From Bispira polyomma (taxonomy: Eukaryota): a DNA stretch of 64,000 nt. Position numbers and translations under genes: made by a program. The notes under the pieces are model-generated. The model made no database searches. It saw only the letters and a program-made list of their open reading frames with translations, and was not told the origin of the DNA. This document shows positions 1 through 64,000 of the stretch, piece by piece; within the stretch, counting starts at the first letter, position 1, and every line of letters begins with the position of its first letter. The DNA lies in contig OZ287753.1 of assembly GCA_965649765.1 (NCBI GenBank), positions 49,662,001 through 49,726,000 on the forward strand. Reading direction: 5' to 3'.

Positions 1-419
1 CTATAAATTTCAGATAGTGTGAATTACTGTTGTCTATACGTATTACTTAAAATTACCCTGTAATGCTCTCAAAAATGTTAAATTAATCTTGTTCTTTTAA
101 AGATAATTTTGTGTATATGTCCATAAGGTTGTACAATCTAATATTCAGTCATATGCTTTATAAACATCCAAAGCTATCCTGTGGTACTAAGTTATCTTAA
201 TACATAATTTCCTCCACTTTATTCTCTCACAAATTGATGAAAATTGGCTAATATAGAATATCAACAATATTCTGATAAATAAAACTCCATTTTTACACCT
301 TTTTAAATATGATTTGAAAGTTTATTTTTAAGGTAACAAGTCTGTAATTCTTCACTTTCAAACTTGCATTCTGACGTCACAATAGACCGAAGCGGATAAT
401 AGAGGGCAATATTCAAAAC

Positions 420-700
420 GGCTCCTTAATCTACAAAAGCCTTAATTCATGATATTTTATTCCTTGTCTCCCTAGACAGATGTCCCTAACTTTTATACCA
501 TCAGTTCATAAGTCAAAAAGGAATTTCAAGTTTATCATATGATGCTCCTAAGCTGAGGAATGATCTGCCTCATGATATTTGCACTCCCTTATTACTTTAG
601 AAGGATGCTCAAAACATACCTTTTTAGCAAGGCTTTTTTACCTTAGCCTCATTACCATTTCTTGCATCGCTACGGTCATAACCCCTCTATGTCCAATGGC
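420..700 (+). mobile_element. L2/CR1-group LINE 3' end fragment
   Basis: Decayed translation 'YDAPKL.NDLPHDI...FRRMLKTYLFSKAF.P*', the typical L2 ORF2 C-terminus. Confidence 0.65.
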
Positions 701-729
701 TATATAAAATTGTATATATATATATATAT

Positions 730-3016
730 TTATTTATTAAAGTGATATGCAATATTACAGTATAAGTCATATTAAGCAACACACTTTTTCAGTTGCCCAG
801 CCTCATATAGAGCTTATACATCACATTCAACACAATTTGGAAATTTGAAAATGTTTAAATACAGAAAAAGATACATACATTAAGGTATAAATTTTCTATA
901 TAAATAAATTTTGATTTTTGGTCTTAAAGTTCCCATGCTTTAAGCACACATTTCACAAGATCTTAGGTATAGTATTTCATAAGATATACAATTTTTTCTC
1001 TTACATTTAGATTATTGAAGTTTTGTTCTTTTGCAATAGTTTTTAAATATAGTTCTTTTCTGAGGGAATTATGTAGGGGACAGGTACATAAAAATGCATT
1101 TCATCCTCAATTTCATTCGATTGACAAACTTGATACAGCCGTTTCTCAGGTTTATATCTACAAAGTTTTCCTGTTACAGGGTCTTTTCTATTGTGAAATC
1201 TACCAGTCTCAATCTTTAAGGGGAGTATACCAGTACGAAATCGTGCAAGTCAAGATCACTCTCTCTTTGTCAAATTCAAGAAGAGGTATGGTTCTGTTTT
1301 AAATTTGCTTTTATATAGTTCATAAATATAAATTATTCAATTTAAAATATTCTTTTGAGTTATGTATACTTTCAAGACCTAGAGAATTGGCAACGTTTGA
1401 TACATGAGAGCACCATCCACCAATATTTAAATTATAGACCCATCTAATATTTTCATTGTAATTCTATTATCTCCCATTTTAATTAGTCTGTTTCACAGTC
1501 TGAGTATACATTTATTATGGCGACTTTTTGGGATTAACAATTCCATATCCCCATGAAGGGCAGGGACTGGTGTCAATTTATGAACACCCATGAAATATCT
1601 AATAGCACGATTTTGCACAACATCTATTTTATTAGTTTGATTATTAACTCCCCATACACTTGCATCATAGTCTTGAATTGGTGTTATTCCAGTTTCATAT
1701 AGCTTACAGTATGTATGAAAGCCAGTCATATTTTGAGTTTTCAGTTTTGAAATTAAACAGCCCAATGCTGTTTCTACAGCTTTTGCAAGTGTTTCTGTAC
1801 AGGCAGTGAACTGAAGAAATTGGTCAAAGATAACACCAAGACATTTTTACTCAAATACAATACAAAAAACATTCTCACCTATATTAAATGTTCCGTTGGT
1901 TTAAGGAATAAGGTTTTGCCTAAAATGTACTATGTTAGAGAATTAATGTTTACATGCCACAAATAGGTCAATTTTAAAATTGTATCTAACATTAACTGCA
2001 GTTTCTGTTCTGAATTACTGATAAGAACAAAATTATCTGCATAGAGAAATAAATTAATCTTTGTGCCAACATTTATACCGCAGTTTAGCCTTTTTAATAT
2101 GACAGCTAAATCATTTACAAACATTGAAAATGGTGTTGGGGAGATTGTATCTCCTTGGCGTACATTGGAATTAACTTTAAAAAATACTGAAGATTGACCA
2201 TTTAATCTCACACAACTTTCAGTATCAGCAAAAAGTGACTATTATTGCATTATATAATCTACCTTCAACACCATATGTTAAAAATGAATAGAATACAAAA
2301 AAGTTATAGTCAAATGCCTTTTCAAAATCAATGCAACAGCAGAACACAGATTGTTTGTTTTGTAGGAAATTTTTAATGCTGCTATATGGTGAAAATATGT
2401 GATCCTCACAGGACCTATTTTTTCTAAAACCATTTTCTTCATCGCCAGGTAAGTCTAGCTCTTCACAAAAGTTTACTAACCAATTATTTAGGACAGATAA
2501 ATATACTTTGCTCATTTACAGTGGTATACACCCCTGTAGTGTAGTGGAACAAATGAATCCTTTACTGAATTTTTTGGTATTAGGTGTATTATAGCTCTAA
2601 AACCGTATATTTGGAACTATGGAATACTCAAAGCATTTTTGAATGAATATCCAAATCAATATTATTATATTTTCAGATTTTAAGATTTCATTGGGGATTC
2701 CATCAATACCAGGTGTTTTACTTAGTTTCAGGTTATTTATGACTGTATCTATTTCATCATACTGTATTGCTTCATTCAAAAATGTGTTATTTTCTGTTAT
2801 AGTACTTTCTAACTTTGTTTTTTCATTTAACACAAAGTCCATAAAGTTGGTACAAAAGGGATTATATAGAGATTCAAAATCATTACAACACTTTTCGAAA
2901 ACAGTGTTTCTATCGTGAGTAAGTTGTCCATTGACATTATACACCTTTAGAGGAAATCTTTACATGTCTTTGGAGCGAGTTTCTTTATTTTGTCCCCAAA
3001 AAAGTTGGGTTTTTGG
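730..3016 (-). mobile_element. CR1-group non-LTR retrotransposon ORF2 (RT and C-terminus), decayed
   Basis: ORF pieces give KTPGIDGIPNE, ENGFRKNRSCEDHIF, IDFEKAFD, VRQGDTISP, LYADN and QNRAIRYFMGVHK; many frameshifts. Confidence 0.85.
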
Positions 3017-3825
3017 CATTTGCACATCACGACCCAATAGGGGTGTGATAGTTCAGTTCCTAAACCCCCTCCTTCTTATTCTAACACTACCTTAATTAGC
3101 TTAGGTATCCTCTCCTTTCTTCTCTCTATCCCTTTGTGGCACCCAATTAGGGGCCCTCTCTGCTTTGACTTATTTATCCCCCTTTCCACCATATTGAAGT
3201 AAGTCATTCAACAGGCAACATCAATAAATTTTAAATTCCCACCTTCCTTCCCCTACTTACCTCCAGTTTACTTATTTTATATGTTATTTTACTCACTTTT
3301 ATCTATCTTTACATGTATTTTGCGTTTGAATTGATATATATATATATATGTAACTCTCTTGCCACTGCCGGTGGTTCGAACCCGGATCCATGTGGTGCTG
3401 GTCCCCAGCTGCATCTTCCCTCTGGTGTGGGCTACTAGGGAATTCAGCTCTGCAGTTGGGAACCTTCACTGCTAGGCGACTAGGTGCCGTAGGACCCGGG
3501 TTCCAACCGTGGAGTCGCTCTGCCGCATACATAACACGATATGCTACCAATCCATCTTACTCTGACGTGGTGAAAGCCACTCGTTTATTCCTAGTTATAT
3601 CACAGGGATTTATTTATATACATTTACCAATTGTATTATTGTTATGTGGTTCAGGCTAGTCCTACTCACAGTATTGTTCACATGCTAGTCATGTTATGAG
3701 TATATTTTAAAATTTTACAAGTTAAATTTTAAACTATTTTTCCTACCTGTATATAGAACTAACCTGTACAGAATAAACTTCTCCAAACAATATAACATTT
3801 ATATTTGACCCACTTACCTCAAGGT
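3017..3825 (+). mobile_element. Solo/non-autonomous derivative S1 of the YR retrotransposon family (repeat A + structured core + repeat B)
   Basis: 3017-3238 aligns to the 5' end of D5 (49846-50072). 3472-3506 matches D2's 3' region. The TGTACAGAATAAA B-type 3' motif is at about 3765. No real ORF. Confidence 0.75.
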
Positions 3826-3829
3826 CCTT

Positions 3830-4830
3830 TAATACTCACTTGGGAACTGGATTAACATATCTTCCAATTTTATAGATTTCTGTTTTTTTTATATTCTCTT
3901 TCCTTTCTCCTGAAAGTTTTATGAAAAATACTTTGGTTACTTTTGAACACATGATATACATTTGACCTTTATTTTGTATTTTCTCTTGATTTTTAAAAGA
4001 AGGCTCCGGATTATGCATCTTCTGCCACAAGTTGGCTAATTCTTCATCCCATTATATGGTTTATAATACCGGAATATCTTCCTCACTGATTTAAATGAAC
4101 TTGATTTATATCTTAAAACTGCTCCATGTCATTGAAAATGGCATTACACATACTGTCATATAACATGTTTATGCTATTTTGATTTGCAATATTATTTTCA
4201 ATAACCGATACTGTTGGCGGCAGGTATCTATATACCAGCTGTAGAATCAGTGAATTTGTGTTTTAGCTCATTTGAGATAATACCATCAACACTTTTATCA
4301 TGAAATTTTCATGAAATCATCAAAGGCTTACATAATTCTATCATGAAAGTCTTGTATAAAGCTGGGGAACAAACCCTAAGAGTGTGTTGGCATACTGGGT
4401 ACATTCCTTGATGAGATCGAAATATTTCTTGGAGCATTTTCCTGATCGCTTGTTACTGCCACTTTGGTGGCATTTACGGCATATCTTGTTTGTGGCACAA
4501 TTTTCCTGTGTACTCCCTTACGAAAATCACTAGTTAATTCGCACTTGTTCATAATTGTCTTGAAGTTGAGTTTTGCAACCCACTCTGAATGTGATTTACT
4601 GGATCTGAGGTAGACATGTCTGTACTCACGAATAGCTGACTGACGTACTTCTGACCTGTTTCTAAGAACAGCTTTTTATTCGTCCAATGAAGAGACAGCA
4701 AACTTCAACAAAGCACTTAAAGATCTAGGATTACTGTTGAGACGTTTAGCTATTACTTCGACTTTTGAATCCAGTTTTAAGTTTTAAACTAACTGTTCGG
4801 CTGTGGTTACTGGGTCCAACAGACTATATT
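3830..4830 (-). mobile_element. Decayed LINE fragment (ORF1 and start of ORF2)
   Basis: 4520-4830 reads '...LKFAVSSLDE*KAVLRNRSEVRQ...HVYLRSSKSHSEWVAKLNFKTI' (resembles CR1-type ORF1); weak endonuclease/linker remnants below it. Confidence 0.5.
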
Positions 4831-4854
4831 AAACATGGAACTTGGAACTTTTTT

Positions 4855-5157
4855 GGAGATTACTACATTTGTCGCATATTTTGACGTGTGTGGTTATAGC
4901 TACATATGTGGTTGGAATTGTCACATTTGTGATTATAACTACATTTTAGTATTTGTTACATTTGGGGTTTACTACATTTGTGGTTATTACATTTGTGGTT
5001 TCTCACTTTGTCACATTTGTGGCTATAATTTTTTTGAGACTACTACATTTGTCATACATTACTAGGTTTGTTGTTTTAGCTACATATGTAGTTGGAAACT
5101 GTAACATTTGTGGTTATAGTTTTTGTTACATTTATAGTTGCCACAAACGTGGTTATA
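4855..5157. repeat. Degenerate minisatellite (about 22-bp unit, ACTACATTTGTGGTTAT core)
   Basis: More than ten imperfect copies of (c)tacatttgtggttat in tandem; the ORFs 4835..5065 and 4953..5177 are artefacts of it. Confidence 0.8.
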
Positions 5158-5158
5158 C

Positions 5159-6255
5159 GCACAGCACGACCCAATAGGGGTCTGCTAGTTCAGTTGTACA
5201 TTAAAGTCCTTTCTACCCTAATCCCTGGCGAATGGATCTGACCAAAATTGATCTGTTCACCCACACAATTGACCAATAAGAAGCCTTCTTCATGAATAAT
5301 TTTCCCACCAAAAATTAGAGCTTCCATATTGGAACAGGAATCAGTAAAGGAAACACAAACTTTTCCACCCACCTCCCCTTTACCACAACTATTACAAACT
5401 TTGAAAACATTTATGTTTAATTTATGACTTAGTTGTATATGTACCATACAAAATATTATGACACGTGTATGGTAGTGATAAAGAAACTTCACATCCTAAC
5501 TATAGTCTCCCAGATAGCTAGCGTGCCACCTCATGGATTCGAGCCCTGGTCCGTGTGGTACTGGTTCCCAGCTTGCAACTACCCCTCGGTGTGGGCTACC
5601 GTGGATTAAAGCTCTGCAGCTGAGAGCCTTTATTACTAGGCGACTAGGTGCCGTAGGACCCGGGTTCCAAGCCATGATGGTGGTTTTGTTAGAGAGGGCG
5701 GGTACAGTTGGAGTATTAGGCAATACTTACTTGTAGGTGTCCGTTATGTGCATAGAAAAGGTCTTCTGATAGGGAAAATGACATGAAACTGTAAATAGAC
5801 ATTTCCTGTCAATGCAACATGTTTAAGTAGCTAAAGCGAATAAAGTTACCAGGAGTTACTTTGGGGCCATAAAGGCTGTCCTGCTTGCTATTGGTGTCAG
5901 CAGTTGTATTAAATCAATGCTATATGTAACTTAATTTTACTATTTTAATGATATTGTCTAATTAGGCTAGTCCTTTATTGTTGTAATAACTTAACTTATC
6001 CTCAGCATTTGAATACAAATCGCTGTTTGTTGTAGGCTAGTCCATATTGGCTGATTATATAAGCTGTTGTATTTTGCTGTGTATCAGCTATTTTGTTATT
6101 GTATGATGGGCTTTTAAAAATCTCATCTATTTTTAAATCTGTCTTTGACGTTTTACCCTAAATTGTACATAGATTTTACACTAACATGTACAGTAATAAA
6201 AAGATACCTCAAACCTTAAATTACCCTCTTGCCTTTTCCCTGTTGGAATTAACCT
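5159..6255 (+). mobile_element. Solo/non-autonomous derivative S2 of the YR retrotransposon family
   Basis: Starts GCACAGCACGACCCAATAGGGGTCTGCTAGTTCAGTT like S1 and D5. Contains the hairpin core (5525-5684), AGGCTAGTCC motifs as in S1, and a B-like end (TGTACAGTAATAAA at about 6187). Confidence 0.7.
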
Positions 6256-6931
6256 TACCTTTAAAAACTCACTCTTTGACTTTATCAAGGACAACTGTGT
6301 CATATGTAGTAACCTGTTCATTGCGTACTTCTTCAATACTGGCCTTATTTGTAAAATAGTCAAAGTAGACTGTATGTTCGTCCTCTTTTACCATGTTTGT
6401 AATATGTGAATAAGTTATTTCTTTATAAAATCCAAGCAGTATGCATTTCCATTGAAGTGTCACTAATAATGTAGTGGTAGAAAATAATGTAGTGGAAAAT
6501 AATGTAGTGGTAGCAATTTTCTACCATTTATTAAAGTAAATATTTAAAGAAGCATTCTTTATTTAATTTCAATTTTTATTCAAAAATGTTGTTTTAGTTT
6601 GGTTGGGTTTTATAATAGATAAACACCCTAAAGGCCCTCGTACTCCATAAAGTTTACTTAATGTAGTGCCATGTGGTTATTATCTATATAATCTTTTTGA
6701 CTGTGTGTTTGTGTGTGCTGTTAGGTTTGAGTGATCGTTTGTCTGTTAGTCTCAATGTTACAAAATTGATCAATTAAATTTGTGTAGTAATGTGTACTGT
6801 ACTTTTTTACATATGTAAAATGTTACTTGTGTGTTTGGACTCTGTACAAGTTTTCCCTTTTGTGTGTGTTTACATCTACTAGTAGGTCTGGTGTAACTAT
6901 TTGTATGTTCATAGTAGTATTTTGTTTTTTA

Positions 6932-7182
6932 GGAATTGGTATATTTGACGTCTACTCTAGGGTCTGTTTTAGGTTATATTGGGATGGGTAGTTGGAAACG
7001 CTAGAGGAAACACTGCATACAGTTGATCAAGATTCTGCACTGAAAGCAGCGGCCCACAGTAAGTAACTACCACCTTTCCCACATAGGCATTGACGGGAGT
7101 CGAACCCACGCCAGCTGATCCCAGAGGTGAGAGACCATTGATTGTGAAGCACAATGCTAACCACTAGGCCACCGCGGCCCCC
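6932..7182 (-). mobile_element. tRNA-derived SINE, copy 1
   Basis: Minus strand shows A box TGGCCTAGTGG, B box GGTTCGACTCC and a CAC anticodon-like loop. Closely similar to 19924-20178 and 55447-55689. Confidence 0.9.
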
Positions 7183-7289
7183 TGTAGTAGTAAAGTAAGA
7201 CAAAAACCATACTGTATGTCTGTCATACAGTATTTTTGAAAGTGTCAATGTTAATATACAAACCTGAAAAATCAGTGTTTTCTCTACAC

Positions 7290-10200
7290 ACAACATAATC
7301 AATAGTGCTGACATTATATTATATTTGGAGCCAGAACCAACTCAAGAGGTTTTGCTATAATCATTAGAAAGAATTTTGAATATAACATCCATAATACTGA
7401 ATCTGATTCAGTTGGTAATTATCTTCCGATTGACCTTGACAGGGTAGATTAATTAATGTTTGTGCACCAAATTCTGATGCTCCTGAATTTTTCAAAAATA
7501 TGACTCAGCAAGTTAAGAAAAAGACTACCTGATAATTCGATAATTTTAGAGAGATTTTAATCTAGATTTGAACCCAAAATTGGATAGCTTTAATTATATC
7601 AGCATCAATAACTCAAAGTCAAAAAATGAAGTATTAGAAATCTTAAACACCTATATTGTAACAGACGCATTTAGAAATCTTCATCCGATCAACAACAATA
7701 TACTTGAAGGCGAAAAAACACAATCAAACAAGCCAGACTAGACTATTATATTGTAGGAATTGCCGTTACAGACCTATCATGCTTTAAAATAATCCCTGAT
7801 AGATCTGACCATTTGATACTTGAACTCAGTATAGCGAAAAACTATTTTCAGCGAGGTAAAGGTCTGTGGAAATTTGATTGCGGGCTACTGAAAATAAAAG
7901 TTATATACAGATAGTCAATAAGGCCATTCAGGACACAAAATCACAATATGTAGCCCCTGTTTACAGCTTTTAATATCTTAACACAGACAATAACTTTGAT
8001 ATGCAGTTTACTAGGATCTCTTTCTAGAAATGCTACTAATAACTATTAGTATTAATTTTTCTTCCTCTAAGAAAAAAGCCGAAAAGTCTCTAGAAAAAAA
8101 AATTGTTAAAAGATATAGATAACTTTTAAAGTTCAAATAGAACACTAGAATCTGCACAATTTTTAGAAACCACCTAAAAAAATTATTAATGATGGGACAT
8201 ATGGTACAATCCAGACTAGTGGATACAACAAGGCGAGAAACCATCTGCGAGTATTTCTGTGGCTTGGAGTGTGAAAACTTTATAGATGAAACAATTAAAA
8301 AATATGTCTTCAAAATGGAGAGACCATCACAAATCAATCAGGTATTTTTAACAAAGTTAAATAATTTCATGCTCAACTGTTTAAAATTAAAGATGAAGAT
8401 ATACCTGATATTGACCTTCCAAATATTTTTGAAAATTAATTTGTCATGAAACCAACTAAATCTGAAGCTCTGTCAATTAAAGACCCTTAACTATGATTGA
8501 ACTATGTAATGCCTTGAAGGAAATGAGCAATAATAAAGCCCTTGGTATTGATGGTTTTTCTTGTGAATTTTTTAAACTCTTCTTCCCAAGTTTAAAATAT
8601 ATGTGCTTAATGCGCTTAACTTATGTAACAATAAGGGTAAACTATCTGTCTTTATGTCAGTCAATAATCAACAGCATCCCCAACGGGAATAAATCTAGAG
8701 AATTTTTTAAAAATTGGCGTCTGTTCTCTACAAATTGGTTGCATCAGCCATAGCAGAAAGTCTCAAGACCGTACTAGATCAGCTAATTTCAAAGACACAA
8801 ACAGGCTTTATTAAAGGTCGCTACAACGGTGACTCAACTAGACTAATATATGACATCATGAGTTACACTCAAAATAGAAATATGAATGGGTTACTGATGC
8901 TGATAGATTTTGAAAAAGCCTTTGATTTAATTTAATGCAAAATCATGGAGATTTCTTAGGCCTTGGAGAAAACTTTATTGGTTGCATTAAATTAATGAAT
9001 ACAGATATTGAAGCTGCAATTCTTTAAGTTGGAGTAAAAGATTTTTTTAACATTGAAAGAGGATGTAAATATGGAGATCCTATTGCTCCATATTTATTAT
9101 TCCGTGTGGTTAAATGTTACATTACCTGTGATACATATAAATTTTGAAATCAAAAGAAATAATACTTGATTCTGATTAGATAAAAATGACACAGTTTGCT
9201 GACGACACAAGTCTCATTCTTGATGGTTCAGAGAGCTCTCTAGAGGCTGCCCTCAACACAATTAAAGTCTTATGAACATTTGGAGGCCTAAAAATAAGTA
9301 CCAGTAAAACAATAGTAAAATGAATTGGAAGGAAGAAATATTTTAAAGATAAATTAAAAGTTTCTGGACAACAAGACAGGGGAACCACACCTTTTAATCT
9401 GTTAGGAATTATATTTTCAGTTGACCTAAAAGAAATAATTACTTTAAACTACGCCAATACAATAGTCTTATAAGTTTTACACTAGTCTTTTTGTCTCTAA
9501 ATTCATTGAGAAAGCTGTTGCAAAATACCACCTTCATAAACATAATCTTACTAACTCCTACCAGTCTGCTTGCAGAAAGTTACATTGAACTGAATTGATT
9601 CTCATTGATAATAAGAAACACAGTGGCAATGTCAGATTGTTATTCCTTGTTACACTGTTGGCCAATGATAATCAGCTCTCTGCTAAGAACCTTGGTGTCA
9701 CCATTGACTCCACTTGGTCATTTCATACACACATCAGCAACATTTGTTGTTCCTGTTACTATCACATTCGTGTCAGCAAAAGAATTACAAATCATTTGTA
9801 AGTCGATAGGACCACTTTTAAAACCGTTATTTTTCAACAGCCCTCATACCTTGCTGCTCGCCTTTCCCTCAGCAACCTTAAAAGATGTTCTCCTTCCTCT
9901 GTAAGGCTAGATTAAGAGCTTTCTCTATTGCTGCCCCTATGTTATGAAATGGTCTGCCAGTTTCAAGATCACTTGAAACACTTTCTGGTTTTAGACAAAA
10001 AGCTTAAAACCTATCTCTTCAAACTCGCCTAGCCCACATAGTTCCCTCCCTGCGCACCACCATATCCTTCATTACGACTTTGGCTGTTTTTTAGACTTCT
10101 CTATTGGCTTACTGGCTCTGTTGTTGCTAGTTGGTAAATTATGTTATATTTATTATTGAAAAAAGTGTTATCAATTAGAAGTACTTAATTTACCTCCTAG

Positions 10201-11210
10201 GTTTCCTCAATGTAAAACGTATAGTGCTAAGTATAAAGCATGCGATTATATATAAGTACATGTATTACATATCAACTAAAAGATAGTTTTATGAGCTTTG
10301 TAATGGTATGCATGATTTTTAAAATACAAATAGTTATGACCCATTCAATTAATCTTATGTCTAAAACCCTAGAAAAAAAGTTGTCCATGAAATGGCGAAA
10401 TACCTGCACTGGGGTAGATATGCAATTTCATGTTTTTTTCATAAAAAGCTGTCACACATACAATGCTATCATGCATTTCCCAAATCTGTACATATCTGGC
10501 TTTAAAAAAATATAGATAGCATTTGTCAATCTTTTTGGTAATCGTCAGTGCTCCGGCTGATAGACTAATTGGAATAAGTATGGAATAAACTTTGTTGGGG
10601 ATCTGATTGGCTGTTTGTAGCTAAAAAGAATAACCTGTTGAAAATATAACCTGTTCAAAACCAATTTTGTGGACTATCTAAGAGTCAAGTCTTGTGTAAG
10701 GAAATATAAAAAGGATGACCTTTTTCACTTTAAACAACCTTCACTTTCATCTACCAAAATCAATTGTCACTTCTGTCCTGTCACAACCAAAAGATTTTAT
10801 AAACTCTTGAATAAGACCTGCATGGAAATGAACTTTAAAATTAAATGGAAACTTGAGCTAGACATAAATATTAATAAAGGTACATGGCAACAGGTATTTG
10901 AAACATGTTTTAAAACAATCAAGGACAACTACCATATTTGGTTTTATTATAGAATTTTGCACTGTATTCTTGGTACCCAGAAACTACTTGATAAAATAGG
11001 CATAGTGTCATCTCTGAATTGCCTACTGTGTAAATCCTACCCAGAATCTATAATTCATCTCTTCTCCCTTTGTTCTGTTACTTTGAACTTTTGCAAACAG
11101 GTGGAAGCATGGATCAAAACCAAGACAGGCATTAATATAATGCAGAAGACATATAACTACAGATAACAACTTCCTTCCAATCAATATTCTTCTTCTATCC
11201 ACTAAAAGTT
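7290..11210 (+). mobile_element. L1/Tx1-clade LINE ORF2, decayed and interrupted
   Basis: APE motifs (APN, RLDY, SDH, GLWKF), RT motifs (GIDGFSCEFFK, QTGFIKGR, LIDFEKAFD, GDP, QFADD) and a C-terminal CLLC...ESIIHLF..C zinc-binding region (10669-11166). Confidence 0.85.
9480..10150 (+). mobile_element. L2-type LINE fragment nested in the Tx1 LINE
   Basis: 'SAKNLGVTIDST.SF.THISNIC.SCYYHIR' followed by an L2 3' end ('RAFSIAAP...LKTYLFK'). Confidence 0.75.
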
Positions 11211-11224
11211 ATATATAGTTATAT

Positions 11225-13230
11225 ATATCTGGCGTACATAGTGCAGACAAAGTCCTAGTGCAGCCAATCTTGGGCTACATTTTATTTTCTATGCAGAGTG
11301 CATCTAATGATAACATTAAACAAGCAGTGATGGGGCACTTCACAGAGACACAAATATCAGAAGCAAATGACATGCTTTGATCCCTTTTGTGGGACAAATG
11401 TTATTGGAGATAAGAAGAGCAGAAGAAATAGCAACATCAGATCAGAGAAGGAAGCGCATGCTACTGACATTATTGATGCCCTCATGAAGTTGGGATACTG
11501 CAAACAGACTTCCTCCAATTGCTGTTGGTGCTCTGGCCTTGGGAATTATCCCTAGGTCATATTCGGAGGAGTTGAAAAATATATCGCTGTGTGATAGGCT
11601 AAACCAATTTGAGACCAGGATGAGTAAAATACAAGAGCAATTAGATAGAAATACAGTTGAGAGCATGGTTATGTATGAGGAGATAGAAAATTGTGGTAGT
11701 TATGCTAACGATGTGAGTGGTAACTCACGAGAACAGAGGAAGTTAAACTCCAAGACCAGTCAGACATCAAAGAATACAGCAGAGGGGAGAACCAAACACA
11801 GTGAAACTGTAAGAGAGATAACCACAACAGGTCTAATGATGCTGGTAATAGGCGGAGTATACAACCATTGAGTGTTTAAGGCCAGGATAACAAGGTGGCG
11901 GGTGACAGTCTGATGTCTGATGGGAAAGACAGTGATAAGCAATTTAGTTTGTCTTCATACATGCTAAATCAGAAACAAAGACAACAAATGAAGAAGTGGT
12001 TAGTTGCTGGTAGTTCTACACAAGCAGACACTAGAGTTAGAGGAGCTCCAGAACCAGATAGATATTTGTTTATCTTCCGTGTGGACATAAGTACACAACT
12101 AGAGGATCTTAAAACATCTATTGTTGACCGTGGTGTGACAGTGACAAACATAAATGCCAAATTCAAGTCCTATAAACTAACAGTGCCAGTTTCACAGTAT
12201 CAGCAGTTGTTTGACGGGGAGATTTGGCCAGAAGGTTTGAGAGTACGACCATTCTAGTCTAAGCCAAGCAACAGAAGGACAAACAACAGTAAAACCGAGG
12301 ATGAGACTGAAAAGTAGACTGTATTAATGTTACGCTTTAATTATATCTTTTCTAAACCCTTTAAATATGGCTTCAGCTCTCTCTATATGTTCTTATAATA
12401 GTCGTGGACATGGTATTGATAGAGTAAAATATATACAAAACCTGTGTGATAGAAATGATTTTGTATTTATACAGGAACGCTGGTTACATAGTAGACAAGT
12501 CAGTTTCTTTGAAAACAATCTGTGCAATGTAAAGTCTCATACAATATCGAGGATGAATCCCAATGAACTCTTAGTGGGACGTCCGTATGAAGGATGTTCT
12601 ATATTGTGGAAGTGTAATCTAACAGCCAAAGTTGTGCCAGTTTATGTCGACCCTTCTAGTATCTGTGCTGTAAAAGCTATTTTCAATGACACTGCTATAC
12701 TTTTAATTAATGTGTACATGCCATGTAACTCCAATACGTATAGTTATGTTGAAGAAGTTAATAATATATTATCAATGGTGTCATCTACTTGCAAAACTGC
12801 ATTAGCAACTTATATAGTCCTAGGTGTTGATGAGAATGCTGATGTAAACAAATCTAACCATAGAGCTACAAAAGTTATTGGAGAATTTGTGTCCAATGAA
12901 TTTTTAGAATGTTGCATTAAATGCAGTTAAAGTAAAATAGATTTCACTTATATGAGCAAGTAATGAGGGTGTGTCAATAATTGATCACTTTTTTGTTTCT
13001 CGTAACTTGTATGATGTACATTATGAAATATGATGTTCTTCATGACGGTGACAGCTTCTCTGAACACTCTGTAGTATGTTTGAGTGTAATGTGTACTAAA
13101 GTGGAATATACAACTGTAATTGTAAATGCGAACAATAAATCCATTTGTTGGGAAAAGGCCACTTATGTGGACAATGCTAATTATCAGTCTTTGGTTGATC
13201 TTATTTTGAGTAAAATTACAGTCCCCATGC
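11225..13230 (+). mobile_element. CR1-group LINE 5' half (ORF1 and APE endonuclease), truncated by D1
   Basis: ORF1 remnants (IPRSYSEELKNISLCDRL; RGAPEPDRYLFIFRV...WPEGLRVRPF). APE motifs SYNSRG, FIQE.WL, GRPY.G, INVYMP, IDHF, SEH. Confidence 0.85.
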
Positions 13231-13464
13231 TTATAAGTCAAAGGTCATATATGAAGGTCAAATCATTCTGAGTTAGGATTTGAAATAAAGGTCAATTCCA
13301 GATATACTTGATAAGTATTTGTTATAAGAAGGTAGTAAAAGATTGGTTTGAGAGTTTATTTTGTACATATTAGTATCTATTTACAAACTGTTAATAAAGG
13401 TTAAAATATCATGCTTAAAATTTGTGATACTTTCAACAAATTTTTAAAGCCCCAAGCCAAACAA

Positions 13465-15308
13465 TTAAGGAGAGGAAGGAATGGCTGCAGCAAATGTGAG
13501 TGGTACTATTGAAGCAGCTTGAGATGTCTTTTGCAAGTACGTCCATACCCAGAAAGACCTCCAAAGGCCATGGGACATTATATTTTGTAGAGACACATTA
13601 TGATTGAAGGCAAATGTGGCTCCCGACCTTCTGAAGGTGTGGAAGCCAGGAGAAGCATACTGAATACCTATGTGTTCTAGAACTGTTTGTAGTGCTACTC
13701 TGATATGTGAGTCAACTATGGTATGAAAGGGGCTTGCATTTGCTGCAAACAGGGGATAAGATGGTGGAAGTGGCCTGGAGTCTAGGAGAGCCTTCAGGGC
13801 AGTAACTGGGCAAATGTGCTTATTTCTCAATGTTGGAATTTGAATGGCATGTGTATCTGTACGATTCTGTAGGTTTTTCGCCCACTTGAGTATGATATGA
13901 GCTCCAGGCTCCCCAAAAATTACATTTTTTCTTAGGAAGTGTCTAGTTCCGTCAAAATTGGCTCTAGCGTGAGGAGCTATATTTGAGACTCTAAGAAACG
14001 CAAAAAATGCTAGCATAAAGGCTGCCCTAAACAATATTGGATCCTGCAATATATTGCATGCTTTCGAAATTTGTACCAGGTGATCTATTGTGAAAATCCC
14101 CTTAGGTTTAGGTTTGAAGCACGAGTTATGTGTTAAGCTCCTTAAGGTTTTAGTAACGTAAACACATAAACGGGCCGGGAATAAAGCATGCTATTTTTAC
14201 AAGAGCTATTTCTACTCTGTATATCAACTATGAGGACTTTAAAAGTACACTTTAGTAAGGTTTTTAACCATTTTTATGTGTCCAGACAATTCAAAAGGTT
14301 AATAATATGCTACAAAACTATAAAAACACCCATATAACCATCCTTGTGACGTCACACAATTTGAAAATCTATGTAGAACGTCATATTTGTAAACAAGTCT
14401 TGGAGAGAGTCCTTTCTATTGTGACATAATACGAGTATTGATCCAGCATATATCAGTACAAGACATATGCTACACAACTTTATAAAACATGTATATTGTT
14501 TTGAATGAATTACATTTTTAAATATGTCTCCTTAAACGAAGAATACAAAGTATCTTTCTATTTAGAAGAGTGTAACTTTGCAGTTTTACTAAAATTATCC
14601 CCGTTTTTGTGCTTTTATTAAAAATGAATTCATTCAAAATGTTGCTGATGTTTTCTTTTTTCTCGTCATGTACAATACTTCAGTATTGATCCCTTCTTGG
14701 TATATGAATTGTGTCACGTTTGTGAAGCATGTACTTTGAAAATATTACCCATTTTAGTTACAATTTTACACACTACTATATGCATTGTATGTCTCAAAAT
14801 ATGTATTAAAATGACACATAAAATATATGAATTAGTATATAATTAAAATAGATGTCATGCTTTATTATTTCTACCCATGAAAATGTAAATATGTTATCCA
14901 TAAATCGAATTTAAGGCCACAAAGAAAAAGTTGTGCAGTTTCTGAGAAGCTCAAGCACACATAACGTGGTTATCCGTGATCGTCTTTTGTGTTTACGTTA
15001 CTAAAGCCTTAACAGCAGAGCTACTGAATTGTGTGTAAAAGGTGTCAAGTCCCAGTTAAACTTATTTGCTGTGAACTTTATGGCAGCCATGTAGTTATTG
15101 ATGGCTCCAGGAGACAAGTTATTTTGAATTAAATATTCGATGAAGGCAATAACAGCATGTACAGTGATCTGCTGAATGCCCACTACCTGTAAGAAACCAA
15201 GAAAGGTTGTAAAGTTTCCTTTGTATGCTGTCGTAGTCTTTGGTCTAAGTGAATTGTTCATTCTCAGCCAGGCTGAAGACATCAATCTCTGACTGAGGGT
15301 TGTGGAGC
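13465..15308 (-). CDS. D1 tyrosine recombinase, split by a TTAA insertion
   Basis: Catalytic motifs FLRVSN, HTFRRSG, GLWRS, WTYL. Removing 14146-15012 joins ORFs 15001..15285 and 13465..14049 in frame (…ALLLRSLTHNSCFKPKPKGIF…). Confidence 0.9.
14146..15008. mobile_element. Non-autonomous Kolobok-like DNA transposon (863 bp)
   Basis: TTAA duplicated at 14142-14145 and 15009-15012. TIRs GGTTTTAGTAACGTAAACACA / TGTGTTTACGTTACTAAAGCC have 1 mismatch in 21. GG..CC termini fit Kolobok rather than piggyBac. Confidence 0.85.
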
Positions 15309-15317
15309 CTATAAAAA

Positions 15318-18062
15318 TTAAATGTGTGTGTTTAAATTAAAGTAATCAATGGGTATAGGTTTCCACCTGAAATTAACTAGCAATGACTGGATTATTAGTC
15401 TATTGGGAGGTTTGTCAGAATAAATTCTTGAAAGATGATCAGCAATTATATTCTTTTTTCCCGGTATATGCTTAATGTCTAACTTAATATCATATGTGGC
15501 TGTAATCAGCCAAATATTTCTTATACATAATGCTAAGAAAGGATCTTTGGTTTTCTGTGAACCGACAACTAGAACTACGGCCATGTTATCACAATTGATA
15601 CTAACTGCTTGGTGCTCCCATACCTTTGCCCACACACGCAATGCTACTATTATATTTAACATTTCCAGATGTACAATCGAAAGTTCTTGGTCAAAAAGGT
15701 TATGAAATGGAGTGGCATATACTTCATTATTATAAATCGATGTTCTTATGATTAATGAAGGTAATACCATTAAATTTGTTCATAAATGAAATGAACCACT
15801 GCAGGTCATCTTTCATGTACTGAGTGACCTTGAAACGCTTACTATTGTGGTTATTCCTAAAAGCTGCTAATAATATGTTAATAAAAGAGCGTGCTGGGAT
15901 GACACATTTGTGGACGTAAAGTAATTTGCCCAGCAATGATTGAAATTTTGCTTTGCCTATGTACTTTTTGTTAATCGCGTCAACGCAGGCGTCATGTACT
16001 TCTCTTAATTTTTTCCGGCTGTATACTTATAGTACCTTTATCTAGGTCAAAATCGATTCCCAAACAGGTGAGCTTCCTGCAAGGTGAAGTGAGTTTTTCT
16101 GCGTTCATGGGTAAACCAAGTTTTGTTAACAGTGTGTGAAGTGTTTTAAAACCTTCTTCAGCATCACGTTTGCGAATTACGCCCACGTAATCGTCTATGT
16201 AGCCAAATACTTGTATCCTAATGTGTTCATGTGTGACGTAATGGCGTCAGTGCAACGCTAAAATGCTGCACTGCCGTGTACCCACCCGAACGCAATAGCC
16301 GGGTCTATGTAGTACTTATTTTCCCAGAATATTCCTAACTTAATTACGTCGACTGGGTCGACTCTCAAATTGCAGAACGCGCGCGCAACGTCAATTTTGA
16401 ACAACATTACGTCTTTTGTGCTGCGAATTGCTTCAGTGACATTATCAATAGTAGGAAATTTTAGCACAAACGCGACGTTATCAAATTCTTCCCTATTCAC
16501 ATTGTCATTCAATGACGCCCCATATGGGTGTGAAAGGTTAAGTATCACATGACGTTTGTTACCATCCTTGGGTCTAGTCAGTAGAGGAGAGCAGTTGTAG
16601 TCAATTGTGTCAATTTCTTTATTTGGACCTAGCATGGCACCTCATTGTTGTTCTTTGCTTAAATATTCTCCCACCTCATAGGGAAATTGAAGGGCAGAAA
16701 AGTGTTTTTTTATGTCCTTGTTTCTAATGCTGTCTGGATCCCTCAGACATAGTGGGAAGCCAAATTTGATGTAATGTATGAGGAGTTCATCTGAATATTC
16801 CCTTAACATGCCTTCCCAGGCATCAATGTGTAAATCTGAGCTAACAGGAATCCTTGCCTGTCGGTAATTGGGTACCCCTCTTTGATTATTTGGGCTACCT
16901 TTATAATTTTTGGAATTGTGTAAATTTTTTCCCCCCATCTGTCAGGGCCACAAAATGTGAACTTGGTAGGTTGCAAGGCCAGAAAACCTATTTCCTTACT
17001 GTTGTCATTAAAGTCAACTAAGCTTGTGCTAGGTGAGCCAGGCATATTGATCTCATCAATCAAACAATTTTTTGTAATTTTTGCAGAAGACGGACGGCGA
17101 GTGTATATTTTTTTGCAATGTACTATACCTGTGTTGAGTCGGGCTTCTGTCCCTGCATCTGCCAGGTGCTGTCTCTTTACAGTTTTCACTATAGTTTTTA
17201 CATTGTCATTACTTGAAATATTTTCACAGTTACATATCAATGCATCAATTAATTGTTCCAACACTTCAGTGTGATTTTTACCAGACTGTTGTAAACTCTC
17301 GACATCTTTCTTATAGTTATCAGAACTAATTTTTGCCTGAATTTGTTCTGTTTGAGATCTGATCTCAATCTTATTCTGATATCTGTCTGTTATGAACAGA
17401 TCCTGCATCATTAATTTGTATGACCTCACTATCAACAATAAACCATCAGGTTTAAACTCAATTTTATCAAACATAGGGGCAGCAGTGACCATGCTCATTT
17501 TTATTTGATAAAAGCCCTTACTTAGGCCATTATGATCAGTTATATGCGCAATGGGATAATGTTCACCAGTCATAAAGTTCTCATATACCCAATTTGTTTC
17601 AGAAATAGTGGCCATTTGGCCCTTTTTGACTTCTATGTTATTTGATAATTCATCTTGCTTTAATAACTGGTCAGTGCTACCTCCAATAAAGTGCCCTCTA
17701 TCCATATCAGGATTGTATGCGCTTTTTGTTACCGTTGTATTGCTAGGGTTGTGCTTGTGAGGTATATTTCCTGCAAATCCCTGCCCTTCATCTCTCCTCG
17801 GGGAAGAGACAACCAACCTTTTGGTGTTGGTCATTTCTTCACCTAAACATTCTGGTTCTATAATGACAGAAGGCATATTATTTATACTGTTTGTAACATT
17901 TTTGCAAGTTTTTACATCATTCATTATGCACTCATTAAACTGATTACACTGTATGTCCACAATGTCCTCACCTAGTTCATTATTTACATTGACATTAACC
18001 ATACTTATAATGCGCTCAATATTACATAGCATCGTCTTTTTACCTAGTTGTCGGTATGTTAC
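15318..18062 (-). pseudogene. D1 pol: long N-terminal extension, reverse transcriptase and RNase H (frameshifted)
   Basis: [76 protein letters not shown]. Confidence 0.9.
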
Positions 18063-19444
18063 CTATTTAGTATTGTTGTTATTCTCAATCTTACTGGCGT
18101 TGGCTTTGAAACACTTAAACTCTGGGTGACTTGATTCCTTACCCAAAACTTTTCACAGTGCCAACAGTTATGTTTGTAAACCCCATGATCAGTTTTATAC
18201 GTACACTTCCCACTGTTAAAATGTTTGCAGATTGTCTTCCCCTCCCCTGTGGTGCTGTTATTAGTAGAATGGCCATTTCCCCCTGAATAGCTGTTTGCCA
18301 TAGCTAGCTGAGATGCATTGAGCCTATTAATGGCCCATTGCGTACTATCTGTCCAGGACAACCTACCCTCCTCTACTTCTTGCATGTTTAGCGCCCATGC
18401 GGCATGGACGACAGGCCAAGGTAGCGAGGCTGCATCTCGGAGGGCATGAACGAGTTGTTGTATTATGCCGCGCATTTCATTGACGTCGGTGACAAGAAGT
18501 GTGTTTGATAGTTGCCCTGCTGCCCATTGTGGCAGTGATAGGTCGTCGTAGACCGGATACTTATGTGTGGCTCCCCCGACCCAGCCCTCATTAGGCCATC
18601 TGCGTTTAGCGTCTGCTGTGGTGATATCAGTACTGTTGAACCTACCAAATTTAAGGCGCTTACCTTGTGTCAGTTCCCTTATGGCTGTCATTTCATACTG
18701 AGCTAGTTGGTGTGTAACTGCTGCCTGTACTGATGGCATGGTTCTCAGCGCGTCCAGGTTGGGCACAATGCCATCTCCAGCGAATTCCTGAGGGTTGACC
18801 TGAGTGTCAAGTGGCTGTGTCGCCGTGTTGACAAAATCCGTGTTTGGTAGTGGCTGTTGGGCGGTTGTGAAATTCGGTACAGGAAGCGAGTATGTAGGTA
18901 TGCTTGATCCCTGCGTGGTCAACAAGCCCTGTTGGTTGATCTGCGAAATGTGTGGCTGTGTCCCCGTGTTGACATGAGCCATGTTCAGTGGGTGTTGCTG
19001 ACCATTCGTGAAATTATGTACAGGGAGTGGGTTGATATTCCTGCTCAGCCCCTGCGTGGTGGACAGGCCCTGAGGTTGCACCGAAGTGTGCTGTTTGAAC
19101 GAGCCTTACTCGACTATATCCAATCTCTGTGATAACGCAGCATTGGAAGATTCAAGACGTCTTAATATATTTAACATTTTGTCTGAGGTGGCTCCTAACG
19201 CTGGGGGTGCTTCAGAACAAGGTGGTGGACTAGCAATGTTGCTGGCCAGAACGGGGACATTAGCGGGGTCAACTAGAGTGGCACTATTGTAATTGCCAAT
19301 GGCATCAGATAGAATACTTTGTAAATTGCGAGACAATGTGTTTACCTGTTGACCCCTGTCCCCCATTTTGCCTGTAGCTCTGCCCTGGCGTGTTGATTTC
19401 TTCAATTGTGTCGCTAACGGAGTTTTCTTTGATGCATTACCCAT
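18063..19444 (-). pseudogene. D1 gag-like ORF with C-terminal Cys/His zinc-finger cluster
   Basis: ORFs 19106..19459 and 18059..19081 are in one frame with a single stop between them. Motifs YDDLSLPQWAAGQL and CKHFNSGKC...HNCWHC...H....C. Confidence 0.85.
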
Positions 19445-19923
19445 TATAATAGACGACACAATTCACTATCTAGATCCCTTGCAAGCAATCAGTAACAAGT
19501 AATGCACACCAATAAAACGTAGAATTAAAATGTTAACTAAAAACTGATTGGTCAGTCTGTGGATGGACAGAAGAACTTGCTAAGCATAGGTGTGTGTGAT
19601 TCACACATTTAAGGTAGAAGTGCAACGTTTGCTATGAGGACTGAAGCATTAGTGCCCTAAAGTGTCTTTAGATACTTTAACCTCTGAAAGTGTCGCCACG
19701 AGGGAGATCATGGGCAATATAAAGACGTATGTTCTCACTGTAGTAGGATGTTCAACAAAGAGTTATCTCATTCAGCAGCTAAATGTGACAAAAATAGTGC
19801 AACTAGGCAGCAGGGGGCCAATAGCACGGAGTAGGACATATGTCAACAACTAACAGAAGGAACAATCAGAGAGTGTGGGTATTGTAGTAGTAATGTGTAT
19901 AAATGTAGTACTGAAGTAGACGT

Positions 19924-20178
19924 TGAGTTTGAATTGGGATATTTAACGTCCACTCTAGTACCTGTTTTAGGTTATATTGGGACGGGTAGTTAGAAACGCT
20001 GGATGAAATACTGCATACAGTTGATCAAGGTTCTGCACTGAAACCAGCGGCCCACAGTAAGCAACTACCACCTTTCCCACATGGGCGTCGACGGGATTCG
20101 AACTCACGCCGCCCAGAGGTGAGAGACCAGTGATTGTGAAGCACAATGCTTGCTAACCACTAGGCCATCGCGGCCCCC
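19924..20178 (-). mobile_element. tRNA-derived SINE, copy 2, inserted in D2 pol
   Basis: 14-bp target-site duplication ACTGAAGTAGACGT at 19910-19923 and 20179-20192. Confidence 0.93.
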
Positions 20179-23100
20179 ACTGAAGTAGACGTAATAGATA
20201 GAAATGATAATTCTAAAAATTTAACTAGTAATGTCATGTATGAGGACATAATAGACAGTGATAAATTAGACATTACAGAAAGTAAATTAAATAATTCTAA
20301 CTCAAAGGAAGTAGTGTTTAATGACTATAATGTCTCTGACAACACAGGTCAGCTAGTAGATAATGTACATGTCTATAATTACAATCAGATGAGTACTACA
20401 GATTGTCCACTCAGCACTGCACGTACTAACAATTCCAGGAATGGTCAGCCAGTAGTTCAAAAGTCATCCATGGAGGAGGCGTTTAATACAGACATACAAG
20501 TGTATTATAGCACTAAACTTTTTCTTGACTAAAACAATTCTTCCACTAACCATAACCAGGTAAACAATGGTGCAAATAGAGAATGTGTGGTAAATCTTGA
20601 CGTATACTATGTAAATAATGAAATGCAAGTTGATCTGGCAGATAGTAATAATAATATGTGTAGGAGATTGACATATACACCCACGGCTTCAGTCTGTAAT
20701 TGGTTAGCTGCAAGTAGCCAAGCAGTTCAAAACATGATATATTTGAAAATTCATATTTTTGTAGGTGACTCGGGTTTCTATTGTCAAGATTATTATTGGG
20801 CAAATAGCATTAATGTCTTTCAAAGAATAACTAAAACTCCCAATGAGTCGTTGAAAATTTTATATGTCATGGAAATGGTCGTTACCATTAACCCAGTACA
20901 GTGGGCATATCACCAATATACTGATATGCAAAAAGAGCAGTCTGAACTACCACATAATCAGTACAATAGAGACCTCAAGTGCATTAGCGTTCATGGTTGT
21001 GATTATACGCAACATATTGAGAGCTTTTTTGATAATTTAATTGAACATGATGGTGACATTGGTAGTGCCATTAATAATGCACCATGTATGAGGATAATGT
21101 TCTAACATATAATACTAACAATAACAACTTGACGTCCGTTCTTGTTTCACAAGAAAATGTTGTGGGATGGTTGGGCGACCAGACTCATAAGCCAATCATA
21201 AATCACTGTCAGTGTGTGTATGACAACACACTTAAGGCTAAGGTAAGTGATTCGTCTTCGAAAACACGGAAAACAGATGTCTATTGTGAATCAAAAACAG
21301 TCGGTTTCATTAGACTTTCCAACACGGATTATGAAGTCATAGGCCCAGATAGGGAACCTCTAGCCATCACCAGTGTTGACAGCATGCTTCACACTGCTGG
21401 AATAATTAGAGATACTGGGTTAGTCAATAATTATAGATCTGCTAGAATTCCATTGGAATATGGCCTTAATGTGGCAGCTTGGGAAGAACTCAGATAAGGT
21501 GCTGTGGCAATATATTAAATTTGGGTTCCCTCTATCATTAGATGACCCCAAGTTGCTTAATAATACCAACTCTGATAACCACCATTCTGCTATTTAATAC
21601 CCTTTAGAAGTGCTTCAATATCTTGAAAAGGAACAGTCTCAAGGAGCCATGTTGGGCCCAGTTAACATAATTAATGATACACATTTCCATTGTTCTCCGC
21701 TTTTAACCAGGCCAAACAACATTGATAAACATAGGGTGATTCAATCTCTCTCTTACCCACATAACTTGTCTGTTAACAGCCAAGTAGTTTGGGATACTTT
21801 TGATCATACAAAATTTATCTTAAGGTTCCCCACTATTGATCATATTACTAGTGAAATTAGAAACACTGACGACCCTTTAGTGTTTAAGACAGATGTGGCA
21901 TGAGCTTTCCGTAACCTCAGGGTTGATCCTGTTGATGCCATAAAACTGGGCATTAATTTGGGTGGCAACCACTACGTCGACGCTGCTGTGGTGTTCAGCT
22001 AGGCCCACGTCAGCGCGGTGTTTCAGCGTTGCTCGGATATTGCAGCCAACTAGATGAGGTCTCATGGGTTAACATTGTTCCGCTACATAGATGATTATGC
22101 CTATGTTTGCACTAGAAGTAGGGCAAATGAAGTTTGCACCCTCCTACATGAGATACTTGACAAATTAGGGCTTCCCACAAACAAAGACAAATCAGTTACT
22201 ACTGACACTTTCATGACTTTTCTAGGAATCGATATTGATATTGTTAAGGGTATCATAAGTATCAATCAAGATAAGATAGATCAGATCAATCAAGATCTAC
22301 AAAAAAATATCAAGTCATGGCTCTCACATATTAAATACCAAAGCATGTTTGAAAAATTAATATACATACACAAGTGCGTGAAGCCTCCAAGAGTAGTTGT
22401 CAAGAGATTATTGGCTGTCTTTAGAGACAACCCAGATGCCAAGAGATTCAAAATACCAAACAACATTAGGCAAGACATTACTTGGTTTATTTCATTCTTA
22501 CCACAGTTTAATCGCATGACTTACATTTCACCTACAAACATACCAAATATGCAAGAATTTTACTTGGATGCTTGCTGACAGGCTTCGGCGGCATCTGGAA
22601 TAAAGAAGTATATGCCACACTAATACATAATATTTATGGACGTACCCTCGCCATTACTCAATTTAAAATATTGAATATTATCATAGCCCTAAGGCTTTGT
22701 GGCAACGACTGGGCTCACCAGAGAGTCACAGTGAGATGTGACAATCTGGTAGTGATGTTAGTTGTTGACACAGGTAAGACAAAAGATTGCTTTTTAGCCA
22801 CATGCACAAGGAATATATGGTTACTAACATCCACTTTTGACATTACATTGCACATACAGCACATTAGGGGTAAACTAAATTCTAACGCAGATGCTGTATC
22901 TTGCATTTATTCAAGTAAGCCACCTAGTGGCCAAAAAATAGAAGAAACTTAGTTAATGTCAGTATAAACACATACCACTACATTTCTTCAACTTGAACTA
23001 TGATATGCAGATTCTTCCTCATCCACCTTACACCTGGGGTTGATTGCCATACAAAGAATCAACTCTGCACTGAGGCCATCCACTACTGGTGCCTACACAT

Positions 23101-23997
23101 CACAGTTCAAGAATTTTTATCCTTCCTCCATTAGTCAGGCATGCAGCAGTTCACAGTTACTTCAGTACTAGCGATTCTGGAGTACTTGGTACAAAACAAT
23201 ATTTCACCTAGGGTAGTTAACAACTACCTGGCTGCACTCAAATTTATGTTTGAAAATTATAATTAAGACATTCTTCCATTCAAACACAATTCAGTATCAT
23301 TGTTCTGTCATAGTCTTTCACTTTTTTCAAAATTTAAACCCCAAAAGTAGGGTTCTTTGACATCAACCTTCTCCAGGACATTTCAAAAACTTGTGCCATA
23401 TTAGATGACCCCGGGTTATTTAGGGCTTCTTTCTTAGATGCTTTCTTCGGGTTTCTAAGTATGTCGAATATCGTTCCTCATTCGAAAGCAAAATTTGACC
23501 ACTCAAAGCATTTCTTGCGTCAAGATGTAGTATTTGGCCCACCAGGGGCTCATTTAATACTTAAGTGGGAAAAGAATATGCAAAACCGCTTGGACAAACA
23601 TATCATTCATCTCCCTTCCTTGCAGGACAAACTGCTTTGCCCAGTAGCTGCTTTAATGGAATTATTGCAATCTAGACTACTTAAACCAACTCAATCTCTC
23701 TTTGCCTCAGTATCCGCTCTTCATTACCCTGTTGTAGATTTCCACATTAGATCTGCACTCAAATCAGTTCTCTAACACTTAGGGGTGGACCATAGTTTTC
23801 ATGGTTTCCACACATTCCGCAGATCTGGTGCCCCTCTAGCCTTTAATAATAATGTATCTCTGCAACAAATTGTGTCACATGGTCTGTGGCGCAGCTGAGC
23901 TGTCTGGGCTTATCTACAACATTCTTCCTCTCAAGCTTCTACAGTGCAACTTACATTTGCTTATATCATCCCCCTTCCTAGTAGCTTGGGTTTGGGG

Positions 23998-24617
23998 CAT
24001 ATTTAAAATCTCTACTAAGGTTTCAATTATAAACCTTTTATCATTTTATGTACATATCAAAGATACAAACTTGTACAGAATAAATTTTGCAAACATATCT
24101 TTTACTATCTTATCAAGGTCATAAGGTTAAGGCAGGAACCTTAACTGCCAGGCGATTAGGTGCCGTAGGACCCGGGTTCAAACTGTGGAGTAGTTTCATT
24201 AGAGATGGTAACATTATCCATTAAAGAACATTGACCTTTAGTATATATTACGTAATGATTAGATACTATGGCATACACAGGTATGCTCATATTCTCACCA
24301 ACTTCTAGTTCTTAAGGTTTTATTTTCTTAATTTTTTTACCTCTGTTTTTTTTTACCTCTTCATTTTATCTTGTCGTGGTGAACACCACTCTTTCTTTAT
24401 ATTTTTCTAGTTGTATTACAGGTACTTGTTTTACCATGATGTTTAACCAGGGCTATTCCCGTTCACGAGATGTTGCACATGCTATTATGGCCATATTTAA
24501 AATCTCTACTGAGGTTTCAATTTTAAATCTTTTATCATTATATGTATATATCAAAGATACTAACTCGTACAGAATAAATTCTGCACACCTATCTTTTACT
24601 GTCTTATCAAGGTCATA
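23998..24617 (+). repeat. Split direct repeat B1 (23998-24123) and B2 (24492-24617) of D2
   Basis: Two 126-bp copies (CATATTTAAAATCTCTACT…GTACAGAATAAA…TCAAGGTCATA) flank a spacer that carries part of the hairpin core. Confidence 0.85.
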
Positions 24618-24950
24618 TCACAATTTAATTCACCTTAACTTTACTTTTGGACTCTAGCTTCTATTAATGTGGAACTGATACTAGTACCATAGCGATTAAC
24701 GGTCAGAACTGTGAACTCCTCAGATTAACCGGTTAGATTTAAGTAGCATTACACTCTTAAGGTTTTTGGATCAAAGTTAAACATAAAAATATCAAAACAG
24801 CATGAGTTGAAACCAAAGATTTAAATTATAATTTATTAGTTCTACATATAAAAATTATGCTAGTTCTCATCTGTGCTATGTGTAAGCTACAAATATTTTT
24901 GAAAGACTGAAACAGTAAAAATTATACATTTTTGTATTAAATACACATAC

Positions 24951-27811
24951 CTTCTCTATCTATTGTGAGACCAATGGGCAATGCCATATTTATGGTGGAA
25001 ACTACAATTTTTCTAGCATTACCATTATAAGTAGCGGTCTCGATAGAAGGTACACTGCCCGCATCAGTCCAATACATTTGCCTAAAATTAAAGCATAAAA
25101 TTTTATTCATTGGATTTTTGTATACATGATATTAAAAGAGTAAATTTTACTCATAAAAAATACACAAAGTCCACCTGCTCTGAATCTGATGTAATAAAGA
25201 AGTTTTTTATGACAACTATATAGTGAGCATATTTTAACTTGCAGAAAAGAAAATGCTTGTTTTACTTGATGGCTTTTATATTTATGCTCACTAAAAAGTA
25301 GTTTGGCACTTTATGGCATTGCATATTATTTTTGATTGTTTAACACCAAATACTGCGATTTTGTAAAAAATCTTAATTTACCTTTCATCAAAATCTAGAG
25401 CAATAGTTCGTGGTAAACCCTGGGTTGCTATTAAGGTAGTCTCACTGTCTCCATTGTAATCCATCCTTTTAATCAAAATAATTCCGGTGTTTGTCCAATC
25501 TGTGTAAATGATTAGTTTAGCATCTTTGTCTACAGCAAGTGCATCAAGTAGACGGTCTAGATTTTACACATTGAATCTGTATTAGTTAGGTTGTTTTAAA
25601 ATATATGTAAGTGGAATTGAAGGTACGAATATGTAAAGTTTATTCAAATGTTGAAAGTTAGACAAAATCAACGATATATCATTTATATCCATTACAAAGT
25701 GTCGTGAGAATATAGGGTTAAGGGAAATATAACACATCCAGTCTTACCCGATAAAAGCTGTTTGATTATAATTTCATCTTCACCAGACCATGTGGCTCTT
25801 CTGATTTTATTATCTGCGATATCTGTCCAAAATATGAATTCATCATCTGGGTCCATGTCAATGACTAGAGGATGTGCGGGATTTGAAACTGGAATAACAC
25901 TTAACTCATAAGTCAGCAGGTCCATCTGGAAGATTTTATTCTGTTTCCAGTCAATAAATATCAGTGCCGATTCTGAAAAAATACATGGCCATCAATATTA
26001 TAGGTCTAAAACTAATCTTGATGTAACACATTTTCTTGTTACTAGTCATACCAAAGATATATAATTTATTTGAATATATAGTTTCAATATGCAGTTACAT
26101 TTTACATCCTTCTTTGTTAAACATGAAACTACATTTATTGGGGGTTGGCCAGTGGCCGATTTATTATATTTACATATTACTTTCCTTATCTACTTATATA
26201 CTGAAAACATTGCTGCTTTCCCTTCTTGTTGGCCTTGTAAAAGGAAAAGATTCATTAATTATTTGTTTACGGGTTAGTACACACAATGTTTTAGAATGTT
26301 AGATAAACAACCTGGTTTGCAGGTCTTTCCATTGGAAGCCAGTATGTATCCTGTGTTGCACTGACAGATACTGCCGTTAGGTTTTGGTAAACATATGTGT
26401 GCACATCTACTATTGTTTGCTGAACAATCATCTTCAAAAAACAAAAATATATGTCACACTGGGATGTTAGGACATCACAGAAACATGAAAAATGTGTAAA
26501 TCTAAATTAAATGTAAATTTGCAGTTTACTCTTAGCTGTATAGGGAAGTATACTAGCCATGCTGCCACACACGGCACACAACACACAGACTAACACCCAT
26601 GAGCAGTTATGTATCGACTTATACACCTAGGTGGGAATGGATAGCTTTGTGTAAATTACTTTGACTATAGGTACAATATCCAGGTCTGCAGCGAGGATCA
26701 AACCTGGACTTTCAGATCCAAAATTTGACACTCTAACCGCTAGGCCACAAATGGAATAATAAGGTACTTGTGATTGACAATTCAATACAACAGCCCTTGA
26801 TTTATTAAAGTGACAATTACTAATTACTAATTTTTATTAAAACATTCACATGGCACACCACTGATACATCCTCCGCTAAGCTACTCGTTCTCTGAAAGAG
26901 ATATTTCTACAGCATAACCATAAGTCATAACCAGTATGCAATGAACTAAAAACCTACTGCAATCTGATGATTAGACAAACTATCTAACAACCGGGTGACA
27001 AGAGATCACAGTATGGTTTTAACTGAGCCAAAATATTGGTATCTGGTCACCTAATTTGAGTGGGTCTGGTAATAAAAAAATCTCATGTTCAATCCACATT
27101 ATAACACAATTGTCATTATAGGATAACAACCTTGGAGAAGATTAAATCTTATGGTTAATAAACCTATGTTGTATGACTTTTTTACTGAAGAAGAACTTGA
27201 TCAGATGCATTGCCATAAAGGGCACAATGAAAAATTGGTGACAAAATATAAAATCCATGTTTCAAACTGTGTTTTTATATCAATGATATTCAGACCATGC
27301 TACATTAGAATCAGAATGAGAGTTCATTTACAGAATGTATTACATTTGAGAGGACTAAAAAGTGTAAAAACAAACTTGTGTATCCAACTGGCTGGCTGTA
27401 ATCCCCGTACAACAGAATGTTGCCTGTTGTAACCGTCTTAAAAACACTCCTGATTGTGTCACTGGTGCCATCTTTGTACGCCCAGTGAAGACCTGGCTGG
27501 CTTGAGGTTTGATCTGTCCAAACAATGTGGTCCTGTGTACATAAACTTAAAATAAAATGCTATTTTAGTTTACATTATACTTTGTGAATAACTAATGCAG
27601 ATATCATTTGTTAAATAAATTGGATCTTTTGTGTTATTTTATATGATATTATATGTTGGCTTAACAGATTTGGGAATGTTTTGTCAGCTTTACCTGAAAA
27701 ATTGCCAGTCCAAAAGGATGAGAATTACTTGTAGTAACTATCACTTTTCTGACTGTCCCATCTGTTTGAATACTTTCAATTCGATCATACAAACTGTCTG
27801 TCCAGTACAAT
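24951..27811 (-). CDS. LRP-like exons 10-15 (propeller 2 end, EGF 2, propeller 3 start)
   Basis: [13 protein letters not shown]…HPFGLAIFQ; IVWTD; [14 protein letters not shown]…[16 protein letters not shown]; IFWTD; IYTDW; MYWTDAG…PIGLTID. Confidence 0.92.
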
Positions 27812-30800
27812 CTATAAAACGAAATTATTATAAAACAAGAATATGTGTGGCCCCAGTGGAGCCACTGACCAGAATTGCCTTCAGGTAGTATCTGAGATAC
27901 AAGTATCACCAACCTTCCTATTATTAATCACTGGAAGTAAAAATATAAGAAGGCAAAGGTAGGTGATCGATCACTTACCTTTGTCTGGTAGGTCAAAACA
28001 TCTGGCATTCGAACCAGCATAGTTACCATCAACTGGTGTGCCACCACACAGTATGTTTGTGTGATGTGATTTTAATGCAGAAAGCTATGTTGCCAAATAA
28101 ATTACTTGTGAAAATATGTTGAGAAAACTTATTTTATTATTTTTTAATTTTTTAACGCGCTTTGTTGATGCTAAGCATCTTCTTAAGTGCAACAGCAGAA
28201 TCATTAATCTAATTTTAAAGTCCATGGGCAAAGCAAGGTCTTAAGAAAAGATGCGGGGGCGTGCACAAGGAAAGCTAGGGTGGGTAGGCAAGGCTAAACA
28301 ATAAGTTTTAAGCTTTTTTTAAAACCAATGAATATATCAACTGATCTAAAGTCAACTGGGAGAGTGTTCCATAACAAGGTAGCTACAATGGAGCAAGCTC
28401 GGGATCCCACCTTCCTGATGGGTCTGACTGAAGAAACAAAGAGTCTTTTTCCACTCTTACAGTTACTCGAAGATAGAAGGGAAGCAAGGTAAGAGGGCTG
28501 TTGAGTGACTACAGCCTCAAAACTTGTAATGTGAATTTTGAACAAGATTCGGGAGTAAATGCGCAGCCGGTGTAATTTTTTGAGTTAAGGAGTGACGTCT
28601 CTGTAAACTAAAATCACTCTGCATAGGTAGTTTTAAATAGAGTGGAGCTTTTTAATCTGCTGCTCACAAGGGAGTTTATCATAGTTATTGTAGTGTCCAT
28701 TGACAGATGTTTTAAGATTCTTTTGATGTCGCATATGTGGTAATAGCAGGAGTGACATATGTTGGCTATACGAGTGTCAAAAGAAAATGTCGAATCAAAA
28801 GTGTCATCAGCATACATGTGGTGTTTTATATTAGGATTATTGAATACTGTGCTGGGAGGATGTGTATCAAAGGTGAAACGTAGAGGCCCAAGGACAGATC
28901 CCTAAGATAGTCTCTATGGAAGGTTTATGGAAGGTAATAGATGATAATCTAATTCAATTCTTTGTGCTCTAAGAGTAAGGTAGGATCTGATTTATTAAAG
29001 TACAATGCTATTTATTCCAAACCACTGCTTAAGAGTGTCGCAGAGCAGACCATGATCAATAATGTCGACTGCTGCTAAAAGATATAAAAGACTGAGGATT
29101 ACTGTTTAGTTGCGGTCCAGTGCAAAATACATTGCGAAATGGGTGAAACATTCTAAGTTTAAATAGGGGTACCATTCTATGTGCTTTGTCACTAGTTTCT
29201 ACCATCTGGTTACACATTCTATCAAGACAGTGCTGTGTACACGGATGTGATCGGCCGAAAGCAATGGTCAAATTGTGTATATACTTATTGTTGTTCAATC
29301 AGTTGCTGCTGGAAACGTAATATAAGAGGGTATAAAATCTGCATATACCATGGTTTGCTGCGGAATGTCCAAATGTCTGGTATACTGAAAGATCTATAAG
29401 GGTGAGGGCCACTGTTTCTTTGTAATTCGGTGCAAGATTGATATCATTGTTGACAGAAAAAAGGGCACTTTCTGTAGAGTAAACTTGTGTTGCAATTATT
29501 GTGCGTTTTGTTGCATCAAAATACATTGAGAAATGGCTAAAATATAAAGTTTAAATAGGGGTAACCATTCTATGTGCTTTGTCACTACTTTCCACCATCT
29601 GTCTACACATTCAAGACAGTGCTGTGTGCGCGAATGTCATTGGCCAAAAGTAATGGTTAAATTATTCATGTACTTATTGTTATTCCATCAGTTGCTGCTG
29701 GAAAGGTAATATAAGAGGGGACAAAATCTGCATATACTAGGGTTTGTACAACGGCCTGGTATACTGCTTGTGGTTATAATTCGGCCGCCTATTGTAAATC
29801 AGCCGTCAAATTTTAAATCGCAATTATTAAGAGTCTAAGTGCAAAATGGACTATAGGATTAAAGTAAAAATAATTAATGAAGTAAAATAATTATTATACT
29901 GATACTTTATAAAGTACAAGTATTGTCAGTGAAATAAATTTAATTTAATTAACGTTATGACACATTGAGCCGAGGCTTCCTTTCAGCTGTATCCAACGTC
30001 GGCCAAGTTATAAACCTTTAAACCGATCCAACATATAGCGCTTTTTTCAATCGATATATATACTCAATTTACATTGGATGTTGACATTGAAAATGCCAGG
30101 AGAAAATTATTGTATTGTGATTACTGTGATTTTTTTCCCCACCAAATTGAGTTGAGAAATGCTGAGATATACAGTTAATTGAGGGTACCCATATTTACTT
30201 TGTGGTTTGTGGACTGCGTGTTTGAAGTACAAGTACTTTATTTCTCCATTTTTGTTAAAAAATCGGGCCGACCTTTCAATTTTTTGCTCCCGGACCGAGA
30301 TATTTTTTCTTTTTTCAGTAGAAGTCAAGATCGGACACAATAATAAAGATATGGCTTGTTCGACAGGACTAGTAAATCGTTTACTAGTAAAAAGATAAAA
30401 AAGATTTAAACCAAAACACATGATTTAAAGCACATACTAAAACTCGGAGTGAACCCCGGGGGAATCTATGGCGAGTTAGCGAGTTGGCTGTTCAAAGTTA
30501 ATCCGTTATTTGGAAAAAAACAGATTAAATGTTTGTGAATAACAACCTAAACTGATTCCAAAAATATTTTTGTCTCAATTCTAATTGATTTTACTATGAC
30601 ATTGGTGGTATAAAATACAGGAGTGCAAAATCCTAACCTGTTCAATGACAAGAATCAGTTAGCGACAGTGATGCTAGTTTTTGGTTTGACATAGGTATGT
30701 ACCTCCAGTAAGTGCATTTCTAGTTCAAAAATAACTTTTAACCCAATTATACATTTCTAGTTTACCATGTTAAATGTTAAATTAAATATATTGTTTGTTT

Positions 30801-33800
30801 ACATATTCTTCGAAAAAGTTATTGTAATTAACTACTTGTAACTTTTAAAATTCAACCTTTACATTTTTTAACTCTTTTTTATAAATAATAACCATTTGTA
30901 GATAATATAAGCAAGTAAATACAATAAGTTGTAGTGGCTTAATTTACCGTTTGTCCTGATAGTCAATGGTTAGTTGTTCAGGTTTTCCAAGGGAACCAGA
31001 GACAAAAATTGTAGTTGCCTCTCCACTAAGAAAGGCACAACCAATATAGGGTGTTGTGGTAATGCAGGAGTAATACAGGTATCTTCAAAAAACATAAACA
31101 ACAGATCACATGTTGTTTGTGATTATGGTAAAACTATGAAGTATATCTAATTGTTTTAGTTACTAATTCTTACCAAGATATATGTAAATATCTTACTAGA
31201 AATAACATAGCATTGATTACTAATACAATTATTGTAAGTTTTAAATAATACATAAATTTCATTAGGGATTATTGATACAAACTCACCCTTCTGTAGGATC
31301 CACTGTTAAGCCATTTAAATCAGTTAGCGACAACAACTTGTGGAAGTATTGACTGTCTGCTGTGGCAACCATGATACCTTCCTCATTTGTCCAGTAGATA
31401 TTTTTTGATATCCAGTCTACAGAAAAACCTGTGTAAATTTGCAATTGTATTGTGTGTGCTCATATTTCCTAGAATTTCTGAATAAGCACATTTTTTTGTT
31501 AAAAAAAGATGTTACTAGATATATATATAGGACTATTTTTGGCTAATAATATGAAACATTCCACTGTCATACAAGATGTTCTACTAAGTCAAATTCAAAA
31601 TAGTATGTTCAATTAATAATTTTTACCACTAAAACTCAAGCTTTGGCTCATGCTTTTGCATATATAAATATGAAATATTATATGTAATAAAATGGCAGGT
31701 ACATTTCTTGGAACTAAATACATATTTAAGTGAATTCGCTCACTATCTATATATTATGGTCATCCATGTGGTCATTTTCATCAGCAAATGGATAACCTAA
31801 AATTGATGCACATTTTCCTCCTTTTTTATTTATCTTGAATTGTATCCACTTGGAAATGATTATGATTAAAATAAATTTTTATTGTACATTTCATTTAAAT
31901 TCTAAACGAACCAAAAAGCCTTACTTGTGTAATAGTTTTTTAAATGAATTGAAGTTAATTTAATCTGATTACATTAGATACAGCAGCTTATATGTTTACA
32001 TTTCGTTGATGTACTATACCTTTGATATCTCCTACATTTTGTATTCTGCCATTAAAACTAGAACCATCCTTCATGAGCACCCTATCAATGCCACTTTCTG
32101 ATACTAAGTACAAGTATCGCTGAGCATAAAGATGGCCTACATAGTAAGACTTTGACACACTAAAGTCAGTGAGACAGTTGTGACCTAATTCTTCATCCGT
32201 CATCACAGGTGTCCAAACAGGATACCAGCATAGCTGATTCAATAGTGTGTAGACATATCTGGGTCCTGTGATAGTTGATGTTGCTGGTTAACACAAATCA
32301 AGTCTTACTAATCTGTTGTGATAGTTAGTTGTATTTGGTGGATTTAATTAGGCACATACAAACATGTTATGATATGGATGACAATTTGATAGTACAAATA
32401 TCTCCACAAGTGACTTGTATATGTAACAAGTGATGATATTTATGTCATGAACCGTCTCATGTTATAAACCCTATTTTTGTAATCATTATGTAAAAGTGAA
32501 ATGCAAAATATATAATCAGTATATAAAACACCATATTTTAGAGAGCTATCTGTAAATGTATTCAAACCTAGATAACCATAATAGTACAAAAAACTAAATC
32601 ATCAAAATACATTACATGGTTAGCTTCAAGTATTTGGGCAGCTACAACAATAATGATTTATCACACTTAATGTTTACATAACATCATACATGTGTGAGGA
32701 GAAAGATATCCCTGTGATATGTCAGTATCATATAATGGTCAGATATAAAATGTGTTTTTCAACCAGCTATAATCTAATCAAGGTGGAAATTTGAGTACAT
32801 TTACTCTGGAACAACCCTCTCTTCCATCAATCAATTGTCCCTTAGTTTCCTATTGGAATGTATTTCTTATACTTAAAACATTGAAATTCTTAATGGCATA
32901 GCATAAAACTGTTTGGAAGACCTACAACAAAGCATCCATAAGTTAGATACATGTTGACCTTATGTTTTAATAAGAGCTTCAAACATTTAAGGATTCTAAT
33001 ATGAGGCTATTGGGATATGAACTCACCTCCATTAAAAAAACCTTCGAGATATTGAGTGGATTGATTTGGCAATAAACCTAAACAATACAAGCTAAGAGTG
33101 TCAAACTGAGTGTAGGTATCTGGACAGACACATAGGTAGTCAGTGTTGTTATTGGCACCAACACACATTACAGTACAGGGTGCAGATTCACATGGTGCTG
33201 AAATAGATAAACATATACAGAACTTTTCTTGGCTATTTGGGTCTAACCCTTGTGTTACCCGGCTTAAAGTGTACATTGTTTCTAAAGTGCATAATAGAAT
33301 CATGTACAAAGAATGAATGCTAAGTCAAAAATACTTCCACAGTCACTTGTAAAAGTTTTCAAAATGTTCTGGGATGAAAATGTGTGACAAATAAATTTGA
33401 ATTTAGTATGAGCTTTGGTCATATAAGGCACTGTAAACTACTCGCAATGGCAAACTTCCCAACATTAAGGACCAACAGGGATCGGAATCCACATTGGTGA
33501 GAGATCAGTGATTATGAAGCTAATGCTTCTAGCAAGGCCACCCCAGTCCTAGGACAAACAAATATGCATGTGTTTATGTTAGTTCATAAGCTCTGGCACT
33601 GTGATAAAGAGGCTGTATATAGTCATAACAATGAGAAACACGTACATGTCATGTTAGGCTGTTCACTTGCTGCATAGATCTGTATGTCACAGATTTTTCC
33701 ATATTGGACATTACTAGTAAAGTAATTACTAGGATTAGAGAGTTCTATTGTGTACAATTCTTTTCTGCTGTCACTGATGCCAAACAAAAAGCCCTAGAAG

Positions 33801-36800
33801 TTACAGAGCATATATTAATAAATTATTTTGGTGATAATATCACAGATGCATCTAAACCTAATATCATGGTAATTATATATAAAAGGCTGTAGCATTTGAG
33901 ACAAAGCTATAAGCGACAACATATATTTATTAGAAATCTATTTTAGACTGATATATAACAAGGATTCATACCTCATACAAGGTAAAGCCGACCATTGCTG
34001 ATACAATACTACTATGTAGGAAAGACACCATATTTTTGCCATCTAAGTCACAGCTTCCAATCAGACCAATGCCGGTGTCAACCCAGTACAAAGTGTTGGT
34101 CCAATAATCAATGGTCACAAAGGCAGGTTTGATAAGACCGCTTGACACAATAGTGGTTCTATTTCCTCCATGTAAATTTGATCTTTCTATTTTGGGTTGG
34201 CTGCCATAATCTGTCCAGAAAAGTTGGCTAGAACATAAATAATTCCGCAAACACTGACATTTGGTACGTATTTCTAGTGCATGTACTAATGAATACCCAT
34301 TTACTTGTATATTTCACACCTAACATTGAAAAAAAAGTTTAAAAAGCCATAACTGGCAAGCTTGCGGTTATTTTCACTTTTTAACAATACCACAAGCAAC
34401 AAGAGTTTTGGAATGTTTGGTGTCAAACAAAGTCGTAAACAGTATGAAGTCCATGGAAGTTAAACTAGAAACAAGGCAATCAGATAATAGGAAGTTTTTC
34501 TGTTCATTGTGTTGCCAGACCTTTATTCTATTTTGCTATGGTCTTAAAAGGGGTGAGAGGTTAAATGTGGAATTTCAGGGGTTTTTGTATCACTATTACA
34601 AAAATCGGCCAGAAGGTAAGAGTACTAAATATGATCAGTAATATTCAATTAGGTGTACATAATAAGTAACTGTTCATACAATAAAGATTTTGAAGTATCT
34701 GATATAAAGTATCAGCATATAAATGTACAATCATATCAATGTTTAATCTCAAAATAAAATAATTTTTAAAAGACTGCTATATCTGTGGACTGATGAATTT
34801 ATTTTGTGTCTCAGTTAGAAAAGAATGACCACAGACTTATACTCCAGAGGTATTTTACTTGTCCATTTCACTGTTTAAATTTGTCATCAGTTGTCAGAAT
34901 AATAGACAGATTAGAAAAGCCTTGTGGAAGGCACAACTTGTCCCACATCAACTAAACACTATCAGTCACTGCAAGTGATAAAACAATGGCATGACAATTC
35001 TGACAAACCCTTTACTGTAAGGTATATGTGCACCACATTAATGTATGGGTTGACGACCAGACAGTTGACAACCTCTTAGCCAATAAGGCACCTAGAGGGG
35101 TCACATGCTAACCTCAGGGCCCCACATGTTTCCTTATGCTGGTCATTCTAATTCTAGAAATCAGAGAGGAACGGCTTTTAAATCTCTCACCTAATATATA
35201 TATCAAATATAAATCAAAACGGCGACCATATTGCAAAACGCAGAGGAAAATTATTTATGGAAATAAAAACTTGGATTTGAAGTGTTTTTAAATGAAAAGT
35301 TTTAGTTTTTACAGTGTTTTCACTTTTAAAGGACGAGTATACACCATATAGTGACTATAATATTTGAAAAAAAGCCCTTATAATGGGTAGAGGAAAAAAA
35401 TGTGTGCATGAGTCATTAGCAGACTGTTCTCGTTGTGCAACCAGGCATTCAAGGCCTGTAGGTATTAGATGTACTCGTCAAACCGCTGAAAGCTTTTCAC
35501 TGGATCCATTAGTGCTGGAGGCAGGTAGTCAGCCGATGCCAGAAAAGACCCACGTCTTCTCACCCAGAACGGACCACATGACAACGACAACTTTTATAAG
35601 GAGCTGTTTCAACGTCACCAGGACACGATGGACTCGTTAATGACCACAGTGAATAGGTTAGAGAAAGATATATTTCAGTAATAAAGCAAAATGATAACCA
35701 GTCCAACAGAATTGCCCAGTTAGAAGCCGCCTACGCATACTCAGAGCTGGAATCCAACTCACAAGCAACAACAGCAGCTGGAATGCAGCCAACTCCTGCT
35801 CCACACCGTACTGCCACACATGTTCAAATTCACTTGATACACAGCAAGGCGGTTTTTCTAACAGATTTGGGAAAGTGTCTTTCTTACCTACAACTCCAAC
35901 GGAGACACGTTTGAGGAACTTCGGCATGCCAGGGGTGTGTTACTTTTACCCACCCCTGGTCATGGATTCACAAGGCAGGGTTATAACCCAAACACCCCTA
36001 AGACACAGATCTCAGGACAGCAGCAGTTCACCCAGAGTGACTCGAGTACACCAACAGCGGATGTACTCAGACAGTCAAGTCTGATCGAGAACCAAGTCAA
36101 CCAGAGGCTGGCGCAGTATGAGGCGTGGGCGACGAGTGAACAGTTCATCGGTAAGCTTAACTTTAAAAAGAAGTCGGGCAGATACAATGAGGGCTGCCTG
36201 ACAGGTTTGCATAAGAAGCTCATAGCATACGGCGAGTTACCTGTGGCCCAGTTTGCCGCAGGGCAGGTACAAAACATTTTAGAAACTGGCAACCCTCTTG
36301 TAGCACAATCCATATTACGTCAGTTGTCATACACCTTAAAGGACGCCGCCAACATCTTATGGCCAGTGGCCAGGGGAGCTTACGCGCGTAATATGCACAA
36401 TATTGAAGAGGGTCGATTGGGCTAGGCAGAGGAAACCAGATGGAACATAAACCGCCTATCTTATTTGCAAGCTTTAATTTCACATGCAGCTCCAGGCGCT
36501 GCCTCAGAATCAACGTCACATAAGAATGAGGTTCCCTGCAAACACTTTCAAAGAAATTAATGTAACCACAAGACTGACCACAATAACGGATCCATGTTTT
36601 ACAAACACATTTGCACGCATTGCTATAGGACAACCAAGAAGGGTAACCCACATCCGGAATCACGTTGTTACAAGGTGCATGGCAAGCAGCAGCCACACAA
36701 TAGGGAGATGGACAGCACATGGGTACCACTTCTACAGGAAACGCCAGTATTTATGTATATAGTGATATAAACCATGGGTTTAAAGGTGTAGAGACAAACA

Positions 36801-39800
36801 TAAAGTGTAAAAATTATAGTTGTTTAGATGTAAGGAATGACAATGAACTAGAAATTAGTAATTTTAATGATAATGATAATATTATAGTGAAGGACGAGGC
36901 CAACATTATAAATGGGGGAATAGAAAAACTATTAAATGATAAACAATCTACTCATATTGACACTGAAACTGTAAATAATATTGGTACCATAACCCGTTAT
37001 AAATGTTCAAATGAGGGAATGCAGGAGAGCATTATAGCTAACCAAAGTCATGCATGTACTATAAACTTGGTATTTGACAATCATAATGTAGACATATATT
37101 TTTCTAAAAAAGGGGACATTCTGATTCTGATTTCTTCTATTACCTGGTATGTAAAACCATGATAAGTATTTCGGGAGTTTACTCTCTGCTGAATGATAAT
37201 AATAACATTCAGTGGTACAAGAGTAATCAGAAGTTGGACAACATTTGGCCCATACAACTTTTACATTCAACACAAATCCAGATACAAGATTTCCCACGTA
37301 AACAGGAAATGCAAAGACATAACAACACATACAAAACCAAACAAAAAACAAATACCAAAACACACTTTCGAGTTAAGTTAGGTACTACAAACTACTACAT
37401 TGGAATCATAGATAAGTTATGTCAACAAACAAACACAAAATGGAAATCATATGAGGAATACACACACAAACAAAAAGAAACATATGAAGAAAGCAATACA
37501 ATCATACAGTCACCAGACACACTGAAACAGGACATTATTGACTCACAAATCGAACAGTGTATCAATGACATTTCAGACTCAGATTTAAGACAGACAAAAC
37601 ACATAGATAACAGACAATATGGTTTCATACCCCTGACTGTCAGAGATACCACTTTTATTGGACCCGACAGACAGGCGGTAAACATAGATAGTTATGACAA
37701 ACTTATACACATAGCTGATATTATTAAGAAGACCGGACTTCAGAATTATCAATCGGCAAGGATTTCAATGAAGTCAAACTTAAACACGGATATGTGGAAG
37801 CATTATTTCGATTATTACGACAAATCACTTGTGACATATATTGAATTTGGCTTCCCAATATCATTTTACGACAGAGACAGGCTTAGTACACAGGTGATTA
37901 AGAATCACTACTCGGCCAAAGTATATCCAGACAAAATTGATAAATGTTATAAGAACGAAATCACTAAGGGTACAATTATTGGTCCTATAGGTGACGTCAT
38001 CCATGATGACTTTCATTGCTCCCCTTTACTGACTCGTCCTAAAGACAAGGATCAGAGAAGACTCATTTTGAACCTATCACATCATCAAGGGGCATCAGTT
38101 AATGACTGTTCTCCCAAAAATCAATATGACAATATTGACTTTATTTTGAAATTACCCACAATTGTCCAGATCACCACTAAGCTACTGACTTTAGGCGACA
38201 AAGTGACACTAGTGAAAGTGGACATAGCTCACGCATTCAGGAATATTCGAATGGATCCATATGACTGCCTTAAACTTGGATATTGCTGAAAGGACAGTAG
38301 ACATATCGATTTATGTTCGACTTTTGGCCTCACCCATGGCTCGGCGATATTTATGAAAATTTCGGACGCAGTTACTTACATCTTAAAGCAGAAAGGTTTC
38401 TGTATCCTGAATTAGATGATGTTGTTATCTGTGAGCACCAAGATAAAGTTGGTAAAACCGGGAAAACGTGTCACTTGCATGGGAATAATCATCGATATAG
38501 ATGAGCATACGGTCAGTATCGATAAAGAAAAATTATATTCAATTATAGATATGTACTTAGAATTCAAAACTCTTATAAAAGTTAGGAAAAATAAATATCA
38601 ATCCCTGCTTGTTAAACTCTTGCATGTGCACAGATGCATTAAACCAGCGTGTATATTTCTTAACAGAATGCTAACACTCCTGAGAAATTCGGTCAACAAC
38701 ACATTTATAAAACTGACTACTGATTTTCACAAAAACCTGCAATAGTTTATCAATTTTTTGGAACGGTTTAATAGCACAGCAAAGTTTCACTCTGAAATTA
38801 AAAATTATGATGCCCTCATACATGTTGACTTGTTTAACCGGAATTGGAGGGGTATACAATGATAGAGTTTTCAAAACACCTATTCTACCTTTTAAAACTG
38901 ATAATTTATCGATAGTACACTTCAAAATGCTAGGCCTAATTATAGCCCTTGAAACTCGTGGCAAAGATTTAACAAATAAGAAAATAGAAATTATGTCTGA
39001 CATTATAGCGTCGGTATCAGTGGTGCAGTCATCACGTACTAAAGACGGATACTTGGCCTTATGCCTTAGATATTTATGGCTCATTTGTGCCAACTTAAAC
39101 GTAGACTTAGGTATACAGCACATTAAGGGTAAAGACAATATTCTGGCAGACACACTTTCTAGATGGTATGACAAAGATAATTGTACAGTAGCAAGTAAAG
39201 AATTTATTTTGAACAACTTCATAATGAACCGGACCACATTAAACGTGTTTATAAGGGACAATACATTTTCATTTTTCAGATATGCCAGACACAATCAAAC
39301 CACTACTACGTCAGGCGACAGAAAGACTGACCAAATGTCACAGACCAAAAACCAAGACAACCTATGATAAACAGTTTAGGCTATACATTGCTTTTACCGT
39401 GTATTATGAAGTACCTCAACCATTCCACTCAACCATATAGAACAGCTTTTTTGGTGGCTTTCTTTGGCTTCCTCAGAATTTCAAACCTCACACCAACTTC
39501 AGGTCAATACTTTGTCCACATTAGACACTTGACTAGATCAGATATCATTATAGCACCACCTGCATTGCACCTAATCATAAAACTAATCTGAACAGAGTAA
39601 CACCAAACATCATACAGTTGCCACAATTACTAAACCCTTGGCTCTGCCCAGTGAAAGGAGTGACCTCGTTGTTTCAAAAATATCCCCTCCTCACAATGTA
39701 ACCTTTTTTAGCTAAACATAGGTCAAGGGGAAGATGCGTGATAGACGCCAAACTTAGAGAAATGTTGAAAAACAATGTTGATTTTAACAATCCTAACTAT

Positions 39801-42800
39801 TCCACATCAAGGTCACTCCTTTTACTGTTTCATGCGATCAGGAGCCTCTTTAGCATTTAACCAAAACATAAAAGTACAAGACATTCAGAAACACGGTTGT
39901 TGGAAGTTAAATGCAATTTGGAATTACCTAGAGGCAAGATCACATGCTGCCTCAATTATCCCTGCTACTTTCATGGCCCTTATCACCTTTTCTATTTAAA
40001 CTTTCTTTGGCTTTGGGCATAACATATTAAAAGTTTTAAAATCCTTTTAAAATTTGTAAAGTTGTTAATGGTGAAATATGAAAATAAATATTCCCAAACC
40101 GACATCTGACTTCCCAGTTATTATAAAGTTAACCTCAACACGGTCAAAATTCACATCATTGTGGACCTAGTCTGGGTCATTTGAAAGTGACTGGGGAAAG
40201 CTCAACCACTATATCAATCAGGGTTTAGCAAATGAGACGGAGGCCAAAGGCATGTAAAAGATTATAAACTGTCTTTGTAAACAAACTACATTGAAAAAAT
40301 ATATTATCTCCTCATTTTTTGAAAATTCAAGCTAACAATTACATAGATTTCCCCATTTGTCATTGTTAAATATCAGGAAAAGAACACTATGAATTTGTCT
40401 CTAGGTTTGCATGCAAGGCACAATACAGAACAAATGAAATATGTTAAACTCTAATATGCAAACTTTATTATTTATTTCTTCACATAAGAAACCTTAAATA
40501 ATTAAGTGAACTGACTATTTTGAAACACCACTTTTATTTGGGTAAAGTTGAGAGCAGTTTGGATATAATGACTAAATATCAAATAACAACTCCATGAAGT
40601 TTTACAGAAAAACCCAACTGTCACTAACACTTTTGCCTTGGTGAAAACATAGTTTTTCCCACTTTTTTTTTCGAGAAACAAGAAAAGAAATATTGCAATC
40701 TATCAGAAATATTAGATGGTTACAGTGTTTGTGTGAAACAAGACAAATTAGCCAAGCTCCACCCAGTTTAAGAAATATAAAGTGCATTTAAATACTCTAC
40801 CACAAAGTAGATATATTTTAGCATACATAAACCTCCAAAGCTCTATATTTGTTGTAGAGTAGATTAAAACAGGTCAATATTGTTATGTATCTAGCTACAT
40901 TGTATTTTAGTTTCTACGGAATAACGTCTCTTACTGCCTCTCCATAACACCATTGTGTGAAACTCACATCATTGTACTGATTCAAGAAGTAGTTGTTCCA
41001 GGGCAAATGAAATTAAATAATAAACAAATCAGAAAAAATAACATCCATTTGTGATAATAATAATGCTTAATTTAACATTATCTATGCAGGTCCTGTTGAT
41101 CATTAATTCTTGATGCTATTTATTGTGGTGTTTACCAAAATAAATAAATAAAAAGATAAATATTATAATTAAGGCAGGCAGTCATTTTGGTCCTCATTCA
41201 CATATTAAAGTAATTTAAGTAGTTTTTCACCATCCTAGACTATATTATTGTCTTATGTCATATTAACATAATATATAAACATGCCACAAGTAAGAGTGCA
41301 ATATCTTAAATGTCCTGCGCCTCTCCTGTACAAATATAAGATTTTAACAGGATTAAATTTTTATTTTTTTTTGTTGAAAAATTAATTCCACATGAATGTT
41401 TTTAACATTATCAATCTCTCTTTTACAAGGAGTGAATAATAACAACAATACTAATAAAACATACATTGACAAGATTACTAAAAGGGATTTTTTTGAAAAT
41501 ATTTTATAGATAATGTATATATTACAATATAATGTAACACTAACAAGAAAATCATACTAAAATAACTTCCTCTTCACGCGGACACTTAGTATAGGCCATT
41601 TATATATTCATATTAACACGTTGTTTTTATGTAATTAATGTAGGGAATTGTTGTGTTAACATACTTATTAACTTGAAAAGTGTATTGATTTGTATGCAGC
41701 TCATAATGGTACTTGACTAAATTGGCTTACATTCTTCAGCCATACATTTTACAATTACATATATGCTACACACATTTTTTTTTTTTTTTTTTTTTGGGGG
41801 GGGGGGGGGGGGGAGATGTAATGATGTAACTTGAGAACACTTGAGAACATCTTCTTGACATTTGTATTATAAGGAATACTTTAAATATTTCTTATTGAAA
41901 CTTAATTGCACAACCAAATGTTAAAGTTGTACACACAACAAATATTTCCTTGACATTTATATTTACAAGAAAAATTAATGTTTCTGATTGAAACCACATG
42001 TTAAAGTTGTTTACTTTTTTTCTCTTTATGATTAAAATACTTACAGATCTTTAAGAGTGGTATTATGCGAAGCATTTTTATAATGCCTCCTCTTATTCTC
42101 TCAGAATAGTTTGTCACCCAATACGACACTGGTCTTCATTAGTACAAAATGGATATATTTTGCCCAGTGTTGTGTTACCCACAACTTACCATTATAGTTC
42201 CATCATTAAAATTGTAAGTAAGAGGACAGTCGCTAAAGCGCATACCTCAATCAAAGAGTCACAATGCCAAGAAGTAAAAATAAACAAAGTCTGAATCAGC
42301 CCTTTTATGAAGATTGACTCCAATGTGTTATGGTCGATGTCGCTATCTCTCCACCAAATTCTATGTGTTTAAATTCTGGTGAGAAGCTAACTAACCAATC
42401 AGCAATCAACATCCTTGGCACAGGCAATAAATTTAAGCATACGAGTAACATAGAAAAGGCCTGATCTTACCTGGTTTCAGGATGTACAGCTATACCGCCA
42501 GGTTTATCCAGTTCTGTATCAATGACTGTATAGTGTAAATTAACATCCCCCATAAGTGGTGACATAAGGATCCATTTGTAGACTTGATCAGTCCAGTAGA
42601 GGTTGTTGGACACCCAGTCTATTGTAATACCTCCAATCTATGAATTCATTGAATATTTAACAAATATACATGTTAATGCTATACATTTATCATAGTATAT
42701 GATTTAATAATAATTTGGTGTTTGAGAAATGACTTAACATCATATTAAGCTATAGTTAAATGCTAGATTGTGTATACAGTGCAGTTCCTCTTTTTGAAAT

Positions 42801-45711
42801 AGATACTGCACTGCATCTGCAAAGACTTATAGTTCGCTATAATTTAAGTACAATAACTTGTCAAATAAATGTAACAATGTCAAGCTTACCTCTACCGAAG
42901 TGTGGGTGTGCAATTGTTTTAGTGTAGCTGTGGAATTGAAGGCATCCATCAGTGGAAATGTTTCAACATTGCCAACTTTTACATTACTGTAAGCTACTGT
43001 TTCCTTTGCATGGTGAACAGCTAACCTTTGATACAACATTGTATCAGGATTTCCATTGAGTGTCCTGGTACTCAAAGACCCTCCTCCTGTTAATATTTTA
43101 GTCCATTCCTTAGGATTACCTTCTATAGCTCCGATGAAAGGCACACCATTTTCATGGACTGCACTTATCAACGTGTAAATCTCCTCAGCTACAATAAAAC
43201 AGATTGAAAGCAAAGAAAACATCATATCAAATTACCTTATTTGGAGTATGTGATTTGTGTTATAAATTACTCTTACTGTTTTGTCATATTTGAGTAAATA
43301 ATGATTACTTCATAATAGTTTTTAAGGAGCAAACTTGTCACTTTACCATATAATATAATGTAACTTTAAACATGGTCTTATATGAAAATGCCAAAGCATA
43401 TTGTAACGCGAAATATTTTCTCTTGCTTCTGGCTTTTCTAGTCTTAATGATATTAAAATCCAGACCCCTTTCTCCCTCCGCATATTTATTTTTAAAGCAT
43501 AGTCATTTCCACCACCCTGTCATTAATTTGCATGTTAGAACAGCATCACATACAGTATATCTTTAAAATATTATAGCTCACAGCCTTTGGTGGTATTCCT
43601 CAGTTTCATCATAACAATAAACTTTCTACATTTCCTCTTACCTGTATGCTATTTTATCATCTCTATAGTTAAACCTTTTACATTCCGTTATTTTACAGAT
43701 GTGAATTTGTTCACACTTACATGCAAAGTAAAATTCCCAAACTTAATCTTTACTGTCTTCTACATTTAGGGTTTTGCAGCACTTTCAACAGCTCTGGTAA
43801 TGTTTTGATTGCCAAATTCAATGGTAAAGGAATCCAGTGCTGGTGCACTGTCAACCACCACCCTACACCACCAACCTATGCCTCATCAAATTCCCCACAT
43901 GAAGGAACAAACAGGATTCAAACCTCAAATGGGGAGAGGTCAATGATTGTGAAGTCGGGGTTCTAACCATTACGACACTGCAGCTCCTACATTTAAGGCT
44001 CAGCTTATCTGATTTTCAAATTTGACCTTTATGGGAACTGTAATAATACTAATATGCTTTTATAATTTTCGTAAGGGGCTGTCTCACTATGCCAATCATA
44101 TAGCTCCCGACCATCCTGATTATGTCATTGGTATATAATGGGGACCATATTCTGGACAATTGGTGAGTTGTCCTGACTTATCGTGGTCACTCGGGACACT
44201 CTTGGTCACTCGTACAATTTAACTTTCATGTAGAAATCCTTTGCGATTTGATGATCTTCAGCCGATAGGTCGGGGTCAATTAGGGTCAATCGTAATCGCT
44301 GCTAACGAGTTTTCTTTCCCTTAAAACGACCTGTCTTTTCTATTGGGATCTAAATCTGGAGTAAATTTAGTCATTATGAAAGGGATTTATTGTCCTATCT
44401 GTCCCAATGAGTAAGAGCATTACGAGTTATCGTCCACTTCTGAGTTATCCTGAGTTATCCTGTCAGATGTTAACAATAGGTCGTAAGAAATGGCTCAAAT
44501 GTAAAGATAACTCGGGTATGTCATAAGGATAGGTCTTTACCAAGCTCACGATTCTAAAGATAACTTGGGAGAAGTGGCCGATAGATCTTTAAGAAGCCCC
44601 AATTGTAAGGATAGATCCTAAATAAACTACCGATAGGTCGGGCAGAACAAAGGATAAATTGGGAGTGAAAGCGATAACTCGGTTATTTTAGGAATTAGTG
44701 AGAATGATTTCATTACACATTGCAATTATGCCAGAAAAAAGGAGAGCTACAAAGAAGAGGATACAGCCAGTACAGAAGAAGGAGAGAGAGTTTGAAGTGA
44801 GAGAAACAGATGAGGGAATTATTCCAGAAACTCAACAGTCCGGGATAGACAGTAACACCCCAGAATTGTTTCCTCAGTTGAACCAGGATACCCAGAACAT
44901 GCAGGAAACACAGGATACACCGGACAGTGAGGTGGTGGCGGCCTTCAGTCACAAACAGAGGAAGGGTAAGATAAGGACTGTGTTGTTAACTCATGAGCAG
45001 GAGGAGGCTGTGGTGGACTTTCTGAAGGACCATGAGAGGCTCTACAATAAGCGTGATCCATAGTATAAAGACTTTCAGAAGAAGAACATGCTGTGGGAGG
45101 AGTACTGCACGGCCAGGGGATTGGACTACTAGTAAACAAGGATTTTGATTGCTGTTGTTTAAAATCTGGTAGTACAGAGAGTAATCACCACTACTAAATT
45201 GATTTGATTAGATTAGATTAGAGTAATCTACCAAATTAATACCAAGTAACTCTTTGTTATATAAGCAGACAATTGTACGTAATATTAGATGGAATATGTA
45301 GGCATGCATAAATATTTTATTTCTATTCTTTATTGGAGTATTTAAATAGTGCCCTGTTAATATATTATCATCTAAGGCTCTCTATCTGCAATAGGGATAA
45401 TCCAAAAAACATAGTCTTGAACCTTTTGATCACAGGAACAACTCCTTAAAAGCTAGGTCCGTTGTATTTATGTCAGGAAAAGAAGCCATGTTCCAATCAA
45501 AATGATGCCAGAAGGATGACACTTCGTCTACTCAAAGTTATTTATAATTTACAGACTCCTTTGTTCTTAAATAATATCATGATTAGATTATGTCAAGCAC
45601 AACAACTTTGGTATAAGAGATAAAAGCATTACATTACCTAGCATAAACATTAAACTTACCTTCTACTGTAAGATGCGAAAGAATACATGTTAAGTATATG
45701 ATAATCCACAT
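24951..45711 (-). CDS. LDL-receptor-family (LRP-like) YWTD beta-propeller/EGF protein, multi-exon, 3' end not found in window
   Basis: 15 GT-AG exons with consistent phases: 45711-45660, 43188-42890, 42637-42471, 34227-33972, 33793-33646, 33197-33027, 32283-32020, 31428-31287, 31082-30948, 27811-27694, 27532-27376, 26431-26312, 25972-25748, 25556-25382, 25081-24951. Total 2560 nt, about 853 codons, no stop seen. Repeated LYWTD/FWTD motifs and two EGF-like modules. Confidence 0.9.
26590..26748 (-). mobile_element. Decayed tRNA-derived SINE (different family)
   Basis: Minus strand GTGGCCTAGCGGTTAGAGTG…CCAGGTTTGATCC gives A/B-box remnants. Confidence 0.55.
28140..29495 (-). mobile_element. L2/CR1 LINE RT-to-3' fragment (intronic)
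   Basis: YSTESAL…LTLIDLS, GSVLGP, MYADD, CYYHI, GSRA.SI.A..LWNTLP. Confidence 0.8.
29100..29762. repeat. Two diverged copies of an unidentified element of about 270 bp (about 29100-29385 and 29495-29762)
   Basis: Shared AAAATACATTG…AAGTTTAAATAGGGGTA…TCAGTTGCTGCTGGAAA…CTGGTATA. Confidence 0.75.
30948..32283 (-). CDS. LRP-like exons 7-9 (propeller 2)
   Basis: [15 protein letters not shown]…GLTVDPTEG; YLYYS…[12 protein letters not shown]; phases 1/1, 1/2 and 2/2 are consistent. Confidence 0.88.
33027..34227 (-). CDS. LRP-like exons 4-6 (end of propeller 1 and EGF 1)
   Basis: [19 protein letters not shown]…LYWVD; GFLFGISD…EQP; [13 protein letters not shown]…YLCVCP…YC. Confidence 0.9.
33390..33545 (-). 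mobile_element. Decayed copy of the tRNA-derived SINE
   Basis: GGTGAGAGATCAGTGATTATGAAGCTAATGCT…GGCCAC matches the SINE head. Confidence 0.65.
35025..40215 (+). mobile_element. YR retrotransposon D3 (Ngaro-like), intronic, antisense to host gene
   Basis: gag from 35383 ([16 protein letters not shown]; QFAAGQ). pol has [30 protein letters not shown] and [17 protein letters not shown] remnant has FFGFLRISN and RSGAS, with an internal deletion. Outer boundaries approximate. Confidence 0.88.
42471..43188 (-). CDS. LRP-like exons 2-3 (propeller 1)
   Basis: [11 protein letters not shown]…SVE, then [18 protein letters not shown]…[10 protein letters not shown], with canonical splice sites. Confidence 0.9.
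43780..43988 (-). mobile_element. Old tRNA-derived SINE remnant
   Basis: Minus strand GGAGCTGCAGTGTCGTAATGGTTAGAAC…CTTCACAATCATTG…GGTTTGAATCC; related to the other SINE copies. Confidence 0.55.
44075..45135 (+). mobile_element. PIF/Harbinger-like transposon 5' fragment encoding a MADF/Myb-SANT-like protein
   Basis: TAA|GGGGCTGTCTCAC terminus and subterminal repeats. ORF 44728-45063 ends [38 protein letters not shown] (MADF-like, one stop). No transposase or right TIR found. Confidence 0.65.
45660..45711 (-). CDS. LRP-like gene first coding exon (signal peptide)
   Basis: [17 protein letters not shown] followed by G|GTAAGT. Phase 1 matches the exon starting at 43188. A TTGCAG acceptor just before the ATG implies an upstream non-coding exon. 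Confidence 0.7.
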
Positions 45712-47329
45712 TTTCTGCAATTTATGACTATTTATTGAAACAGTGTCAATAAAATTAAGAATAAGATCCTGCCACATTAGTAAAAAAGGCAGGTAAATGT
45801 TTATTGCCTGGAAACATGCCCACCAAAATAACTTCCTTGTAGTTTAAGTGTGTATTTGGCAGTGTGCCATGGGAATATTTTACTACATATGCAATGAAAT
45901 AGAAGAACTGATTTTACAGAGCTTTTTACAGATTCCGATTTGATCTGAAAGTAATGATTTAATTCAACGAGACCTTGTTTTATGAGCATGTACAGAATAT
46001 TCTGGCTAGACATTAAACTTAATTAGTTTAATTAGTTCACGCTACTCAAAATCAATAAAAACCTAAGACTTTTTGCAAGTACTCTGACACCACTTCTTGT
46101 AGTCACGCTTGGGACCATAATCAATACAAACATCATTGCACATATTGTTTTAAATTACTAAACAAGGAGAACAATCGTCCTGAGTTTTAGTGCTTAAAAG
46201 CCAATAGCTCAAAATCAAGCAGTTAAGAAGGAGTTAGACGACTAAGTTCAGGTAGTGCCAGTGTCAGTTTAAGTGATAAAAGTATATGAACATAAATGTA
46301 CATAAAAGTAATTTTTGAAAAATTTACAATGGTTTTAATAAAATGGTTTTAATAAAAGAATTTATAGATGTAAATGAGACTAAATGTGAACAAACTATAG
46401 ACTATACATAGAATGAGGTGAATCAGCATGAGGGCGATTATGATGCTAGTCTAGATAAGACTCACATGTATCTCAGGAACTGGCATCCAGGCAACGGATG
46501 GTTTACCACAATAATCTGATCAGTACAGAGCAGGGTATAAACAGCATAATTCATAACTTACACAAAAATTTGGTGCATTATAATTCAAAAATTTCACAAA
46601 ATGAGGGAAGGTAAGAAGGTACCTGTACACTTATTGTGGTGTTTGCAATATGGCTTGTAGAATGTCAGTTATAGACTTTTGTTTTATGAATAACTGGGGC
46701 AACCAATACCCGGTAGTATTTAATAATGTTTCAGATTTCAGACCCATTTCAGGGTTTTACTATGAAATATACAATGCTGCAATTGACACATAAACTCCTG
46801 TAGGAAAATTGCCCAGTTTTCCCGTTAACATATCTCATATTTTTGACACAAGAATCATTATTGACTACAAATTTTGCATGCTTATACAGCCCAAGATAAT
46901 CGCAGTAAAACGATAACGTTTGATATATGATTGTGATTATACTGCATACATGCATAACATCATTGACAATATTTTTGAGCAATATAGTATGGCTGTTAAT
47001 AATATTAAAGCAATTTCACTGGATACTTTAAATAAATGTAAAAACGTAGTACTCTACAAAGTGCGTCCATCACTACAACTGCTGCCAAAAACAAGCTGAC
47101 GGTTACAAACATGAACTGAAATTCTTCTCCTGAAAATTACAACATTAAGGTCTTTTCTGTCCAACATAAAACAGTAGGTTTCATTACAATTTCAAGCACA
47201 AAAATTTCAGTTCATCAAGCTTGAAGTCTGTCTCGATTAATAAACGCTTGGGAGAACATCACACATAATCACCTAGACTAATTAATTGGCCAGTACTTCA
47301 AATTTTGTTCCCACTTTTACTTCAGAATA

Positions 47330-48890
47330 CACATGTCTTAAACCAAACAAACATAGATAATCATCATTCTGCACTTCGGTAAACTGAAACAATTGACAAA
47401 TATCTCCAACGTGAGAAAGATAAGGCCGCTTTGTTAGGCCCAGTTTCTAACATACATAGTATACACAACCATTGGGAATACTGTTTTAGGAAAAAGTTCA
47501 AAACCTATGTTTTTAACCTGGCCTTCCCACTGTAGTTTCTCTCCTGTACACCCCACATCCTTCCTTAAGACTTTGCTATGCCCATGGATCACATGATTGG
47601 GTTACTGATTATGCAGTTGTGCTTCACAAGATGCCTAGCATCAATAAAGAGCATTAAAAATGCACAATAATAATACTTGTTCACCATTACTTACCAGACC
47701 CAAGTATACTACTGAGACGAGGGTCATACTAGTTTTGTGACTCCCACATGGTACCTCTATACATTATCATGTACTCAAATATTTTTATGGCACAGACATT
47801 GTCCTACAATTCTCAAATATTGATAACATAACTGACGTTATAAACATTACTGTAGACCCACTTCTATTAAAGGTCAACATAGTCAGTCTTCAGAACCCTT
47901 AGTATCGACCCAGTCAAATTCCGAATCCAATGGAATAATGAATACTACATGGAGGCGCAGTTGCGTTTTGCTGGGCGCAAGGATGCGCCCCTTCCAGCAC
48001 TGCTCTGATATTAAAGAAGATCACATGAGCAAACTTGGTTTTAAGTTACACTGCTACATAGATGATTAAGGAAGGTTTTAAAAAATGATATGAGCGTCTG
48101 AGTGACATAGATCTCCCCATGAACCCTAGCAAAATTTTCCTTCCTTCTACCAAGGTAACTTTCCAAAGCAAAGACGTTGACATCATTTCAGGTACCATAA
48201 GTATCACCAAAGAAAAAATACATTGAATACACTCACAATGCAATGAAGCATGTAGTAAAGCGTGGTCATTATGTACAAGGCTTCAATGAGTACTAGGGAA
48301 GCTATTTTATATTCATAAGTGTGTAACACCAACAATATGCTTCGTAAATATATTGTTAGCTGTAAATATATTGTTAGCTGTAAATATATTGTTAGCTGTC
48401 AGAGCTACTCCCAATGCCAAGAGGTTTAAGGTCACAAACAACATAAAATGGGACATTGACTGGCTAATCCAAGTCCAACATGGCAACACTTACTATAACC
48501 CCAAAAGCATTAAACCATATTGGGACAAGAAATATATCCAACTCCAGTAATCAAAATATAAGAACAAATCCTTATTTAACAATAATTTATCCTTTCCAAA
48601 CATCAGCATTGTTGTTGTTCTGTCGTTGGATTCTATCTCCAATCCACCTCCACCTTCCATTATTGATTTCACTTTCTGCTCCACCATCCGTTCCTCACTC
48701 TAGTTAGGTTTGGTACATTTTAAAATCTTATATTTTCTAATATTTTAATATACTCTTACCTATAAACTTGTATATACCCAATAATATGTACAGAATAATA
48801 CTGCAAACCTAATCTTTTACTCTTCGAACTTATCCTGCTTTCATCTTTAGCTGACTGGGAACTGTTCCTAGCACAACCACTTCAGGGGCC
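47330..48890 (+). mobile_element. YR retrotransposon D4, heavily deleted remnant
   Basis: [44 protein letters not shown]; then the YR tail and a B-type 3' end (TGTACAGAATAA). Contains a short L2 3' insert at about 47480-47675. Confidence 0.75.
48345..48398 (+). repeat. 18-bp tandem triplication
   Basis: (TAAATATATTGTTAGCTG)x3 inside D4. Confidence 0.9.
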
Positions 48891-49029
48891 TGCTGTTTCA
48901 TTTCACAACCTCAAACACATCTAAAACTATTCTGGTTTCTCTTCTCTGTCCATCCTGCAAGAATATAATCCTGTAAGGATATAATGTACAAAGACAGCAT
49001 CTGTTTTGGAAGACAATTTGTAATCTACA

Positions 49030-49845
49030 CCATATGCAAATATTTCATTGGAAAATATGCTATTATATTCAGTTCCTTATATACTAGAAATTAGATTATT
49101 TTTAAATATCAATTCCTGTAAAAATATCTTCCACATAATTCATCTTTTTCCAAATTTATCATCTTGGGAATTTATTTTATATAATGATGTTAGTTACAAA
49201 TATTTTTTTTTATTTCTTTCTGCAAGCAATTCTAGTCTGAAGCTATTTAAAACATACTGCATTTCTCTTTATGGTAGTCAGTCCCCTGTAAGTAATAGTT
49301 TCAACCTGATTGTATATAAATATAAAATTAATAAATAAAATGTAAGTTACAACTTCTTTTGTCAATCAGTTAATCAAAAAAATATGTAACTTGTACAGTG
49401 AAAATTGTTTGACAACTTATGGTATCTTGAGTGACTGTATCCTATTAAGAGATACAAATAATAGATTTACAGGTAATGAGTTATATGACATTATTGAATA
49501 CGTTGGTACTAATTAAATTACATGTATCATTATATTTGATCACATGATCAAGATGTTTTAATTTAAAAAATGTTTTTTTTTTTGTTCTTTCTCAAAAAAT
49601 GTTCCCACAAATTGTGTACGATATTTTACGATAAATAAATAAATAAATATTTACTGCAAAACTTGTTTTTAAACAATGATATACATATCTTCTGGTAACC
49701 AATAAGTATTTTTTTACAGTATTAATCATTGTAAATCCATTTCAAGTCAAATTAAAATCCATTTTTTGATATTGTCCCACAACTGAACCACTTTTGTGCA
49801 ATTGCAAAATATATGTTCGAACTCCTAAATAAAAAAATAAAACTC
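49030..49845 (-). mobile_element. L1/Tx1 LINE C-terminal fragment with a nested CR1 3' end (+ strand, about 49230-49648)
   Basis: Minus strand 'FEHIFCNCTKVVQLWDNIKKWI'. Plus strand 'LKLFKTYCISLYGSQ' and an (AAAT)n tail. Confidence 0.65.
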
Positions 49846-52800
49846 CATTTGCACATCACGACCCAATAGGGGTCTGATAGTTCAGTTCCCAAAAACCCCC
49901 CTTCCTTATTTAACCCTACCTTAACTCCCTTTGGTTTCCTCTCCTTTCTTCTCTCTATCCTTTTGTGGCAACCAATTAGGGACCCTCCTTGCTTTTACTT
50001 ATTTCTCCCTGGGTGACTCCACCATATTGAATTAAGTCATTCAACAGTGAACATCAAGAAAATTTTAAATTCAGAAATACTTGGAAATACCTTTTAGTTT
50101 TTATTTGGAAGTGTTTTTATATTTTATAACCAGTGCATAGTGTTGTGAATATGGGGAGGACAAAGAAAACCCCTTTAAGTGTGCCACTCAAGGATAAGAA
50201 ACTGGCGCCTACCAAGAAACTAACAACAAAGGCAGGTACTTCTTCTCGTGTTAGGGACCCCAGAGCAATCCCATCCGACCGGCAATAGTCAAGCTAATCT
50301 TAGGGACGTTATGGCCGTGCTTCAGAGGTTGGAAACGGCTAACTCTGATATCAATGGACACCTCGAGAGGGTCAATTCGCATTTATGCAGTTATACCCCT
50401 GTAGGCTCAATTTCCAAAAGTTGATGTGCTGAGATCACTCCCAGAGGTGACTGCAGCCGTGAACCATCGTCTCGCTACATACGACGACCAACTGCGCACA
50501 GAATTTACTCAAGGTAAGCCACTACTGCGTCAAAAGTCAGGACGCTATAATACTACCGACATCGCCAATGCGGATTCACAACTCAGGTGGCCGAATGAGG
50601 GTTGTACTGGGGTATCTAGCAAAAAGAGACCCGCGTTTGACGACCTCACACTTCCTCAATGGGCGGCTGGCCAACTGTTTAATGTATCTCAAGTCCAGGA
50701 CCAAACTTTATTAAGACAAATGCTTGACCAGGTGATAAATTCGTTGAAGAACGCTTCCTCTCTCCCATGGCCAGCAGTCAGGGCAGCATGGGCTGCTAAT
50801 ATGCAGGAGGTGGAGGAGGGGCGCCTCCACTGGAGGGATGCTACTCAGTGGGCGTTGACGCGAATATGTGTTTCTCAACTGACAGTTTTGAACAGTCAGC
50901 AGCCAAGCATAGGAACGGCTATTCAGAAAGGCAAGCTATTGTGCAAATTTCATAACCTCGGCAAATGCAATCAAGAAGGGGACCACGGGCAGTACTGAAT
51001 ATTTACAGTATATTTGTTCTTACTGCCACAGAGTTCATAACACGGATGCTTCCCACCCGGCGGCTAAATGTGAGAATAATAACAACAAAAACAATCAGAA
51101 TTAAGGAAACAAAGCTTAGGGGTACAGTCAACAACTAACTGAACGAACAATTAGAAAGTGTGGGTGTTTTAGTAGCAGGGTAACTGATATGTCTTGTGTT
51201 TGTAGTAGTGTTAAATTTAATCAGCAAGAGACTAACATAACTTTATTGGATAATAGTGATAAAGGTTGGTTTGATAGTGGTAATATTCTAGGGAAATGTC
51301 AAATAGACAGTGTTTTAGAGCCCACATTGAATGAGGGCATTATTGACTGTAATCATGGAGAACATAATGACAGAGTAGTAATAGTAACTGCATGGTATAT
51401 TTTTTTTTCAAAAGATACTAATTCTGCAATAATGACTGATGTAAATAACATAGAATTTAGAGCTGTAGATATGGTGACAATGATATGGGCCATGATGGCT
51501 TAAGTTACTTGTCTACTGAACATACATGTAACTGGCCGAGTGAAGGCATTTATAATCCAAGTAACATTGTGCATTTAAATGTGCATGATTTGCCTATGGC
51601 TTCCGGTTTCTGATAAAAATTCTGATATGAATATGGCCATCACTATTTTAGTCCCTGCAGGCACATCCCTGAGGCCTACTTGGAAATCAAATCAACTGTA
51701 GAACTCATAGTTCATATTGACCCAACTCTTTGGGCTCAGAATCAGTATACTCTAGAGCAAAGGCAATATGCCAGCAATGTTTACTATTACTACAACAGAG
51801 ACCTGGAATGTCAAAATAACTATGGCTGTGATTATACACAGTATATTGAAAATCTAATTGATGACATTATTGATAAAGATGATTCCACTGGGTCTAATAA
51901 TAATGCACCCATGTTGGACATTGATGGTGAAACAGACAATGCTAGTATCACGTCCGTCCGTTCTTCTTCTAAACAAGCTGACCACGACAGCGAATACATT
52001 ACTACTTTAATTGAACACAACAAAAGGCATGGTTCCTCAACTAAAGATAAGCTCACTGATATTCAGCACAACTCAAAAGCCATTGCTTTATTAAGCTTTC
52101 AAATAAGGATTTTGAATTCATTGGCCCAGATAGGGAACCCCTTGCTATTACTACTGTAGATCAAATGCTAGAAATAGCTGAAATTATTAGAGACACAGGT
52201 GTGCCTAATTATAGGGCTGCTAGAATCCCCTTAAGTTATGGCCTCAACATTAAGGCTTGGGAAGATATACTTACAGGGCATCATGACAAAATCCTGCTCC
52301 AGTATCTTAAATTTGGATTCCCGTTGTCTCTTGAAAATCCTCAACTACTACATAACAATAACTTAAGCAATCATCACTCTGCTATGCAATACCCTCAGGA
52401 GGTGTGCAAATATCTAGAAAAGGAAAAGTCTAAGGGTGCCATTCTGGGCCCAGTTACACAGGTAATGGATAAACATTATCATGCTTCACCCCTGCTAACC
52501 AGACCAAAAGACATTGACAAGCGTAGAATCATTCTTAATTTGTCCTTTCCTTATGACCTCTCAGTCAATAGTCAGGTCCCCAGGGACACTTTTGACGGAA
52601 CTAAGTTTGCTCTCAGATTTCCTACGCTAGACAACATTACTGAGACAATTAGAAACACCAATAACCCAGTTATGTTTAAAACAGACGTTTCTAGGGCATT
52701 CAGGAATCTCAGGGTTGATCCCGTTGACGCCATCAAACTAAGCATAAAGTTGGACAATTGCTTTTACGTTGACGCTGCCGTTGCGTTTGTCTGGGTGCAC

Positions 52801-53768
52801 AGCAGCGCGGCGTTTCAGAGGTGTTTGGACATTGTGGCCAACTACATGAGGGCTCAGGGCTTTACTTTGTTCTGTTATATCGACGACTATGCCTGTATTT
52901 GCACTAAAGATAGGGCTAGCATAGGTTATAACCTTCTTCATGACATTCTTCTGAAGCTTGGTCTTCCCATCAACCAAGAAAAATCGGTCGTTCCCAGCAC
53001 TTTTACTACCTTTTAGGAATAGACATAGATATTAAGAAGGGCACAATCAGTATTAACCAAGACAAGATTAATTCAATTTATCAAGAACTTCAAGTTGTTA
53101 CTCAGAAATCTTGGTTATCCAGAACAAAATTTCAATCATTGCTTGGGAAACTCCTTTATGTGCATAAGTGTGTATGCCCTGCTAGAATTTTTATCAACAG
53201 ACTTTTAGCTGTCTTCAGAAATAACCCCCATGCCAAAAGATTTAAGGTTACACACAACATAAGACAAGATTTTGATTGGTTCTTATCTTTTCTTCCTTTA
53301 TATAACGGTATCACATATATTACACCCAAGGATATTGAACACATGCAAGAATTCCATTTAGATGCTTGCCTGATGGGACCCATAATTAAAGAGCTAGGTA
53401 ATTATCACTGGAGGCATATACCTGTGGAGTTCTTTAACTTAAATTATATTATATGATTACAGGTGCAGCCCCATCAACATTACCTCTGGTTCTGGCAGCA
53501 GTACAGCGACTAGATTCTGCTTTGAGGCCTTCTACAACCAGTGCATATAACTCACAATTCAAAACTTTCTTAGCATTTCTACAACAGGTCTCAGTACATT
53601 CTATTTTGGCATTTCTGGAGTACCTCACTCAGAACAATATCTCTCCTAGAGTAATTAACAACTATGTCACTGCTCTTAACTTCATGTTCTCTAAGTACAA
53701 TCTTAACACATAGGTTTTAACCCATAACTCTGTGTCCATGTTTCTGAGAAGCTTGGCACTCTCCTCTA
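49846..53768 (+). mobile_element. YR retrotransposon D5, 3'-truncated within YR
   Basis: Repeat A 49846-50072. gag from about 50152 (KSGRYN, FDDLTLPQWAAGQL, CKFHNLGKC). RT 52165..53016 ([28 protein letters not shown]). RNase H partly deleted; YR N-terminus 53463-53768. Confidence 0.92.
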
Positions 53769-55446
53769 ACTTTAATTCTTTACCCAGTTTAATTTGATAT
53801 CAGTACAAACACTTTGAGTTCTACCCTTTTGATTACCCAGCCAAACTGCCTGTGTTTTGTCCAAATTAATTTTTAAACCAGAACATTCTTTAAATTTGCT
53901 CAACACCATAATACTTTTTCTGAGTGATAATTCTGAACCATCTAGTATTAAAAAGGTATCATCAGCATATTGGCCTATTTTTATAACATCATTGTTAATT
54001 ACCACACCCTTTATCTTACTGTTTCTTTTTTATTGCCATTGCAAGAGGCTCAACTGCAAGTATAAAAAGATAGGGACTCAGTGGATCTCCCTGCCTACAA
54101 GATCTACCTAGTTTAAAACATTCGGTAAAATACCCATCATTTAAGACACAACTACATGAATTTTTATATAGATATTAAACCATCTTACAAATTGAGGGCC
54201 GAAATTATATGAATTTAATATATTTTCAATGTAATTTCCACTCAATTAAGTCGAATGCATTCTTAACGTTGATCAATAACAAAGGTCCAACTTTCAGATT
54301 TTGTTCAAGATACTGCATGACATCGTAGACCGTTTGAATATTTTTGACTATGTATCTTTTTTTAAGAATCCCTTTTGTTCAGTTCCAAAAATGTTTGGCA
54401 AGATGTCTTTTAATCTCAAGGTTAAAACACCAGATAAAAGCTTACAGTCCACGTTCATCAAAGAAATGGGGCACCAATTCTTTATAAATTTCCGGGGTTT
54501 ATCACCATTTGGGAGTAGAGTTATAATGCCTTGTTTCTGTGTTTGAGAAAGTTCTCCCAACAGAAAGGCTTCTTTAATACTATTATGTTCACCAATATCT
54601 ACCCAAAAAATTTGAAGAACTCTGCCGGGTATCCATCCGTACCTGGTGATTTACCATTTGACATTTCTTTTGGAACCTCCTTTATTTCGTTTTCAGTTAT
54701 TAGACCCTCGCATTTCGCCTTGTCATTAGTTTCTATAACTTTGATATTACCTTTTTTGCAGAACATTTTTAGGCAATCTGAGAAGTTCGGGGGATTTTGG
54801 GACTTGCATAAATTTTTGTAAAATCTATGTAGCTCATTAAGGTTAGAGTTTTGATCAGTCAAAAGATTCTGTCCTGTGTTAACTCTGTTAATTATTTTTT
54901 TTCATATAGTTTCGTTTTTCTTAGTTACAGAAATAATTTGTTGGTTTTTCATTATACTCATACAAATCCGCCCTGGCACGTAGGAGAATACCCCTTATAG
55001 TGTTTTATCTCGATTTTTGCTGTTCGTCCTTATAATATTGAATTTTTCTGTTTATATGACACATATTTTGGCAAGACATTAACAGATCCTCTAAGTCCCC
55101 TATTTTTTGCTCCAGTTCAGCCTCTTTTTCTACATTTTTTTCTTTTTTTGTGACCAGTACAGGATAGTAATTCCCCCAATTTTTAACTTAATCATCTTAA
55201 GTAGCATTTACCTAGATATTGACAAAGATGATACGTTGTTTTCACTAATTGTTGAATATTCAGAAATAGTATTTTGAATTTGTCCTTCACCATTTTAATA
55301 TACACATTGTTATATAGGAGTAAGGCATTGATTTTCCAAAAAACTCTTCCTCTAATTATTTCACAATTATCAATTTCAATGCCAATAAATGAATGATCAC
55401 GTCTATACCCAAAGCTTTTAAAATACTTTATTACTCTGGCATGAAT

Positions 55447-55689
55447 TGGGATATTTAACGTCCACTCTAGTACCTGTTTTAGGTTATATTGGGATGGGTA
55501 GTTGGAAACACTGGAAGAAACAGTGCATACAGTTGATCAAGGTTCTGCACTGAAACCAGCGGCCCACAGTAAGGAACTACCACCTTTTCCACATAGGAAT
55601 TGACGGGATTCGAACCCAGGCCGCCCAGAGGTGAGAGACCAGTGATTGTGAAGCGCAATGCTTGCTAACCACTAGGCCACCGCGGCCCC
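55447..55689 (-). mobile_element. tRNA-derived SINE, copy 3
   Basis: 15-bp TSD TACTCTGGCATGAAT at 55432-55446 and 55690-55704; intact A/B boxes. Confidence 0.93.
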
Positions 55690-55763
55690 TACTCTGGCAT
55701 GAATGTCAGGGGTTACTAAAATGAAATCTAGCCTTGCCATTTTAACTGGTAAACTACAACTAA

Positions 55764-56043
55764 ATGGTGCTGCTATCGCTTACGTTTTAGAAAACCGGTT
55801 TTTGTTTACAAGTTATCGACGGAACACCGGTGAACTCCGTTTTTACTTTTATTATAAATACTTTTCTACGGCAAATAATGCCATTCGCCTGTACTTTCTG
55901 TTTCCTGTCAAAACACCTAGAAAATTAACATGCACTACACTGGGAGTTTCTTACAAAAACCGGTATCATTAGATATGAACCGTATGTTGTTTGTTTTGGG
56001 TATAGCGAAACGAAAACTGCTTTACCGGTATTCCCTTAACAAC
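55764..56043. mobile_element. Unclassified 280-bp insertion with 11-bp TSD
   Basis: ACTACAACTAA at 55753-55763 and 56044-56054. Removing it restores LINE 'KTWVSCSLPVKMARLDF'. Confidence 0.75.
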
Positions 56044-56769
56044 ACTACAACTAACCCATGTTTTTATTTTATATCGGGGTGAGCGCAATGCCACGTATTA
56101 CAAAAATCTAATACATTTGCGAGCTCATCAACCCTTTTCCTTGAACTAATATTATTTTCTTTAACATATCCTAATGTGTCTTTCTCGTAGTCTCTAACCA
56201 TATTTCAATCACCACACATAATAATTGGATTATTTTGCTTTTGCAGTAATATCTCCTTTAAGTTAATATAAAAATCTGGCTGATCCCTATGTTGGCCTCA
56301 GTGGTGTATGGTGAGAGTATAACTTCCGACCCCCAGTCTTTTCTAAAATAGAATTCGTTTTTAATACAGACATGGACGTCTTGTAGACAATAAATAGAGA
56401 AATTTTTCTTTTTTAGCCAGTTAAATACATCATTTCTTTTAACCTTTTTTGCCATACCCCTAACATTCATGCTGCACATTTTAATGTTACGAGTCATTTT
56501 ATAGCTAGTATATTAAATACCATCCTGGGTAATGTCCAAAGAGGATCATGTGAATAGCTAATTTCTACTTAAGCAAAACTTTTATAAACTGGGTTCCACT
56601 GAAGGAGGTTCAACTAGTTGAAGATAATTTCCAGTGGATTTTGATTTAATAATCAAAATGGTTTATTATTCATTTGAAAAAAAAAACAAATTTCAACCTG
56701 TTAGGCATACAGATAATAAATTACTGTAATTTTTCAATATACCTCATAATTTGGAACTGCGTATGAAGC

Positions 56770-57170
56770 TATTTATTAAACTTGTCTAAATTTTGGAAAA
56801 AAGGTTTTACAAAAAGTTTAAACATGATTTTTTTGAATACAGATGCACTGATTTAACAAACTTGTCCAGAGATTGGAAGAATGTTATTAAAATTATACAA
56901 GCTTACATAATTATAAAAAATATATCACCAAATTTTCTAACATACACATCTAGTTGGATAGAATAATGTGATTGTGATTTAACAAGCTTGTCAAGATTTG
57001 GAAGAATTTTATTACAAATTGTATTAACCTACATACTTATAATACAGATATCCCCAGTTTTTCTAACATGTATTGTGTTTTAAACTAGCTTGTCCAGATA
57101 TTGATAGAAAGTTATAACAAATTATGCTAACATACATTATTTTAATACAGATATCACCAGATTCTACTTG
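56770..57170. repeat. Degenerate tandem repeat, about 4 units of roughly 80-125 bp
   Basis: Recurrent CTTGTC.AGA..TTGGAAGAA…AATACAGATATC.CCA motif. Confidence 0.65.
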
Positions 57171-57629
57171 ATATATACTTGCGATATTGGTATACACTTC
57201 TTGTTTGATAACATAATGTCATTGTAGTATATCCTTATTTCACAGTTAATACATCTAAAGTTCTTGTCGTACTGTCATAAGACATATTCCTAATTTTGAT
57301 TTATCTCTATAAAAAGTGCTTGACAATGTTTCATCAACAAGTCTGGTATAAAGTCTACTGAACAACTCCTGACAATGAAACTGAGTTATTAAATGAATGT
57401 ATTCTTTATAATAAAGAAATTACTATAGCTAATAAACCAATATCCAGAATTCCATTTCTGAACAAATTTGGCTATAACATTAAAATGATAGATATCTTGG
57501 ACAAAAATGGATTTATTTTTCAAAGTGTCAACATGTGACCTTGAAAGAGAGGTTCAAAGTATAATCTAAAAATGACAATGTGATTTTTTTCGCATTCAAG
57601 ACTTCTACCATCAATAATAAGTTTATAAA

Positions 57630-57735
57630 TAGAGTTTGAAAGTCCATAAAACAATTTAAAACTCCATAAATGGAGTTTCAAAGTCCATAAATCAAATTTG
57701 TATGTCAATATATCGAGTTAAAAGTCCATAAATAC
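57630..57735. repeat. Short tandem repeat (AAAGTCCATAAA core x4)
   Basis: Four spaced copies of aaagtccataaa/aaactccataaa. Confidence 0.7.
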
Positions 57736-57939
57736 ATAATAAATATTGCTGCATAAGGCCCTAATCTGCTTCCGCATCAATTTGTTCCTAATCTGCTTCT
57801 GCACCAAGTACAGTCAACCAAGTTGATTAAATATTAGATAGATATAAAATAACTTGCCCAACCAGATGTTGTTTTGTGTGGACTAGTGGTTGGGAAGTTG
57901 CTTAATAATAATAGTAATAACCAAACTAATAAAAACACT

Positions 57940-58540
57940 CTAGTCACAGGAGAGTAGCAGGGAAGAAGTCAAGAACATTTTTCCTCTGATGTTTGGAGCC
58001 AATAAGTAGGAATTCTGTTTTGTCAGGGCTGAGTTTCAATTTTGAATTATTCATCCAAGATTCAATCGAAGACAGGCAGCTAGAAAGCTGTTCCAGGATC
58101 TGAGAACAATTTTTGGGAGTGAGGGAGCAGTAGATCTGTGTGTCATCTGCATAGAAGTGATAGCTAATATTGTGATGTGAGGATATTATACTATTGAGGA
58201 GGGTAGTATACAGTGAGAACAGAAGGGGCCCTAGAACAGAACCTTGAGGGACACTGAAAGGGAGATCAAAAAGAGATGACTCAGCCCCTTTGACCCTGAT
58301 GATTTGATCACGGCATTCGAGATAGGATTCAATCCATTGAAGAACCAAGTCTGATAGCCCGAACCAAGAATTAAGGCATTCAGAAAGTATCTTGTGGTCA
58401 ATTGTGTCAAATGCAGCAGACAAATTGAGTAGGGTAAGTGCAACCACACCACCTCTATCTAATTTCATATTGATGTCACTGCTAATTTTGAGAAGTGCTG
58501 TTTCAGTTGAATGGAATTTTCTATAGGCTGACTGTGCGGG
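57940..58540 (-). mobile_element. L2/CR1 LINE RT fragment, cut by D6
   Basis: QSAYRKFHSTETALL, LSAAFDTIDH, VPQGSVLGPLLF, YADDTQ, KLKLSPDKTEFL. Confidence 0.92.
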
Positions 58541-58611
58541 ATGGCGACCCGGGCCGCAGCAAGGTCAGTTCTCGGGTACCGGGCTAACTAATTTGCAGGC
58601 TGTTGCGGTAG

Positions 58612-58619
58612 TATAAAAG
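58612..58619 (+). promoter_or_regulatory. Candidate TATA box of D6
   Basis: TATAAAAG about 150 nt upstream of the gag ATG, within the element's 5' end. Confidence 0.45.
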
Positions 58620-58767
58620 TCGTCTTCTTTTCAAATTCTCCCACCATTTCCGAAGTTTACAGAACAGGGAGCATTGTTTAAAAAAAGCGTGGTATCACAT
58701 TTGGATTTATGCGGTTTTATAATTCTGTTTTAGTCATTTTAGTTTGTTGATTTTATAATTCATAGTG

Positions 58768-59808
58768 ATGCCACGTCGTGCTGCTGTTTATTGCTCCAAA
58801 TGTTTTGGGAAACACCCAAGGCCTGTTGGTCGAAATTGTAATGTTTTGGACATATCTTTGGGGAATGCAAGTGCTGACTCAGTTGAGGTGGACCCTTCGG
58901 ATTCGGCGTCAGTGTCTGGTGAGGGAAATGTGTCTACTGCTATATTGCAACAGTTACAGTCGATTAGTCAGGCAGTTCAGAGTATGGATCGACGGGTTCA
59001 GCTCACAGAGGCAGCGCTGGCAGGAAATTCTAACAATCAGGCGAGTAAAAATCCAGTTTCTACTGTCAGTTCTGTAAACTTGGGCGATAGCCGTCAGAGC
59101 GCCGAAATACCTGAGACCAGTATTGTTCCAAATATCGAATTTCTGAAACAAAATGTACAAATTCAAACTCAGGTTGAACAACGGCTTAAAGAGTTAAGAC
59201 AAATTAACGAGAGCCCTTCACAAGGTAAGATCAAATCTCAGAGGGGAGGGGGATCGGAAGTTTTAGTCAAACGAACTGTAGAATGGCCCCACAACCATGT
59301 CCTATCGGGTAGTACCAAAACACGTCCTAGCTATGATGACTTAACTGTGGTTCAATGGGTGTGTGGATTTATGAGAATAATACAAGAAGAGAAATCAGAA
59401 GAGAATAAAACTGCTATGCTCGACTACATGGCGAACTTAATGGAGGATGCTCAGGACTTTTCCTGGGAGGCCGCTAAAGCTTGCCATGCAGTCGTGCTAA
59501 CGAATATGGAAATGGACAAGCTAAAATGGTCTGAGGTTGAAAAGGTAGATAGGATCCGTAGAGCGCATGCTCAGAGACATTTACATTCAGGTCAATTTGC
59601 TACCGGTGTAGGGACTCGTAATTTGGGAAATAGTCAAAAGAAAAATAACTACAAGCAGGGGGTGGTCACGTGTCGTTATTTTCAGGATGGCACATGTAAA
59701 CATTCTACTAGTCATAAAACGGGTGCACAGTTTTACAAACATACATTTGAAACCTGCGACAGTAGTCACAGGAGCAGCATGTGCCCCAAAAAGGCAGTAA
59801 AAAACTAA
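58768..59808 (+). CDS. D6 gag-like protein
   Basis: Uninterrupted ORF with N-terminal CSKCFGKHPRPVGRNC, coiled-coil, YDDLTVVQWVCGF and C-terminal CRYFQ.G.C.H…C..SH….C. Confidence 0.88.
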   Translation: MPRRAAVYCSKCFGKHPRPVGRNCNVLDISLGNASADSVEVDPSDSASVSGEGNVSTAILQQLQSISQAVQSMDRRVQLTEAALAGNSNNQASKNPVSTVSSVNLGDSRQSAEIPETSIVPNIEFLKQNVQIQTQVEQRLKELRQINESPSQGKIKSQRGGGSEVLVKRTVEWPHNHVLSGSTKTRPSYDDLTVVQWVCGFMRIIQEEKSEENKTAMLDYMANLMEDAQDFSWEAAKACHAVVLTNMEMDKLKWSEVEKVDRIRRAHAQRHLHSGQFATGVGTRNLGNSQKKNNYKQGVVTCRYFQDGTCKHSTSHKTGAQFYKHTFETCDSSHRSSMCPKKAVKN

Positions 59809-62300
59809 GGGGCCACTGCATAAATGCAGTGGGTCAAAATGTGAATAATAAGGTTTTCACTAGATTTGTATATAATACGCAGTTTTATGATGTAGCACTG
59901 TTTCAAAAGTCGGTTGTACAAAAAATGTTTAGATATCAGAAGGGCACGAGCACTTCTGTCAAGTATAGTGATGTAGTAAAGAGGAGTACCAACAATACCA
60001 AATTTATTGAAAGGCATGTGCACAAAGTGTTACAAAAGGGTAGTACACACAACATGGTGCACAAGTGTGAAAAAGTAATTTCACCTGGCGTTGTAGCTCA
60101 GTTAGTTGTGAATAAAACTAGTCTTATTAAGAGTGATACTGACAGGGGGACAAAAGGGGTGGAAAAGAAACACAGAAAGAGGTGTGAACACAATTCAAGC
60201 CGGGGTGCCCTCCCACTACATAATAGGTTTTCAATTCTGGCTAACATTGAAACAATGGGGAAAGGGGATAACAATCAATCTGAAATTCCCAATGCAAAAA
60301 GTGACACAACAAAGAACAAAAAACACAAAGCATCTGTCAGGTGTAGTGAGAGTGGCAGAAGTGCCATTCACACTGGGCTTGGTAGTGTTAGCACGACAAG
60401 TGCTAACACACATACAGAGGATAACAATAGTGTTAAGTGGCACAGAGCCAACAAAAAGGGCCAAGGGCTGGGTGAAAACAATAACACCAGACTACATACA
60501 GGTTTGGCTACTAAAAAGGACATTAATGGGGAGGACAATAGCAGTGAGTGCATTGTGCCTTCAGACAAATATACATGGGAATTAAAACAGAGAAAAAACA
60601 AACGTCTTTTGTTAGACCTGGCTTATGGGTTCACACCTCTCTCTGATTTTATGACAATTGATAACACAGAAAACACAAAAGTTGAAGAACTAGACGTGTT
60701 GGAAATACATAAGCGTGTTAGGGCTGATGGCAGGTTCAATTTTAAGCTCCCGGTTAAATCTCAGCTAAATACTAAAGCATGGGACAAATATTTGGTTGAC
60801 TATTGGGACAAACAGTTGCCACTATTGATCAAGCATGGCTTTCCGTTAGACTTTTGTCGGGAAAATATAACTCGTTATGATGGAAGCAATCACAAATCTA
60901 CGACTGAATTTCCCACTCATGTGGACTTTTATATGGCAGAAGAATGTGCATTGGGGGCCTTGTTAGGGCCTTTTAAAGAACCTCCCATCAGTAACTTACA
61001 TTGCTCCCCTTTAGAAATAAAGCCAATTCGGAAAACAAAAGAGTCATTGTGGACCTTAGTTGGCCACAAGGACACTCGGTGAATGCAGGGGTATCCCCCA
61101 CGTCTTATTTAGGCACTGAATTCTTACTGTCCTATCCTTCAGTCGACAGTTTAACGCAAGAAGTGGTTAAAATGGGTAAGGGCTGTCATATATTTAAAGT
61201 GGACGTCAGTAGAGCCTTTCGTCACGTGCCCATAGATCCCGGTGACGTGGACTTGTTAGGACTACACTGGAACAAAATATTACATAGATAAATCATTGCC
61301 GTTCGGTTATCAGAATGACAGCACAATTTTTCAAAGAATTTCGGATGCTGTGAGGTACATTATGAAAACGGAAAATCATAATATCCACAATTATATCGAC
61401 GATTTTCTATGTGTCTCGCTTCCCAGTAAAATTCAGAAAACGTATGTGAGATTACAAGAACTCTTGACAGTGCTTGGTTTAACCCTCAGTGAAAAAAAGT
61501 ACACCCTGGCACCTCCGTGGTCTGCCTGGGTATTACTATAGATACAGTTAACTTCACTACCTCAATTCCACCTGAAAAATTGCAAGAAATTAAGAACGTG
61601 TGCAAAGCATGGGAAACAAAAAATGTTTGTACTAAACAAGAACTTCAATCCCTGTTAGGCTTGTTACTCTACGTGTCAAAATGTATAAAGTATGCAAGGG
61701 CGTTCTTGAATCGTATGCTTCAGTTGTTGAGAGACAACCATACCAGTAAACGCATAACCCAGGAATTCAGGAGAGATCTAAATTGGTTCTCGGTGTTTAT
61801 ACACCAATTCAATGGCGTTTCTTTCTTCTCTCATATTCCAATTACAGCCCAAGTAGAGCTTGTTTGACAGGCATGGGGGGGGGGGGGGTATATCAAAATC
61901 AAGTGTATCAACTAAAGCTCCCGGTTCATATGACTGAATTAAACATAGCATACCCAGAAATGTTGAACATACTGGTGGCAATTGAACTTTGGGCTCAGCT
62001 CTGGCAAAATAAACGCGTGCTAATTAAGTGTGATAATCAAGCAGTTGTTACTGTCTTACAAAGTGGATGCACTAGGGATCCCACATTAGCCACGTACACA
62101 CGCAATATTTATATGCTTGCCAGTAAATTTGACATCGACATCAAAGTCATCCACATTTTGGGGGCTAAAAATAAAGTAGCAGATTTGTTGTCCAGATGGA
62201 CTGATACCAACAGAGATCACCAAGTATTGCATGACTTGTTAGGGCCTGTCCAATAGTTGGCCGTGCATGACTCATTGCTCAGGGTTAATGAGAACATATA
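59781..62300 (+). pseudogene. D6 pol (N-terminal extension, RT, RNase H), frameshifted
   Basis: LIKHGFP, KVDVSRAFR, LPFG, YIDDF, CLGITID, EMLNI, CDNQAVV, HILGAKNKVADLLSR. Confidence 0.9.
59799..59832 (+). promoter_or_regulatory. Candidate -1 ribosomal frameshift signal (gag to pol)
   Basis: A_AAA_AAC (59799-59805) directly before the gag stop, a 7-nt spacer, then hairpin CCACTGCA-TAAA-TGCAGTGG. pol is in the -1 frame. Confidence 0.8.
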
Positions 62301-62328
62301 ATTAAATATGGCATAGTATATATTGCAG

Positions 62329-63377
62329 GTATTCACCCTGGAGAACTCAGGCTGGCTAGACAGGCTTGTGAAAGAGCTCACAGAGCCTTCTATCTGTCCG
62401 CCTCTAGGGCTTATGATAGAATGTTTAGGACCTTCATAGCTTTTGGGGTCTTCATGGACTGGAGCCCGAAAAAGGTGAATGTATTGCAGTTGCTCTCCTT
62501 TCTCGAGTTTTTGCACAGTAATAAAGTTTCAGCTTCACAAATTGCAAATTACCTTTGTGCTATAAAGGCTAAATGTGTATTATATCATGTACAGGTAGAA
62601 GCATTTTCTGATACCAGAATTATATACTTTAACAAGGCTCTGGCGGTCAGTAAACCTTTGCAGGCAAAATTGAAGTCATTGTTTGATATCACACTGCTAG
62701 AAAAATTAGTCGAGAAACGTAATGTGACTTATATGGGATTAGTATTCAAAGCAGTATATTTAACTAGTTTTTTCAGTTTCCTGCGTTTGTCAAATCTGTG
62801 CCCCCATTCTGTCAGGGATTTCGACCCCTTGAAACAGCTAGCACGAGCTGACGTTATGTTTAAACCAGGTTATGCTGTCATATTGGTGAAATGGTCAAAA
62901 ACCCTTCAAACCAGAGATGTTGTCAAGCTTCTAACCATTCCAGCCCTTCCTGGTTCCAGCATCTGCCCAGTGACAGCGATTAAAAATGTTTTGGGCATTA
63001 CTCCTCAAGGGGCTAATCTTCCCCTCTTTCAGTTCAAATGTAGGCAAAATTGGGTTCCTCTCACTGATTCCAAAGTACGTAGACATCTAAAAAATGTTCT
63101 AAAAATGTTGGGCTGTGAGCACACAGGCCTCACTTTTCATGCTTTCAGACGTTCAGGTGTCACGTTTGCATTTAATAACAATGTCAGAGTCCAAGACATA
63201 CAGAGACAGGGCACCTGGACGTCTGACTGCATTTGGAGATACATTACTGATTCGGCATTTGCTGGCTCCCAGGTGGCTGATTGTTTAGGGCCTCCATACT
63301 ACACAACTCCTAGGAAATTGGGGTTTGGTGGTCTAACACATTTCATGTTTAGAAAAATCGGGGACAAAAGAATATAA
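62329..63377 (+). CDS. D6 tyrosine recombinase
   Basis: FLRLSN, KWSKT, CPV, HAFRRSG, GTWTSD..WRY. The reading frame is open for about 30 codons upstream of the first ATG (62421), back to a CAG acceptor. Confidence 0.92.
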
Positions 63378-63427
63378 ATATGTTCATAACAGTCAACTAG
63401 ACAGTAACAAAAGTCATTACTGTCCCA

Positions 63428-63673
63428 GGGCATAAGGTCACCTTTAGTAACCAGTACAGATTGTACTTAAAATATATGTTCAACTTAAACCCACAAATTT
63501 AAGTTGAACTTACAAAAATACATTAAGTTGAACTTAAACTCAAATCCTCAACTTAATGCCTAAGTTTGGACTTAAAGTTAAAATTTACTTAAATTAAGGT
63601 TTAAGTTTGGACTAAAAGTAAAATTTCAACTTAAACTCCTTTTTAAGCCTTAGGCTATGGTGACCTTATGCCC
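63428..63673. mobile_element. MITE (246 bp), possibly Harbinger-related
   Basis: Perfect 15-bp TIRs GGGCATAAGGTCACC / GGTGACCTTATGCCC; internal AACTTAAA/TTAAGTT repeats; TSD not clean. Confidence 0.8.
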
Positions 63674-64000
63674 ACCTCAAACTCTACTGTAAATATTAGC
63701 TGTTAGTGTTTTTAACATAGTAACTAATAAATATTATTACCGCAACCTGGGTTGATTATTAGCTATGGTTGGTTAAACGTTAGAATCCTTTAATATTCCC
63801 TTGGCCTGCTACACAGGGGAACTGGTGTGTATTTCCCATATGGTTAGTGTACAGGTGTTCATTTATTTAGAGAGCGACAGCTTTCTCAATCAATTTTGAG
63901 ACAAAGCTTAGATTTGAAACTGGTCTGTAAATTTTAAGGTTATTTCTGTCTAGATTTGGCTTTTTAAGTGTGGGTATTACATTGGCAGTTCTGAACGATT

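Follow-up and report, generated by a model that had tools for sequence, protein, structure and literature searches.

Predicted UAG-G readthrough and a candidate long-range RNA helix at the gag-pol junction of Ngaro-like retrotransposons

Ngaro-like elements in the window

Analysis of the window, a 64,000-nt stretch of Bispira polyomma DNA (assembly GCA_965649765.1, contig OZ287753.1, positions 49,662,001 to 49,726,000), revealed retrotransposon copies designated D1, D2, D4, D5 and D6 (Table 1). ORF2's domains for reverse transcriptase (RT) and for RNase H matched Pfam RVT_1 and RVT_3, and pol ended 89 to 92 codons past the CDN motif of RNase H. A tyrosine recombinase (YR) ORF was located downstream on the same strand, with matches to Phage_int_SAM_1 (E 1e-05) and Phage_integrase (E 0.001 to 0.01) that were below the Pfam cut-off. 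Three full pol ORFs gave no Dam methyltransferase match, and protease, integrase and env were not found in the elements. Split direct repeats in the order A1-ORFs-B1-A2-B2 were present in four of six loci examined (L151, L154, L157 and L109); L061 showed the A pair alone in the stretch examined, and L165 had no repeats. The inverted terminal repeats with an ICR and the methyltransferase domain of DIRS1-like elements were not found. A protein search returned 227 homologues, unnamed and without context, and neither a metagenome scan with the gag alignment nor a viral-contig scan with the pol alignment gave matches. By their domain and repeat layout, the elements are Ngaro-like tyrosine-recombinase retrotransposons. 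Excerpts of PMC8547959, PMC3783388, PMC4157794 and PMC9210276 place Ngaro in the order DIRS; the label DIRS given in an earlier note on this DNA is correct at the level of the order, and Ngaro-like is more exact.

Table 1. Features of the window copies (a slash marks a predicted splice joint)
Feature	Position	Strand	Remark
D1 gag-like ORF1	18063..19444	-	disrupted by one internal stop and, within the zinc finger, by a 1-nt shift
D1 gag stop TAG	18063..18065	-	context AAA-TAG-GTA; same frame as pol
D1 proximal helix arm, +8 to +20 after stop (predicted)	18043..18055	-	12 Watson-Crick pairs and 1 G-U
D1 distal helix arm (predicted)	15561..15573	-	within RNase H CDNMAVVLVVGS codons, 2.47 kb downstream
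D1 pol (spacer, RT, RNase H)	15318..18062	-	419 open codons directly after stop; broken further on
D1 predicted splice donor AG/GTAAG	18658..18663	-	at gag Q-G-K, phase 1
D1 predicted splice acceptor	15309..15315	-	directly past pol stop; leads into YR frame
D2 gag stop TAG-G	19832..19834	+	of gag, the zinc-finger (3') end alone remains
D2 proximal helix arm (predicted), +7 to +21	19841..19855	+	15 contiguous Watson-Crick pairs
D2 distal helix arm (predicted)	22756..22770	+	RNase H, CDNLVVMLVVDT codons
SINE-like insertion in D2 pol	19910..20192	.	14-nt target-site duplication
D4 gag stop TAG-G	36701..36703	+	fourth case, absent from the earlier note; 1 nt out of frame with its own zinc finger
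D4 distal arm region	39006..39030	+	decayed; duplex -21.9 kcal/mol
D5 gag stop TAG-G	51117..51119	+	observed in the sequence
D5 proximal helix arm (predicted), +9 to +20	51128..51139	+	partner missing from the D5 copy
D5 internal deletion in RNase H	53360..53390	+	CDN region and distal arm lost
D6 A_AAA_AAC slippery site, TAA, local hairpin	59799..59835	+	sister clade, control; pol in -1 frame

The earlier note had described gag and pol of D1, D2 and D5 as lying in one frame across a single TAG-G. All three sites were verified, and each was followed by CAA CTA at +13 to +18 after the stop, where the note had placed it. Counted from the T of TAG, the next in-frame ATG also lay where the note had put it, 33 nt away in D1, 72 nt in D5 and, after subtraction of the 269-nt SINE and one 14-nt target-site duplication, 135 nt in D2. 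The 1-nt correction required by D1 was traced to a frameshift in the zinc finger, and the extra TAA of D5 was located at 51102-51104. The TAG was in frame with pol in all three copies. D5, however, carries two further defects that had been overlooked, a TGA arising too early (50996-50998) and a shift of 1 nt, so that its TAG matches the frame of pol and of the late zinc finger but not that of the gag ORF upstream. In the D5 translation, DACL is joined directly to the C-terminal residues and no CDN was found.

The gag-pol junction across genomic copies

The three window sites are homologous and hence not independent of one another, and a genome-wide search for TAGG-N11-CAACTA gave 1,362 matches versus 1,331 for the reversed control, i.e., no enrichment. 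What speaks against chance is the family, not the motif count. Among 196 distinct loci, 139 had an intact long zinc finger, and 29 without an intact one were left unscored. A stop occurred no more than 22 codons past the zinc finger in 129 of the 139 loci, and it was TAG-G in 124 of these 129 copies (31 clusters). An ORF of at least 300 codons following the stop was in frame 0 in 63 copies, in frame -1 in none and in frame +1 in two, and 17 copies were open for 886 to 1,023 codons past the stop. Replacement of TAG by a sense codon in six scattered copies leaves one open gag-pol frame. The gag stop was UAG in all 31 TAG-G clusters, whereas the pol stop was TAA in 22 of 26 representatives. The context AAA-TAG-GTA was found in 7 of 30 representatives; TAG-T occurred in one D4-type subfamily (L248 and L249), and L084, an otherwise open copy, lacked 9 nt of the spacer.

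Pol might instead be translated separately, from an internal promoter or by reinitiation or internal initiation, with the shared frame as a relic. Several subfamilies have an ATG within 9 to 30 codons of the stop, and the retrotransposon Tca2 has a minor promoter at its junction (excerpt of PMC2194720). However, in 15 long-ORF representatives the first Met fell anywhere from codon 15 to codon 268, its context was not shared, and the frame ahead of it was open: the 1,025 pre-Met codons of these representatives, which were picked for long frame-0 ORFs, held no in-frame stop, whereas the two other frames held 68 and 222. A stop-start overlap was absent, and the final 1.1 kb of gag contains 12 to 28 ATGs (five loci), which speaks against leaky scanning. 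Separate translation, which would also leave the invariant UAG and the fixed spacer unexplained, is highly improbable. Pol had no conserved ATG, and frame 0 was kept over about 30 subfamilies. These comparisons show that the gag-UAG-G-pol junction in one frame is real and conserved, and programmed UAG readthrough in these elements is well supported by them.

Pairing of the stop-proximal motif with RNase H codons

The earlier reading is supported in part: its proposed signal, a displaced CARYYA-type linear motif acting without structure, finds no support. CAACTA is present at +13 to +18 in the three window copies and several subfamilies, but it varied among the 31 clusters (+14: A in 13, G in 8, C in 8, T in 2; +17: C in 19, T in 11, G in 1). 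The pattern is instead C-N-R C-N-A C-Y-A, its variable bases covary with a partner in RNase H, and changes at +14 and +17 are matched on that distal strand. The motif of TMV works directly after the stop (excerpt of PMC2194720), whereas the 31 TAG-G clusters have G at +1 and carry the motif at +13 to +18, which sets the junction apart from Type I readthrough (UAG-CAR-YYA). The linear signal is barely credible.

Bases +9 to +20 after the stop are complementary to the RNase H 'CDNxxVVxVV' codons 1.9 to 2.8 kb downstream. Of about 174 windows, this site was the best partner in 73 of 83 loci, with a mean z of -5.0, and the same search in the -1 frameshifting sister clade found it in none of nine. 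Watson-Crick pairing reached 76% in register 40 and 43% in the next best register. In 23 clusters, Watson-Crick pairs were counted at +9 in 21 (expected 11.0), +11 in 20 (8.5), +14 in 22 (7.9), +17 in 22 (11.6) and +19 in 21 (11.2), and all four pair types occurred at +11 and +14. The mean duplex energy was -30.7 kcal/mol for cognate arms, a value reached in none of 10,000 permutations, versus -20.9 for swapped arms. The cognate partner column ranked first of 1,725 RT-RNase H columns for each of these five variable positions and for seven of eight positions tested in all, and parsimony gave 22 pair-type changes in the helix. The helix, with its covariation, begins 7 to 8 nt after the stop (+8/+9), and its register is locked to the stop although the Gag tail comprises 12 to 18 codons and the arm distance varies from 1,935 to 2,796 nt. 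It was recovered in eight of eight whole-region MFE folds and in none of one control, in windows that end near both arms, which favours the helix; the fold of the 2.6-kb D1 region also contained it. The D5 relatives L257 and L259 retain the distal partner of the proximal arm.

Since arms of related copies pair with one another, a representative's own distal arm came first among 30 in just 14 of 30 cases and, within the main clade, in 9 of 23. In-register pairing was weak or absent in L095, L106 and L162, the last of which has lost its distal arm. The helix was missing in five of six distant relatives with an in-frame TGA, and Ngaro readthrough may not depend on it everywhere. A local hairpin after the stop was unsupported (mean z +0.27 and +0.55); local stability reached z < -2 in 1 of 31 with a folding program that cannot model pseudoknots. 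Because its variable bases covary with the distal partner in RNase H, the stop-proximal motif is, on this comparative evidence, one strand of a long-range helix. The covariation speaks for pairing and not for what the pairing does, and a role in splicing remains conceivable.

A Gag-YR splice is predicted to remove an intron of about 3.3 kb. Its donor AG/GTAAG was conserved in all 33 representatives in which it could be located, and the acceptor past the pol stop had TT at -5/-6 in 24 of 24. A donor at the gag start (ATG G/GT) was rejected, as its Gly codon varies and the conserved donor lies at Q-G-K; nor was a -1 slippery site conserved where pol and YR overlap. Three sequencing runs from one study, of unstated kind, contained no joint at the UAG or the predicted splice and are uninformative either way. 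The helix might tune this splice by looping out or masking sites, or organise the RNA for packaging or reverse transcription, while readthrough would still occur at UAG-G. Both arms lie between the donor and the acceptor, the distal arm about 250 nt upstream of the latter, and in 17 of 30 representatives an AG at +18/19, in phase with the gag donor, falls within the helix. On the other hand, the -1 clade has the same donor (four of four found) and acceptor-like sites yet no junction helix in any of nine, and its CDN arm had no partner at a consistent place (six loci). In addition, the proximal arm is locked to the stop codon, whereas its distance from the donor varies from 585 to 621 nt. We consider such a role unlikely.

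The same in-phase AG, or TAG/G itself, which fits the YAG/G acceptor consensus, could serve as the 3' splice site of an alternatively spliced RNA that skips the stop and encodes Pol. However, TAG/G has the wrong phase for the phase-1 donor, showed TT at -5/-6 in none of 30, compared with 24 of 24 for the real acceptor, and was preceded by another AG within 15 nt in 21 of 30. The +18/19 AG was missing in 13 of 30, in no case had TT at -5/-6, and includes a G that covaries with the distal arm. Both acceptors are disfavoured by this phase, TT and covariation evidence, and Pol production by such splicing is very improbable.

Alternatively, an ADAR enzyme recruited by the helix might convert UAG to UIG and so remove the stop at the RNA level, as happens at the amber/W site of hepatitis delta. 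UAG is the preferred ADAR triplet; the stop was always UAG and in duplex folds was often paired with the continuation of the distal strand. This pairing, however, uses amino-acid-fixed codons (T-K/R and F/Y-L), takes more than one register and is also seen in the -1 clade. Back-copying of edited RNA would be expected to leave TGG copies, and TGG was found in 1 of 139, among seven assorted substitutions. The -1-clade pairing and the scarcity of TGG disfavour editing, which is extremely unlikely.

Proposed mechanism and comparison with known systems

We propose that these Ngaro-like elements probably make Gag-Pol by UAG-G readthrough stimulated by the predicted helix between +8 to +20 and RNase H. 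The sequences show the shared frame, the near-invariant UAG-G, the lack of a conserved pol ATG, the complementarity, the compensatory changes, the fixed 7- to 8-nt spacer and, in the sister clade that uses frameshifting, no such helix; readthrough itself is inferred. The helix would form in cells, would sit at the mRNA entry channel when UAG occupies the A site and would lift UAG misreading to a few percent, which would set the ratio of Gag to Gag-Pol. As both arms lie within the predicted Gag-YR intron, Pol would come only from RNA that is unspliced and retains an intact RNase H region.

A more tentative extension, which we hold to be somewhat less probable than its converse, is that Pol is made only if the pol 3' end folds back 2 to 3 kb onto the gag stop. 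The helix would then be both stimulator and integrity sensor, and a read-through ribosome would melt the distal arm and damp further readthrough. Spliced RNAs and RNase H-deleted copies such as D5 would make no Pol, and the Ngaro elements of one genome would draw on three mechanisms: UAG readthrough at long range, -1 frameshifting (sister clade) and splicing (recombinase).

The proposal offers a testable mechanism for Pol expression, backed by about 22 natural compensatory changes. Pol expression in tyrosine-recombinase retrotransposons was not found addressed in the literature consulted; older Ngaro or Repbase reports may already note the in-frame stop. Readthrough stimulators that act over kilobases have been described in plant RNA viruses; a literature search found none in a retroelement or animal nuclear transcript.

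The elements resemble Ngaro in their gag-like ORF1 with a zinc finger, RT/RNase H without methyltransferase, downstream tyrosine recombinase and split direct repeats. They differ in a spacer of 0.7 to 0.9 kb between A2 and B2 and in their single frame across UAG, whereas the Xenopus ORFs are described as overlapping; the excerpts of PMC8547959, PMC3783388, PMC4157794 and PMC9210276 mention neither readthrough nor a long-range helix. Tca2 and SIRE1 likewise have an in-frame stop between retrotransposon ORFs but are LTR elements (excerpt of PMC2194720). In Tca2 the stop is UGA, the predicted pseudoknot is local and the bypass mechanism is unsettled, and the same excerpt mentions no long-range arm. 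The similar-looking Tca2 junction gave no readthrough in yeast, which counts against readthrough here. Reporters built on a short junction can overlook signals of this type, and the one proposed in the earlier note, with or without CAACTA, would lack the distal arm and might wrongly appear negative, a caveat that may bear on negative results like that of Tca2.

The junction resembles Type III readthrough in having UAG followed by G and a predicted structure about 8 nt past the stop; readthrough stems start 7 to 12 nt past leaky stops (excerpt of PMC3159437). Murine leukaemia virus shares the gag-UAG-G-pol order and a structure from 8 nt past the stop (excerpts of PMC3159437 and PMC9553062), but forms a compact local pseudoknot, whereas here the partner strand is kilobases away. 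Long-range pairing is needed for readthrough in a tombusvirus (PMC3234231) and in PLRV (PMC9553062), according to excerpts of these sources. RdRp readthrough in the tombusvirus CIRV also involves kilobase-scale pairing (about 3.5 kb), and quality control against truncated genomes was proposed there. The CIRV distal arm lies in the 3' UTR and pairs with the bulge of a large local stem-loop, whereas no conserved local structure was found here (mean z +0.27). The closest pattern is the PRTE/DRTE pairing of a stop-proximal with a distant element in the capsid protein readthrough of PLRV and other luteovirids. These belong to the UAG-G class, often with the context AAA-UAG-GUA, and use a simple helix with a distal arm within the read-through coding region (excerpts of PMC9553062 and PMC3159437). 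The PLRV loop spans about 670 nt and luteovirid readthrough yields a capsid extension, whereas here the loop would span 1.9 to 2.8 kb, the product would be a retrotransposon Gag-Pol, and the distal arm, of predicted function, overlies conserved RNase H codons.

Reading frame at the gag-pol junction

The earlier note read gag and pol of the retrotransposon copies D1, D2 and D5 as one frame interrupted by UAG-G, with CAACTA as a CARYYA-like readthrough signal. Inspection of the window confirmed the three TAG-G sites, CAA CTA at +13 to +18 after each stop and TAG-to-ATG distances of 33 (D1), 135 (D2) and 72 nt (D5). All three copies are decayed. The 1-nt shift in the D1 zinc finger and the TAA 5 codons ahead of the D5 TAG had been recognized, but a TGA with a 1-nt shift in D5 had been overlooked; in D2, gag is reduced to its end and a SINE is inserted. 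D4 provides a fourth TAG-G. The motif gave 1,362 matches genome-wide compared with 1,331 for the control, and because it is not enriched, the question was settled at the family level.

Other features of the window were recorded. A 252-nt SINE-like repeat occurs three times; one copy lies inside D2 pol, flanked by a 14-nt target-site duplication. By eye, a short frame containing YWTD-like repeats could be an exon from an LDL-receptor-like gene of the host, in whose introns the elements may be located.

Coordinates of features in the window
Feature	Position	Strand	Basis
TAG-G, D1	18065-18063		
TAG-G, D2	19832-19834		
TAG-G, D4	36701		
TAG-G, D5	51117-51119		
TGA, D5	50996		
Predicted intron, D1	18663 to 15309		donor/acceptor signals
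Predicted intron, D4	36151 to 39279		donor/acceptor signals
Predicted intron, D5	50514 to 53462		donor/acceptor signals
Predicted intron, D6	59225 to 62328		donor/acceptor signals
A_AAA_AAC, gag stop and hairpin, D6	59799-59835		
SINE-like repeat	6932-7183; 19930-20181; 55442-55693		
LINE ORF-like fragments (RT or endonuclease)	1496-2959; 11488-12930; 54351-54901; 57944-58564		by eye
YWTD-like frame	33969-34313	-	by eye

In each of four gag searches of the genome (1.04 Gb, 75 contigs), the best 150 of 5,000 to 8,600 candidates were scored. Thirty automatic loci per search were combined with 80 hand-picked for full C-terminal coverage and subfamily spread, with 4 automatic loci duplicated overall; 40 longer stretches were added, 28 being re-fetches of earlier loci. 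The first set comprised 196 distinct loci, of which 139 carry an intact long zinc finger and 28 a short one; the other 29, lacking a zinc-finger regex match, were left unscored. The TAGG copies formed 31 clusters at 85% identity, and the representatives share a median 57% identity in the final 200 nt of gag.

A stop was located at most 22 codons past the finger in 129 of the 139 long-finger loci, and 124 of these read TAGG. The other ten comprise six with a sense codon replacing TAG (TAT twice, TTG twice, CAG, TGG) and four shifted or deleted. Stop loss was seen in no sampled subfamily; one D4-type subfamily has TAG-T. ORFs of at least 300 codons 3' of the stop were in frame 0 in 63 cases, -1 in none and +1 in 2; 17 ORFs span 886 to 1,023 codons, covering RT and RNase H. 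Editing of the UAG by ADAR has no support beyond codon constraint, with TGG at the stop site in only 1 of 139 copies. Among the clusters, 15 have an ORF of 600 codons or longer, and in these the first Met lies at codon 15 to 268, a position that speaks against independent initiation of Pol and makes it unlikely. The 1,025 pre-Met codons, counted on copies picked for long ORFs, hold no in-frame stop versus 68 and 222 off-frame. Pol terminates in TAA (22), TGA (3) or TAG (1); since TAA predominates there, the sequences indicate that UAG at gag is selected.

Pol could also arise from a spliced RNA whose acceptor is TAG|G or the AG at +18/19. This fails: TAG|G is in the wrong phase, TT at -5/-6 occurs in 0 of 30 candidate pol acceptors versus 24 of 24 predicted acceptors after the pol stop, and the +18/19 AG is conserved in just 17 of 30. 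Programmed readthrough at the gag UAG is likely, and this part of the earlier claim holds, the frame and the UAG being kept in the family. Tca2 is a caution against dismissing independent initiation (PMC2194720).

The short-finger sister clade, which includes D6, served as control for the helix tests. Its gag ends in A_AAA_AAC-stop plus a hairpin, and pol is in -1 (13/13 long ORFs), the anatomy of classic -1 frameshifting. By eye, A_AAA_AAC precedes the gag stop in 23 of 28 loci of this clade. The hairpin CCACTGC/GCAGTGG is conserved. This layout was noted in D6 and in loci L172-L200 and L262-L270.

Predicted long-range pairing with the RNase H codons

Analysis of +10 to +18 in the 31 clusters revealed conserved first and third codon positions and a variable second, the opposite of protein constraint. 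No local structure 3' of the stop was conserved in these clusters. The reverse complement of +10 to +18 was present 2.1 to 2.7 kb downstream in 8 of 20 sufficiently long representatives, and a 31-nt inverted repeat in L109 maps the distal site to the RNase H CDNxxVVxVV codons. The periodicity mirrors GTN valine codons, with variable proximal bases opposite wobble positions. The CDN motif was located in 92 of 108 long loci. Among 83 long-finger loci, 73 have it as the best partner of +1 to +40 (mean -32.0 kcal/mol, z -5.0); none of the 9 loci from the frameshift clade does. Both counts take in near-identical copies.

The cluster-level test used one representative per cluster, 30 in all, chosen for the longest ORF, except that L084, which has a deletion in the spacer, gave way to L080. 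Within the main clade, 23 clusters share one register (76% Watson-Crick versus 43% for the next best). At +9, +11, +14, +17 and +19, respectively, 21, 20, 22, 22 and 21 of the 23 are paired, versus 11.0, 8.5, 7.9, 11.6 and 11.2 when shuffled, and parsimony on the RT tree gave 2, 5, 8, 4 and 3 pair-type changes. Pair types at +14 are A-U (10), G-C (8), U-A (2) and C-G (2). Cognate duplexes averaged -30.7 versus -20.9 for swapped arms; the own distal arm ranked first in only 14 of 30 representatives. In a test that retains relatedness, every proximal position was compared with each of the 1,725 nucleotide columns of RT-RNase H. The predicted partner came top at 7 of the 8 positions; for +8 it ranked eighth. 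The seven D4-type clusters pair one nucleotide out of the main register, and their helix is longer and contains a bulge, which suggests that the pairing slid once in evolution. The D4-type clade L231-L250 has a 1-nt bulge and a helix at +8 to +31, reaching -50 kcal/mol.

All 8 folds of the whole 2.5- to 2.9-kb region, that of D1 among them, contained the helix, and the single control did not; the ends of the folded stretches favour helix closure. D1 retains 13 pairs and D2 15; the D4 distal pairing has decayed, and the D5 distal arm is deleted. These comparisons indicate that the motif after the gag stop is half of a long-range helix, which is very likely real, and the CAACTA signal of the earlier note is recast accordingly.

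Element identity and related loci

The ORFs match the RVT_1, RVT_3 and phage-integrase families. Pol ends 89 to 92 codons past the CDN motif and contains no methyltransferase. Split direct repeats (A1...B1-A2...B2) were found in 4 of 6 loci examined. By the definitions in the available parts of PMC8547959, PMC3783388 and PMC4157794, the predicted elements are Ngaro-like. In L151, L154, L157 and L109, a 0.7- to 0.9-kb spacer separates A2 and B2, and the A and B pairs are 97 to 100% identical, so several families are young. Imperfect 93-nt tandem repeats (L151:1929-2236) extend the N-terminal half of Gag in this family (535 aa).

Searches matched 17 metagenome loci, of which 10 were inspected. 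Six distant relatives (L273, L274, L277, L278, L279 and L281; 27 to 40% identity in RT-RNase H) keep the gag end in frame with pol across a single TGA, which reads TGA-C in five. The remaining four have a broken junction or none. Of the six TGA loci, five show no CDN helix. L281 alone has its best long-range partner in the RNase H region (-42 kcal/mol, first of 85; a single GC-rich sequence). An extra ORF 3' of the recombinase (L277:3438-5091) may be the SGNH-hydrolase ORF4 of some Ngaro elements. In-frame stops seem widespread in Ngaro, and the helix so far characterizes the present clade.

Proposed readthrough and its precedents

The tyrosine recombinase (YR) lacks a conserved ATG, and a conserved phase-1 donor and acceptor flank the region between the gag N-terminus and the recombinase. 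These signals, AG|GTAAG at gag Q-G-K and TTNYAG right behind the pol stop, suggest that a Gag(N)-YR RNA is made by splicing, which would join the recombinase frame to the N-terminus of Gag. GGT encodes the donor Gly in 169 of 171 loci, compared with 36% overall. The predicted intron encloses both helix arms. The main alternative, that the helix serves splicing or packaging instead, is unlikely; it is weakened by the frameshift clade, where the splice signals are present and the helix is absent.

Readthrough stimulated by the helix is the probable reading. The helix starts 7 to 8 nt past the stop regardless of Gag tail (12 to 18 codons) or arm distance (1,935 to 2,796 nt). Most ribosomes would terminate at the UAG, yielding Gag; the helix at the entry channel would let a few percent proceed into Pol. 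We infer this role from the fixed spacer and viral precedents.

Full-text searches turned up no account of readthrough in Ngaro, though the in-frame stop may already have been published, and none of a retroelement with a long-range helix that promotes readthrough; the available portions of PMC6681497, PMC12440569, PMC7192593, PMC9210276 and PMC5009743 hold no statement of either. According to the accessible sections of the sources, long-distance pairing is needed for readthrough in PLRV and PEMV1 (PMC9553062) and in a tombusvirus (PMC3234231). Readthrough stem spacers measure 7 to 12 nt, with 8 nt for the MuLV pseudoknot, in the part of PMC3159437 available, which also describes the UAG-G class and the luteovirid AAA-UAG-GUA context. 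This luteovirid context is found in 7 of the 30 representatives here.
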